Positions 1 to 38,169 of a stretch of 38,169 nucleotides of DNA are shown in pieces. This stretch comes from Candidatus Gastranaerophilaceae bacterium. GTDB taxonomy: Bacteria > Cyanobacteriota > Vampirovibrionia > Gastranaerophilales > Gastranaerophilaceae. The position numbers were made by a program, and so were the translations under genes. The DNA is taken from the NCBI GenBank assembly GCA_031547505.1, contig JAVBRY010000225.1:1-38169 (forward strand), given 5' to 3'. How positions within the stretch are numbered: position 1 is the stretch's first letter; every line of letters begins with the position of its first letter. The notes below the pieces were generated by a model, which saw only the letters and a program-made list of their open reading frames with translations, had not been told where the DNA came from and searched no databases.

Positions 1-1
1 G

Positions 2-1417
<1,416 letters not shown>

Positions 1418-1433
1418 ACAATAATAAATAAAC

Positions 1434-1560
1434 TGTCATCCCGAACTTGATTCGGGATCTGCACCAACTGTGCAACCCGCTTTAGGTTTTTGGATGACGT
1501 AAAACTTAAACATACAGATGCTGCAACCGGGTTGGCGCCGCAAACAAGTTCAGCATGACA
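1434..1560. repeat. GTC-hairpin repeat, doublet (A-type)
   Basis: Left unit tgtc-ATCCCGAA-cttga-TTCGGGAT. Right unit ATGCTG...CAGCAT-gaca. Termini tgtcatcccgaac / gttcagcatgaca are inverted repeats. Confidence 0.8.
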
Positions 1561-1579
1561 ATTGGTATAAGGCTAAGAT

Positions 1580-1987
1580 ATGTCAGATAAAAAAATCAAT
1601 TTAAAAATAATAACCCACGAAAAAGAAGTCTTTAACGAAGATGTCGATGCGGTGTATTCAAAAGGCGTAGATGGTGAGTTCGGTATTTTGCCCGACCACA
1701 TTCCTTTTATGAGTGCACTTGATATCGGGGTTACTAAAATTGAAAAAGATCACAATTTCGATTATATAACCACAATGGGCGGCATTTTTCAGTTCAAAGA
1801 CAATCAGGCATTGATTCTTACTGATTTGGCCGAAAAAGGCTGTGACGTTGATGTTGCCAGAGCAAAAGCTGCAAAATCAAGAGCCGAAGCAAGACTTGGC
1901 GACCCTAATGCGGAAGCCGATGCCATCAGAGCACAAATCGCTCTCGCTAAAGCAATGGCAAGACTAAAAGCCGCTGATAACAAGTAA
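1580..1987 (+). CDS. atpC: F-type ATP synthase F1 epsilon subunit
   Basis: 135 aa directly after atpD. N-terminal beta-sandwich segment (VDGEFGILPDHIPF) and Ala/Arg-rich C-terminal helical hairpin typical of epsilon. Confidence 0.85.
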   Translation: MSDKKINLKIITHEKEVFNEDVDAVYSKGVDGEFGILPDHIPFMSALDIGVTKIEKDHNFDYITTMGGIFQFKDNQALILTDLAEKGCDVDVARAKAAKSRAEARLGDPNAEADAIRAQIALAKAMARLKAADNK

Positions 1988-2007
1988 GTTCATACAATAA
2001 GTGTAAC

Positions 2008-2057
2008 GTCATTGCGAACGAGCTCGTAGAGCAGGTGTGGCAATCCAGACAATCGCA
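2008..2057. repeat. GTC-hairpin repeat (B-type, gtcattgcga...ggcaatccag)
   Basis: gtcattgcgaacgagctcgtagagcaggtgtggcaatccagacaatcgca. Same consensus as the copies at 3696 and 6881. Confidence 0.8.
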
Positions 2058-2092
2058 CTAATTATAGTTTGAAAACAACTTAATGATAGCGT

Positions 2093-2848
2093 CTATCTTA
2101 CGCAAACAGATTGTGCCGTAAGCTCTTTCTTAAGCTGTGGAACAGGTAATGTTCCAAAGTGAAAAATTGATGCTGCAAGAGCCGCATCAGCGTTTGCTTT
2201 TTCAAATACTTCAACAAAATGCCTTGAATCCGCTCCTGCGCCACCTGAGGCAATAACAGGGATGTTTGTGTTGTCGACAACAAGCTTTGTCATATCTATA
2301 TCAAACCCTGCCTGTGTGCCATCTGCGTCCATTGAGGTTAAAAGTATTTCACCAGCACCGAGCTTCTCGACTGTTTGAACCCAGTCAATGAGCTTTATGC
2401 CTGTGTTTTTTGTGCCTGCGTTTATGAACACATAAAAATCATTGTCGATTTTTTTTCCGTCAATAGCGACAACAATACATTGTGAGCCGAAGTAGTCACT
2501 CGATTCCTTGATTAAATCAGGATTTTTTACCGCCTGAGAGTTGATAGAAACCTTGTCGGCGCCTGCCATAAGGATAGAGCGCATGTCTTCAACGGTTTTT
2601 ATTCCTCCTCCGACCGTGAACGGAATGAACACCTGTTTTGCAACTGCTTCAACCATTTGCAGTGTGGTTTTACGGGCTTCGTTAGTAGCTGTAATGTCCA
2701 AAAATACCAACTCATCCGCACCTTCATCACTGTATTTTTTTGCTAAAGAGACCGGATCGCCTGCGTATTTTAGGTTTTCAAAATTGACACCCTTCACAGT
2801 CTGCCCGTCTTTTACATCCAAACAAGGTATGATTCGCTTTGCTAACAT
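2093..2848 (-). CDS. hisF: imidazole glycerol phosphate synthase cyclase subunit
   Basis: 251 aa. Canonical HisF N-terminus [15 protein letters not shown], then FLDITA, TVGGGI and ASGGAG phosphate-binding motifs. Confidence 0.95.
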
Positions 2849-2912
2849 AGTGATATCATAGCATAATCACTCTTTTAATTATTAATTTTAACAAAACACT
2901 ATATTATATTGC

Positions 2913-2984
2913 GTCATTCTGAGCCTTTAAGGCGAAGAATCTCTGGATGTTGCAAAGATCCTTCGGCGTCGCCTCAGGATGACA
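2913..2984. repeat. GTC-hairpin repeat (single long-loop unit with both termini)
   Basis: gtc-ATTCTGAG ... CTCAGGAT-gaca. The arms are complementary apart from one G-T pair. Confidence 0.75.
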
Positions 2985-3070
2985 ATTTTTTTGTAAACTT
3001 TTATTACTCAACTAACAAAAAAAAATTATTACAAATTTTATATAAACACCAGTCAATAAGGAATTGAAAC

Positions 3071-3292
3071 ATGAGAGTCAATTTTATTAACAGCTATTCT
3101 GCAAGACCATCATTTGGAAACCAATATGCAAACCAAATGCCAAAAGACAAAAATTATACAGATATGATTGTCAGACAAGAAAAAGAAATGCAAGACCTGC
3201 TCTTATCTGCTGATCGTAGTGCAGAAAAAGTTAGAGAATTAAAAGAAAAACAGGCTGAAGAACGCAGAGACTATCATTATTTAGGAGAATAA
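3071..3292 (+). CDS. hypothetical small protein (73 aa)
   Basis: ORF with AAGGA RBS about 8 nt upstream. Charged helical C-terminus. 7-nt gap to the next ORF. No recognisable family. Confidence 0.45.
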   Translation: MRVNFINSYSARPSFGNQYANQMPKDKNYTDMIVRQEKEMQDLLLSADRSAEKVRELKEKQAEERRDYHYLGE

Positions 3293-3299
3293 AAAATAG

Positions 3300-3689
3300 A
3301 TGAAAATTCAATCCATTAAGCCTTTTAATACTTCATCTAGCCAGGCTTTTAAGGCCGAACTAAAATTCCAAAATGCTGAAAAGTTTTTGACACCTGAAGA
3401 AATCGAAGGATATACAAAAAGAGCAAGCCGTTGGGGAACGCCTGAAGATAAAGTAACTATAAATATCTCAACCCAACACCTGCCCGAAGAAGAGAATGAC
3501 GGGCCTTATCAACATTTTGACGTAACTGTCCTGAAAGATGGCAAAAAAACAAAATCAGAACATACCTATTATCACTGGCACACATCTGCTGATGACACGA
3601 CAAAACTCGGATTGAATAAGATATTTATTAATTTGAACGATAAAACATTCAGAAACCTGAAAAAAGACTATGATCCGTATAAGCGATAA
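3300..3689 (+). CDS. hypothetical protein (129 aa)
   Basis: ORF with AGGAG RBS upstream, apparently co-transcribed with 3071..3292. No recognisable family. Confidence 0.5.
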   Translation: MKIQSIKPFNTSSSQAFKAELKFQNAEKFLTPEEIEGYTKRASRWGTPEDKVTINISTQHLPEEENDGPYQHFDVTVLKDGKKTKSEHTYYHWHTSADDTTKLGLNKIFINLNDKTFRNLKKDYDPYKR

Positions 3690-3695
3690 TCATTG

Positions 3696-3747
3696 CGTCA
3701 TTGCGAGCGAGCTTATAAAGCGAGCGCGGCAATCCAGGTCATCGCAA
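3696..3747. repeat. GTC-hairpin repeat (B-type)
   Basis: gtc-ATTGCGA-gcgagcttataaagcgagcgcggcaatccaggtca-TCGCAAT. Confidence 0.8.
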
Positions 3748-3795
3748 TAATTTGACAATGTAAGCATATTAAGAATAACCTTAATTTATGTTTTT

Positions 3796-3832
3796 TCTGG
3801 ATTGCTTCGTCACTGCGTTCCTCGCAATGACA
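3796..3832. repeat. GTC-hairpin repeat (B-type, inverted, partial)
   Basis: ctggattgcttcgtcactgcgttcctcgcaatgacag is the reverse orientation of ...ggcaatccag / gtcattgcgag. Confidence 0.7.
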
Positions 3833-3881
3833 GCCTATCTCAACTTCACTAAATCCGCTGTTGACTTAACACAAACTATCT

Positions 3882-4040
3882 TGTCATCCTGAAGCGTCAG
3901 GCTTATTATTTTAGATAATCTTGGAATATTCAGGATCTGACCAATCAGGCTTGAAAGCTTAAAACTTACGGTGTTAACTGGATAGATGCTGAATATTAAC
4001 AACTGTAATAACATGCAAAACCTAATGCTTCAGCATGACA
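3882..4040. repeat. GTC-hairpin repeat, doublet (A-type)
   Basis: Left unit tgtc-ATCCTGAA-(35 nt)-TTCAGGAT. Conserved core ctgaccaatcaggcttgaaagcttaaaacttacgg. Right unit ATGCTGAA-(35 nt)-TTCAGCAT-gaca. Confidence 0.85.
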
Positions 4041-4082
4041 GTATGTTGAATGCTTACTTTGCAGACAAGCGCAATGACAATT

Positions 4083-5870
4083 CTATCTCAGTTTCACCAA
4101 ATCCGCTTTTCTCATGCGCACGTTTTGAGGCGTGATTTCAAGCAGCTCATCATCTGCAATATATTCCATACAATCCTCAAGCGACATAATACGCGGTGCT
4201 TGTAAAGTCACCATAACGTCTGCACCGGAGCTTCTCATGTTGGTTAATTTTTTTGTCTTACAGATATTTATTGCCAAATCTTGCGGCTTGTTGCATTCGC
4301 CGATTATCATTCCGCGATATACACGGGTTTTCGGTACAACAAAGAAAACACCTCTGTCTTCAAATTGCCCTAAAGCGTAAGGAATAGTCTCACCGTCTTC
4401 AAATGCAATCAACGAACCGCTTCTCTGGCGAGGAATATCACCTGCATACGGCTTGTATTTGTAGAAGGTGTGATTCATAATCCCTTCACCGCGAGTCATA
4501 CGCATAAATTCGCTTCGAAAACCGATTAAACCGCGAGCAGGAATCAAAAACCTCATCTGTGTGCGGTTTCCGACAACATTCATCTCGTGCATTTCGCCTT
4601 TTCGTCCTGCAAGACGCTCAATACAACTTCCTGCATTTTCTTCGGGAACGTCGATTAAAAGATTTTCATAAGGCTCACGAAGCTCGTCATTAATTGTTTT
4701 GTAGATTACTTCGGGCTTTGAAACCTGAAACTCGTACCCCTCACGGCGCATAGTTTCGATTAGAATCCCTAAATGCAATTCACCTCTGCCGCTAACCTTG
4801 AACACATCAGTGTTTTCAGTATCTTCGACTTTTAAACTTACATTTTTTTCAAGCTCCTGATAAAGCCTTTTTCTGACCTGACGACTGGTTACGAATTTGC
4901 CTTCCTGACCGGAAAACGGACTGTCATTTACTGAAAAATTCATTTGTAATGTCGGCTCATCAATTTTTATTAAAGGCAGCGCTTGAGGATTTTCAAGTGC
5001 ACCGACTGTTTCACCGATATTGATATCTGCAAAGCCTGCAATACCGACTATGTCACCGGCTGACGCTTTTTTAATTTCTACTCTGCCAAGGTCTTCGAAC
5101 CCGTATAATTTGTTAACTTTTCCTTTGACAATCGAACCGTCAGATTTCACAAGGCTGACTTGTTCTTGAGAACTTATTGTTCCGTTAACGATTCTGCCGA
5201 TTGCGATTCTGCCGACATATTCGTTGTAGTCCAGTGTCGTTACGTGAAACTGCAAAGGCTTCGTCTCATCGCCTGTTGGCGGCTTAATATTTTCAAGAAT
5301 AGAATCCAACAACGGCGTAATATCCGGAGAATCATCCTCGAGTTCTTTCATCGCAATACCCTGCAAACTGCTTGCATAAATCACAGGAAAATCTATCAAA
5401 AAGTCATTGTCTGTCAGTTCCGTGAATAAATCGAAAATCTCATTCAAGGCATTATCAGGGTCAGCAGCGGGTTTGTCGATTTTGTTTATCACGGCAATTA
5501 CCCTGATACCCAGCTCCAGCGCCTTTGATAAAACAAATCTTGTCTGAGGCATAGGACCTTCAGCAGCATCGACAATTAACAATGCGCCGTCCACCATACC
5601 AAGCACCCTCTCAACCTCTCCGCCAAAATCTGCGTGGCCCGGAGTGTCTATAACATTGATTTTGTGCCCTTTGTAATTTACGGAAACGTTTTTCGAAAGG
5701 ATAGTAATCCCGCGTTCACGTTCAAGGTCATTGTTGTCTAAAATACAGGACTCAACGACTTCGTTGTCCCTAAATACACCGCTCTGCTTTAATATGCAGT
5801 CGACCATTGTTGTCTTGCCATGGTCAACGTGAGCGATAATGGCAATATTTCTAAGTTTTTTGTTTTCCAT
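4083..5870 (-). CDS. typA: translational GTPase TypA/BipA
   Basis: 595 aa. G1 [10 protein letters not shown]3 DTPGHADF, G4 NKID; EF-G-like domain order with the BipA-specific C-terminal region. Confidence 0.95.
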
Positions 5871-5978
5871 TGTTCTCGTTATCTTAATGTTTAGCTATAC
5901 CAATATAATATTACAGACTTTTTTTGTTGTCATTATAAAAATTTAACGCCGTCCCGCTTTCAATTTTATTTTAATTAT

Positions 5979-6017
5979 TCTCCCTCTCCTGTGAGGAGAG
6001 GGTTGGGGTGAGGTGGT
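5979..6017. repeat. GC-rich hairpin repeat (D-type)
   Basis: ctccctctcctgtgaggagagggttggggtgaggtgg. Related to the ccctcgccccttggggagaggg motif at 23200. Confidence 0.6.
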
Positions 6018-6036
6018 GATCTTTAGGACGATATTG

Positions 6037-6069
6037 CCAAACAAAAACCCCCACTATATTTGGCGAGGG
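6037..6069 (-). terminator. possible intrinsic terminator after 6090..6725
   Basis: On the minus strand: CCCTCGC-caaatata-GTGGGGG (7 bp including two G-U pairs), followed by TTTTTGTTTGG. Confidence 0.4.
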
Positions 6070-6089
6070 CTTTATGTTTATTATATTTC

Positions 6090-6725
6090 TTATATAGTTG
6101 CTAATCTTTCTGATATTATACCTGCAGAATCTCTTTGGGTGTAATATTCAGCTATAGCCTCGCTTGTGTCCACACTTCTTTCTGTGCGCATTTTTTTAAA
6201 TAAATCAGCTGTTTTAGTATCAAGCTTCTGTACAAGTTTTTCTTCATTGAATTTTCTTGATAAAGGATTTTTTAATCTAAACATATGTGAATTATTCAAA
6301 TAATCATTAATCATTTCTTTTCTTCCGTCTACAAGGCTCTTTTCATCTATTTTTAAGAAAGCTTGCAGCATTTCAAATGGATTGTTTGAATCAGCATAAT
6401 TTGATACAGGTATGCTTTTTCCACCGAGATGAGGGTTTTTTATTGAGTAACAAGCTTCATTGGTATACTTGTTTGGATATTGTTTTACTATAGAAAAACT
6501 GTCATTAAAAGAGTTCTTTATTGCGGTTAATTTTTTTGCCATTTCTTGTATTAGCTCCAGTTGACTCTTACCGGATTCTTTGAATGCTTTAGTTTTGATG
6601 GCTTGTGTCCAAATAACATCTAATTCGTTTTGAAATCCTTTAGACATTTTTATACCGAAATTCGGGTTAGCTTTTGCGTTGTTGTTAGCACTATAAATTT
6701 GAGACGGGGATTGTTGGATTTTCAT
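6090..6725 (-). CDS. hypothetical protein (211 aa)
   Basis: ORF with AGGAG RBS 7 nt upstream of ATG. Polar N-terminus, no signal peptide, no recognisable family. Confidence 0.55.
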   Translation of the reverse strand: MKIQQSPSQIYSANNNAKANPNFGIKMSKGFQNELDVIWTQAIKTKAFKESGKSQLELIQEMAKKLTAIKNSFNDSFSIVKQYPNKYTNEACYSIKNPHLGGKSIPVSNYADSNNPFEMLQAFLKIDEKSLVDGRKEMINDYLNNSHMFRLKNPLSRKFNEEKLVQKLDTKTADLFKKMRTERSVDTSEAIAEYYTQRDSAGIISERLATI

Positions 6726-6752
6726 ACTTTTTCTCCTGAGACATTAGACTTT

Positions 6753-6777
6753 GGTGTTGGGTTAAAACCCAACCTAC
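6753..6777. repeat. 25-nt hairpin repeat (E-type)
   Basis: ggtGTTGGGTTaaAACCCAACctac. A 24/25 inverted copy lies at 6948-6972. Confidence 0.8.
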
Positions 6778-6880
6778 TGAGACATTAAATCTTTATATCA
6801 GCATGAAAACACCTCAAGAATAAATTTGATGAAATTCTAATGAGGCCTTAATAAATGTTTACAAAATCATCCAACTTGCT

Positions 6881-6928
6881 GTCATTGCGAGCGACTGAAA
6901 GGAGCGTGGCAATCCAGAGAAACGCAAT
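6881..6928. repeat. GTC-hairpin repeat (B-type)
   Basis: gtc-ATTGCG-agcgactgaaaggagcgtggcaatccagagaaa-CGCAAT. Confidence 0.8.
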
Positions 6929-6947
6929 AATTAAAAAATGAAAGTCC

Positions 6948-6972
6948 GTAGGTTGGGTTTTAACCCAACAAC
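6948..6972. repeat. 25-nt hairpin repeat (E-type, inverted copy)
   Basis: gtaggttgggttttaacccaacaac, followed by a second hairpin GTCGGGTcaggACCCGAC at 6980-6997. Confidence 0.8.
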
Positions 6973-7009
6973 ATGATTTGTCGGGTCAGGACCCGACCTA
7001 CATTCTTAC

Positions 7010-7219
7010 CTACAATTTATTCGGGCTGTAAAGGAGAATATCATTTGGGGTGCAGTCAAGTGCAAAACAAAGCTTGTCCAGTGTTTCAAATTCAATGCCT
7101 TTATTTTTATCATAATAAAGTCTTGAAACTGTTTTATAATCCAGACCGGCTATTTTGCATACATCAGCAATTTTTAACCGCTTAGCACCCATTATCACTG
7201 ACAAATTGTTTTTAATCAT
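7010..7219 (-). CDS. XRE/Cro-C1 family helix-turn-helix protein (69 aa)
   Basis: The segment RLKIADVCKIAGLDYKTVSRLYYDKNKGIEFETLDKLCFALDCTPNDIL fits the short HTH_26/YozG-like XRE pattern. Confidence 0.75.
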   Translation of the reverse strand: MIKNNLSVIMGAKRLKIADVCKIAGLDYKTVSRLYYDKNKGIEFETLDKLCFALDCTPNDILLYSPNKL

Positions 7220-7300
7220 GTAAGGGATTGTAACACATTGAGCGACTATGGTTGATTATATACCGTAATAGGAATTATATTGGATAGTAAGGTATATTTT

Positions 7301-7504
7301 ATGAAATATAATTTAATGAAAGAAACATATCAAAATTCATTATATGAAGCCGAAAGAGCATTGAGCATACTGCATTTACTTCAATATTCACTGGAACATG
7401 AAAAAGTAAAACAGGCAGACATCATGTCTACAATAAATGTTCTTGAAGAAAAATTGTGTAAACTAAAAAAGAATCTTGGAGAGCTGGAAGGATTGTTTGA
7501 CTAG
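7301..7504 (+). CDS. small all-helical hypothetical protein (67 aa from ATG 7301; ORF track starts at TTG 7280)
   Basis: Divergent from the XRE gene. AAGG RBS before ATG 7301. Heptad-like helical sequence. C-terminal motif VLEEKLCKLKKNL is shared with the ORF at 13457. Confidence 0.45.
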   Translation: MKYNLMKETYQNSLYEAERALSILHLLQYSLEHEKVKQADIMSTINVLEEKLCKLKKNLGELEGLFD

Positions 7505-7506
7505 AC

Positions 7507-8073
7507 CTATTCCGCTTCTTCTAAAACAAAATCTTCCCCAATAGACTCAACGGACTCATCCGCATCATCTCCATCATCCCTTATCTGTCTTTCAAGATCC
7601 ATGATTTTCGCGAGTGACTTTGCATCGCCTTTGAGTTTGAAATACTCTGCAAATTTCGGTGTGGTTTTTAAATTAAACGAACGTCCGTTCTTGTCTTTTG
7701 TACGGGAAACAAGCCCCTTCTTAACAAGCTCTTGAATATGCTCATAGGCATTTGAGCGCAATTCTTTTAAATGTGACTGCCTGATAGGCTCTTTTAAAGC
7801 AATAACCGTAAGCGTTTTCAAGACGGCAGGAGTAAGCTCCACAGGGCAGAGCTGTTCAACTATATCCATAAACTCTTCTTTAACCTGCAAAATGTAGCCG
7901 TTCTCATCGTCTATTTCGAGCGCACCTTCACGTGCGGCGTAGTCCATGATAAGCTCCAGAAGCGCTTCTTCGACTTCCGTTTCTTCCTCTTTTAAAATTT
8001 CCGAGATGTCCTTGACCTCAAGCGCCTGGGCGGTGATGAACAAGACAGCTTCCACTCTTGCTTTTAAAGACAT
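7507..8073 (-). CDS. scpB: segregation and condensation protein B
   Basis: 188 aa. VEAVLFITAQALEVKDISEIL start and two winged-helix segments typical of ScpB; acidic tail. Confidence 0.85.
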   Translation of the reverse strand: MSLKARVEAVLFITAQALEVKDISEILKEEETEVEEALLELIMDYAAREGALEIDDENGYILQVKEEFMDIVEQLCPVELTPAVLKTLTVIALKEPIRQSHLKELRSNAYEHIQELVKKGLVSRTKDKNGRSFNLKTTPKFAEYFKLKGDAKSLAKIMDLERQIRDDGDDADESVESIGEDFVLEEAE

Positions 8074-8146
8074 AATTTTCTAATCCTTGTATAAGATTAT
8101 ACCAAAGTCCTAATAGTCATTCAATACAGCGTGTAAGGGAGTTGTT

Positions 8147-8293
8147 TGTCATTGCCGGGTTAGCCTGTCACCCCGCTGCGCTAAATTGCTTGAGTTGTTT
8201 GATATTGTCTGAGCGGGGTCTAAATCATGCTTTTTAGATACCGCACAGCATAAAACCATTGAGTCTTGTGTTACTCAGCGCTGCGGTATGACA
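8147..8293. repeat. GTC-hairpin repeat, doublet (A-type)
   Basis: Left unit tgtc-ACCCCGCT-(34 nt)-AGCGGGGT. Right unit ATACCGCA-(36 nt)-TGCGGTAT-gaca. An extra tgtcattgccggg stub sits at the left edge. Confidence 0.8.
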
Positions 8294-8300
8294 CTGCGTG

Positions 8301-10838
8301 TTAATCCACATCAATCGGCGAACGCTGAATGGCATTTATAGCTTCTCTTGCAGTTGCCACAAGCTCCTCGGGTACGTTCGGGACAATTGTCAGTTGTCTT
8401 AAAACATCGATTGTACGTTTGAAACAACGAACGATATCGCCTTCGCCTGCACCGATTTGCTCAATAAGCTCGTCCCACTCCCCGCCGTTTACCCAGTATT
8501 CAACCAATGGTGAATAGTAAGAATTTATGTACATCTCTGTATCGATATCACAGTCACGCTGAACGATGCTCACACGGCGCTTGATATCTTTTATACGGTT
8601 GAGCGCTTTTCTTGTTCCCTTGCTGATAGGTAAGTCGGGATACACTTCTGCACGCAGGTCTTCCGTGTTGATTGCACAAATCACAGACGCCAATTCATCA
8701 GGACCTAATTCATTTAAAACTCCGCTCAAGATAACCTCAGAGAAATAAAGTTCGTTCTCGGCACGGATTGCAGCTGTCGTCAGACCTTTTTCTGTCGGGT
8801 AACTGTTTTCGATATACCCCAGCATCTCAAGCGCCTTGGTGTGGTTTACGAACATTCTCCAATAAACATCTTTTTCGTATTCGATATTTTTTTCAAGCTT
8901 TTCAGCACGCTTTTGGAACCTGTCTAAAAGCTCTGTATCTTTAATATGTTTTTTATACAGCCTGCAAGTATCACAAGCATAGCTGTGCATTTTGTTCAAA
9001 TAGCTTTTTCTTTTTTCTTCAAAATCAAGAAACTCTTGTTCTCTTTCCTGGGCCTTATGTTTCATCTGCTTTTTGAGAGTTTTTTGAACTTTCTTGTATT
9101 GAATATAAGTATTTTTGGCTTTGTTATAGTCCAGCAAATCCTGTGTAGACAGCCCAAAATCGCATTTGAAATTAATAAAATCTTCAACAGACTTGTCTGC
9201 CTGTTCTTTTTGCAACATCAACGGTTTCAGGCGTTCTGTCGAAGAGAAGTAACCAAAACTCTTTAAAATCAACTCTTTTGATTCATCAATCGAGAATCTT
9301 TGTAATAAATTCAAAACCATTGAATATTTTGGTGAAAAGCGGCTCTCGAGTGGATTTGCATGTGCAGTAACAAGGTCAGCCACCTCTTCAGGCGACTGGA
9401 ATGAAGTTCCAACGACCGTTACATAGCCGACTTCATCCATCCCCCGGCGTCCGGCACGGCCTGACATTTGTAAGAATTCACTCGCGGTAAGGATTCTGTG
9501 CCCCGAATCCGTTCGCTTTGAAATTGAACTGATAACGGTAGAACGGGCAGGCATATTGATACCTGCGGCAAGGGTCTCTGTTGCAAAAACAACTTTTATC
9601 AAACCCTTTTGGAAAAGCTTTTCAACAAGCACCTTCCACCCCGGCAAAAGCCCTGCATGGTGCGACGCTACACCGTTTAAAATATATTCTATGTGCTTAT
9701 TGTTCTCCAAATACGGATTTTCCGCCAGATACTCAAGCGTGATTTTTTTGATTTCTCTTTGTTCATCAGGCGATACAAGACAGAGCTGTGCACATTTTTC
9801 CATCTGGTCGTCGCATTTTTTTCTCGAAAACGTGAAATAAATCGCAGGGAGCATATTTTTCTTGTGCAAAACCGCAACCACATCTCTCGCCGGAGAGCGA
9901 GGCGGCTGCTTCTGTCTGAAGCCTCGCTGTCTTGGTTCCGGTTTGATTTTTCTGTTCAACTGCCCGTCCGGTGTTAAAATAGGCAGGATATCGTTCGGTT
10001 TTGACGAATCATAATAATAAAATCTCAATGGAACAGGTCGAAAATCAGTATACACAAGCTCTGATTTTGAATGAACCGTGTTAATCCAATCTGTGAGCTG
10101 CTGTGAATTTGCAACAGTCGCCGAAAGCGCAATAATCTGAACATTCGTCGGACAGTAAATTATACTCTCTTCCCAAACCGTGCCTCTCTGCTCATCGTTC
10201 ATATAATGAACTTCGTCAAGAACCACATAGCGCACATCTTTGAGGTTATCAGATACCGAACCGAAATTCGTACCATAGAGCATGTTTCGAAAAACTTCGG
10301 TCGTCATTACAATAATCTGTGCATGTCTATTTATCGATGTGTCGCCTGTCAAAAGCCCGACATTCTCTTCGCCGTATTTGCAGGAAAAGTCGCTGAATTT
10401 TTGGTTTGAAAGCGCTTTTAGTGGTGTTGTGTAAAAAATCCGTACACCTTCTTCGAGTGCTTTATGAATTGCCATTTGTGCAATACAAGTTTTCCCTGCA
10501 CCCGTAGGTGCACATACAACAACGCTTTTCCCCTCTTTTATGTAGTGTAAAGCTTCTTCCTGAAAATCGTCTAATTTAAAATCAAATCCGTGCAATGTAT
10601 TAATCTTTTTCCTGTAACAAGAATATTCTAGCGCAAAATCCTGACCGGGTCTATTTGTTGCATATCCTAATTTATTGTTTGTAACATTATGTAAATAATA
10701 TATATAAAATATATCAATAATTTCCGAAAAAGTTTCTTTATATCTATATAAGAATTTTTTAAAAGAGAAAGAGAGATACCATGGCCGTAGATAATAACCA
10801 AAATGTATTATTGCAAAAATTGACACAACTTTACTCAT
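8301..10838 (-). CDS. Ski2/HelY-like DEAD/DEAH-box helicase with DSHCT-like C-terminal domain
   Basis: Motif I APTGAGKT, motif II DEVH, SAT, motif VI QMSGRAGRRG, and a C-terminal DSHCT-like segment (LVEYWVNGGEWDELIEQIGAGEGDIVRCFKRTIDVLRQL). The true start is probably downstream of 10838, for example TTG at about 10596. Confidence 0.9.
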   Translation of the reverse strand: MSKVVSIFAIIHFGYYLRPWYLSFSFKKFLYRYKETFSEIIDIFYIYYLHNVTNNKLGYATNRPGQDFALEYSCYRKKINTLHGFDFKLDDFQEEALHYIKEGKSVVVCAPTGAGKTCIAQMAIHKALEEGVRIFYTTPLKALSNQKFSDFSCKYGEENVGLLTGDTSINRHAQIIVMTTEVFRNMLYGTNFGSVSDNLKDVRYVVLDEVHYMNDEQRGTVWEESIIYCPTNVQIIALSATVANSQQLTDWINTVHSKSELVYTDFRPVPLRFYYYDSSKPNDILPILTPDGQLNRKIKPEPRQRGFRQKQPPRSPARDVVAVLHKKNMLPAIYFTFSRKKCDDQMEKCAQLCLVSPDEQREIKKITLEYLAENPYLENNKHIEYILNGVASHHAGLLPGWKVLVEKLFQKGLIKVVFATETLAAGINMPARSTVISSISKRTDSGHRILTASEFLQMSGRAGRRGMDEVGYVTVVGTSFQSPEEVADLVTAHANPLESRFSPKYSMVLNLLQRFSIDESKELILKSFGYFSSTERLKPLMLQKEQADKSVEDFINFKCDFGLSTQDLLDYNKAKNTYIQYKKVQKTLKKQMKHKAQEREQEFLDFEEKRKSYLNKMHSYACDTCRLYKKHIKDTELLDRFQKRAEKLEKNIEYEKDVYWRMFVNHTKALEMLGYIENSYPTEKGLTTAAIRAENELYFSEVILSGVLNELGPDELASVICAINTEDLRAEVYPDLPISKGTRKALNRIKDIKRRVSIVQRDCDIDTEMYINSYYSPLVEYWVNGGEWDELIEQIGAGEGDIVRCFKRTIDVLRQLTIVPNVPEELVATAREAINAIQRSPIDVD

Positions 10839-11740
10839 CTAAAAAAGCCGATACACCTGAAACAATTGGTAATGCAACAAGTGCTACGAAAATTGAGCTT
10901 AATGGTGCATCAGAAGACGGAACAGTTGGTGAAGTCGGTGACGGCTTTGAATCAGGACAAGCAAATGCTGATGTTCAAGCGGCATTACAAGCTGCGGTAT
11001 CAGGTAAACAACCGGCTATAAAAGATGCTTTAGATGACATGAATGCTTTTAACCTTAATGATTCGACCGAGGTTAAAACAGCTGAAGAAGCTCTAACAGG
11101 TTTAAAAGCAGATGTTGAGACAGCCAACGTAAATGTAGCAAATGCTGAAAAAGATTATTCTAATAAAGAAAAAGATATAACAAACTTAGAAACTCAAAAA
11201 ACAGATTTAGGAAATGAAATTCAAGAGATTAAAACAGGACAGCTTCCTGCGGCGAATAATGAACTAAGTAACGCAAAATCAGAATTAAGCTTATTGCAAG
11301 CTGATCCTGACGCTAATCCTGCGGCTGTTAACCAGGCACAAAATAATGTACAAAAAGCTCAAAAGACAGTAGACGATATAAATGAACAAATCAAGAAAAA
11401 GACTGAACAAGTTGAAGAATTGACTCAGGCTATTGCTCAAGAAAAAGAAACACTTACAAAGCTGGCAGAAAAACGCGAAGACGCTCAAGCTCACTTGAAA
11501 GATACAGAAAAAGCATATCAAGATGGCTTGAACAATGTTGATGCTGCGAAGCAAGATATAGCTGAACAGGTAGCTGATGCAACAGAGCAGTTATTAGCAG
11601 CACAAGAAGAATCGAATGGTAATAACAATACTAACAATATTGTTAACCCATTTAAGGCAGCTAAGGCAAAAGAAATAGCAAATACCAATTTCTTTGCAAC
11701 TCAACCCATACAATCTAATGGTCCTAGCTGGGCAGACTAA
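10781..11740 (+). CDS. coiled-coil hypothetical protein (319 aa)
   Basis: ATG with GAGAG RBS. Long heptad-rich, Ala/Gln/Glu/Lys/Asn-rich sequence with no signal peptide. Followed by a good intrinsic terminator. Confidence 0.6.
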   Translation: MAVDNNQNVLLQKLTQLYSSKKADTPETIGNATSATKIELNGASEDGTVGEVGDGFESGQANADVQAALQAAVSGKQPAIKDALDDMNAFNLNDSTEVKTAEEALTGLKADVETANVNVANAEKDYSNKEKDITNLETQKTDLGNEIQEIKTGQLPAANNELSNAKSELSLLQADPDANPAAVNQAQNNVQKAQKTVDDINEQIKKKTEQVEELTQAIAQEKETLTKLAEKREDAQAHLKDTEKAYQDGLNNVDAAKQDIAEQVADATEQLLAAQEESNGNNNTNNIVNPFKAAKAKEIANTNFFATQPIQSNGPSWAD

Positions 11741-11766
11741 TAATTAAATAATTAATAATTTTGCTA

Positions 11767-11804
11767 TAACTCCGTCTATACTTTTAGGCGGAGTTACTTT
11801 ATTT
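11767..11804 (+). terminator. intrinsic terminator after 10781..11740
   Basis: 11-bp stem TAACTCCGTCT / AGGCGGAGTTA (one G-U pair), 8-nt loop, then CTTTATTT. Confidence 0.6.
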
Positions 11805-11830
11805 AATAATAACTATTAACATATTAATTT

Positions 11831-11976
11831 GCCGCCCCGGGCTTGGATTATAGAAAAATGCTTAAAGTTGAGTTTTACGGGGTCACATAAACCCAAGCTT
11901 GTTCTGTGAGATTGCGTAAGACATTCAAAGAGATAGACCGGCTACGCCGGAGACCCCGGGTCAAGCCCGGGGCGAC
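11831..11976. repeat. GC-rich-terminus hairpin element (C-type)
   Basis: Termini gccgccccgggcttgg ... tcaagcccggggcgac. The right end read in reverse is gtcg-CCCCGGG-cttga-CCCGGGG-tctcc. Confidence 0.8.
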
Positions 11977-12073
11977 AAACAACTATACAGCACGCAGAAA
12001 CTCCGTTTCTGGCTTAGCTTGCCTCTATTTAAAATGATACTTAATCATTTTAAACAGAGTTCTTAACTTTGTT

Positions 12074-13000
12074 TCAGCCAATTTTTAGTCGATTACTCAC
12101 CACAATCGCAACCCAGTTTTCCTGCTCAAGAATCTCAATTACATTAAGCTCATGTTTTTTTACTGCCTCTAGCACCACATCTTGCTTTTCATCAAGAATT
12201 CCGCTCAGCACCATGCGAGCACCGGGTTTCATCAGGTTTTTCAAATCACCCATAATCTGTGCAAGGATATTATGCAAAATATTCGCCGCAATAAAATCAA
12301 ACTTTTCAGAAACATTCTCTACGGTACCATGTGAAAAATGAATCTTGCTCAACACGTGATTTACTTGAGCATTTTCTGCCGCAACATCAATAACAAGCGG
12401 GTCATTGTCCACTCCGACAACTTTTGATGCACCGAATTTCGTAGCCGCAATAGCCAGAATCCCTGACCCCGTACCGATATCAGCTACAACATCACCTGAG
12501 TTTAAATACTTTTCCATCGCCTGAATACACAACTGTGTCGTGGCATGTGTGCCTGTTCCGAAAGCTGAGCCCGGGTCGATGTTGATTAAAATCTCGTCTT
12601 TTTTAACATTATAGGTTTCCCACGTAGGTGAAATCACAACCTTGTCTGTGGCGTGCATCGGCTTCCACTGCTCTTTCCATTTCTGTGACCAATCCTGATT
12701 AATCACTTTATGAGCGGAAATTGACCAGTCACCGAGTTCCTCTTCCGTGAAACCCACTTCAAGAAAAGCATTTCTGGCATTATAAAAAACTTTTTGGATA
12801 TCAAGCGGAGCGAATTTTTCCTCCTCGAATTTAATATAGCCTTTGGCGATATTGCTCGTTGTTTCAATCAACTCAAGGTCTTTATATTTTTCTTCAGCCT
12901 GAACAACGCCTTCGCATTCGAACTTGTCAAAAAACACATCCGTAACCAGCTCAATTGCCGATGGATTGATATTTACGGAAATCTCGTAATATTCTTTCAT
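12074..13000 (-). CDS. prmA: ribosomal protein L11 methyltransferase
   Basis: 308 aa. PrmA layout with SAM-binding motif DIGTGSGILAIAA and a GTGTHATT segment. Confidence 0.9.
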   Translation of the reverse strand: MKEYYEISVNINPSAIELVTDVFFDKFECEGVVQAEEKYKDLELIETTSNIAKGYIKFEEEKFAPLDIQKVFYNARNAFLEVGFTEEELGDWSISAHKVINQDWSQKWKEQWKPMHATDKVVISPTWETYNVKKDEILINIDPGSAFGTGTHATTQLCIQAMEKYLNSGDVVADIGTGSGILAIAATKFGASKVVGVDNDPLVIDVAAENAQVNHVLSKIHFSHGTVENVSEKFDFIAANILHNILAQIMGDLKNLMKPGARMVLSGILDEKQDVVLEAVKKHELNVIEILEQENWVAIVVSNRLKIG

Positions 13001-13047
13001 ACTTCTCCTGTGTTGGTTTGTGGTGCGTTACACACACCCTACGTGAC

Positions 13048-13110
13048 TGTCATACCGCAGAGTCAGGCTTTTCAAGTTATAATAATTTTTGCTGTGCGGT
13101 ATCTGACCAT
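13048..13110. repeat. GTC-hairpin repeat, single unit (A-type)
   Basis: tgtc-ATACCGCA-gagtcaggctt...(35 nt)-TGCGGTAT-ctgacca. Confidence 0.8.
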
Positions 13111-13136
13111 TGTTGGGTTACAAATTTTTTGTTCAA

Positions 13137-13343
13137 TTATTTTTTCTTAAAATCTATTTCATAGCCTAATTCATACAAAATGATATCTAATTCAACAAGA
13201 TTTACCGTTCCTTTTTTCAATTTGGAGGATAAATTCTGCACAGAATAAGGCTTTCCTTTTTTCTTGGAAATACATTTTGCCAAATGTGTCAAAGTTACTG
13301 CACTGCCGACAGCTAATTTTCTTAATTCATTTCCTATATCCAT
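13137..13343 (-). CDS. XRE-family helix-turn-helix protein (68 aa)
   Basis: IGNELRKLAVGSAVTLTHLAKCIS ... SVQNLSSKLKKGTVNLVELDIILYELGYEIDF matches the short XRE pattern in which the HTH is followed by a ...KL.RGT...EL..I...LG motif. Confidence 0.65.
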   Translation of the reverse strand: MDIGNELRKLAVGSAVTLTHLAKCISKKKGKPYSVQNLSSKLKKGTVNLVELDIILYELGYEIDFKKK

Positions 13344-13380
13344 AATTTAAAAATACATTATTAATTGAATTTTTAATATA

Positions 13381-13424
13381 TAGTTTAAAAAATTCTTGAC
13401 TATTTTAAACTATTAATTTAAAAT
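13381..13424 (+). promoter_or_regulatory. candidate promoter with overlapping palindromic operator
   Basis: TTGACT (13396-13401), 17 nt, TAAAAT (13419-13424). A perfect 10-bp inverted repeat TAGTTTAAAA (13381-13390) / TTTTAAACTA (13403-13412) straddles the -35. Confidence 0.4.
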
Positions 13425-13456
13425 TAAAATATAAATTGAAAACGGTAACAAATTAT

Positions 13457-13681
13457 ATGACACAAAAACGAATAAAAATATCCAGAATAGAAAACCAAAT
13501 GAATGACATAGGGGTCAGAATTGATATTGTGCAAAGTCTTGTTGATATTCTTATAGAATCAATGTTTTTTAGTGACAACTTAAAACACAAAGATACTCAA
13601 AATCGTACTATTGTTTTGCAGGAAAAAATTTTAAATATGAAAAAAGAATTTTCATGTATTGTGAAAATTTTAAGAATATAA
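13457..13681 (+). CDS. small all-helical hypothetical protein (74 aa from ATG 13457; ORF track starts at TTG 13436)
   Basis: Divergent from the XRE gene at 13137..13343 and downstream of a TTGACT-17-TAAAAT promoter. C-terminal VLQEKILNMKKEF resembles the ORF at 7301. Confidence 0.4.
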   Translation: MTQKRIKISRIENQMNDIGVRIDIVQSLVDILIESMFFSDNLKHKDTQNRTIVLQEKILNMKKEFSCIVKILRI

Positions 13682-13696
13682 CTTACAGTCACAAAT

Positions 13697-13728
13697 TGTC
13701 AGATTCCGCATCAAGTGCGGAATGACAG
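13697..13728. repeat. minimal GTC-hairpin unit (short loop)
   Basis: tgtcag-ATTCCGCA-tcaag-TGCGGAAT-gacag. Lies between convergent gene ends, so it may act as a bidirectional terminator. Confidence 0.8.
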
Positions 13729-13746
13729 CAAATTTATTAAATTTAC

Positions 13747-14697
13747 CTACGAATTAAACACGCCCATTCTTCTGTATTTATTATAGCGATCGTTGCGTAA
13801 GTCTTCCGGGGACATACCTTTAAGACTGTCGAGTGCTTTTAGAATTTCAGATTTGAGCTCATTACCCATAAATTCATAGTCATAATGCGCACCGCCCATA
13901 GGCTCTTTTACGATTCCATCAATAATTTCAAGCTCTTGCAAGTCTTTACTCGTGATTTTAAGCGCATCTGCTGCAACCGAAGCCATAGAAGCATCTCTAA
14001 ACAGAATCGAAGCACATCCTTCCGGTGAAATTACCGTGTAATATGCATGTTCAAGAATAAGAACTTTGTTCGCTACAGCCAAACCAAGCGCACCGCCTGA
14101 ACATCCTTCACCTGTGATTATGGCGACTATCGGAACATTCAGTTTTGCCATTTCTTTTAGGTTGACCGCAATAGCAATCCCCTGACCTGTTTCTTCGGCT
14201 TTGATACCGGGATAAGCGCCCATTGTATCAATCAAGGTCACGACTGGCAGGTTGAATCTGTTTGCGTGTTCAAAAAGTCTTAAAGCTTTTCTGTAACCCT
14301 GAGGCTGCGGCATACCGAAGTTGTATTCAAGGTTTTCTTTTGTAGACTTACCTTTCATCGTGCCGATAATCATAACAGGCTGATCTCCGATTCTTGCGAT
14401 ACCGCCGATGATTGCTCTGTCGTCGCTTCCTTCACGGTCACCGTGCATTTCAATAAAGTCAGTAGTCATCATCTGAATATAGTCCAAAAAGTTTGGACGG
14501 TTCGGATGTCTTGCGATTTGAAGTTTTTGTATGGGCTGAAGATTTTCGTACAGCTCTTTCTTGTACTCTTGAGCCTGATTCTCAAAAGTTTCAATTTCGC
14601 CGGATAAATCTATGCCTGATTCTGTGCTCATTTTCCTCAATTCTTGTATTTTTTCTTCTATTTTTATAATCGGTTTTTCAAAATCCAATTTCATCAT
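13747..14697 (-). CDS. accA: acetyl-CoA carboxylase carboxyltransferase alpha subunit
   Basis: 316 aa. Canonical AccA sequence (ARHPNRP, DTMGAYPG, EGCSGGALG). Confidence 0.95.
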   Translation of the reverse strand: MMKLDFEKPIIKIEEKIQELRKMSTESGIDLSGEIETFENQAQEYKKELYENLQPIQKLQIARHPNRPNFLDYIQMMTTDFIEMHGDREGSDDRAIIGGIARIGDQPVMIIGTMKGKSTKENLEYNFGMPQPQGYRKALRLFEHANRFNLPVVTLIDTMGAYPGIKAEETGQGIAIAVNLKEMAKLNVPIVAIITGEGCSGGALGLAVANKVLILEHAYYTVISPEGCASILFRDASMASVAADALKITSKDLQELEIIDGIVKEPMGGAHYDYEFMGNELKSEILKALDSLKGMSPEDLRNDRYNKYRRMGVFNS

Positions 14698-14747
14698 TTT
14701 TTTGTATCCTATCGCTCCGCCCTACTTATGTCTGCCTTATTTCTTGT

Positions 14748-15611
14748 TTATTTCTTGTGCATTTTGAGTATCTTTGACAGCATTTCCCTTAGTTCATCTC
14801 TTTTTGCTATAACATCAACCTGTCCGTTTTTCATCAGATACTCGGCTGTCTGAAAATCAGCCGGAAGTTTTTGCCTGATTGTCTGTTCAATTACACGACG
14901 ACCCGCAAACCCTATCCTTGCACCTTGCTCAGCAATTATTACATCACCTATCGTACCGAAACTTGCAGTAACCCCGCCGTATGTCGGATCAGTCAAAACT
15001 GTGATGTAAAGAATTCCTGCTTCATTCAAACGAGCAACAGCACAGCTTGTTTTTGCCATCTGCATAAGGCTCAAAACACTCTCCTGCATTCTCGCTCCGC
15101 CTGAAGCAGTAACAGCTAGCATTGGCACTCTGCGCTTTAATGACTCTTCCATCATCAAAGTGATTTTTTCACCCACAACGCTTCCCATAGAACCGCCCAG
15201 GTATTCAAAATCCATTACTGCCGCACAAATCTCTTCGCCATCAAGTTTTCCGACACCTGTAATAACAGCATCTTCAAGACCCGTTGTTTCTTTTGCGCGT
15301 TTTAATCTGTCTTTATAAGGTTCTGTATCAAAGAACTCCAAAGGATCAGCTGAAGTGATGTTCTGGTACATTTCTTCAAAAGTACCTTCATCAAACAGCT
15401 GTTCAATTCTTGTTCTTGCGTTTACCCTGAAATGATAGTTGCAATGCGGGCATACCATCATATGAGCTTCTAATTCTTTTTTGGGTAATTGGGCGCTGCA
15501 ATTGAAGCATTTTACCCACAATTTACCGATATTATCATCTATTTTAACCTCTGCAGGTCTTGCAGCGTGCTGCTGCTCTTTCCTTGTCTCGAACCAATCT
15601 TGTAGTGTCAT
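14748..15611 (-). CDS. accD: acetyl-CoA carboxylase carboxyltransferase beta subunit
   Basis: N-terminal zinc ribbon CxxC...CxxC (CFNCSAQ...CPHCNYH) plus the carboxyltransferase domain. ATG at 15611 (MTLQDWF) is preferred over the track start at 15644. Confidence 0.92.
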   Translation of the reverse strand: MTLQDWFETRKEQQHAARPAEVKIDDNIGKLWVKCFNCSAQLPKKELEAHMMVCPHCNYHFRVNARTRIEQLFDEGTFEEMYQNITSADPLEFFDTEPYKDRLKRAKETTGLEDAVITGVGKLDGEEICAAVMDFEYLGGSMGSVVGEKITLMMEESLKRRVPMLAVTASGGARMQESVLSLMQMAKTSCAVARLNEAGILYITVLTDPTYGGVTASFGTIGDVIIAEQGARIGFAGRRVIEQTIRQKLPADFQTAEYLMKNGQVDVIAKRDELREMLSKILKMHKK

Positions 15612-15738
15612 TGAGTATCCCCTTACGACAATATATATAAACATTACGGCACAATAACCATAATTTCGTCTGTTTCATTATACTACAAATCAAAATATTT
15701 CAATTTACTAATCAGATAATGTTTACATACTATTAATA

Positions 15739-15920
15739 CGTCATTGCGCTTGTTCGCGTTAACGGGTATGAGATGTTGCAATCGCTATCCAACTTTTACC
15801 TGAAGCAATCTCTTTGTGTTGAGATTACTCGCTCACTTCGTGCTTGCTCGTGTAACGCCAAGCGCGAACAAGCGAAAAACAATCATCGCTTGACCCTATG
15901 CTTTTTGTCTCGTAATGACA
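15739..15920. repeat. GTC-hairpin composite element (F-type)
   Basis: cgtcattGCGCTTGTTCGCG ... CGCGAACAAGCG ... tgtctcgtaatgaca. The internal segment gaagcaatctctttgtgttgagattact is shared, inverted, with 31488-31610. Confidence 0.75.
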
Positions 15921-15932
15921 ACTAAAATATTC

Positions 15933-18083
15933 CTAATATCCCGGAGGTTTTGAACCGTAAGGCATTAACATGTTGTTCAACATACCCGGCACCGGTGAAT
16001 AATCGCCATATTCTTTAACAGACATATCCATAGGATCTTCAACCTTTTTAGGTACTTTTTGATTTACATGTTGGAGAGGAGCTTTTGTTGCTTTCTTTGA
16101 ATCTTTTTGGTCAGAAGATTTTCCGATGTTTGTCGGGTCGTTTATGATCAAACGTTCAAACTCAACATTCGAATTTTCTGTACCGAGTGCAATATTAAAA
16201 CCTAAAGTCGTGGTTTGTCTAAATGCGTCATAGCCAATCATTACTTTAAAATCATCCGGTCCGACAACAGCATAAAATCTGTTTTCCTGGAACATTTTAT
16301 CGTTAGGAGTGCTTGAAAGCGCAAGTGTTGCAGCATACATAATAGTCAGATATTTGTTTATTCTCAAAGACTCACCTACCTGCACACTGGATTTTCCGTA
16401 GAAGAATTGATCAAACCAGAATGGTGTTTCTCCTGCTTCTCCACCGATGTAATACGCAACATATTGGTTCCAATTTTTATATTGAGTTCTGATGTGAGGA
16501 CCGATACGAGCTAGAGCGTATGTGTCACCGGTTCCGTATAAACTAACAGTAGACTGCACTCCTAAACCGAATGATGTTGCAAATTTTGCATCACTGTTTT
16601 TATATTCGTAGATTTCTTTCATAGTTTGGGTTTGCCATCTTAATCTTATTGTAGAAAAATTGCTGTCCCAATCTTTATAAAGACCGCCGGATAGTCTGTT
16701 TTCAAATCTCAATTTTAAATTTTCATCATAGTATGGAGTTGTGTGCATCACTTGCATTCCGTATTTTGGCATCCTGCCACCCATAAACCATTCGTTTAAG
16801 TAAGAGTTTATACCGTACTGACTCGACCATCTTTCATTGAACTGGTGTTTGCCGCGCACAACTATCTTGTCTTTATTAGACATATAACCAAAATCTGTAC
16901 GGTTGTATGCGTTTTGGAATTTAGCCATTGCACCGAATCCAAACTCACTTGCGTAACCTACAGCAGGGCCCATTTTTAATGTAGAACCTTTTGGCAGTTG
17001 GAACACATATCCGGGAGACAGATACATACCAAGGTTTTTCATAGAACCGAATTCAACAATGTTTGTTTCAACAAAACTTTGTTCTTTGTCTGTGTATATT
17101 TTCAGTTCGTTAGATCTTCCGACTTTCAAATCTTTAAGGAAAATATCCGCACCTTTCATAGTAACGACATCATGATCTTTATAGCTGTCTACTACTATTA
17201 CTTTTGTTTTTATTCTCCATTCATTATTGAATTTTTCTTTTATGAAATAATTCTTATCTTCTTCATCGTCGATTAGCGGATTCTCAAGACCAAATATAGA
17301 GCGGCTGATAAATCTGTACATTGTTTTGTCAGTAAAATTAGCAACCCCCTCCATTGCCTCTGTTTTAACTTCATTTACATTGGCAACTTTTGCGCTGATT
17401 TTTATGTTCATATGTTTTAGAACAGGGTTGGTAATCATTGCATTTTCATCATTCAAATTCACCTGCATATAATCACCGTTTAGCTTTTGACCGGCTCTTG
17501 TCAAAGTGACATTGTCATACGCTCTGATAAAATTTGTTTCATGGTTAAAAATAATTTTGTCAGCTGTTAAAACAGACCCTTCTTCTGTGAAGGTAACTTT
17601 TGCATTCCCTATAGCCTCAAATTCGTGCCTCTCAGGGAAATATTCAATAATATCACTATCTACGTTAATGTTTGTTGTGCCCGGTTCATCATCAATAGCC
17701 AGCTGTTCTTTTGTATAGTCTTCTGAACTTTCAACAGTGACTGTGTTTTTTTTCTTTTCAGCCTTCTCTGCTTTTGTTTCGTCAGAATCTTTGTTTCTTT
17801 CTAATATGGAAAAGAACTTTTTGTTCTTTGGTTTTTCGGTTACTGCTTCAGTTTCCGCTGTTTGTGTATTTTCAACAAGAGGCGCAAGTTCCGTTTTTAC
17901 TTCTTCTTGTTTTTTCTTTTTGAAGATAGGGAAAAATACGCTTTTGCGTTCTTGTTCAACAACAGGCTGTTCAATAACACTGTCTGTACCATCAAAATTT
18001 TCCGCAGCTTTAACAGCGCCGCTTAAATGACTGCCTGTTAGTAGTAATAGGAAAACTAGAATTGTAGATGATACTTTTTTCAA
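15933..18083 (-). CDS. LptD/OstA-like outer-membrane protein
   Basis: 716 aa. Signal peptide and an OstA_N-like segment (AIGNAKVTFTEEGSVLTADKIIFNHETNFIRAYDNVTLTRAGQKLNGDYMQVNL). The long aromatic-rich C-terminal region is compatible with a beta-barrel. Confidence 0.55.
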   Translation of the reverse strand: MKKVSSTILVFLLLLTGSHLSGAVKAAENFDGTDSVIEQPVVEQERKSVFFPIFKKKKQEEVKTELAPLVENTQTAETEAVTEKPKNKKFFSILERNKDSDETKAEKAEKKKNTVTVESSEDYTKEQLAIDDEPGTTNINVDSDIIEYFPERHEFEAIGNAKVTFTEEGSVLTADKIIFNHETNFIRAYDNVTLTRAGQKLNGDYMQVNLNDENAMITNPVLKHMNIKISAKVANVNEVKTEAMEGVANFTDKTMYRFISRSIFGLENPLIDDEEDKNYFIKEKFNNEWRIKTKVIVVDSYKDHDVVTMKGADIFLKDLKVGRSNELKIYTDKEQSFVETNIVEFGSMKNLGMYLSPGYVFQLPKGSTLKMGPAVGYASEFGFGAMAKFQNAYNRTDFGYMSNKDKIVVRGKHQFNERWSSQYGINSYLNEWFMGGRMPKYGMQVMHTTPYYDENLKLRFENRLSGGLYKDWDSNFSTIRLRWQTQTMKEIYEYKNSDAKFATSFGLGVQSTVSLYGTGDTYALARIGPHIRTQYKNWNQYVAYYIGGEAGETPFWFDQFFYGKSSVQVGESLRINKYLTIMYAATLALSSTPNDKMFQENRFYAVVGPDDFKVMIGYDAFRQTTTLGFNIALGTENSNVEFERLIINDPTNIGKSSDQKDSKKATKAPLQHVNQKVPKKVEDPMDMSVKEYGDYSPVPGMLNNMLMPYGSKPPGY

Positions 18084-18109
18084 TTAGAGCCTCTTGTTTA
18101 AATATAGTT

Positions 18110-19222
18110 TTAGATATAATTCATTGGATTTTGCGGTTTACCGTCAACCCTTACCTCAAAGTGGCAATGAGGACCTGTGCTGTAGCCGGTTGAGCCTTCG
18201 TAACCTAACGTTTGACCTTTAGATACGGAATCTCCTGCACTTACGATATAATTGGACATATGCGCATACAAAGTTGTTGTTGCTCTACCATTATATAAGC
18301 CATGGTCTACGATTACAACCTTTCCGTAACCCCCGTACCAGCCTGAGTATATGACCTTACCCGAGTTGGAAGCCCTTATTGCACCGCCATTTGGACCGCC
18401 TATGTCAATACCTGTGTGAAATTTGGTCGATTTGAATATCGGGTGAACACGATAGCCAAAAGGCGAAGTTATAGGCCCTGCAATAGGTTTCATAAATCCT
18501 GATGTTACACGGATGGTTGAATCTTTGGTGTTTCGTGTAATCATTTTGCTCAGAGCTTCAGATTGTTTTGCCAGCTCACGCTCTGCTTTTTCATAGTACG
18601 CTCTGTCATTTCTGTATTTTTGAATAGAATCTTCGTTCTTGTTTATTGCCTGCTTGATACTTTGCTGCTCGGAGTTTATTGATTTAATAGAATATGCAAT
18701 AATTGTTTTTTGCTGTTCTATATTATCTCTAAGCGCTCTGATTCGTTGAGATTTGGTTTGCAAGTATGCCAAACGTTTCTTATCTTTTTTAGTTATAACA
18801 TTTTGATAATAAATTCTATCTAAAAACACATTTATGTCTGTAGCCGAAAGAAGCAGATGAAACATACCTTTTCGCTGTTTTTTATAAATCTGGCGGATAC
18901 GTTTTTTTGACTGCAATTGAGTTGAGGAATAATCAGCCATAACATTAGCCAGCTCTCGTTCAGCATTAGCAAGTCGCTCTTCAGCGGTTGTGTATTGTTG
19001 TTTATTTACTTCAAGAGTTTTTGATGCTTTTTCAAGTTTCTGCTGGTTTTTATAGAGTTTGTTTGTTTCCATTGACTCGAGAATTTTGAGTTTTACAACT
19101 TTAGCATGCGTTTCTCTGCGTTTTTTCTCAATCTGATCTGTCGCAAATGTTTCATTTGCACAGATAAATAATATTAAAACTACAGCTGTGAAAGCCTTTA
19201 TATATCGGCTAAAATTGTACAT
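18110..19222 (-). CDS. M23 family metallopeptidase with N-terminal coiled coil (EnvC-like)
   Basis: 370 aa. Signal/anchor sequence and long coiled coil. C-terminal LytM domain with HTGIDI and PHCHFEV metal-binding motifs. Confidence 0.85.
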   Translation of the reverse strand: MYNFSRYIKAFTAVVLILFICANETFATDQIEKKRRETHAKVVKLKILESMETNKLYKNQQKLEKASKTLEVNKQQYTTAEERLANAERELANVMADYSSTQLQSKKRIRQIYKKQRKGMFHLLLSATDINVFLDRIYYQNVITKKDKKRLAYLQTKSQRIRALRDNIEQQKTIIAYSIKSINSEQQSIKQAINKNEDSIQKYRNDRAYYEKAERELAKQSEALSKMITRNTKDSTIRVTSGFMKPIAGPITSPFGYRVHPIFKSTKFHTGIDIGGPNGGAIRASNSGKVIYSGWYGGYGKVVIVDHGLYNGRATTTLYAHMSNYIVSAGDSVSKGQTLGYEGSTGYSTGPHCHFEVRVDGKPQNPMNYI

Positions 19223-19237
19223 ATTTAATTCCCAAAA

Positions 19238-19345
19238 TTAATTTCCGGATAATAACGCAAAAAGAATCGGGGCAATCATAAACCCGACGAATGTTACAGC
19301 AATTATTATAATAATTATTTTTTGGTTATTTCTGAAAAATTCCAT
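19238..19345 (-). CDS. possible 35-aa single-pass membrane peptide
   Basis: Hand-translated: MEFFRNNQKIIIIIIAVTFVGFMIAPILFALLSGN. Lies just upstream of the M23 gene on the same strand, below the ORF-track size cutoff. No clear RBS. Confidence 0.25.
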   Translation of the reverse strand: MEFFRNNQKIIIIIIAVTFVGFMIAPILFALLSGN

Positions 19346-19668
19346 TAAACTTCTTCCCTACTCATATTCCACAATATCATTCTATATAAAAAAGGCTTTT
19401 TTTACAACTTTGCTCTCACTTGTAACCATGTTGTAATTAGGCTAACGGCTTGAGTTTTGACCTATTAGCGCATTAAAACCAAAACATTAAGTTTGTAAAA
19501 ATTTTTTTTTTCTTTAATAAATCATATTATTTATAAATAAATAAGACTTCGAAATAAATTCGAGGTGAAAAAAATTAGGCTTAAACTTTTTTTTGATTAA
19601 TTTTTAGTTATTTTTTATAACATTTTTTAAATTTTTAAACCCCCTTTTTGCCTCGGAAATTACAACGT

Positions 19669-19697
19669 TTGACATGATAAAACAATAGTTCGATAAT
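19669..19697 (+). promoter_or_regulatory. candidate sigma-70 promoter of glnA
   Basis: TTGACA (19669-19674), 17-nt spacer, GATAAT (19692-19697), about 40 nt upstream of ATG 19739. Confidence 0.4.
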
Positions 19698-19738
19698 AAG
19701 AGTTGTTAATAGTTAATGAAATACGAAAGTGTGAAAAC

Positions 19739-21103
19739 ATGGCACCTGTAAATTACATTCCCGAACATTCAAAAGAATTATCAAACGAAGAAATTAAAAA
19801 ACTTATAAAAGATAATAACGTAACATTTGTCAGAATGCAGTTTGTTGATATTAACGGTCAGGTGAAAAACCTTGCTGCTCCTGCATCGCAAATAGACAAA
19901 ATTTTGAACAACGAGTTTATGCTCGACGGTTCTTCAATAAAAGGGTTCAGAAGCATTGAAACATCGGACATGTATTTTTATCCGGACAGAAAAACTTTTG
20001 CGATTCTGCCTTGGAGATGCAAAGAAGAAGGCAACGTAGCAAGAATCATTTGCGATATCTATAATTCAGACGGCACACCGTTTGAAGGCTGTCCAAGATG
20101 TAACTTAAAACGTGTAATCAAAGAAGCACAAGAACTCGGCTATGTTATGAATGTCGGACCTGAAGCGGAATTTTTCTTGTTTAAAAGAGATGCAAACAAA
20201 CGTGCAACAACGACCAGCCACGACAAAGCAGGATATTACGGCGTCGGACCTGACGATATGGGTGAAGATATCAGAGCAGAAATTATCTATACACTCCAGA
20301 AAATGGGCTTTGATATTGAAGCGAGCCACCATGAATCCGCTCCCGGTCAGCATGAGATTGATTTTAAATATTCGGATGCACTGACCTGTGCGGATAATAT
20401 AATTACTTTTAAATATGCAGTTAAGGCGATTGCTTCAAAACACGACCTGCATGCAACCTTTATGCCAAAACCGATTTACGGGGTTAACGGCTCCGGTATG
20501 CACTGTAATATCTCTTTGGCAAAAGACGGAAAAAATGCTTTTCTTGATGAATCAAGAGCATTCTCGCTTTCACAAGAGGCTCTTTGGGTCATTGGCGGCT
20601 TGTTAGATAACGTAAAGGCTTTCACTGCAATAACAAACCCTATGGTGAACAGCTACAAAAGACTCGTTCCGGGCTACGAAGCGCCTGTGTATCTTGCCTG
20701 GTCAAACGCAAACAGAAGTGCGTTGATTAGAGTTCCTGCAAAAAAAGGTCCTGCAACAAGAGTCGAACTTCGTTCACCTGACCCGAGCTGTAATCCGTAT
20801 TTGGCTATGGCTGTTCTTTTGCAGTCTGCAATGGATGGCTTAAAGTTCAAAAAAGAACCGACTCTGCCTGTTGAAAACAATATCTATGATATGACTGACA
20901 AAGAAAGAAAGAGAAGCAAAATAGATGCTCTTCCGGGCAGTTTGATTGAAGCTTTGCAGCTTATGGAAAAGAACGAAGTTGTAAAAGCAGCACTGGGCGA
21001 GCATATATACAACGAATTCTTGACAGCTAAATACAAAGAATGGGATGATTTCAGAACCCATGTTACACAGTGGGAAATCGACAGGTACTTAGAGAGATTC
21101 TAG
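19739..21103 (+). CDS. glnA: type I glutamine synthetase
   Basis: GS beta-grasp and catalytic domains (FMPKP, NGSGMHCN, SYKRLVPGYEAP, RVP...R.ELRSPD). ATG 19739 is preferred over TTG 19703. Confidence 0.95.
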   Translation: MAPVNYIPEHSKELSNEEIKKLIKDNNVTFVRMQFVDINGQVKNLAAPASQIDKILNNEFMLDGSSIKGFRSIETSDMYFYPDRKTFAILPWRCKEEGNVARIICDIYNSDGTPFEGCPRCNLKRVIKEAQELGYVMNVGPEAEFFLFKRDANKRATTTSHDKAGYYGVGPDDMGEDIRAEIIYTLQKMGFDIEASHHESAPGQHEIDFKYSDALTCADNIITFKYAVKAIASKHDLHATFMPKPIYGVNGSGMHCNISLAKDGKNAFLDESRAFSLSQEALWVIGGLLDNVKAFTAITNPMVNSYKRLVPGYEAPVYLAWSNANRSALIRVPAKKGPATRVELRSPDPSCNPYLAMAVLLQSAMDGLKFKKEPTLPVENNIYDMTDKERKRSKIDALPGSLIEALQLMEKNEVVKAALGEHIYNEFLTAKYKEWDDFRTHVTQWEIDRYLERF

Positions 21104-21115
21104 AAAGATTCCGAT

Positions 21116-21961
21116 ATGGCAAAAATTAACTTCACAAAAATGAACGGGCTGGGGAATGACTTTCTTCTTTTCAGCGCTGAAGAATTCAATAAGATTAAAA
21201 ACAAATTTCCCGAACTCGCAATAAAATTATGCGACAGAAGATTCGGTATAGGTGCAGACGGTTTGTTTGCAGTAAATCATAGCCCGCTGCAAGGTGATAT
21301 CGGCTGGATATTCTACCAGTCAGACGGCTCTACTGCTCAAATGTGCGGGAATGGTATGCGTTGTTTTGCAAAGTATATCTACGACAAAGGTTATATGACC
21401 AAAAAACAGTTTTCTGTTGAAACCGCTGCCGGCTTGATTATCCCTGAAATTGTGGATGACGGTATGGTGAAAGTTAATATGTCTAAACCAATCCTCGAAC
21501 CTGCAAAAATTCCTTTTAAGGGAGAAACAAATTTAAACTGTAAATTACAGCTCAACGGTGAAATATTTACCGTTAATGCAGTCAGCATGGGCAATCCGCA
21601 CTGTATAATCTTCACAGATGCTGATACAAAAGAGCTTGCACTGAAATACGGGCCCGCCATCGAAGTCCATCCGATGTTCCCTGAAAAAACAAATGTTGAA
21701 TTCACAAAAGTAATTTCCAGAAACGAAATCACTATTGACGTTTGGGAAAGAGGATGCGGAATAACCTTTGCCTGCGGTACGGGAGCATGCGCGGCTGCTG
21801 TTGCTGCAATAATGAACGGACTTTGCGACAACAAAGTAAAAGTTAATCTTCCCGGCGGTCCATTGATTATTGAATGGGCGGGCAATTCACAAAACACAGA
21901 TTTTGATGTATTTATGACAGGAAGTGCCGACTATAATTTCGAAGGCGTGATAGAGATATAA
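21116..21961 (+). CDS. dapF: diaminopimelate epimerase
   Basis: 281 aa. FTKMNGLGNDF start with catalytic Cys motifs MCGNG and ACGTGA. Confidence 0.93.
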   Translation: MAKINFTKMNGLGNDFLLFSAEEFNKIKNKFPELAIKLCDRRFGIGADGLFAVNHSPLQGDIGWIFYQSDGSTAQMCGNGMRCFAKYIYDKGYMTKKQFSVETAAGLIIPEIVDDGMVKVNMSKPILEPAKIPFKGETNLNCKLQLNGEIFTVNAVSMGNPHCIIFTDADTKELALKYGPAIEVHPMFPEKTNVEFTKVISRNEITIDVWERGCGITFACGTGACAAAVAAIMNGLCDNKVKVNLPGGPLIIEWAGNSQNTDFDVFMTGSADYNFEGVIEI

Positions 21962-21990
21962 ATATAGATATAGTCATTACTTTGAATTGT

Positions 21991-22166
21991 GTCGCCGCCC
22001 CGGGCATTATCTGTGCAAAATGTCATACAAATAAGTTTTACGGGGTCTCATAAAAGCATAATTTTCTCAAGACTTGTGTCGTACTATTCCAACAATGAAA
22101 AACAAGTGTATGAGATCCCGTAAGGAACGATTGTAGTGTCATTCAATATTTAATGCCCGGGACGGC
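21991..22166. repeat. GC-rich-terminus hairpin element (C-type)
   Basis: Termini gtcgccgccccgggcatta ... taatgcccgggacggc. Internal stem TTACGGGGTCTCATA ... TATGAGATCCCGTAA. Confidence 0.8.
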
Positions 22167-22208
22167 AAAAATTGTTAATATATACTTGAAAATGCAAAGA
22201 AAAAACAA

Positions 22209-23174
22209 ATGAAAATACTAGAAGTAAAAAATTTGAATATAGGGTTCAACTTCATGGACGGCTTCAGACAGGCAATCCATGACGTAAGCTTTGATTTGGA
22301 AAAAGGCGAAACACTGGCTATTGTGGGCGAATCAGGAAGCGGAAAAACCCTTTCCTCTATGGCGATAATTAACCTATTGCCCGAAAACTCTGTCCTAAAA
22401 GGCGGTGAGGTCTTTTACAATAACCAGGACCTTCTAAAAATGTCTAAACCCCAAATCCAAAAAATCAGAGGCAAAAAGATTGCGCTGATTCCACAAGACC
22501 CTATGACATCTTTGAATCCCTTGTATACCATAGGAAACCAGCTTTTAGAAATTATTGAAATCCATCAGGGCATTAAAGGTAAAGAGGCGCAAGAGATTGC
22601 TATAAAGGCTCTTGAACAGGTGAAAATTCCCGATGCCCGCGAGAAGATGAAAGCATATCCGCATGAATTTTCAGGCGGGATGAAACAGCGTGTTATTATT
22701 GCGATGGCATTGGCGTGTAATGCGGAGATTATTATCGCAGATGAGCCGACGACTGCTCTGGATGTTACTGTTCAGGCACAGATTATGGAAATTCTTCGCG
22801 ATATTAAAAAGAATTCTGAGATTTCAATAATTTTAATCACGCACGATATGGGAATAGTTGCCCAAAATGCGGACAAAATTGCGGTTATGTATGCGGGACG
22901 GATTGTTGAACTTGCGACGAAAGAAAAACTTTTCAAAGACCCGAAACACCCTTATACACAGGCTCTTCTTCATGTAATTCTGGATATAAATTCTGAAACT
23001 ATTGAAACCATTGGCGGCCACCCGCCTTCAATTATGGATGATATAAAAGGCTGTCCGTTCTACCCCAGATGCCCGAAGGGTTTTGAAATTTGCCCTACGG
23101 CAAATCCTGATTTGAAAGAACTCTCAAATGGAACAGATTTGGGTACAAAAGTGGCGTGTTATTTGTATAGGTAG
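22209..23174 (+). CDS. oligopeptide/dipeptide ABC transporter ATP-binding protein (OppD/DppD type)
   Basis: Walker A GESGSGKT, signature FSGGMKQR, Walker B IIIADEPT, and a C-terminal oligo_HPY-like Cys-containing tail. Confidence 0.9.
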   Translation: MKILEVKNLNIGFNFMDGFRQAIHDVSFDLEKGETLAIVGESGSGKTLSSMAIINLLPENSVLKGGEVFYNNQDLLKMSKPQIQKIRGKKIALIPQDPMTSLNPLYTIGNQLLEIIEIHQGIKGKEAQEIAIKALEQVKIPDAREKMKAYPHEFSGGMKQRVIIAMALACNAEIIIADEPTTALDVTVQAQIMEILRDIKKNSEISIILITHDMGIVAQNADKIAVMYAGRIVELATKEKLFKDPKHPYTQALLHVILDINSETIETIGGHPPSIMDDIKGCPFYPRCPKGFEICPTANPDLKELSNGTDLGTKVACYLYR

Positions 23175-23199
23175 GTGAATATCAAACAATTGTGAGTTC

Positions 23200-23414
23200 T
23201 GTCCCTCGCCCCTTGGGGAGAGGGTAGTTTTTTCGACTTGAGCAATTTTGCGAAAGTCTGAAAAACGGATGAGGGGTTTTTAGTAGATACAAATAACTTT
23301 TACCCCTCACACATTTTTCTAATGCTCAACCATGTCTCGCATTGAAAAATTTCTCACCTCTCACAAAACTTGCCATTTAGGCAACTTTTGCTCGGCAGAG
23401 TCCAAGGGGCGAGA
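23200..23414. repeat. composite GC-rich hairpin element (D-type)
   Basis: Long-range inverted termini CTCGCCCCTTGG ... CCAAGGGGCGAG. Internal stem GAGGGGT...ACCCCTC. Module acctctcacaaaa-hairpin-ttttgctcggcagag. Confidence 0.7.
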
Positions 23415-23442
23415 ATATTTTATAAATATAGAAAATCCTCCA

Positions 23443-25344
23443 TTACCTCATCGCAGTAGTCGGCTTCGAACGTTTTGGCTTGCGTTTCTTTTTCTCTTTA
23501 CCTGATGCAGGCGCTTGAGACGGAGTGGGTGCGTCTTTAACTTTTACCGAAGTTTCTTTAAATACACTTGTTAAAAGAACATCTGTGTATTTTGTATCAA
23601 GGTGCGCATAATCGAACATAATCACACCTGAAGATTTTTGTTTTCTGCTCTGATGTATCTGACGAAGCAGGTCATCCGGGTTTCCGTTCATAAATGCGAC
23701 AAACAATCCCGGATAGATTTTTGTTCTCAGACTTGAATTCACTCTTATATCGTTGATTAAATAATCTGCAGTACCGCTGTCACAGGTGAGAATCAAAGGG
23801 GTGAAACCATCTACGTAGTTGTATGTAGACCAGGTTTTCCAGTCTTGCATTTTGACTTCCATACTTTTTATACGGTCAGGGAAAATTACTGCCGTAAGGG
23901 TCACGCCGTATTTTGATGTGAGTTGTTTTGATTTGAATACAAAACTCGTAACCTTGTCCTGACGGTATTTTGCCCATTTGTTCCAGATTTCGTTGCCGTA
24001 TTTTACGTCGATTGGGTCAACACCTGCTGCCCGTATGAATTCTTCGCGTGCATATTCTGTGTAACCCCAGTTTGTCATATCATATCCGGCAAAACGTGCG
24101 CTGATAGACTGCGGGTATCTTATGTAGTCTAAATTTATTCCGTCTGGTTGGTAAGTTATAAGAATTTCTTCTAATAGTTCGAGCAAAAACGTCTGCACTT
24201 CTGCGTTTGCAGGGTCGAGAAAATACCCGTTATGCTCGGACAATGATGCTACAGGAACGGTAGAATCATATTTTGCTTTTGTCTTGTTTGCCCATTTTGG
24301 GTATACGTTGATTACGTTTCTCGGGTTGTTCAAAGGGTTTTCGTTGCCTGCATAAAAACTTTCAAACCAGATATGAAGCTTCATCCCTTTTTTGTGTGAT
24401 TCTTCAACCCATACTTTCAAGGGGTCAAAGTCTTTGTATTCATCTCTTTGTATTTGAACACCGTACTTTTCCATGGTCTTGCTCGGGAAGATGGTTTTGC
24501 CCTGATAGTAGGTTTCTAAAAATACATTATTTATACCGTATGATTTAATTTTATCTAGTGTTTTGCTTATTTCATCGGCAGTAGTTTCTTTCGGACGAAT
24601 CCAAACTCCTTTGAACTCATCTTTGTAGTATGGAAGCGCATATTCCATAGCTTTGGTGGCGTTGGCAATAGCTTCAGCCGAGTATTTTTGAGTATCTTGC
24701 GGTTTCTTTTCTGCTTTTTTCAAGCTGTCTATGGCTTTTTCGACATAGTTTTGAGATGTTTTCCCGTTGTAATAAATATCATTGTCACGGTAGTACCTCA
24801 TCATTTTGTCGACTTCTTTGATTTTTTCTTTTGTTGCATAAAGGAAACTGTCATTTGTGAGATAGGCATTCAGAGTACAGGTTTCCATATCAACATATAT
24901 TTTTGAGCCTACGATGAGGTTTTGATTTATCCAGGTTTTTGCTTTACCGTGTCCGCTTATAACAAAACCGTTTTTTGGAATAATAGTATCTGCACCGCTC
25001 AATTGAACCACAGTATTGTCAATAACTACTGCCTCAGCGCCGAATTCATTTGTCCCTGTTCTTAAACTATTTTTTGAAGTGTAGACAATAAGCTGGTTAT
25101 TTCCTCTTCCGCCCGGGTAGAAACTTCCTTTGAAATTATTTGTAGCAGTAGGATTTATGCAGTCGATTTTTATACAAGACTCTTTTAAGATACCCTCTGC
25201 AGGCGGTGCTGTAGTCAAGGGAGTGATTTCCAGCGCAGTCGAAGGTGCAGCCGGCGTAGATACAGGTGTATCAGGTGCCGCAAATGTGCTTAGCCCTGTA
25301 AATATAAACGTAATAATTAATAAGTTAGCGATAATCTTTTTCAT
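23443..25344 (-). CDS. glycoside hydrolase-like family 10 (GHL10, YddW/YngK-like) exported protein
   Basis: 633 aa with signal peptide. The segment FKGVWIRP ... NNVFLETYYQG ... GMKLHIWFE ... YFLDPANAEVQ ... GINLDYIRYP is typical of GHL10. Lys/Arg-rich C-terminal tail. Confidence 0.75.
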   Translation of the reverse strand: MKKIIANLLIITFIFTGLSTFAAPDTPVSTPAAPSTALEITPLTTAPPAEGILKESCIKIDCINPTATNNFKGSFYPGGRGNNQLIVYTSKNSLRTGTNEFGAEAVVIDNTVVQLSGADTIIPKNGFVISGHGKAKTWINQNLIVGSKIYVDMETCTLNAYLTNDSFLYATKEKIKEVDKMMRYYRDNDIYYNGKTSQNYVEKAIDSLKKAEKKPQDTQKYSAEAIANATKAMEYALPYYKDEFKGVWIRPKETTADEISKTLDKIKSYGINNVFLETYYQGKTIFPSKTMEKYGVQIQRDEYKDFDPLKVWVEESHKKGMKLHIWFESFYAGNENPLNNPRNVINVYPKWANKTKAKYDSTVPVASLSEHNGYFLDPANAEVQTFLLELLEEILITYQPDGINLDYIRYPQSISARFAGYDMTNWGYTEYAREEFIRAAGVDPIDVKYGNEIWNKWAKYRQDKVTSFVFKSKQLTSKYGVTLTAVIFPDRIKSMEVKMQDWKTWSTYNYVDGFTPLILTCDSGTADYLINDIRVNSSLRTKIYPGLFVAFMNGNPDDLLRQIHQSRKQKSSGVIMFDYAHLDTKYTDVLLTSVFKETSVKVKDAPTPSQAPASGKEKKKRKPKRSKPTTAMR

Positions 25345-25501
25345 GTTTTTACTTTAATATTAAACTCAATCTCATTCTCCTTATTATATATTACGGTAAA
25401 AAAAAATATTTGTTTATTAATAAATCATTAAAATAAGCTAATTAATGCAGAATTTGTATTATTATTAATCTATAGACTCAAAATACTTCCGGAGAGGTTT
25501 A

Positions 25502-26629
25502 ATGAAATATAAAGATTATTACGAAACATTAGGTGTAAAAAAAGACGCAACGCAGACAGAGATTAAGTCTGCATATCGTAAACTTGCTAAAAAATTCCAT
25601 CCGGATGTTAACAAAACAGCTGAAGCGTCCGAAAAATTCAAAGATATAAACGAAGCATTCGAGGTTCTTTCAGACAAAGATAAACGCAAAAGGTACGACA
25701 GTTTAGGCTCTAGCTGGCAGGCTGGGTCTGATTTTACCCCTCCGCCGGGTTATGAAAATATAAACTTTGACTTTGGAGGCGGCGCCGGTGGATTTCGAGG
25801 CGGTTCTCATGGCGGTGCCCAAGGTGCATATTCGGGGTTCGAAGATCTTGGCGGGTTTTCCGATTTCTTCAATACAATTTTCGGAAATTTTGGAGGCGGT
25901 GGCGGCGGAGGTTCATCTTCAGGGGGATTTAGGGGTGGAAGCTCTTTCTATGACGATTTTGCAGGTGGGTTCAGCAATAAAAGTTACGGTAGAAAACAGA
26001 CAGGGCAAACCGGACAAACTGCCCATACAGTCCAAAAACCCGAAGAAAAGATTGATTTGGACATCACACAGGATTTGTATGTAACAGCAAAAGATATTTT
26101 TAACCAAAAGCCGATAAACGTTAAAGTTAACAGCATTGAAAAATGCCCGAAATGCAAAGGTGTAGGCTCAGTCTGCTACCACTGCGGCGGCGCCGGGATT
26201 ATCAGCGAATCAAAACAATTGAGCGTGAAACTTCCCCCCGAGGTTAAAGAAGGACAAAAAATCCGACTCAAAGGCGAAGGCAAAAGCAGTTCTTCAGGCA
26301 AAAAAGGCGACTTGTTCTTTGTCGTGAAATTCAAAGACAGAGAATATGAAATTTGCGAAACCGACTTAACAAAAGAGGTTGAAATCACACCGCCTGAGGC
26401 GGTTGTCGGAGGCAAAAAAGAAATCTCTACGCTGCATGGAAATATCACCATCACTATCCCGCCAAAGACTTCTTGCGGTGCAAGGCTTAGATTAAAAGAA
26501 CTCGGACTGCCTAAAAAAGACGGTGGATTCGGGAACTTGAATATTAAAATCAGTCTGAATATTCCTAAAGAAATTTCTGATAAAGAAGTTGATTTGTATA
26601 AAAAGTTATTGGATTTGCAGAAGAAATAA
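25502..26629 (+). CDS. DnaJ/CbpA-like J-domain co-chaperone
   Basis: J domain with HPD, a long Gly/Phe-rich region, only two CxxCxGxG units ([16 protein letters not shown]), and a DnaJ C-terminal domain. Confidence 0.85.
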
Positions 26630-26668
26630 GTTTGATAATATTTATTATGTAAAAACAACAAACAATGT

Positions 26669-26852
26669 TGTCATCCCGAAGCGCCCAGCTTTGAAGATAA
26701 TAATAATTTGTCATGTTCGGGATCTTGCCAGTCAGGTTTGAAAGCTTGAAGCTTACGGTATCAATGTGACAGATTCACCCGTTCGGGTATCCTGATTCGT
26801 ACGATTCGTTCCTCATCTACGACTCAAGCCCGCATCAAGTGCGGATTGACAG
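26669..26852. repeat. GTC-hairpin repeat, doublet (A-type)
   Basis: Left unit tgtc-ATCCCGAA-(35 nt)-TTCGGGAT. Core cttgccagtcaggtttgaaagcttgaagcttacgg. Right unit CCGCA-tcaag-TGCGG-attgacag. Confidence 0.85.
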
Positions 26853-26876
26853 AAAGATTGATGTGGTTGTCTGGAT

Positions 26877-26957
26877 TTTACCTCTCACAAAAGCAACATT
26901 TGGTTGCTTTTGTTCGGCAGAGTGCTACCGCCGCTTCGCGAACAAGCGCAATGACCA
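26877..26957. repeat. D-type module plus terminal ...gcgcaatgac stub
   Basis: tacctctcacaaaaGCAACatttgGTTGCttttgttcggcagag parallels 23355-23400. It ends with cgcgaacaagcgcaatgacc, as in F/B-type termini. Confidence 0.65.
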
Positions 26958-26978
26958 ATATTAATAAATATTATCAAT

Positions 26979-27713
26979 TTAATTAAAATACTTCTTAACC
27001 AAATTAGCAATATCCACAAGCCTTTTGCTGACTTCTGACTGGGAAATATTGACCTCTATTGCGATTTCTCTTTGTTTCATTTCTTTGATATAGCGCAAGT
27101 AAAATATTCTCAAAAACTCTTTTTCAGGTTGATTTTTTTGCTCAACCAAAACAATATCAACAACTTTTTGTAATAAATCTTTTCTGACAATTTTCTCTTC
27201 AAAAGATTCTCTCGGATCGGGAATATCATCTAAAGTCACGACTTCATATCCAAATACATCTTCTGCCTTAATTGGTTCTATATGCGGCTCCACATGTTCT
27301 ATATGTTGAGCAGTTGTATCAGAAATATCCAAAGCTGAAGTGTCCGGAGCCACATCGTAATCAAAAACCGGAGTAATATCAACAGGCTCACTGTACGTTA
27401 CCTGAGGTGTTTCTTCTACAATAGGAGTGAATTTAGGCATAACAGAAACAGCTGGAATTTCTCCTGTGCTAACATAGCGGCTTTGTTTACGCTGTATTCT
27501 GCCTGAATTTTTCAGTACCGTTAGAATTGCGGTATTAGTGACTTTTGCAATATAGCTTTCTAAATGGTTGATATCAAGGCTCTTGAATAGAGAATGAGAG
27601 CGCTTGTAAGTTTCAGAACAAAAGTCTTCAAAAAGATCCTCGTTACCCGAAAATTTAGCATTGGTTCGGACCAATTTTTCGATGAGATCCCTTTGTTCTT
27701 GAATTGTTTCCAA
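26979..27713 (-). CDS. sigma-70 family (ECF-like) sigma factor with long region2-region4 linker
   Basis: 244 aa. Region-4-like HTH at the C-terminus (FLRIFYLRYIKEMKQREIAIEVNISQSEVSKRLVDIANLVKK). Helical region-2-like N-terminus. About 100 aa of low-complexity sequence between them. Confidence 0.5.
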   Translation of the reverse strand: METIQEQRDLIEKLVRTNAKFSGNEDLFEDFCSETYKRSHSLFKSLDINHLESYIAKVTNTAILTVLKNSGRIQRKQSRYVSTGEIPAVSVMPKFTPIVEETPQVTYSEPVDITPVFDYDVAPDTSALDISDTTAQHIEHVEPHIEPIKAEDVFGYEVVTLDDIPDPRESFEEKIVRKDLLQKVVDIVLVEQKNQPEKEFLRIFYLRYIKEMKQREIAIEVNISQSEVSKRLVDIANLVKKYFN

Positions 27714-27818
27714 TTTGCCATCCCCAGTTGTTATTTAAACGTAGCATGGCTATAATATCACAAAATCAAAACTCTATACAACTTAATCGGATAGACTTGT
27801 TTGAACAGCTTGTTATTT

Positions 27819-30782
27819 CTAAAAACTGATAACCACCGATAGGTTGTAATTACTGTTGTAATCTTTAACATCAGGACCTTTAATATATTTTAATGTTTCT
27901 TTAATACTTTGTAATACAACATTATCAATTTGCTCAGAGCCGCTTGATTCAGTGACTTGAATACGTTTGATAGTATTGTCTTTTGCTACTTCAAAAGACA
28001 CTCTGATTCTCGGGTTGTATGTCGGGTCAGTTACATAAGCCAAATCATTTTGCAGATTAATTTGCAGATTCTTACCTGAAATTTGCAGATATTCTTTGAA
28101 TGACGGATCCATTACCAGATTTTGACTTACTTCCCATGAAATTTTAGTTATCGTGATTGCTGCAGGTTGTTCAGAAAATACATTTGTCATGGATTTATTG
28201 ATATCTTGTGACAGTGCAGGTTCTTCAGGTTTTGGCGGAGCCTCTGATCCGGGCAAAGCAAACGGCGATTTTTCTTCTGAAGGAGGAGTTCCGCCTTCAG
28301 GCGTTTGAGGAGTAATTTTGTTTAATTTCATATACCATGCCGCTACACCACCGCCGACAGCCAACAGAAGAACAAGCGCGCCCATGATAATTTTGTTTGT
28401 CATTTTTCTTGCGCCTTCAATAGCAGGCTGCTCTGATATATCGAGGAGAGTTTCACCTTCTTGAAGCTCCATATTTTCATCTGCATTTTCGAACAATGCA
28501 CCGATATGCTCCTCTTCGGGTTTCTTTTCGAGCTTTTCTTCGACAGGCTTAATCGGAGTTTCTTCTTGTGGTTCATCTTCAAGCATAGACTCATACAACG
28601 CCTCTTTTGGAGTTTGTTTGTCCTGATTGTTATTATCTTCGCTCAGCATGCCCATCAGCTCATCGTCCATCAGGCCTTCGATTTCAGGGTTCACCTCTTC
28701 ATCTTCTTCAGCAGATCCTTCAGGAAGAATCTCTATGCGCGAATATTCATCAGAAGGAGCTTCTTCAATAGAAATTTCTTCTGTGGTTACTATTTCATCT
28801 TCGTCAGCTTCAAGTTCTTCCACTACTTCATTTAGCTGTTCCTCTGATTCAGGCTCTTCCTCAAGAATCTCTTCTTCTTGAGAAACCACAATCTCGTCTA
28901 TCTCAATACTCACATCCTCTATTTCAAAGGATGCGGCCGAATCTTCTGACTCTTCCAGCGTTTCCAATTTTATTTCTTCAATCTCGTCAGAAGCAGATAA
29001 CTCTTCAATTTCTTCTTCAGACAATATAAATTCTTCTTCTTTTTCCATAGTTTCTTCTGCCCCTTCCCCTGTTTCTCCTTCTTCTTGCTCTTCCCCTTGT
29101 TTTAATTCTTCCAATTCTTCAATTTCTTCCGCTTCCTCAGTTTCCACTGTTTCCACTGTTTCCTCTGCTATTTCCATTTTTTCGGCTCTATCAATGCTAT
29201 CCATTCTCGGCTCTTCTTTTATTTCAACCGGCTCCACTTCAAGAGAAATTTCTTCAACGGCTTCCTCTAAAATTTCCGTTTCTAATTCTTCTATCTCGGC
29301 AGCGCCTTCGGTTTCTATTTCAATATCCATTCTCGGCTCTTCTTCAGAAGCTTCTCCAAAAGCCTCCTCATTCGTTTCTGCGGGTATTTCCACGGATATC
29401 TCCTCAGACGCCTCCTCAATTAATTCCTCGGAAACCTCCTCAACAAATACCTCAGGCTCTTCTTCGAGTTCCGTTTCTTCAACAGTTTCCTCAACCACTT
29501 CTTCCGTAATCTCTTCCATCTCGGCTTCCATCCCGGCTTCAAATTCAACTTCAGATTTAGCAATTTTTACATCCATTGTCTCTTCAAGAACAATTATCTC
29601 AGCTTCTTCCTCTGTCATTTCATCCAATTTACATTCTTCACTTACTTTTTCAAGTTCCTCTGTTTTCCCTGTTTCCCCTGTTTCTTCTTCTTGAACCTCA
29701 GAAGTTAATTCAACATTTTCCTCAGCCTCTTTGTGCTCCTCAGTGTCCACAACATCCCCGATATCAATCAAATCGTCGCTTACATTTTCAGGTTGTACAT
29801 AAATATGTTCAACAATGGTCTCACCCGCTATTTCTCCAATCACACCCTCTGCAACCACTGTGGCAGCACCTGCGACAATGGTTTCGGAGTACATAATATT
29901 AGCCGCTTCCATGATAATGTTTTCCATATTCACGCCATCAGTGACATTATCAAAAGAAGGGTCAGGTAAAGCAGGCTCAAAAGGAGGTTCCGGCTCAATT
30001 TCCTCTATCTCCTCTTCAACAACACTTTCATTTTCAAAATCCGCAAAAGCATTCTGCTCAACTCCGCCTGTCAAAACAGTTAATGTATTGTCATCAAGCA
30101 GCTCGGGGTAATTTTTTACCTGTGAAACAATATCCTCAAACTCTCCTACATCAACGAACTCTTCCCTGCACTCTGTACACGCAAGAACATGTTTAATAAA
30201 AAATAAACTCTCACTTTCATTGATTTCAGAATCCAAAAACGCAATCGTCATTCCGCTGACTCTGTCATGTTCATGCTGGGAAATAATTCTGGGTTTAGGG
30301 AATACATTAGCTAAAGCGCCTTTCAATTCATCAAACGGAGACAAAACCTTTGTACTGTAGGCAAAATACTGATCAACACTCTTAGATTCATCCAAAATAT
30401 ATGCATCCACAAAACCCAAATGCTCTATTTCTGTGAGTGTTTTATTCAACTTTACAACCGCATAAAAATCCGGTGCAGCAGAATACTTTTTGTGAGATTT
30501 TGGAACAAAAAATGCTCCGTCTTCCCAAACCACTCTTACATCAATTCTGGCGTCGCCTATGTATAAGTCAGTCAGCTCGATATTTTGTGCAAAAGCAGGA
30601 ACTTTAAAAAGACTGTATTTATAAGAAACGTCATGCCCCAATTCTTTTAAATATGAAGCAAGCGCAAAAGCTGCTGTTGAAAATGCATAAGCACGCTTTC
30701 TTAAATCAGCGTCCTCTATTTTTGCTGATATAGTCTTAGCCATTTCTAAATTTTTATTATCTATCTCGTAACTAATTCCCAT
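27819..30782 (-). CDS. multidomain membrane protein: DUF1822-like N-domain, HxxxCxxC (ZAS-type) motif, poly-acidic tract, TM helix, Pro-rich linker, TonB_C-like domain
   Basis: 987 aa. The N-terminal 130 aa resemble DUF1822 (..ASYLKELG..DLYIGDARIDVRVV..FFVP..DFYAVVKL..EHLGFV). HVLACTEC lies at aa 198-205. Glu-rich from about aa 255 to 760. TM helix IIMGALVLLLAVGGGVAAWYM. C-terminal RIRVSFEVAKDNTIKRIQVTESSGSEQIDNVVLQSIKETL resembles TonB_C. Confidence 0.6.
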   Translation of the reverse strand: MGISYEIDNKNLEMAKTISAKIEDADLRKRAYAFSTAAFALASYLKELGHDVSYKYSLFKVPAFAQNIELTDLYIGDARIDVRVVWEDGAFFVPKSHKKYSAAPDFYAVVKLNKTLTEIEHLGFVDAYILDESKSVDQYFAYSTKVLSPFDELKGALANVFPKPRIISQHEHDRVSGMTIAFLDSEINESESLFFIKHVLACTECREEFVDVGEFEDIVSQVKNYPELLDDNTLTVLTGGVEQNAFADFENESVVEEEIEEIEPEPPFEPALPDPSFDNVTDGVNMENIIMEAANIMYSETIVAGAATVVAEGVIGEIAGETIVEHIYVQPENVSDDLIDIGDVVDTEEHKEAEENVELTSEVQEEETGETGKTEELEKVSEECKLDEMTEEEAEIIVLEETMDVKIAKSEVEFEAGMEAEMEEITEEVVEETVEETELEEEPEVFVEEVSEELIEEASEEISVEIPAETNEEAFGEASEEEPRMDIEIETEGAAEIEELETEILEEAVEEISLEVEPVEIKEEPRMDSIDRAEKMEIAEETVETVETEEAEEIEELEELKQGEEQEEGETGEGAEETMEKEEEFILSEEEIEELSASDEIEEIKLETLEESEDSAASFEIEDVSIEIDEIVVSQEEEILEEEPESEEQLNEVVEELEADEDEIVTTEEISIEEAPSDEYSRIEILPEGSAEEDEEVNPEIEGLMDDELMGMLSEDNNNQDKQTPKEALYESMLEDEPQEETPIKPVEEKLEKKPEEEHIGALFENADENMELQEGETLLDISEQPAIEGARKMTNKIIMGALVLLLAVGGGVAAWYMKLNKITPQTPEGGTPPSEEKSPFALPGSEAPPKPEEPALSQDINKSMTNVFSEQPAAITITKISWEVSQNLVMDPSFKEYLQISGKNLQINLQNDLAYVTDPTYNPRIRVSFEVAKDNTIKRIQVTESSGSEQIDNVVLQSIKETLKYIKGPDVKDYNSNYNLSVVISF

Positions 30783-30868
30783 GTTTTGTGTTTCCTTGCT
30801 TCCTTCATATAATTTTTTAAATTAATTTTATCTCTCTATAAACATAGATTACATTTTTTTAAAAAATA

Positions 30869-30897
30869 TTCCAAAATTTGAATAAAAATGTTATAAT
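30869..30897 (+). promoter_or_regulatory. candidate extended -10 promoter upstream of 31007..31411
   Basis: TGtTATAAT at 30889-30897 with a weak -35 TTCCAA 17 nt upstream. Confidence 0.3.
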
Positions 30898-31006
30898 GTA
30901 AAGAAATGTATCATGTTTATCCCTCAATATAAGCACAAGTAGCAATTTTTTTTTATCCTGCGTTTTTATATACATGAAGTGAAGTGTAAAATAGGAGTGT
31001 TTAATT

Positions 31007-31411
31007 ATGTCTACCAATTTCCCAACCGCAATTGGGTCAATGAGTCCTCAGACTATCTCAAAACCGCTTACATACAGTAAAACAGCAGCGGCAGAGACAC
31101 CTAATGCGAGTGCTCAACTATATTATAATCAGCCCAAAAAGAAAAGCCACTGGTTTAGAAACCTTGTTATTGCTGCCGTAGTGGTAGTTGGCGGTGCAGC
31201 TGCCGCAAGAAAATGGAGCAGTCTTAAAGATATTTCGCTTGAACAATTAAAAGCGAAACCTGAAGGCAACCTTGGTGCAAAAGCTAAACACTATATTGCC
31301 AAATTTGGTGAAGGTGTTATCAAAACAGCCACAGACTTTGGCAAATGGATTAGCGGCGGCAAAAAAGCAAAAGATGGCACAGAAAAAGCTGCTGAAGGCG
31401 CAACAAAATAG
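31007..31411 (+). CDS. hypothetical single-pass membrane protein (134 aa)
   Basis: One TM helix (NLVIAAVVVVGGAAAA) and a Lys/Ala-rich tail. Followed by an intrinsic terminator. Confidence 0.5.
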   Translation: MSTNFPTAIGSMSPQTISKPLTYSKTAAAETPNASAQLYYNQPKKKSHWFRNLVIAAVVVVGGAAAARKWSSLKDISLEQLKAKPEGNLGAKAKHYIAKFGEGVIKTATDFGKWISGGKKAKDGTEKAAEGATK

Positions 31412-31444
31412 ACAACATAATTAAACTTTAGGTACATAAAAACG

Positions 31445-31481
31445 ACAGTCCCCAAAAGCAATTTTAGGGACTGTTGCTTTT
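31445..31481 (+). terminator. intrinsic terminator after 31007..31411
   Basis: Stem ACAGTCCC / GGGACTGT with a 14-nt loop, followed by TGCTTTT. Confidence 0.55.
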
Positions 31482-31487
31482 AAGTGC

Positions 31488-31610
31488 GTCATTACGAGAC
31501 AAAAAATTTTGGGTTACACAATGATTATTATTTCGAAGTAATCTCATTGCAAAGAGATTGCTTCGTGAGAAAATTATTACTTATTTTCAAGCCCTATGTC
31601 TCGCAATGAC
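31488..31610. repeat. GTC-hairpin element (F-type)
   Basis: Termini gtcATTACGAGACA ... TGTCTCGCAATgac are 14-nt inverted repeats with one mismatch. Internal palindrome cgaagtaatctcattgcaaagagattgcttcg. Confidence 0.8.
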
Positions 31611-31777
31611 GTGATATTTTGCGCAATACACTAACAAATAAAAATATTACCCGCTTGGCTTAGCATAACAGATAGTGCTTTTTCCCAATGTAATAATTTC
31701 AAAAAGTGGCAAAATATAAATGAAAGGATTCAATATAGTCCTGCGGAATTAAGAATAGTTATTGGGAGTAAACTATT

Positions 31778-32113
31778 ATGAAAAAAAGTATTTTATTTTT
31801 AGCACTGCTGTTTTCAGCAGGTATGTTCAGTACCCTAAATGTCTTAACTGCATATTCACAATGTGATAATGAAGTAGGAGCCTGCAAAATTTCTGATTTG
31901 AAGAAAGAACCTCCGATAGAAGACCTGCTAAACCCAACGGCTAAATCTAATGGTTTTGCTAGCGGATTTGCGAGCGGGATACCTGATGTGAACCCGCCGA
32001 GCCTTCAATGGAGATCTAATGATATGAAAATTCAAAATGCGGAACCGACACAATCTTCGCAAAAACAATCCCTTCGTCAATTTATAGGATCATTGCTAAG
32101 ATCATCAAGATAA
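31778..32113 (+). CDS. hypothetical secreted protein (111 aa)
   Basis: GGGAG RBS and a clear Sec signal peptide (MKKSILFLALLFSAGMFSTLNVLTA). Confidence 0.5.
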   Translation: MKKSILFLALLFSAGMFSTLNVLTAYSQCDNEVGACKISDLKKEPPIEDLLNPTAKSNGFASGFASGIPDVNPPSLQWRSNDMKIQNAEPTQSSQKQSLRQFIGSLLRSSR

Positions 32114-33095
32114 TCCCTCCCACTTGCATGCCGGCTGCAAATCGCTGCATAAACTTATTGTTGTCGTAAGTCTTCGATGTCTGTTGTGCGGTAGTGGCTG
32201 CCATCAGCCTTTGTATTCTGGCATCTTCATCATCGGTAAAAGTTCTTTGAAAAACCTTTTTTTCAAGTCGGGCGATTCGGTTCGAAGCTGACTCGCCCGA
32301 GAACTTTTGACCCAGAACATTTCTTTCCATTGATTCTATGTCATAAGTTAACGGATCACTGCTGCTGCTTTGATATGCTGAATCACCTCTGGCGACTCTG
32401 TTTTTTGTGTTTTGAGGAGAGTAATAATTATACTGTCCGTTGTCATTATCCATATCGCCGCTGCCGACATTTTGCCACTGTCCGCTTCCATCTTCGGTAT
32501 AATGGATATCACGGCCTTTTTTAGGGACATAAACAACCGTCTCATCATCTGAAGGCGTAACAAGCGGTTCAGTTCCTATGGTAGACAAGCGCAAATTATC
32601 CACACGTTCGCTCAGAGTACCTTTGCTTTCTTTCTTAAACACCTGTTTTTCCAAACGTGAAAGTCGTTTGTACACATCTTCGTTGGTAAATGTTTTATTA
32701 AAAACTTTTTGCTCTATTTTATCCACAACCGGGTATTTAACATCCTTTTCGGCCTGCGGTAGTTCTTCTTCTTGCGGCGAATTCATCGAACTTGCTCCGC
32801 CAGTACTGGCGTCAGCCGTCTTTTCTCCGGCAGAAGCCACTACATCAGCCTGCACATCCACAAAGAGTTTTTGTACACGCTGGTTTGTCGTTTCTTTAGA
32901 AATTTGTCCGTATATAGCTTTTTCAAGCCTGTTTAATCGTGTGGCATTATTTTCTTTTGGGTATGTGTAGCCGAAATATGATTTTTCAATTTGGTCGATT
33001 TTTGTGCCAAGAGCGTCTGTTGCTGCGTTTGCAACTGAAGTCATACAAAATATACAAGCCAATGTTAAAATGAATTTTTTCATAGTATACTTCAC
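32082..33095 (-). CDS. exported repeat protein with C-terminal hydrophobic anchor (337 aa)
   Basis: Signal peptide ending VANA-A. Six copies of a 21-22 aa unit (hE+xhhGxxFxxExxxxRhxRL). Terminal hydrophobic segment GGIILMILAMIL. Confidence 0.6.
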   Translation of the reverse strand: MKYTMKKFILTLACIFCMTSVANAATDALGTKIDQIEKSYFGYTYPKENNATRLNRLEKAIYGQISKETTNQRVQKLFVDVQADVVASAGEKTADASTGGASSMNSPQEEELPQAEKDVKYPVVDKIEQKVFNKTFTNEDVYKRLSRLEKQVFKKESKGTLSERVDNLRLSTIGTEPLVTPSDDETVVYVPKKGRDIHYTEDGSGQWQNVGSGDMDNDNGQYNYYSPQNTKNRVARGDSAYQSSSSDPLTYDIESMERNVLGQKFSGESASNRIARLEKKVFQRTFTDDEDARIQRLMAATTAQQTSKTYDNNKFMQRFAAGMQVGGIILMILAMIL

Positions 33096-33317
33096 CCTTT
33101 TTCTGTTACTTCAAAGTAATAGATATTAAGACCTGCCTCAATTGACCGGGTTTTATAAAAGAGTAAAAAAGATAGTAAGAAAAACAGTACAAAAAAGTAT
33201 AATGAAACCCTAAAACCTTCTATAAAAGAGTTTTTAGGCATAGCCGGAAAGTATTAGATTCAAAAAAAAGATGATGAATAAAAATTGTCTGTAAAATGTT
33301 TACTATGTAAAAATAAC

Positions 33318-33448
33318 TGTCATGCTGAAGCGCTAAGCCTAAGCAGTTTTTATTAATTTTTCATGTTCAGCATCTTGCCAATTAAGTTTGGAGGCTTAAA
33401 GCTTACGATTACAGTTTGATAGATGCCGCATCAAGTGCGGCATGACAG
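33318..33448. repeat. GTC-hairpin repeat, doublet (A-type)
   Basis: Left unit tgtc-ATGCTGAA-(35 nt)-TTCAGCAT. Core cttgccaattaagtttggaggcttaaagcttacg. Right unit ATGCCGCA-tcaag-TGCGGCAT-gacag. Confidence 0.85.
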
Positions 33449-33500
33449 CGAATTGAGTGCTTCAGGTGACAGTATGACTGATGCATTGTCGCATGGTTAT

Positions 33501-33902
33501 TTACAAATAATCTTCAAACTTTTTATCCACAACAAACTCATATCCGCATTCATCAAAAGTCTCATATCCGCCAAGGATGATTTTTTTGTCGAGCATAGGA
33601 TATTTTCGGCAGTAGATTGAACGGAGTAAATAGTCTTTGCACTTGTTGTCATCGCTTAACGATTTGCATGTGAATAATAATGCTCCCTTTTCGTTTTTTC
33701 CCGAAATGAAAAAATGATTATATTTTTTGTCCCATTCTCTCATCACATCAAATTGCTTTTCGGTTGTTATATAATCTTCACCATTTAAAAACACTATATT
33801 TCGACAGCAGTGACCGCACTGACGGCACTCACCTTTTACTATGTACTTTGAGGTGGAAAATTTAGAGAAAATAAAATCTATGAATTGTTTTATGGCTTTC
33901 AT
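33501..33902 (-). CDS. YkgJ-family cysteine-cluster protein (CxxCxxCC)
   Basis: 133 aa. CRQCGHCCRN motif plus downstream Cys residues (CKSLSDDNKCKDY...YCRKYP), typical of UPF0153/YkgJ. Confidence 0.75.
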   Translation of the reverse strand: MKAIKQFIDFIFSKFSTSKYIVKGECRQCGHCCRNIVFLNGEDYITTEKQFDVMREWDKKYNHFFISGKNEKGALLFTCKSLSDDNKCKDYLLRSIYCRKYPMLDKKIILGGYETFDECGYEFVVDKKFEDYL

Positions 33903-33904
33903 GG

Positions 33905-34312
33905 CTACTTAACCCAAAAATCGTTCCTCACCAAAGGAGTATCCAAATCATTAAACGCAAAAACCTGCACGAAGTAGTATCCTGCCTCATGTAAAGCAAA
34001 ACTGTTCAAAAAATAATTTTGCGCTGTGTCAACATGATAGTCTTTTGACTGATATATTTTGTAACCCCAGTGCACATTTTTTTCTTCTTTTTTAACTATC
34101 TGAAACCGAATGTATTCGTTCTTGAATCCTTTTGGCATAAGAATAGCGTAGTATATAGGCTGCCCGACACTGAAAACTTTTTCATTTGTGTTGGTTTGTT
34201 TTGTCACGGGTGCAGAGCTGAAAACCAGCATTGGCGAGTTTTTATCACATCCGCTAAGTAGAACGGAAAGCAACACAAAAACTGCAACAAATAAAAAAGA
34301 TTTTTTCATCAT
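33905..34312 (-). CDS. hypothetical lipoprotein (135 aa)
   Basis: Signal peptide with lipobox LLSGC. Its start overlaps the upstream TPR gene stop by 4 nt (ATGA). Confidence 0.6.
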   Translation of the reverse strand: MMKKSFLFVAVFVLLSVLLSGCDKNSPMLVFSSAPVTKQTNTNEKVFSVGQPIYYAILMPKGFKNEYIRFQIVKKEEKNVHWGYKIYQSKDYHVDTAQNYFLNSFALHEAGYYFVQVFAFNDLDTPLVRNDFWVK

Positions 34313-36300
34313 TTTGATTTAGACCGCAAATAGTCCGCTCTGGCTTTGATTTCTTTTTTTACAGATGCGTCGGTAGAATATTCCAAAAACTTTTCATAGT
34401 TCTCAATCGCCAGCGCAGAGTTGTTTTCTTTTTCATACGCCAACGCAAGAGCGTAGTATGCATAAGCATAATCAGGTTTTATTGAAATAGCTGTGCTCAG
34501 AACTTTCTTTGTTCTTTCCATGTTATTTTGTTCTGCATAACAGAGCCCTGCATTGAAAAGAGCATCAACGTTTTTCGGATTCAAAGTTATTATATATTCA
34601 TATTTTTCAAGCGCTTTTGTTGTGTCACCGCTGTTTTTGTAAGCATTTCCGAGCTTTAAAAGTGCATCTTCAGTGTTGTTGTTTATTACAAGCGCTTTTT
34701 CAAACTCAAGAATTGCTCCTTTGTAGTCTTTTGCTTTTACACAAATATCGCCCAGTCCGATATATGCTTCAATTTCAGCTTTATCTATCTCAAGAACCTT
34801 GCAGTATACGACTTTAGCTTCATCTAGTTTATTGTATTTTACTAAAAGTTCTGCATAATCGAGCAAAAGTTCTTTGTCATCAGGACTTACTTCCAGAGCA
34901 CGTTCATACTGTTCTATAGCTTTAGTTTTCACACCCAGCTCATCATACGAGCGTGCCATAGCTTTCATAGCATCAACATCGCCCTTGCTGAGTTCTGATG
35001 ATTGTTCATAACAGCTGATTGCTTTTTTCTGGTTGCCTGCTTTTGAATAAGCCTCACCTTGAGCAACATATGCTTTTGAGAGATATTCTTTTACTTTTGC
35101 TTCGGGCTTTTGAGCGTATAGATTTTTGTATATAGCAATTGCTTCCTCATAGCTTTTTGTTGCATGAAGAGCTATTGCTTTGTTAAATAGCAGATTGTAG
35201 TCATTCTTATTTGTTGCAAGCAGCTCGTCGTATACTTTTACAGCAGAAGTATAATCCTTGTTCAAGTGATAGCTTCTTGCGAGTTCTTTTTTGGCTTCGT
35301 CATAGTTTGGATTTATCTCGAGTGCCTTTGTATAATTTTCGATAGCCTGCTCGTAGTCATTTTGTTTTTGATACACAACAGCTAAATTGTAGTAAGCATT
35401 ATCATTTTTAGGATTGTACACTATATATTCTTTGTATTTTGCGATTGCTTCGTCATTTTTGCCCATGTCTGCAAGAAGATTTGCGTAATCAAACTTTAAA
35501 TCTTCCAAATTAGGATTGATTTCAAACGCTTTTTTAAACTGTGCAAGTGCCAAATCATCTTTGTCCAATTTCACATACGCAATCGCCATATTCCCGTAAG
35601 ACGCATAGTCATCAGGGTTTGCGGCTACAGCTTTTTTCAGCATTTCTACAGAGTTCGTGTAGTCACATGAACGAAGTAATGAAAGCCCATAGTTCGAGTA
35701 TTCTTTGAACCCTGACGGATTTCTTGTGTAAAGAGCCGCATACTCATCAGAAGCTTCTTGGTACTTTTCATTTTTTAAATAGATGGAAGCGAGATTCTCT
35801 CTGGCCTCAGTGTTATCGGGATAGTACCCGAGAAATGTTTTAAAATAGTTTGTGGCTTCTTCATAGTTATTTTGCAAGAATCTTACGTTTGCAAGATTCA
35901 AATAATTATACTTATATTCAGGGAAAATTGTCATGGCATGGTAGTATGCCTGAAAAGCGTTCTCATAGTCATTTTGCTGCTGCAAAATATTCCCCATGCT
36001 TATGTAAACAAGAGCATCGTTGGGCTTTAACTTTATGGCTTTTTTGTAAGCCACAAGAGCATTTTGCCAGTCACCGACTTCAGAATACAGTCCTCCCAGC
36101 TTAATATAAAGAATCGGTTCATCCGGAGAGGACTCGAGAGCTTTCTTAAGCTGTTCTATTGCCTGAATAAAATTGTATTGCTTTTCTAAAGTGTTAGCAG
36201 TTTGAAAATACTGATACGACTCATCAGACATTTTGGCACATACAGATGTTGTACCTATAGCCAGGGATAATGATAAAGCCAATAACAATTTGCATTTCAT
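34309..36300 (-). CDS. exported tetratricopeptide-repeat protein (663 aa)
   Basis: Signal peptide followed by more than 15 tandem 34-aa TPR units (recurrent A..Y.kAlei.P....a..nLg pattern). Confidence 0.85.
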   Translation of the reverse strand: MKCKLLLALSLSLAIGTTSVCAKMSDESYQYFQTANTLEKQYNFIQAIEQLKKALESSPDEPILYIKLGGLYSEVGDWQNALVAYKKAIKLKPNDALVYISMGNILQQQNDYENAFQAYYHAMTIFPEYKYNYLNLANVRFLQNNYEEATNYFKTFLGYYPDNTEARENLASIYLKNEKYQEASDEYAALYTRNPSGFKEYSNYGLSLLRSCDYTNSVEMLKKAVAANPDDYASYGNMAIAYVKLDKDDLALAQFKKAFEINPNLEDLKFDYANLLADMGKNDEAIAKYKEYIVYNPKNDNAYYNLAVVYQKQNDYEQAIENYTKALEINPNYDEAKKELARSYHLNKDYTSAVKVYDELLATNKNDYNLLFNKAIALHATKSYEEAIAIYKNLYAQKPEAKVKEYLSKAYVAQGEAYSKAGNQKKAISCYEQSSELSKGDVDAMKAMARSYDELGVKTKAIEQYERALEVSPDDKELLLDYAELLVKYNKLDEAKVVYCKVLEIDKAEIEAYIGLGDICVKAKDYKGAILEFEKALVINNNTEDALLKLGNAYKNSGDTTKALEKYEYIITLNPKNVDALFNAGLCYAEQNNMERTKKVLSTAISIKPDYAYAYYALALAYEKENNSALAIENYEKFLEYSTDASVKKEIKARADYLRSKSK

Positions 36301-36378
36301 GCTTTTAATTATCTAATTTAGCACCGCTTTTGTCAACCGACAGAAAATTGGCTGAAACGAAGTTTAAGCCTTATTTTC

Positions 36379-36454
36379 GTCGCCCCGGGCTTGACCCGGG
36401 GTCTCCGGTAAAGCCGGTCAAGATTGTGAGATTCCTACCCGCGCAGGAATGACG
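36379..36454. repeat. C-type element, truncated, fused to a short hairpin ending aatgacg
   Basis: gtcgccccgggcttgacccggggtctccgg-aagccggtc matches the reverse of the right end of 11831-11976. It is followed by ATTCCT-acccgcgc-AGGAAT-gacg. Confidence 0.75.
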
Positions 36455-36472
36455 ACACTATATTTAAAACAA

Positions 36473-36652
36473 TTACTTTGCACTAAAAAATCGAGAGCTG
36501 TGCCCGCCTTCTCCGATTTTAATTCTTACGGATTTCAGACATTTCGGGCACCTGCCTGTGTATGCGGTTCCGTCTTTATTTTTGTAAATACGGGAATACA
36601 CACCGCAGCAGTCAAACATTATGCCGATAAAATTGTTTTTATTTTCTTCCAT
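36473..36652 (-). CDS. 59-aa zinc-ribbon-like protein missing from the ORF track
   Basis: Hand-translated: [61 protein letters not shown]...CPKC arrangement. Same strand as, and 32 nt downstream of, the 410-aa gene. The overlapping + strand ORF 36449..36688 looks non-coding. Confidence 0.5.
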
Positions 36653-36684
36653 AATTGTATTCTAACATTTTTTGCCGTGAATGT

Positions 36685-37917
36685 TTAGAAGTACTCTCCA
36701 TTAGTTTTTGTCAGCTGTCTATACATTTCCATATTGCTGCCTAAATAAACTTCATCTTTGTCTGAATGTGTCCACACATTGAGAAACTCATTCGAATCTT
36801 CTATTTTTTTGTCAAAAGCGTGTTTAATCATTGTTTGTACAAATTTAAACTGTTTTTCAGGTCTCCAATTTTCAAAATCTTTTGAGATATCTTCTCTATT
36901 TTTAAGCTTCTCTTTTTTTAGTTTGGATAGTGTTTCTTGTTGAGTTATATTGCTATATTTATAAAGGCAGGAATTTTCAATAAGATTTTTCAAATCACCG
37001 TCTATGTTATTAATAAGAGTATTTTCGTCTTTTTTTTGGCGATAGTTTTCAATCAACATACAGGTCGCTAAAAAGTTATGTTTATGTTGTTTTTTAGAAA
37101 CTAAAATAAACGAATCTGGGCGATTTATCTCCTTTGCGAGTTCCATGTTGAAATCAGCAGCCTCAACAAAGTTCTTGTTAAGATTTTTAATATTGTTTTC
37201 AAATTTTTCTAACTTTTCTTTAGAAAAATTCTTTTCTTCAAAAATTCTTTCAGCTTCATTTATAAAATACTCGAACTCCTGCACAGAAATAACTTCCGGC
37301 AAATAAGTTATAGGTGCTTGTAATATAACCTGATTAGTATTGCAGCCTATGTTACATCGGTAGTTTTGAGTGTATTCGGGGTATTTAGTATTAATAAGGA
37401 TTGCCATCCCGTCCATATCGGAACCCGGCAGTGCAAGATTTTTAGCCGTAGAGCAGGAAGAATTAAATCCTGCATATAATGGGATGGAAGAAGTATTTTC
37501 AGCAAAATAATTTATGCTTTTAACCATTTCTTGCCGCATTTTTGAATTTACAAGATTTAAGTCAGGAAAACCTGTGAGCTCCTTATATTTTTGTACAAAA
37601 GCCTTTTGTTCATCGGGTTCAAAAGATTTTAAAATATTTAGAAATCTGTCGCACGCAGGATTAGGCTCCATATGCCCATTATCATAATTACAAACAGTAC
37701 CATAAGTACTTGACATCTTTTCCAATAAATTCGGTATTTCATCTATGCCGCATAATCTTTGTTTCATAGATATCGGAGCATAATAATGGTTTGAAATATC
37801 TGAAATATTTAATATTGAAGAATTATTTGCATGAAGATTATCATCACGCTCACCTTTAAAAGGTACAGTGGTACTATATTTTGGCTTAGTAATGTGAGGA
37901 GACAGCAATATTTTCAC
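36685..37917 (-). CDS. hypothetical protein with Pol-beta-type nucleotidyltransferase-like motif (410 aa)
   Basis: aa 148-176, YAGFNSSCSTAKNLALPGSDMDGMAILI, fits the G[SG]-x(9-13)-D-x-D-hhh minimal NTase signature. The rest is helical and Lys/Asn-rich. No family assignment is possible by eye. Confidence 0.55.
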   Translation of the reverse strand: MKILLSPHITKPKYSTTVPFKGERDDNLHANNSSILNISDISNHYYAPISMKQRLCGIDEIPNLLEKMSSTYGTVCNYDNGHMEPNPACDRFLNILKSFEPDEQKAFVQKYKELTGFPDLNLVNSKMRQEMVKSINYFAENTSSIPLYAGFNSSCSTAKNLALPGSDMDGMAILINTKYPEYTQNYRCNIGCNTNQVILQAPITYLPEVISVQEFEYFINEAERIFEEKNFSKEKLEKFENNIKNLNKNFVEAADFNMELAKEINRPDSFILVSKKQHKHNFLATCMLIENYRQKKDENTLINNIDGDLKNLIENSCLYKYSNITQQETLSKLKKEKLKNREDISKDFENWRPEKQFKFVQTMIKHAFDKKIEDSNEFLNVWTHSDKDEVYLGSNMEMYRQLTKTNGEYF

Positions 37918-38169
37918 AGAAGAGTTATCCTTTTATCTTGATAACGCTCCAAAATGAAAATACTTGCTACTTTTAAGCTTTTTGCTTAATTTTTTTTAAC
38001 AATCAATTAGACGACAAATACTCAGACAATCGCCCGATCTGTCTTGAAAAGAACACTAAAATATTATATTTATTAGTCAGTAAGAACCTGAGGCATATCA
38101 ACATCAGGTTTGCCCAGAACTCTAACCAATTCAAGGACTGATGCTTTCATCTGGCATTTTTGTGAAGTA

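Follow-up and report, generated by a model that had tools for sequence, protein, structure and literature searches.

The GTC-flanked hairpin repeats of a gut Gastranaerophilales contig are probably CGTC-tagged REPs of the SRM/NTS kind

We analyzed a 38-kb contig of a gut Melainabacterium (Gastranaerophilales), hereafter the window. A family of GTC-flanked hairpins makes up the dominant part of its structured intergenic DNA. These hairpins probably belong to the CGTC-tagged REP super-family, and the same object has been described as SRM or NTS, the single-stranded DNA target of the Ssn nucleases. The TypA of the organism was a singleton in the protein collection.

With a rule asking for GTC, an offset of 0-1, an 8/8 Watson-Crick stem and a loop of 3-45, we found 13 matches in the window, 10 of them intergenic, against 1.6 +/- 1.6 (maximum 6) in 30 dinucleotide shuffles. 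When perfect hairpins were collected with stems no shorter than 7 bp and with 3 or more GC, GTC was also the leading 5' flank of the 58 obtained (14 cases; 7 for the runner-up), and GTCAT and its complement reached 5.6/kb in intergenic as opposed to 1.8/kb in coding DNA. The hairpin repeats reported in a preliminary description of this DNA are thus real, as the compensatory stem changes described below also indicate. The extent given there, about 2-2.5 kb, agrees with the 2,192 bp to which all repeat elements sum (1,989 bp of GTC type), but intergenic DNA amounts to 5.9 kb, of which this is 34-37% and not the greater part. Likewise, the claim of elements in at least 20 spacers was too high: among the 25 spacers of at least 40 nt, 15 carried GTC-type elements and 17 a repeat of any type. 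The elements are as follows.

1434..1563, unstranded: dimer of A type, head to head, in the atpD-atpC spacer; its forward short unit reads TGTC-ATCCCGAA-CTTGA-TTCGGGAT-C at 1434-1462
1514-1563: inverted unit of this dimer, with a 7/8 stem and a 23-nt loop
2007..2060, plus: B-type single unit CGTC-ATTGC-[24 nt]-GCAAT-CCAG, 3' of atpC
2912..2985, unstranded: X-type head-to-head dimer; CGTC-ATTCTGAGCC-TTTAA-GGCGAAGAAT-CTC, 13-nt spacer, inverted ...GATCCTTCGGC-GTC-GCCTCAGGAT-GACA; tandem G.A mismatch in the stems
3696..3835, unstranded: B-type head-to-head dimer; CGTCATTGCGAGCG...GGCAATCCAG ... CTGGATTGC...CTCGCAATGACAG
3882..4041, unstranded: head-to-head heterodimer of A type, both of whose units have long (35-nt) loops; stems ATCCTGAA and ATGCTGAA, conserved spacer ATCAGGCTTGAAAGCTTAAAACTTACGG
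4058..4079, minus: B-type half-unit remnant, ..AAGCGCAATGACA
6876..6925, plus: single B-type unit lying inside a pair of inverted GTAG-type hairpins
8166..8293, unstranded: two long-loop units joined head to head as a dimer, with stems ACCCCGCT and ATACCGCA and loops measuring 34 and 36 nt
11831..11986, unstranded: C-type dimer; left unit with long loop and degenerate tag (GCC-GCCCCG...CGGGGT-C), right unit short and inverted, GACCCCGGG-TCAAG-CCCGGGGC-GACA
13048..13109, plus: A-type long-loop unit with the stem ATACCGCA; with the unit at 13677..13730 it forms a dimer that a two-ORF cassette of about 570 bp splits, and is the left partner
13677..13730, minus: right partner of the split dimer; half A spacer and short inverted unit GATTCCGCA-TCAAG-TGCGGAAT-GACA
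15740..15929, unstranded: B/F-type long head-to-head element; CGTCATTGCGC ... CTCGTAATGACA
21991..22166, unstranded: C-type long palindromic element with nested inverted repeats; GCCGCCCCGGGCATTA...TAATGCCCGGGACGGC
26669..26855, unstranded: A-type element; long-loop unit (ATCCCGAA), conserved spacer, degenerate stretch, short inverted unit at 26827-26850
26926..26956, minus: B-type half-unit remnant, ..CGAACAAGCGCAATGACC
31487..31611, unstranded: F-type (B-like) head-to-head dimer; CGTCATTACGAGACA...TGTCTCGCAATGACG
33318..33475, unstranded: A-type heterodimer; long-loop unit (ATGCTGAA, 36-nt loop), conserved spacer, short inverted GATGCCGCA-TCAAG-TGCGGCAT-GACA, remnant
36378..36454, unstranded: head-to-head heterodimer; CGTC-GCCCCGGG-CTTGA-CCCGGGGT-C and an inverted CGTC-1-like unit (minus strand GTC-ATTCCTGC-GCGG-GTAGGAAT-C)

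The units share one plan: a 5' tag (C/T)GTC, a stem of 8 bp with AT at its start in nearly all cases, a loop that is either 5 nt long (CTTGA) or an unstructured, AT-rich insert of 34-36 nt, and a C directly after the stem. All 15 canonical units of the window had TGTC or CGTC at offset 0 and an 8-bp stem, which started with AT in 11; the others started with AC (8167), AA (26850) or, in two C-type units, GC. Seven loops were short (CTTGA in six, GCGG in one), seven measured 34-36 nt and one 23 nt. The order GTC, stem, stem, C was kept in 14 of the 15, the exception being the degenerate unit at 26827-26850. While the tag, the CTTGA loop and the trailing C stayed constant, the window stems co-varied (CCCGAA/TTCGGG, GCTGAA/TTCAGC, ACCGCA/TGCGGT, GCCGCA/TGCGGC, CCCCGGG/CCCGGGG). 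Among 40 units with a long loop, positions 3 and 5 of the stem were changed on both sides in 17 and 15 cases, respectively, with no broken pair, and 26 of 27 raw pattern matches were complementary at the two positions that the pattern left free (25% expected). Inner structure of the 34-36-nt loops was not detectable (z-scores of -1.6 to +1.3). The 8-bp stem that closes such a loop is weak. In B/F units the basal stem has only 5 bp, and folding was no better than for shuffled sequence.

Head-to-head dimers, with their tags outward, begin at 1434, 2912, 3882, 8166, 26669, 33318 and 36378. A spacer, ..GCTTRAARCTTACG.., is common to three A-type dimers and half of it is found in a fourth, in line with the inverted doublets around a conserved core that had been noticed before. 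Dimers of 75-190 bp with inverted ends TGTCAT...ATGACA might also be read as MITEs, that is, as deletion derivatives of an insertion sequence with a DDE transposase and TGTCAT... terminal inverted repeats. This MITE-like reading, already proposed in the preliminary description, is unsupported because none of the 11 dimers examined has a flanking target-site duplication. Moreover, the supposed terminal repeats are themselves hairpins with co-varying stems, single units are common, and no recurrent adjoining DDE transposase was found in the window or in 27 metagenome loci. We regard a MITE origin as highly improbable.

The anatomy of the short units is that of a known class. CGTC-tagged REPs (families CGTC-1 to CGTC-4; Di Nocera, De Gregorio & Rocco 2013, PMC3733652), among them Neisseria dRS3 and Rickettsia RPE-4 and RPE-6, consist of a tag that is often TGTC and may also be CCTC, an 8-9 bp stem starting with AT (complementary A-T and T-A pairs in positions 1 and 2), a 4-5-nt loop and a short tail. 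They occur mostly as head-to-head dimers, in which spacers are conserved and 20-100 bp long, and heterodimers are frequent; the elements are located between convergent or co-directional genes, and aberrant loops were noted in a few species (PMC3733652). The short units and dimers of the window agree with this definition on every point: they have an unpaired CGTC/TGTC tag, an AT-start 8-bp stem, a 4-5-nt loop (CTTGA or GCGG) and a short tail, and form head-to-head dimers and heterodimers with conserved 20-100 bp spacers in convergent and co-directional positions. Their expansion is lineage-specific, and, as with the CGTC-tagged REPs, there are several families per genome and abundance is patchy among relatives. 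The same design appeared in unrelated phyla sampled by chance, as CGTC-ATTCCCGC-GAAG-GCGGGAAT-CC (L078) and CGTC-ATTCCSCG-CTTGA-CGSGGAAT-CCAG (L080). The window differs from the published class in its AT-richer stems (ATSCYGAA, ATNCCGCA), in a tail of CTG/CTT instead of CCA, in the 34-36-nt loop insert of about half of its A units, in B/F units with a 5-bp stem and a loop of at least 18 nt, and in its host, Gastranaerophilales being a lineage that the 2013 survey did not cover.

The resemblance to REPs and REPINs raises the question of a RAYT. The GTC-type units do resemble the GTAG REPs of E. coli and Pseudomonas, with which RAYT (TnpA_REP) is associated, in having a tag at the hairpin foot, inverted dimers and an intergenic location without target duplication, and they could in principle be mobilized in trans by a RAYT (HUH Y1) encoded elsewhere in the genome. 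In canonical RAYT-associated REPs, however, the tetranucleotide at the hairpin foot is GT[AG]G (PMC6006769), placed 0-2 nt 5' of the hairpin (PMC6006769, PMC3116915), whereas the tag here is YGTC. In the window, GTAG is found only on the three D/E hairpins at 6752-7001 (GTAG-GTTGGGT-TTTA-ACCCAAC). Since they are so tagged, these hairpins belong to another superfamily and are GTAG-type REPs, a class distinct from the GTC-type units; for them a RAYT may well exist in the genome. The CCCTCTCC/GGAGAGGG hairpins are a third kind. The single superfamily proposed earlier therefore holds for A, C and X and probably for B/F, but not for D/E. As had been stated, the window has no transposase ORF: Pfam searches of 20 ORFs found neither a transposase nor an Ssn-like ORF, and the genes beyond these are, by sequence, housekeeping genes. 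We never saw a GTC-type unit next to a Y1 gene, either in the window or in 27 metagenome loci, and Pfam searches of the 149 ORFs adjoining long-loop A units in these loci found no recurrent transposase family. In the 2013 survey, too, CGTC REPs adjoined no tyrosine transposase, even in genomes encoding one, and were associated with neither RAYT nor any other transposase (PMC3733652). Unit types identical to those of the window bracket ssn genes instead. Mobilization of the GTC-type units by a RAYT is thus very unlikely; the REP/REPIN analogy of the preliminary description stands as to form and probably fails as to the partner, the known partner of YGTC-tagged units being Ssn, with a GIY-YIG rather than an HUH/Y1 fold. 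What the two systems share is the REPtron logic, in which repeats of the same family bracket the gene of their small cognate nuclease.

Ssn proteins are GIY-YIG (cd10448) single-strand nucleases of about 95 aa that bind and cut NTS/SRM hairpins as ssDNA (Chenal et al. 2025, Nat Commun, PMC11893778). Those characterized are single-domain endonucleases of 94-100 aa that cut a few nucleotides upstream of the tag; GTC is required for cutting, and the palindrome and trailing C for binding. The characterized units are recognized only single-stranded and in one orientation only, and a [motif]-ssn-[motif] arrangement was reported (PMC11893778). The window hairpins are oriented in the same way, GTC preceding the palindrome and C following it. 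In a first sample, 11 of 11 ssn-like genes had units within 150 nt on both sides, with 8.9 units/kb near these genes and 0.76/kb elsewhere in the same loci (P about 1e-18). Three further loci had units on both sides (L147, L155) or on one side only (L138), which brings the both-sided cases to 13 of 14 genes, in ten or more lineages. The encoded proteins share 41-55% identity with the 94-aa orthologue of N. gonorrhoeae, with Y6, Y17 and E64 invariant, and are, as judged from sequence, members of the Ssn family. The unit types of the window bracket ssn homologues in L102, L108, L118, L119, L122, L125, L147 and L157, and the flanking stems ATCCTGAA, ATGCTGAA and ATGCCGAA, with CTTGT/CTCGT loops, match those of the window; X-type units, as at 2912..2985, flank ssn in Planktothrix, and B-like units do so in Spirosoma. 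The [motif]-ssn-[motif] arrangement of SRM/NTS, which number hundreds of intergenic copies, is thus confirmed around homologues flanked by window unit types. When Ssn was searched by tblastn against 72,556 plasmid records, only 33 records matched, most of their genera being published CGTC-REP hosts (Azospirillum, Sinorhizobium, Sphingobium, Novosphingobium, Neisseria, Rhizobium).

Some features of the ssn loci are hints for the wider, tentative reading put forward below. An ssn element lies between sufB and sufC in A. lipoferum; L108 and L135 have whole dimers duplicated on both sides of ssn; the same ssn block occurs in two contexts (L147 and L155), with identity from the TGTC tag onward; and Ssn proteins are 60-75% identical across phylum labels, many of them on very short contigs.

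In two respects the window departs from SRM/NTS as published. The 38 kb hold no ssn gene, the best E-value of an Ssn HMM against all six frames being 0.039, and the published SRM pattern, HGTCWYN(0-2)YYVSBRHN(0-5)WNVSBRGN(0-2)RNCYNB, had 0 matches on both strands of the window (0.09 expected). The same implementation recovered the units of A. lipoferum, S. meliloti, Neisseria, L078 and L080, and missed the ssn-flanking units in 7 of 10 representative loci (L102, L108, L118, L119, L122, L125, L137). Membership is therefore argued from unit architecture and from what surrounds the ssn homologues rather than from a match to the published pattern.

The placement of the elements is what would be expected if they were transcript elements, terminators or 3'-end stabilizers that need no dedicated protein and were spread by host selection in a terminator-poor genome. 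They occupy 5 of 5 convergent and most co-directional spacers and are absent from 3 of the 4 divergent promoter spacers. Classical terminators are rare, as had been remarked: terminator-like sites were no commoner than chance (18 against 15.5 and 17 against 15.2 expected), and a strict scan found 0 in the window compared with 0.62 per 10 kb in relatives (2.4 expected, a difference that is not significant). A relative (L008) has a classical terminator 3' of atpC, where the window has the B unit at 2007..2060. Such a role would, however, leave unexplained the unpaired conserved tag, the trailing C, the outward dimers with their conserved spacer, the long unstructured loop inserts and the bracketing of ssn across phyla. 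Also, N. meningitidis SsnA, the one Ssn tested on RNA, bound the DNA motif and not the same sequence as RNA (PMC11893778). We think it unlikely that selection on transcripts is the main explanation; a transcript role could be a secondary effect, compatible with the units being Ssn targets.

If the units are CGTC REPs of the SRM/NTS kind, as we favor, one or more ssn genes would lie elsewhere in the genome, each with units of its own on either side. The outward-tag dimers with a conserved spacer would then be gene-less counterparts of [unit]-ssn-[inverted unit] that multiplied within the lineage into convergent and co-directional spacers. Ssn would spread the units, with a possible effect on transcripts or recombination; movement of units by Ssn is put forward as a hypothesis only in the source paper (PMC11893778). 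New here are the Gastranaerophilales as a host lineage of CGTC/SRM repeats, a class of AT-rich stems missed by the published SRM motif, and the form with a 34-36-nt loop insert, which recurs in 27 metagenome contigs. The repeat spacer sequence had 0 matches in the metagenome collection.

A wider reading, which we put forward tentatively, is that the window may represent an uncatalogued Ssn/SRM branch with AT-rich stems (ATSCYGAA) and a fixed-length loop-insert form, abundant in uncultured lineages, the composite dimers possibly behaving as gene-less, non-autonomous versions of a minimal [unit]-ssn-[inverted unit]. The lineages in question are Melainabacteria, a Roizmanbacteria-labelled CPR contig and a Deltaproteobacteria-labelled MAG. 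If Ssn drives the spread, these elements would form a GIY-YIG-based class of ssDNA transposons, parallel to IS200/IS605-RAYT/REPIN, and Ssn would be the long-missing 'transposase' of the CGTC REPs.

All perfect hairpins of the window with stems of 7 bp or more were listed. Among them, those that contained GC and were intergenic formed a series of the type gtc/AT......-loop-......AT/ct together with its inverse, ag/AT...AT/gac, and GTC was the most frequent 5' flank among the GC-containing hairpins of the window (14 of 58). In 48 related Gastranaerophilales loci, such GTC-flanked hairpins numbered 0-3 per locus. With one fixed rule, which required GTC at an offset of 0-1, 8 of 8 pairs and a loop of 3-45, 13 matches were found in the window, 10 of them intergenic, as compared with 1.6 +/- 1.6 in dinucleotide shuffles. 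Across the units, a (C/T)GTC tag, a CTTGA loop and a C after the stem were constant, and the stems varied by compensatory changes. In the dimers, formed by two inverted units, the tags pointed outward and the spacer sequence ..AGGYTTGRARGCTTRAARCTTACG.. was shared. The excess over shuffles and the compensatory stems show that the GTC-flanked hairpin repeats exist, and largely confirm the preliminary description.

The earlier hand counts held in part. The elements total 2,192 bp (1,989 bp of GTC type), within the 2-2.5 kb that had been proposed, but this represents 34-37% of the 5,923 bp of intergenic DNA and not most of it; likewise, elements were present in 15-17 of the 25 spacers that measure 40 nt or more, rather than in at least 20. 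All five convergent spacers, most of the co-directional ones and one of four divergent ones held elements, and target-site duplications flanked none of 11 elements. The true non-coding fraction is smaller, since two "spacers" likely contain small genes: a 73-aa ORF at 3072-3293, upstream of 3300-3689, and a short ORF resembling a CxxC...CxxC zinc ribbon at ~36480-36660 on the minus strand. For annotation, the units make up about one third of the spacer DNA and are the source of many spurious short ORFs (peptides such as CHPE..., VIASE..., LAMT).

Two super-families of prokaryotic REPs are distinguished by their tags, GTAG and CGTC (Di Nocera et al., 2013; PMC3733652). Members of the CGTC class have a terminal CGTC, often altered to TGTC. 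Their stem measures 8-9 bp and almost invariably begins with complementary AT, the loop has 4-5 nt, and a short tail is left unpaired. They mostly form head-to-head dimers, often heterodimers, with the tags outside and conserved spacers of 20-100 bp; they lie between convergent and co-directional genes, and their abundance is uneven among relatives (PMC3733652). The short units of the window and their dimers agree with this definition in every respect, and the same design was found in two unrelated loci, L078 and L080, both retrieved only via HisF similarity:

TGTC-ATCCCGAA-CTTGA-TTCGGGAT-CTG, short unit of the window
CGTC-GCCCCGGG-CTTGA-CCCGGGGT-CTC, short unit of the window
CGTC-ATTCCCGC-GAAG-GCGGGAAT-CC, unit of L078
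CGTC-ATTCCSCG-CTTGA-CGSGGAAT-CCAG, unit of L080

The analogy with REPs thus stands as far as form is concerned. The preliminary description had also proposed RAYT, the Y1 transposase of GTAG REPs, as the partner. CGTC REPs, unlike GTAG REPs, have no association with a RAYT or other transposase gene (PMC3733652), and the proposed partner is therefore judged to be the wrong one; following that lead would result in a search for RAYT, whereas the documented partner of the class is Ssn, a GIY-YIG ssDNA nuclease of ~95 aa.

Some units of the window have longer loops. With tag, stem and tail unchanged, seven A-type units had loops of 34-36 nt (A-long) and one had a loop of 23 nt. The A-long pattern was found in 27 metagenome contigs with a G+C of 30-50%, and gave no matches in viral contigs. 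An alignment of 40 long units supported the 8-bp basal stem only: at stem positions 3 and 5, both sides were changed in 17 and 15 sequences, respectively, with no broken pairs. Moreover, these two positions, which the search pattern allowed to mismatch, were complementary in 26 of 27 raw matches. An inner stem in the 35-nt loops was rejected, as RNAalifold retained the basal stem alone, and 12 long-loop inserts folded alone showed no structure of their own (z from -1.6 to +1.3, mean near 0). On the 27 contigs the long unit was again found head-to-head with a long or a short unit, and B-type, GTAG-type and CCTCTCC-type hairpins were also present. L004, a locus from a relative, has an A-long heterodimer with stems as in the window, and L019 has a short A unit. 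Thus, the family occurs elsewhere in the order and is greatly expanded in the lineage of the window. A pattern for the A-dimer spacer gave no matches in the metagenome collection; it required CTTACG, and missed a near-identical spacer in locus L107. In the B/F units (CGTC-ATTGC-[18-24 nt]-GCAAT-CCAG, with some longer), the tag, the initial AT and the CCAG tail are retained; their basal stem has just 5 bp, and they folded no better than shuffles. In the X-type units (2912-2985), the stem is 10 bp long and contains a tandem G.A mismatch.

The hairpins labelled D and E in the preliminary description do not belong to one superfamily with the others: their tag is GTAG, and they are thus GTAG REPs. 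A third class was also found:

6752-6780, GTAG-tagged REP hairpin
6945-6973, GTAG-tagged REP hairpin
6976-7001, GTAG-tagged REP hairpin
5978-6017, third hairpin class, CCCTCTCC-TGTG-AGGAGAGGG and GGGGTGAGG, with relatives at 23199-23226 and 23262-23312

The tag strands of the GTAG hairpins read GTAG-GTTGGGT-TTTA-ACCCAAC and GTAG-GTCGGGT-CCTG-ACCCGAC, and two of the three form an inverted pair, 93% complementary, that encloses a B unit. Since GTAG hairpins are the class associated with RAYT, a RAYT may exist elsewhere in this genome. The third-class hairpin is followed by TTGGGGTGAGG, and GGGGTGAG of this class agrees with GGGGWSAS, a motif described in inverted repeats that flank TIR-associated tyrosine transposases (PMC3733652). 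Similar hairpins adjoin ssn, the gene coding for Ssn, in loci L119 and L138.

A divergent pair at 7010-7504, adjoining a B unit and the GTAG hairpins, codes for a 69-aa HTH protein of the Cro/C1 type (PF13443, E 9e-20); the other ORF, of 74 aa, has no family. In addition, a cassette of ~570 bp lies exactly between A-dimer partners at 13048-13109 and 13677-13730, and splits the dimer spacer. The cassette (13137-13681) carries two ORFs, one of 68 aa and HTH-like on the minus strand and one of 81 aa on the plus strand, as well as a palindromic region rich in AT, and looks like DNA inserted into an A-type dimer. That the two cassettes are paralogous cargo of the elements was rejected, the similarity between their proteins not being significant (E 0.03 and 0.34).

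The window has a G+C of ~39% and a housekeeping gene content (atpD/atpC, hisF, typA, scpB, a Ski2-like helicase, prmA, accA, accD, an M23 peptidase, glnA, dapF, an Opp-type ATPase, dnaJ, a sigma factor and a TPR protein). The closest genomes by HisF (83-89% identity) were gut MAGs labelled Candidatus Gastranaerophilales (Melainabacteria/Vampirovibrionia). An exact-protein lookup of HisF returned no record, and TypA was a singleton in the protein collection, found on the window contig only, with the next relative 86% identical. Among the nearest genomes, only L008 shared atpD-atpC and hisF with the window, in a different order (hisF-atpD-atpC), and this region of L008 was devoid of units. A tRNA scan of the window found none, and Rfam gave no match over the whole window at E<=1. 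Families D1 and D14 of direct repeats, like the strong skew in GC and AT at 28-30 kb, are explained by a 987-aa ORF (27819-30782, minus strand) that has a very long, highly acidic, glutamate-rich and repetitive middle part and no Pfam match. As listed, the helicase ORF on the minus strand (8301-10838) shares 58 nt (10781-10838), head-to-head, with the next ORF, which is on the plus strand (10781-11740); the true start of the helicase is probably further in, because its first ~60 residues look non-native.

Intrinsic-terminator-like sites occurred in the window at chance level, and in a strict terminator census of the window versus relatives none was found where 2.4 were expected, a difference that is not significant. 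Possibly, the GTC units act as terminators or in recombination. A classical terminator, made up of a hairpin and a T-tract, lies after atpC in L008 (12797-12870); the equivalent position in the window (1988-2092) is occupied by a B unit and lacks a T-tract. The idea that the tag and AT-rich loop form a promoter (TTGTCA-17-TATTAT at 3881) was dropped, as it applied to a single copy only.

A Pfam screen of 149 ORFs from the 27 A-long loci revealed no recurrent transposase family. At one of these loci, L102, a 95-aa GIY-YIG ORF was embedded in dimers of TGTC units. This ORF had 4,372 homologues at E<=1e-8, 60-75% identical across the labels Cyanobacteriota, Roizmanbacteria, Deltaproteobacteria, WOR-3 and Desulfobacterales, and many were on very short contigs. 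In all of the following loci ssn was bracketed by units, in these arrangements:

L108-117, a whole dimer, identical, on both sides of ssn
L118, three tandem dimers upstream of ssn
L119, two ssn genes, each bracketed by units
L122/123, minimal form, (TGTC-ACCCTGAA-CTTGT-TTCAGGGT)-gene-(GATGCTGAA-ACAAG-TTCAGCAT-GACA)
L125-133, one unit 9 nt before the ssn ATG and one overlapping the stop

In ten representative loci, units were found within 150 nt on both sides of all 11 ssn genes, and unit density was 8.9/kb near ssn versus 0.76/kb elsewhere (P ~1e-18). Three further ssn loci had units on both sides (two) or upstream only (one). When the GIY-YIG protein was compared by tblastn with 72,556 plasmid records, 33 matched, and most of the genera are published CGTC-REP hosts. 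In annotated replicons of A. lipoferum 4B, S. meliloti, N. gonorrhoeae and N. aromaticivorans, ssn was bracketed by the species' own unit; in N. gonorrhoeae, the gene is inside a dRS3 array. Planktothrix ssn is flanked by X-type dimers, as at 2912-2985 in the window, and Spirosoma ssn by a B-like unit, TGTC-ATCCC-GAGGAACGA-GGGAT-C. The genes showed 41-55% identity to the 94-aa N. gonorrhoeae Ssn orthologue, with Y6, Y17 and E64 invariant, and belong to the Ssn family.

In A. lipoferum 4B (L134, plasmid p3), ssn and two flanking CGTC-1 dimers (1392-1898) lie between sufB and sufC, which are normally within one operon, and the element looks like an insertion. In L108 (2826-3421) and L135 (1270-1962), a whole dimer (head-to-head or tail-to-tail) and its spacer are directly repeated on either side of ssn. 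The same ssn block of ~570 bp is found in L147 and L155 (~1413-1990) with different neighbours, in one case N_methyl gene/EF-G, whereas in the other it comes immediately behind EF-G. Identity starts at the tag, TGTC, of the unit upstream. The annotated 108-aa Ssn of L138 (P0144) begins within a TGTC unit (1498-1521; GTC ATG CTG AAC TTG TTT CAG); its N-terminal extension is thus probably a repeat-derived mis-annotation, and the same cause may apply to several Ssn homologues of 106-142 aa.

In N. meningitidis, SsnA has 94 aa and is a member of the cd10448 GIY-YIG family (Chenal et al., 2025; PMC11893778). Its binding to the NTS (CGTCATTCCCGCGMAVGCGGGAATCYRG, a sequence that includes dRS3) is restricted to ssDNA in one orientation, and it cuts a few nt upstream; cleavage depends on three bases before the palindrome, binding on the palindrome and the C after it, and Y6, Y17 and E64 are the residues mutated in that study (PMC11893778). 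In Neisseria, the NTS-SsnA pair lowers the integration of transforming DNA. Ssn-related motifs (SRMs) are found near 71% of ssnA homologues, ssnA is present in 81% of the genomes with >200 SRMs, and the NTS-ssnA-NTS layout was noted as IS-like, with mobility proposed as a hypothesis (PMC11893778). The association of ssn with the units is thus already published, and is here reproduced, not discovered. The 2025 paper (PMC11893778) does not cite the 2013 survey (PMC3733652). Since dRS3 is CGTC-1 (PMC3733652), the CGTC REPs and the NTS/SRM hairpins are the same objects, and this joins two strands of literature, in one of which CGTC REPs were described as having no transposase of their own.

The published degenerate SRM pattern gave no matches in the window (0.09 expected) or around ssn in L102, L108, L118, L119, L122, L125 and L137. 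Our implementation of the pattern is valid, because it finds the units of A. lipoferum, S. meliloti, Neisseria, L078 and L080. What is seen in the window is therefore a branch of the family with AT-rich stems, together with a long-loop form, that the published census would miss. Also new is the host lineage, Melainabacteria, named in neither study (PMC3733652; PMC11893778).

An Ssn HMM run over all six frames of the window detected no ssn gene (best E-value 0.039). We infer that Ssn is encoded in the genome of this organism; it would then act on the units of the window, and may be the means by which they spread. These units are like those of the known CGTC REP/SRM systems in tag, stem and dimer form, but differ in their AT-rich stems and long-loop form. 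As any Ssn/motif pair might serve as a tool for cutting ssDNA at specific sequences, new classes of motif are of some practical use. For the family as a whole, the published SRM pattern under-counts its members: units of the class with AT-rich stems, found on either side of ssn in contigs of Melainabacteria-like, CPR and delta-proteobacterial type, escape it.

Follow-up and report, generated by a model that had tools for sequence, protein, structure and literature searches.

Repetitive extragenic palindromes (REPs) with a CGTC tag were described as a superfamily by Di Nocera, De Gregorio and Rocco (BMC Genomics 2013; PMC3733652). According to the descriptive text of this survey they carry the tag CGTC, often TGTC, stems of 8–9 bp beginning with AT and loops of 4–5 nt. 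Head-to-head dimers predominate, heterodimers occur in the types CGTC-2 and CGTC-3, and the elements are sited between unidirectional and convergent ORFs. Neisseria dRS3 and Rickettsia RPE-4 and RPE-6 are stated there to be members of CGTC-1 and CGTC-4. The same text states that CGTC units flank no tyrosine transposase gene.

In the window, i.e. the whole stretch of 38,169 nt that was analyzed, we found 14 hairpin units composed of an unpaired tag (T/C)GTC 5’ of the stem, an 8-bp stem enclosing a loop, and an unpaired CT tail (Table 1). Eight different stems occur among these units, the first two pairs of the stem being A-T and T-A. The short-loop form has a 5-nt loop of the type YTTRW, which reads CTTGA in 6/6 short-loop units of the window. 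Seven of the 14 units instead have loops of 34–36 nt that are homologous to each other; this long-loop subfamily has so far been seen in the window only. Perfect TGTC-8bp-loop-8bp-CT units were counted ten times, whereas 200 dinucleotide shuffles gave 0.005 on average and never more than 1, and all 14 units are intergenic while intergenic DNA makes up 18% of the window. A chance origin of the perfect hairpin units is therefore excluded. Hairpins with a GTAG tag are also present in the window (6756–7001).

Table 1. Hairpin units and composites in the window. Units are written in unit orientation (tag first), whichever strand carries them.
Feature	Positions	Strand	Structure and context
E1 head-to-head dimer	1434-1560		closed by E1-right
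E1-left	1434-1460	+	TGTC-ATCCCGAA-CTTGA-TTCGGGAT-CT, short loop; between atpD and atpC
E1-right	1516-1560	-	TGTC-ATGCTGAA-CTTGT-TT[18-nt insert]CAGCAT-CT; decayed, 6 bp still paired
E2-left	3882-3938	+	TGTC-ATCCTGAA-35 nt-TTCAGGAT-CT, long loop
E2 spacer	3939-3983	.	homologous to E5 and E6 spacers (CTKRCCARTYARGYTTGRARGCTTRAARCTTACGRT)
E2-right	3984-4040	-	TGTC-ATGCTGAA-35 nt-TTCAGCAT-CT
E3-left	8166-8221	+	TGTC-ACCCCGCT-34 nt-AGCGGGGT-CT
E3-right	8236-8293	-	TGTC-ATACCGCA-36 nt-TGCGGTAT-CT
CCCCGGG composite	11832-11977		left half a long-loop CCCCG..CGGGG unit, right end the unit 11951-11977
CCCCGGG unit	11951-11977	-	TGTC-GCCCCGGG-CTTGA-CCCGGGGT-CT
E4-left	13048-13104	+	TGTC-ATACCGCA-35 nt-TGCGGTAT-CT; divergent region upstream of prmA
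E4-right	13701-13727	-	TGTC-ATTCCGCA-CTTGA-TGCGGAAT-CT
CCCCGGG-subfamily composite	21990-22167	.	TGTCGCCGCCCCGGGCATTA ... TAATGCCCGGGACGGC; fills dapF-ABC spacer
E5-left	26669-26725	+	TGTC-ATCCCGAA-35 nt-TTCGGGAT-CT
E5-right	26825-26851	-	TGTC-AATCCGCA-CTTGA-TGCGGGCT; decayed
E6-left	33318-33375	+	TGTC-ATGCTGAA-36 nt-TTCAGCAT-CT
E6-right	33421-33447	-	TGTC-ATGCCGCA-CTTGA-TGCGGCAT-CT
CCCCGGG unit	36378-36404	+	CGTC-GCCCCGGG-CTTGA-CCCGGGGT-CT; canonical CGTC tag, G.T at stem base; left end of a composite ending at ~36455, ..GCAGGAATGACGAC
dRS3/RPE-like unit	~36428-36455		ATTCC..GGAATGAC

All units listed in an initial annotation of this DNA were found in place, and the units at 4040(-), 8293(-) and 1560(-) were absent from that list. 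The hairpins had been treated there as single units; instead they are halves of head-to-head heterodimers. Six composites of the window are all heterodimers with the tags outside and two unlike stems. Such heterodimers measure 60–180 bp and have a variable spacer that begins with CT and finishes with AG. E4-left and E4-right are separated by ~600 bp that contain an AT-rich stretch as well as an 81-codon ORF. Both CCCCGGG units (36378 and 11951) follow the pattern (C/T)GTC-G-CCCCGGG-CTTGA-CCCGGGG-T-CT. Elsewhere we counted 61 tags-outside pairs and 18, 10 and 9 pairs in the other arrangements. Stems differ in 56 of the 61 tags-outside pairs; the excess of heterodimers is not significant when compared with random assortment (same-stem pairs 4/50, 7.5 expected, P = 0.11).

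The initial annotation had further claimed compensatory covariation of the stems and proposed a test for it. In the alignment of the seven long-loop units 56/56 stem cells are Watson-Crick paired; five of the eight stem pairs show changes on both sides and none shows a one-sided change. Neither the observed pairing nor the covariation score was reached by any of 500 shuffles, and slid partners pair in 29–52%. Pairwise identity between these units amounts to 52% in the loop and 69% in the stem, and the probability of all pairs staying intact under independent drift is P < 1e-9. Stem mismatches are thus not as frequent as loop substitutions, since the long-loop stems stay paired despite the divergence of their loops. 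Across phyla 236 units are perfect and 31 have one mismatch. The mismatches comprise 20 G:T, 12 A:C and 24 of the transversion type, G:T not being clearly preferred over A:C. The proposal that pairing, 5’ tag and short loop are kept while the stem sequence varies holds in the window and across phyla alike.

Outside the window we searched with a pattern that left three stem pairs unconstrained and scored complementarity at these positions. Among matches from genomes of at least 17 phyla 139/149 were complementary at all three pairs (6% expected). The same was found for 64/70 matches with 5-nt loops on viral or phage contigs (6% expected), compared with only 8/74 of the long-gap chance matches that served as internal control on the viral contigs. 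Units that had not been used in the selection of loci were paired at 8/8 positions 59 times, the slid partner only once. Loops outside the window read, in order, CTTGT, CTTGA and TTTAT, and partner units carry CGTC (24) and TGTC (22) in similar numbers. Tandem arrays of units are present in three loci (L044, L048 and L098). On the Novosphingobium plasmid p1, between two co-directional genes, we found CGTC-ATGCTGAA-CTTGT-TTCAGCAT-CCA ... TGG-ACCCTGAA-ACGAG-TTCAGGGT-GACG. Stem and loop of this unit are identical to those of TGTC...CT units, with CGTC as tag and CCA as tail.

Two of the occupied sites could be compared with relatives at the level of spacer length, these relatives being distant (AtpD 91–92%, AtpC 73–83% identity). 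The spacer between atpD and atpC measures 162 nt with E1 here and 5 nt in L124, L126, L127 and L128; the spacer between dapF and the ABC gene measures 247 nt with its CCCCGGG-type composite here and ~5 nt in L124–L129. Because both occupied sites have spacers of ~5 nt in the relatives, the elements were inserted. They are non-coding and non-autonomous, and in this genome they have accumulated in spacers that follow genes and in those within operons. Relatives contain 0–1 unit pairs per 20 kb. Target-site duplications were absent from 51 dimers, and the flanks of these dimers are unconserved beyond a T before GTC and an A after GAC.

We assign the hairpins to the CGTC-tagged REP superfamily as non-autonomous insertions, with a probability of roughly 0.8. 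Judged by the prose description of the types and the Novosphingobium example, the closest one is CGTC-2 (found e.g. in Sphingomonadaceae), of which they represent a variant with TGTC tag and CT tail. As far as CGTC-2 is described there, both share the (C/T)GTC tag, an 8-bp stem starting with AT, the 5-nt loop, head-to-head heterodimers with variable spacers, sites downstream of genes, sub-families that differ by complementary changes in the stem, and the lack of a linked transposase. In contrast to the published description, the tail in the window reads CTN where CCA was described, the homologous 34–36-nt loop replaces one of 4–5 nt in half of the units, the host is probably a member of the Melainabacteria (gut Gastranaerophilales), and the units extend to at least 17 phyla and phage contigs instead of the 5 phyla reported. 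Neisseria dRS3 and Rickettsia RPE-4/RPE-6 follow the same logic of tag and AT-starting stem, but have 4-nt loops or 9-bp stems and other stem sequences. ATTCCCGC units are dense in one Rickettsia locus (L059); Rickettsia RPE elements are, unlike the window units, often intragenic.

Similarities extend to E. coli REP/BIMEs and Pseudomonas REPINs, in which a tagged hairpin is read as a structure, as is presumed for the units, and which share tandem arrays, intergenic sites and lineage-specific expansion; E. coli BIMEs also contain inverted doublets of two REP types (Y and Z). However, these REPs have a GT[AG]G tag, species-specific sequences and a single-copy RAYT (TnpA-REP) gene flanked by its own REPs, none of which applies to the units here. 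IS200/IS605 ends and palindrome-associated derivatives resemble the units in that target-site duplication is absent and in their sub-terminal hairpins, which are recognised in single-stranded DNA, as is presumed for the units. Their ends are, however, not mutual inverted repeats, and they insert beside a specific tetra- or pentanucleotide; no asymmetric flank of this type was found beside the units and no TnpA or TnpB nearby.

A unit may serve, in single-stranded form, as the hairpin on which a structure-specific enzyme acts in trans. Since this putative enzyme would read the shape of the stem, its A-T/T-A base and the fixed tag, loop and tail, any stem sequence would be tolerated provided that both arms change together. 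Unequal stems in a dimer would keep its two units from forming one long cruciform. Regarding the suggestion of the initial annotation that these are hairpins for a structure-specific protein, the membership in the REPs is supported, but its link to a RAYT/TnpA is not. An assignment of the units to GTAG-type REPs or REPINs, with a RAYT encoded in the genome to mobilise them, appears very unlikely to us: they share the overall logic of tagged hairpin, inverted doublets and intergenic position, the window has GTAG-tagged hairpins of its own, and some unit-bearing genomes, e.g. L118, contain RAYT genes, yet the tag is (T/C)GTC, the window encodes no Y1 transposase, and the one RAYT-like pseudogene encountered, that of L118, has another type of REP on its flanks, ACCCTCGCAGGGTT palindromes, and not TGTC units. 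The literature links the REP-associated TnpA subclasses to GT[AG]G REPs and reports that CGTC units flank no RAYT. No protein family recurs beside the units in ~240 loci. A Mu-like transposase ORF near units in three loci, inverted ends with a TG start and a CA finish, and composites of 60–180 bp that are present or absent between relatives could point to classical MITEs, i.e. deletion derivatives of DDE transposons with TIRs TGTCAT...ATGACA, moved by cut-and-paste, whose internal hairpins are incidental. We regard this as extremely improbable given the missing duplications and unconserved flanks of the 51 dimers, the units occurring singly, in tandem or in other orientations, and the spacer being free in length and sequence. 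The three loci share no common arrangement, with the dimer in L026 lying inside the transposase ORF and not at an element end, and strict compensation between the arms, with at least eight different stems in one genome, would not follow from a double-stranded TIR.

The compensation itself could be produced by mutation instead of selection: intrastrand template switching in quasi-palindromes, in which one arm folds back and is copied from the other or hairpin mismatches are repaired, would symmetrise any change in one step. The correction of quasi-palindromes is well established as a mutational mechanism. Provided that mismatches are rapidly removed in either direction, the lack of one-sided intermediates among the 56 cells and the 236 perfect versus 31 one-mismatch units without wobble preference are what one expects. 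Such a process leaves unexplained why the tag is invariant, why the stem has its A-T/T-A base, C4 and G6, why loop and tail are conserved, and how the same unit came to be spread across phyla. We find it quite unlikely as an explanation of the pattern; at most it contributes within a family whose maintenance has other reasons. A primary role as RNA, in which transcribed hairpins act in termination or protection of mRNA 3’ ends and covariation results from RNA folding, also seems unlikely. Units follow genes, occupy every convergent junction and occur within the atpD–atpC operon, composite E2 gives a better fold than shuffled sequences (z = -3.9), and in the survey’s text many REPs are argued to be transcribed and G-T pairs noted in their stems (PMC3733652). 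However, none of the units is followed by a T-tract or was picked up as terminator-like, Rfam gave no match even at E ≤ 1, one-sided (G:U) changes are absent from the window, wobble tolerance across phyla is not clear, and termination of transcription between atpD and atpC would be detrimental. Nor would an RNA role account for 27-mers that are nearly identical across at least 17 phyla and in phages, or for the absence of the elements at orthologous sites in relatives. The structured RNA that the initial annotation had offered as alternative thus found no positive support. The CGTC-type insertions that we favor might have secondary effects on mRNA, e.g. by forming a 3’ end barrier within an operon such as atpD–atpC.

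The class of elements to which we assign the hairpins has thus already been described. What is new is their probable host, a member of the Gastranaerophilales, together with the loops of 34–36 nt and the CT tail.

The window has 38,169 bp and a G+C content of 38%. It is an unremarkable piece of chromosome with housekeeping genes (among them atpD, atpC, hisF, typA, scpB, prmA, accA, accD, glnA and dapF, together with genes for a Ski2-like helicase, an LptD-like protein, an ABC ATPase, a DnaJ-like protein and a TPR protein), and no tRNA or tmRNA gene was found in it. Its relatives from metagenomes originate mainly from gut samples and its ScpB shares 69% identity with a protein of a Candidatus Gastranaerophilales bin, which points to a gut Melainabacterium as the probable host.

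Every hairpin listed in the initial annotation is present in the window. Using a strict unit pattern (TGTC followed by an 8-bp arm without mismatches, 3–40 nt of loop, the complementary arm and CT) we detected 10 units, whereas 200 shuffles that preserved dinucleotides averaged 0.005. With two units of the CCCCGGG type and two decayed ones the total rises to 14. All 14 are intergenic, though intergenic DNA makes up 18% of the window, and just one is located in a divergent spacer. The tag is TGTC in 13 units and CGTC in one. The stem of all ten perfect units is exactly 8 bp long and starts with AT in nine cases and with AC in one; in unit orientation the consensus is A-(T/C)-N-C-Y-G-M-W, with eight different stem sequences in the window. 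Six units carry the 5-nt loop CTTGA (short-loop form), seven carry homologous loops of 34–36 nt. On the 3’ side all perfect units continue with CT+N, and CCA follows only 3–5 nt further on, in five units.

The stems had been described as differing between copies while always staying complementary. An alignment of the seven long-loop units bears this out: the tag is invariant, every one of the 56 stem cells is paired, and two-sided changes are found at five of the eight pairs, one-sided changes at none. The observed pairing or covariation score was reached by none of 500 shuffles, and when the partner columns are slid pairing falls to 29–52%. Stem mismatches are not as frequent as loop substitutions, because pairing is complete, no change is one-sided and the probability of all pairs remaining intact under independent drift of the arms is P < 1e-9; pairwise identity is 52% for the loops and 69% for the intact stems. 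The hairpin observation is correct and statistically solid.

What had gone unnoticed is that the units belong to larger elements, of which each forms one half. In the composites E1–E6 a + unit precedes a − unit with the tags pointing outward (TGTCAT...ATGACA), and none of the six has two identical stems. E2, E5 and E6 have a homologous spacer of ~45 nt in common. The right unit of E1 carries an insert of its own. Between the units of E4 the sequence is very A+T-rich with many short inverted repeats and contains an 81-codon ORF with a TTG start that has no Pfam match; E4 may be a cargo-bearing element or a set of two unrelated solo units.

Positions of composites, other palindromes and related features in the window and in loci from other genomes or metagenomes (L numbers)
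Feature	Sequence	Position	Form
E1	window	1434-1560	
E1, right unit	window	1516-1560	canonical TGTCATGCTGAACTTGTTTCAGCATCT with 18 nt (GCGGCGCCAACCCGGTTG) inside the 3’ arm; insert pairs with CAACCCG at 1473-1479
E2	window	3882-4040	
E3	window	8166-8293	
E4	window	13048-13727	units 600 bp apart
E4, between units	window	13105-13700	
ORF between E4 units	window	13436-13681	
E5	window	26669-26851	
E6	window	33318-33447	
Hairpin within long loop	window	3888-3901	
Second palindromic family	window	2007-2088, 3696-3835, 6882-6944, 31487-31612	(C/T)GTC-ATTGCGAG...GGCAATCCAG / CTGGATTGC...CTCGCAATGAC(A/G)
Small GTAG-REP-type hairpins	window	6756-6777, 6948-6969, 6980-7001	GTAG-GTTGGGTT-tt-AACCCAAC and GTAG-GTCGGGTC-ct-GACCCGAC (unit orientation)
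G+C-rich spacer palindromes	window	5982-6015, 23200-23228, 23270-23309	CCCTCTCCtgtgAGGAGAGGG then TTGGGGTGAGGTG; CCCTCGCCCCTTGGGGAGAGGG; TGAGGGGT..ACCCCTCA
Polymorphic ~100-nt elements	L125/L129 vs L127/L128	9,900-10,000	GCCGGAGTG...ATATCGGCGACG type
Polymorphic ~100-nt elements	L125/L128 vs L127/L129	10,390-10,530	GCCGGAGTG...ATATCGGCGACG type
Hairpin inside 5-nt loop	L007	1387-1438	CT-GTCAGACTGAGCGTAGTCGAAGTCT-TGT
Hairpin inside 5-nt loop	L034	1908-1956	
Hairpin inside 5-nt loop	L103	~1644	
Hairpin inside 5-nt loop	L105	1971-2020	
Tandem array	L044	1527-1700	
Tandem array	L098	147-900	
Tandem array	L048	46-249	
RAYT-like genes	L118	3470-5450	
Intragenic dimer	L026	6333-6400	

Di Nocera, De Gregorio and Rocco (2013) sort repetitive extragenic palindromes (REPs) into GTAG-tagged and CGTC-tagged superfamilies (PMC3733652). 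As they describe it, a CGTC unit has an unpaired terminal CGTC, often TGTC or CCTC, directly 5’ of a stem of 8–9 bp that opens with an A-T and a T-A pair, a loop of 4–5 nt with a few major sequence types (exceptional loops occur in a few hosts) and a short, unpaired 3’ tail, mostly CCA (PMC3733652). The same paper describes dispersed multi-copy families in the host genome, located in intergenic sites mainly between unidirectional or convergent ORFs, with head-to-head dimers predominating, heterodimers in CGTC-2 and CGTC-3, and sub-families that differ by complementary stem changes; an association with transposase genes is absent there, and none of the repeats flanks a tyrosine transposase gene (PMC3733652). 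The window units share the tag, the stem, the head-to-head dimers, the intergenic sites and the lack of a flanking transposase gene. Their loops agree in length for the six CTTGA units but not for the seven with 34–36 nt, and their tail is CT+N instead of CCA. Going by this prose description and by a copy in Novosphingobium, they fit the CGTC superfamily and are closest to CGTC-2. The copy, which a blastn search with a spirochaete dimer retrieved, is located on a plasmid between two co-directional genes and reads CGTC-ATGCTGAA-CTTGT-TTCAGCAT-CCA ... TGG-ACCCTGAA-ACGAG-TTCAGGGT-GACG. Its stem and loop are identical to those of TGTC units, but it has the canonical CGTC tag and CCA tail; judged by its sequence, it is a direct bridge between the TGTC units and the CGTC superfamily. 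In literature texts the literal unit sequence gave chance primer matches only. The class has already been described, stem covariation of REPs included, and the window adds a new member, a variant with long loops and a CT tail, from a new lineage of hosts.

The window contains further palindromes. A second family has the same tag as the units, an AT stem start, a CCA(G) tail and composites with the tags outside, and is probably another subfamily of the CGTC superfamily. Three small GTAG-type hairpins are clustered in one spacer, adjoining a GTCATTGCGAG unit. Several spacers hold G+C-rich palindromes whose motifs we take to be widespread in intergenic DNA of many bacteria.

Between the atpD stop and the atpC start, four related contigs have 5 nt and the window has 162 nt, most of which is E1. 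Likewise, the spacer between dapF and the ABC ATPase gene measures ~5 nt in six relatives versus 247 nt in the window, where it holds a composite of the CCCCGGG type. Overall the relatives contain 0–1 unit pairs per 20 kb, compared to 14 units per 38 kb in the window. At the distance of these relatives (AtpD 91–92% identity) exact insertion boundaries are unreadable; presence and absence at the operon junctions is clean, and it identifies units and composites as insertions. As a separate observation, near-identical gut-metagenome contigs (L125 and L127–L129) differ by ~100-nt elements at the atpD|atpC and atpC|dapF junctions, a strain-level insertion polymorphism of another repeat.

We scanned species-representative genomes with the pattern TGTCATNCYGMA-N(5-35)-TKCRGNATCT, in which complementarity is not forced at three pairs, and obtained at least 120 loci from at least 17 phyla. 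The matches listed include CPR groups, one Nanoarchaeota bin, Spirochaetota, Melainabacteria, Ignavibacteria, Bacteroidota, Alpha- and Gammaproteobacteria, Nitrospirota, Elusimicrobiota, Chloroflexota, Firmicutes and others. Several come from cultured isolates, e.g. Treponema saccharophilum, Cnuella takakiae and Gaetbulibacter jejuensis; most other genome loci are from metagenome bins, where contig misassignment is possible, a caveat that applies in particular to the Nanoarchaeota case with its single 3.8-kb contig. All three free pairs are complementary in 139 of the 149 genome matches listed, where 1/16 would be expected. Ten stem variants occur, and the loops comprise CTTGT (52), CTTGA (19) and TTTAT (18). 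Units of the listed loci that had not been used for locus selection are paired at 8/8 positions 59 times, versus once with a slid partner. When tag, loop motif and tail are imposed, the matches listed comprise 236 perfect units, 31 with one mismatch and 11 with two or three. For viral contigs the same scan returned, among the matches listed, 70 with 5-nt loops, 64 of them complementary, and 74 longer-gap matches in conserved phage genes; only 8 of the latter are complementary, and they represent a useful internal negative control. Some viral units adjoin a head maturation protease or tail sheath gene. CPR bacteria, a DPANN archaeal bin, spirochaetes, Melainabacteria, Bacteroidota, Alphaproteobacteria and true phage genomes share near-identical 27-mers.

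The units in these loci have the architecture of those in the window. Pairs within 200 nt, among the matches listed, have the tags outside in 61 cases versus 18, 10 and 9 for the other orders, and their spacers of 6–77 nt start with CT and end with AG. The stems differ in 56 of these 61 pairs; this excess over random assortment is not significant (P = 0.11), and a heterodimer rule as a significant bias was rejected. Dimer flanks are unconserved beyond a T before GTC and an A after GAC. The tags of partner units, which the pattern does not constrain, start with C in 24 cases, T in 22 and A in 8, CGTC and TGTC being about equally common; 38 units have a CT tail and 11 a CC tail. The long-loop form is absent from 19 related metagenome loci and was seen nowhere else in those parts of the collections that the searches covered. 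In other phyla some units enclose a further small hairpin within their 5-nt loop, which suggests a nested insertion into the loop. In an Ignavibacterium, a Melioribacteraceae member and an alphaproteobacterium a heterodimer and its flank are repeated two to five times in tandem, resembling the BIME-2 clusters of E. coli.

The initial annotation had proposed a hairpin-recognising RAYT (REP-associated tyrosine transposase) or TnpA. The window encodes neither a Y1/HUH transposase nor another flanking transposase gene. We compared ORFs within 250–400 bp of units by all-against-all BLAST for the 120 genome and 120 viral loci listed. No protein family recurs beside the units in these ~240 loci apart from small clusters explained by related contigs, and ORFs between two units are ordinary genes. 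In L040 a unit is located 35 nt upstream of a GIY-YIG ORF; as only three further weak or distant GIY-YIG matches were found, none adjoining a unit, this lead was dropped. A Mu-like transposase ORF is found near units in three loci (L026, L174, L208), at inconsistent unit positions. In the Gastranaerophilales contig L026 a head-to-head dimer is located in frame inside the C-terminal part of this phage-type ORF (phrog_310), and intragenic REPs of this kind are reported by Di Nocera et al. (PMC3733652). The sole RAYT match, in Flavobacterium luteum (L118), is a frameshifted RAYT-like gene with a second partial copy in a REPtron-like arrangement. Both copies are bracketed by palindromes of a different REP (ACCCTCGCAGGGTT..AACCCTGCGAGGGT), with a TGTC unit directly beside one of them. 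According to the literature, the TnpA subclasses associated with REPs accompany those of the GT[AG]G type. In the GTAG REP/REPIN-RAYT system the hairpin foot carries GT[AG]G and the RAYT is flanked by the same REPs, whereas the window has (T/C)GTC tags and no RAYT, and the gene in L118 goes with another REP. Because the window has no Y1/HUH gene, no family recurs, the REP of L118 is different and the CGTC literature describes no such association, the RAYT proposal finds no support within the window and the ~240 loci listed, though a RAYT encoded elsewhere may yet mobilise the units.

Covarying stems are also compatible with a structured RNA, as had been suggested, but this reading has no positive support: Rfam 15 covariance models gave no match in the window, whether with the gathering threshold or with E ≤ 1, and one-sided stem changes do not occur there. 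Mismatches elsewhere, among the matches listed, are G:T in 20 cases, A:C in 12 and of transversion type in 24. An intrinsic (Rho-independent) terminator was rejected, since no G+C-rich unit hairpin is followed by a T/U tract and the CTN tails lack a T-run; a terminator scan reported no unit, and its sole match inside one is a 5-bp hairpin within a long loop. The inverted ends of the composites would fit a DDE-type MITE, but they amount to TGTCA(T) only. None of 51 dimers has a target-site duplication or flanking direct repeat, and with compensation between the arms being strict the MITE reading fails.

In our best account the unit would act as a single-stranded hairpin, and a putative enzyme acting in trans would recognise its shape along with the tag, stem base, loop and tail, which are fixed. 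On a more novel and less likely reading, with a probability of roughly 0.3, the CGTC/TGTC units would be an orphan mobile family, copied and carried between very distant hosts by a structure-specific enzyme encoded away from the repeats, and the 35-nt-loop composite would be a new lineage-specific subfamily. Quasi-palindrome correction may contribute to the perfect match of the arms, and effects on mRNA would be possible by-products. This account goes beyond the observed anatomy, distribution and insertion polymorphism by inference.

Stem covariation is a property already on record for REP families, and the finding therefore mainly files the window hairpins under a known heading. Its wider interest is confined to the broad distribution, with units in far more phyla than reported as well as in phage contigs, and to the missing mobilising enzyme of CGTC-type REPs, which have no known transposase. 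A genome in which short- and long-loop units are dense and partly divergent would be a useful place to seek this enzyme and would allow the effects of insertions on expression inside operons such as atpD-atpC to be examined. If the units are indeed an orphan mobile family, the 35-nt-loop composite could help to trap the mobilising enzyme.
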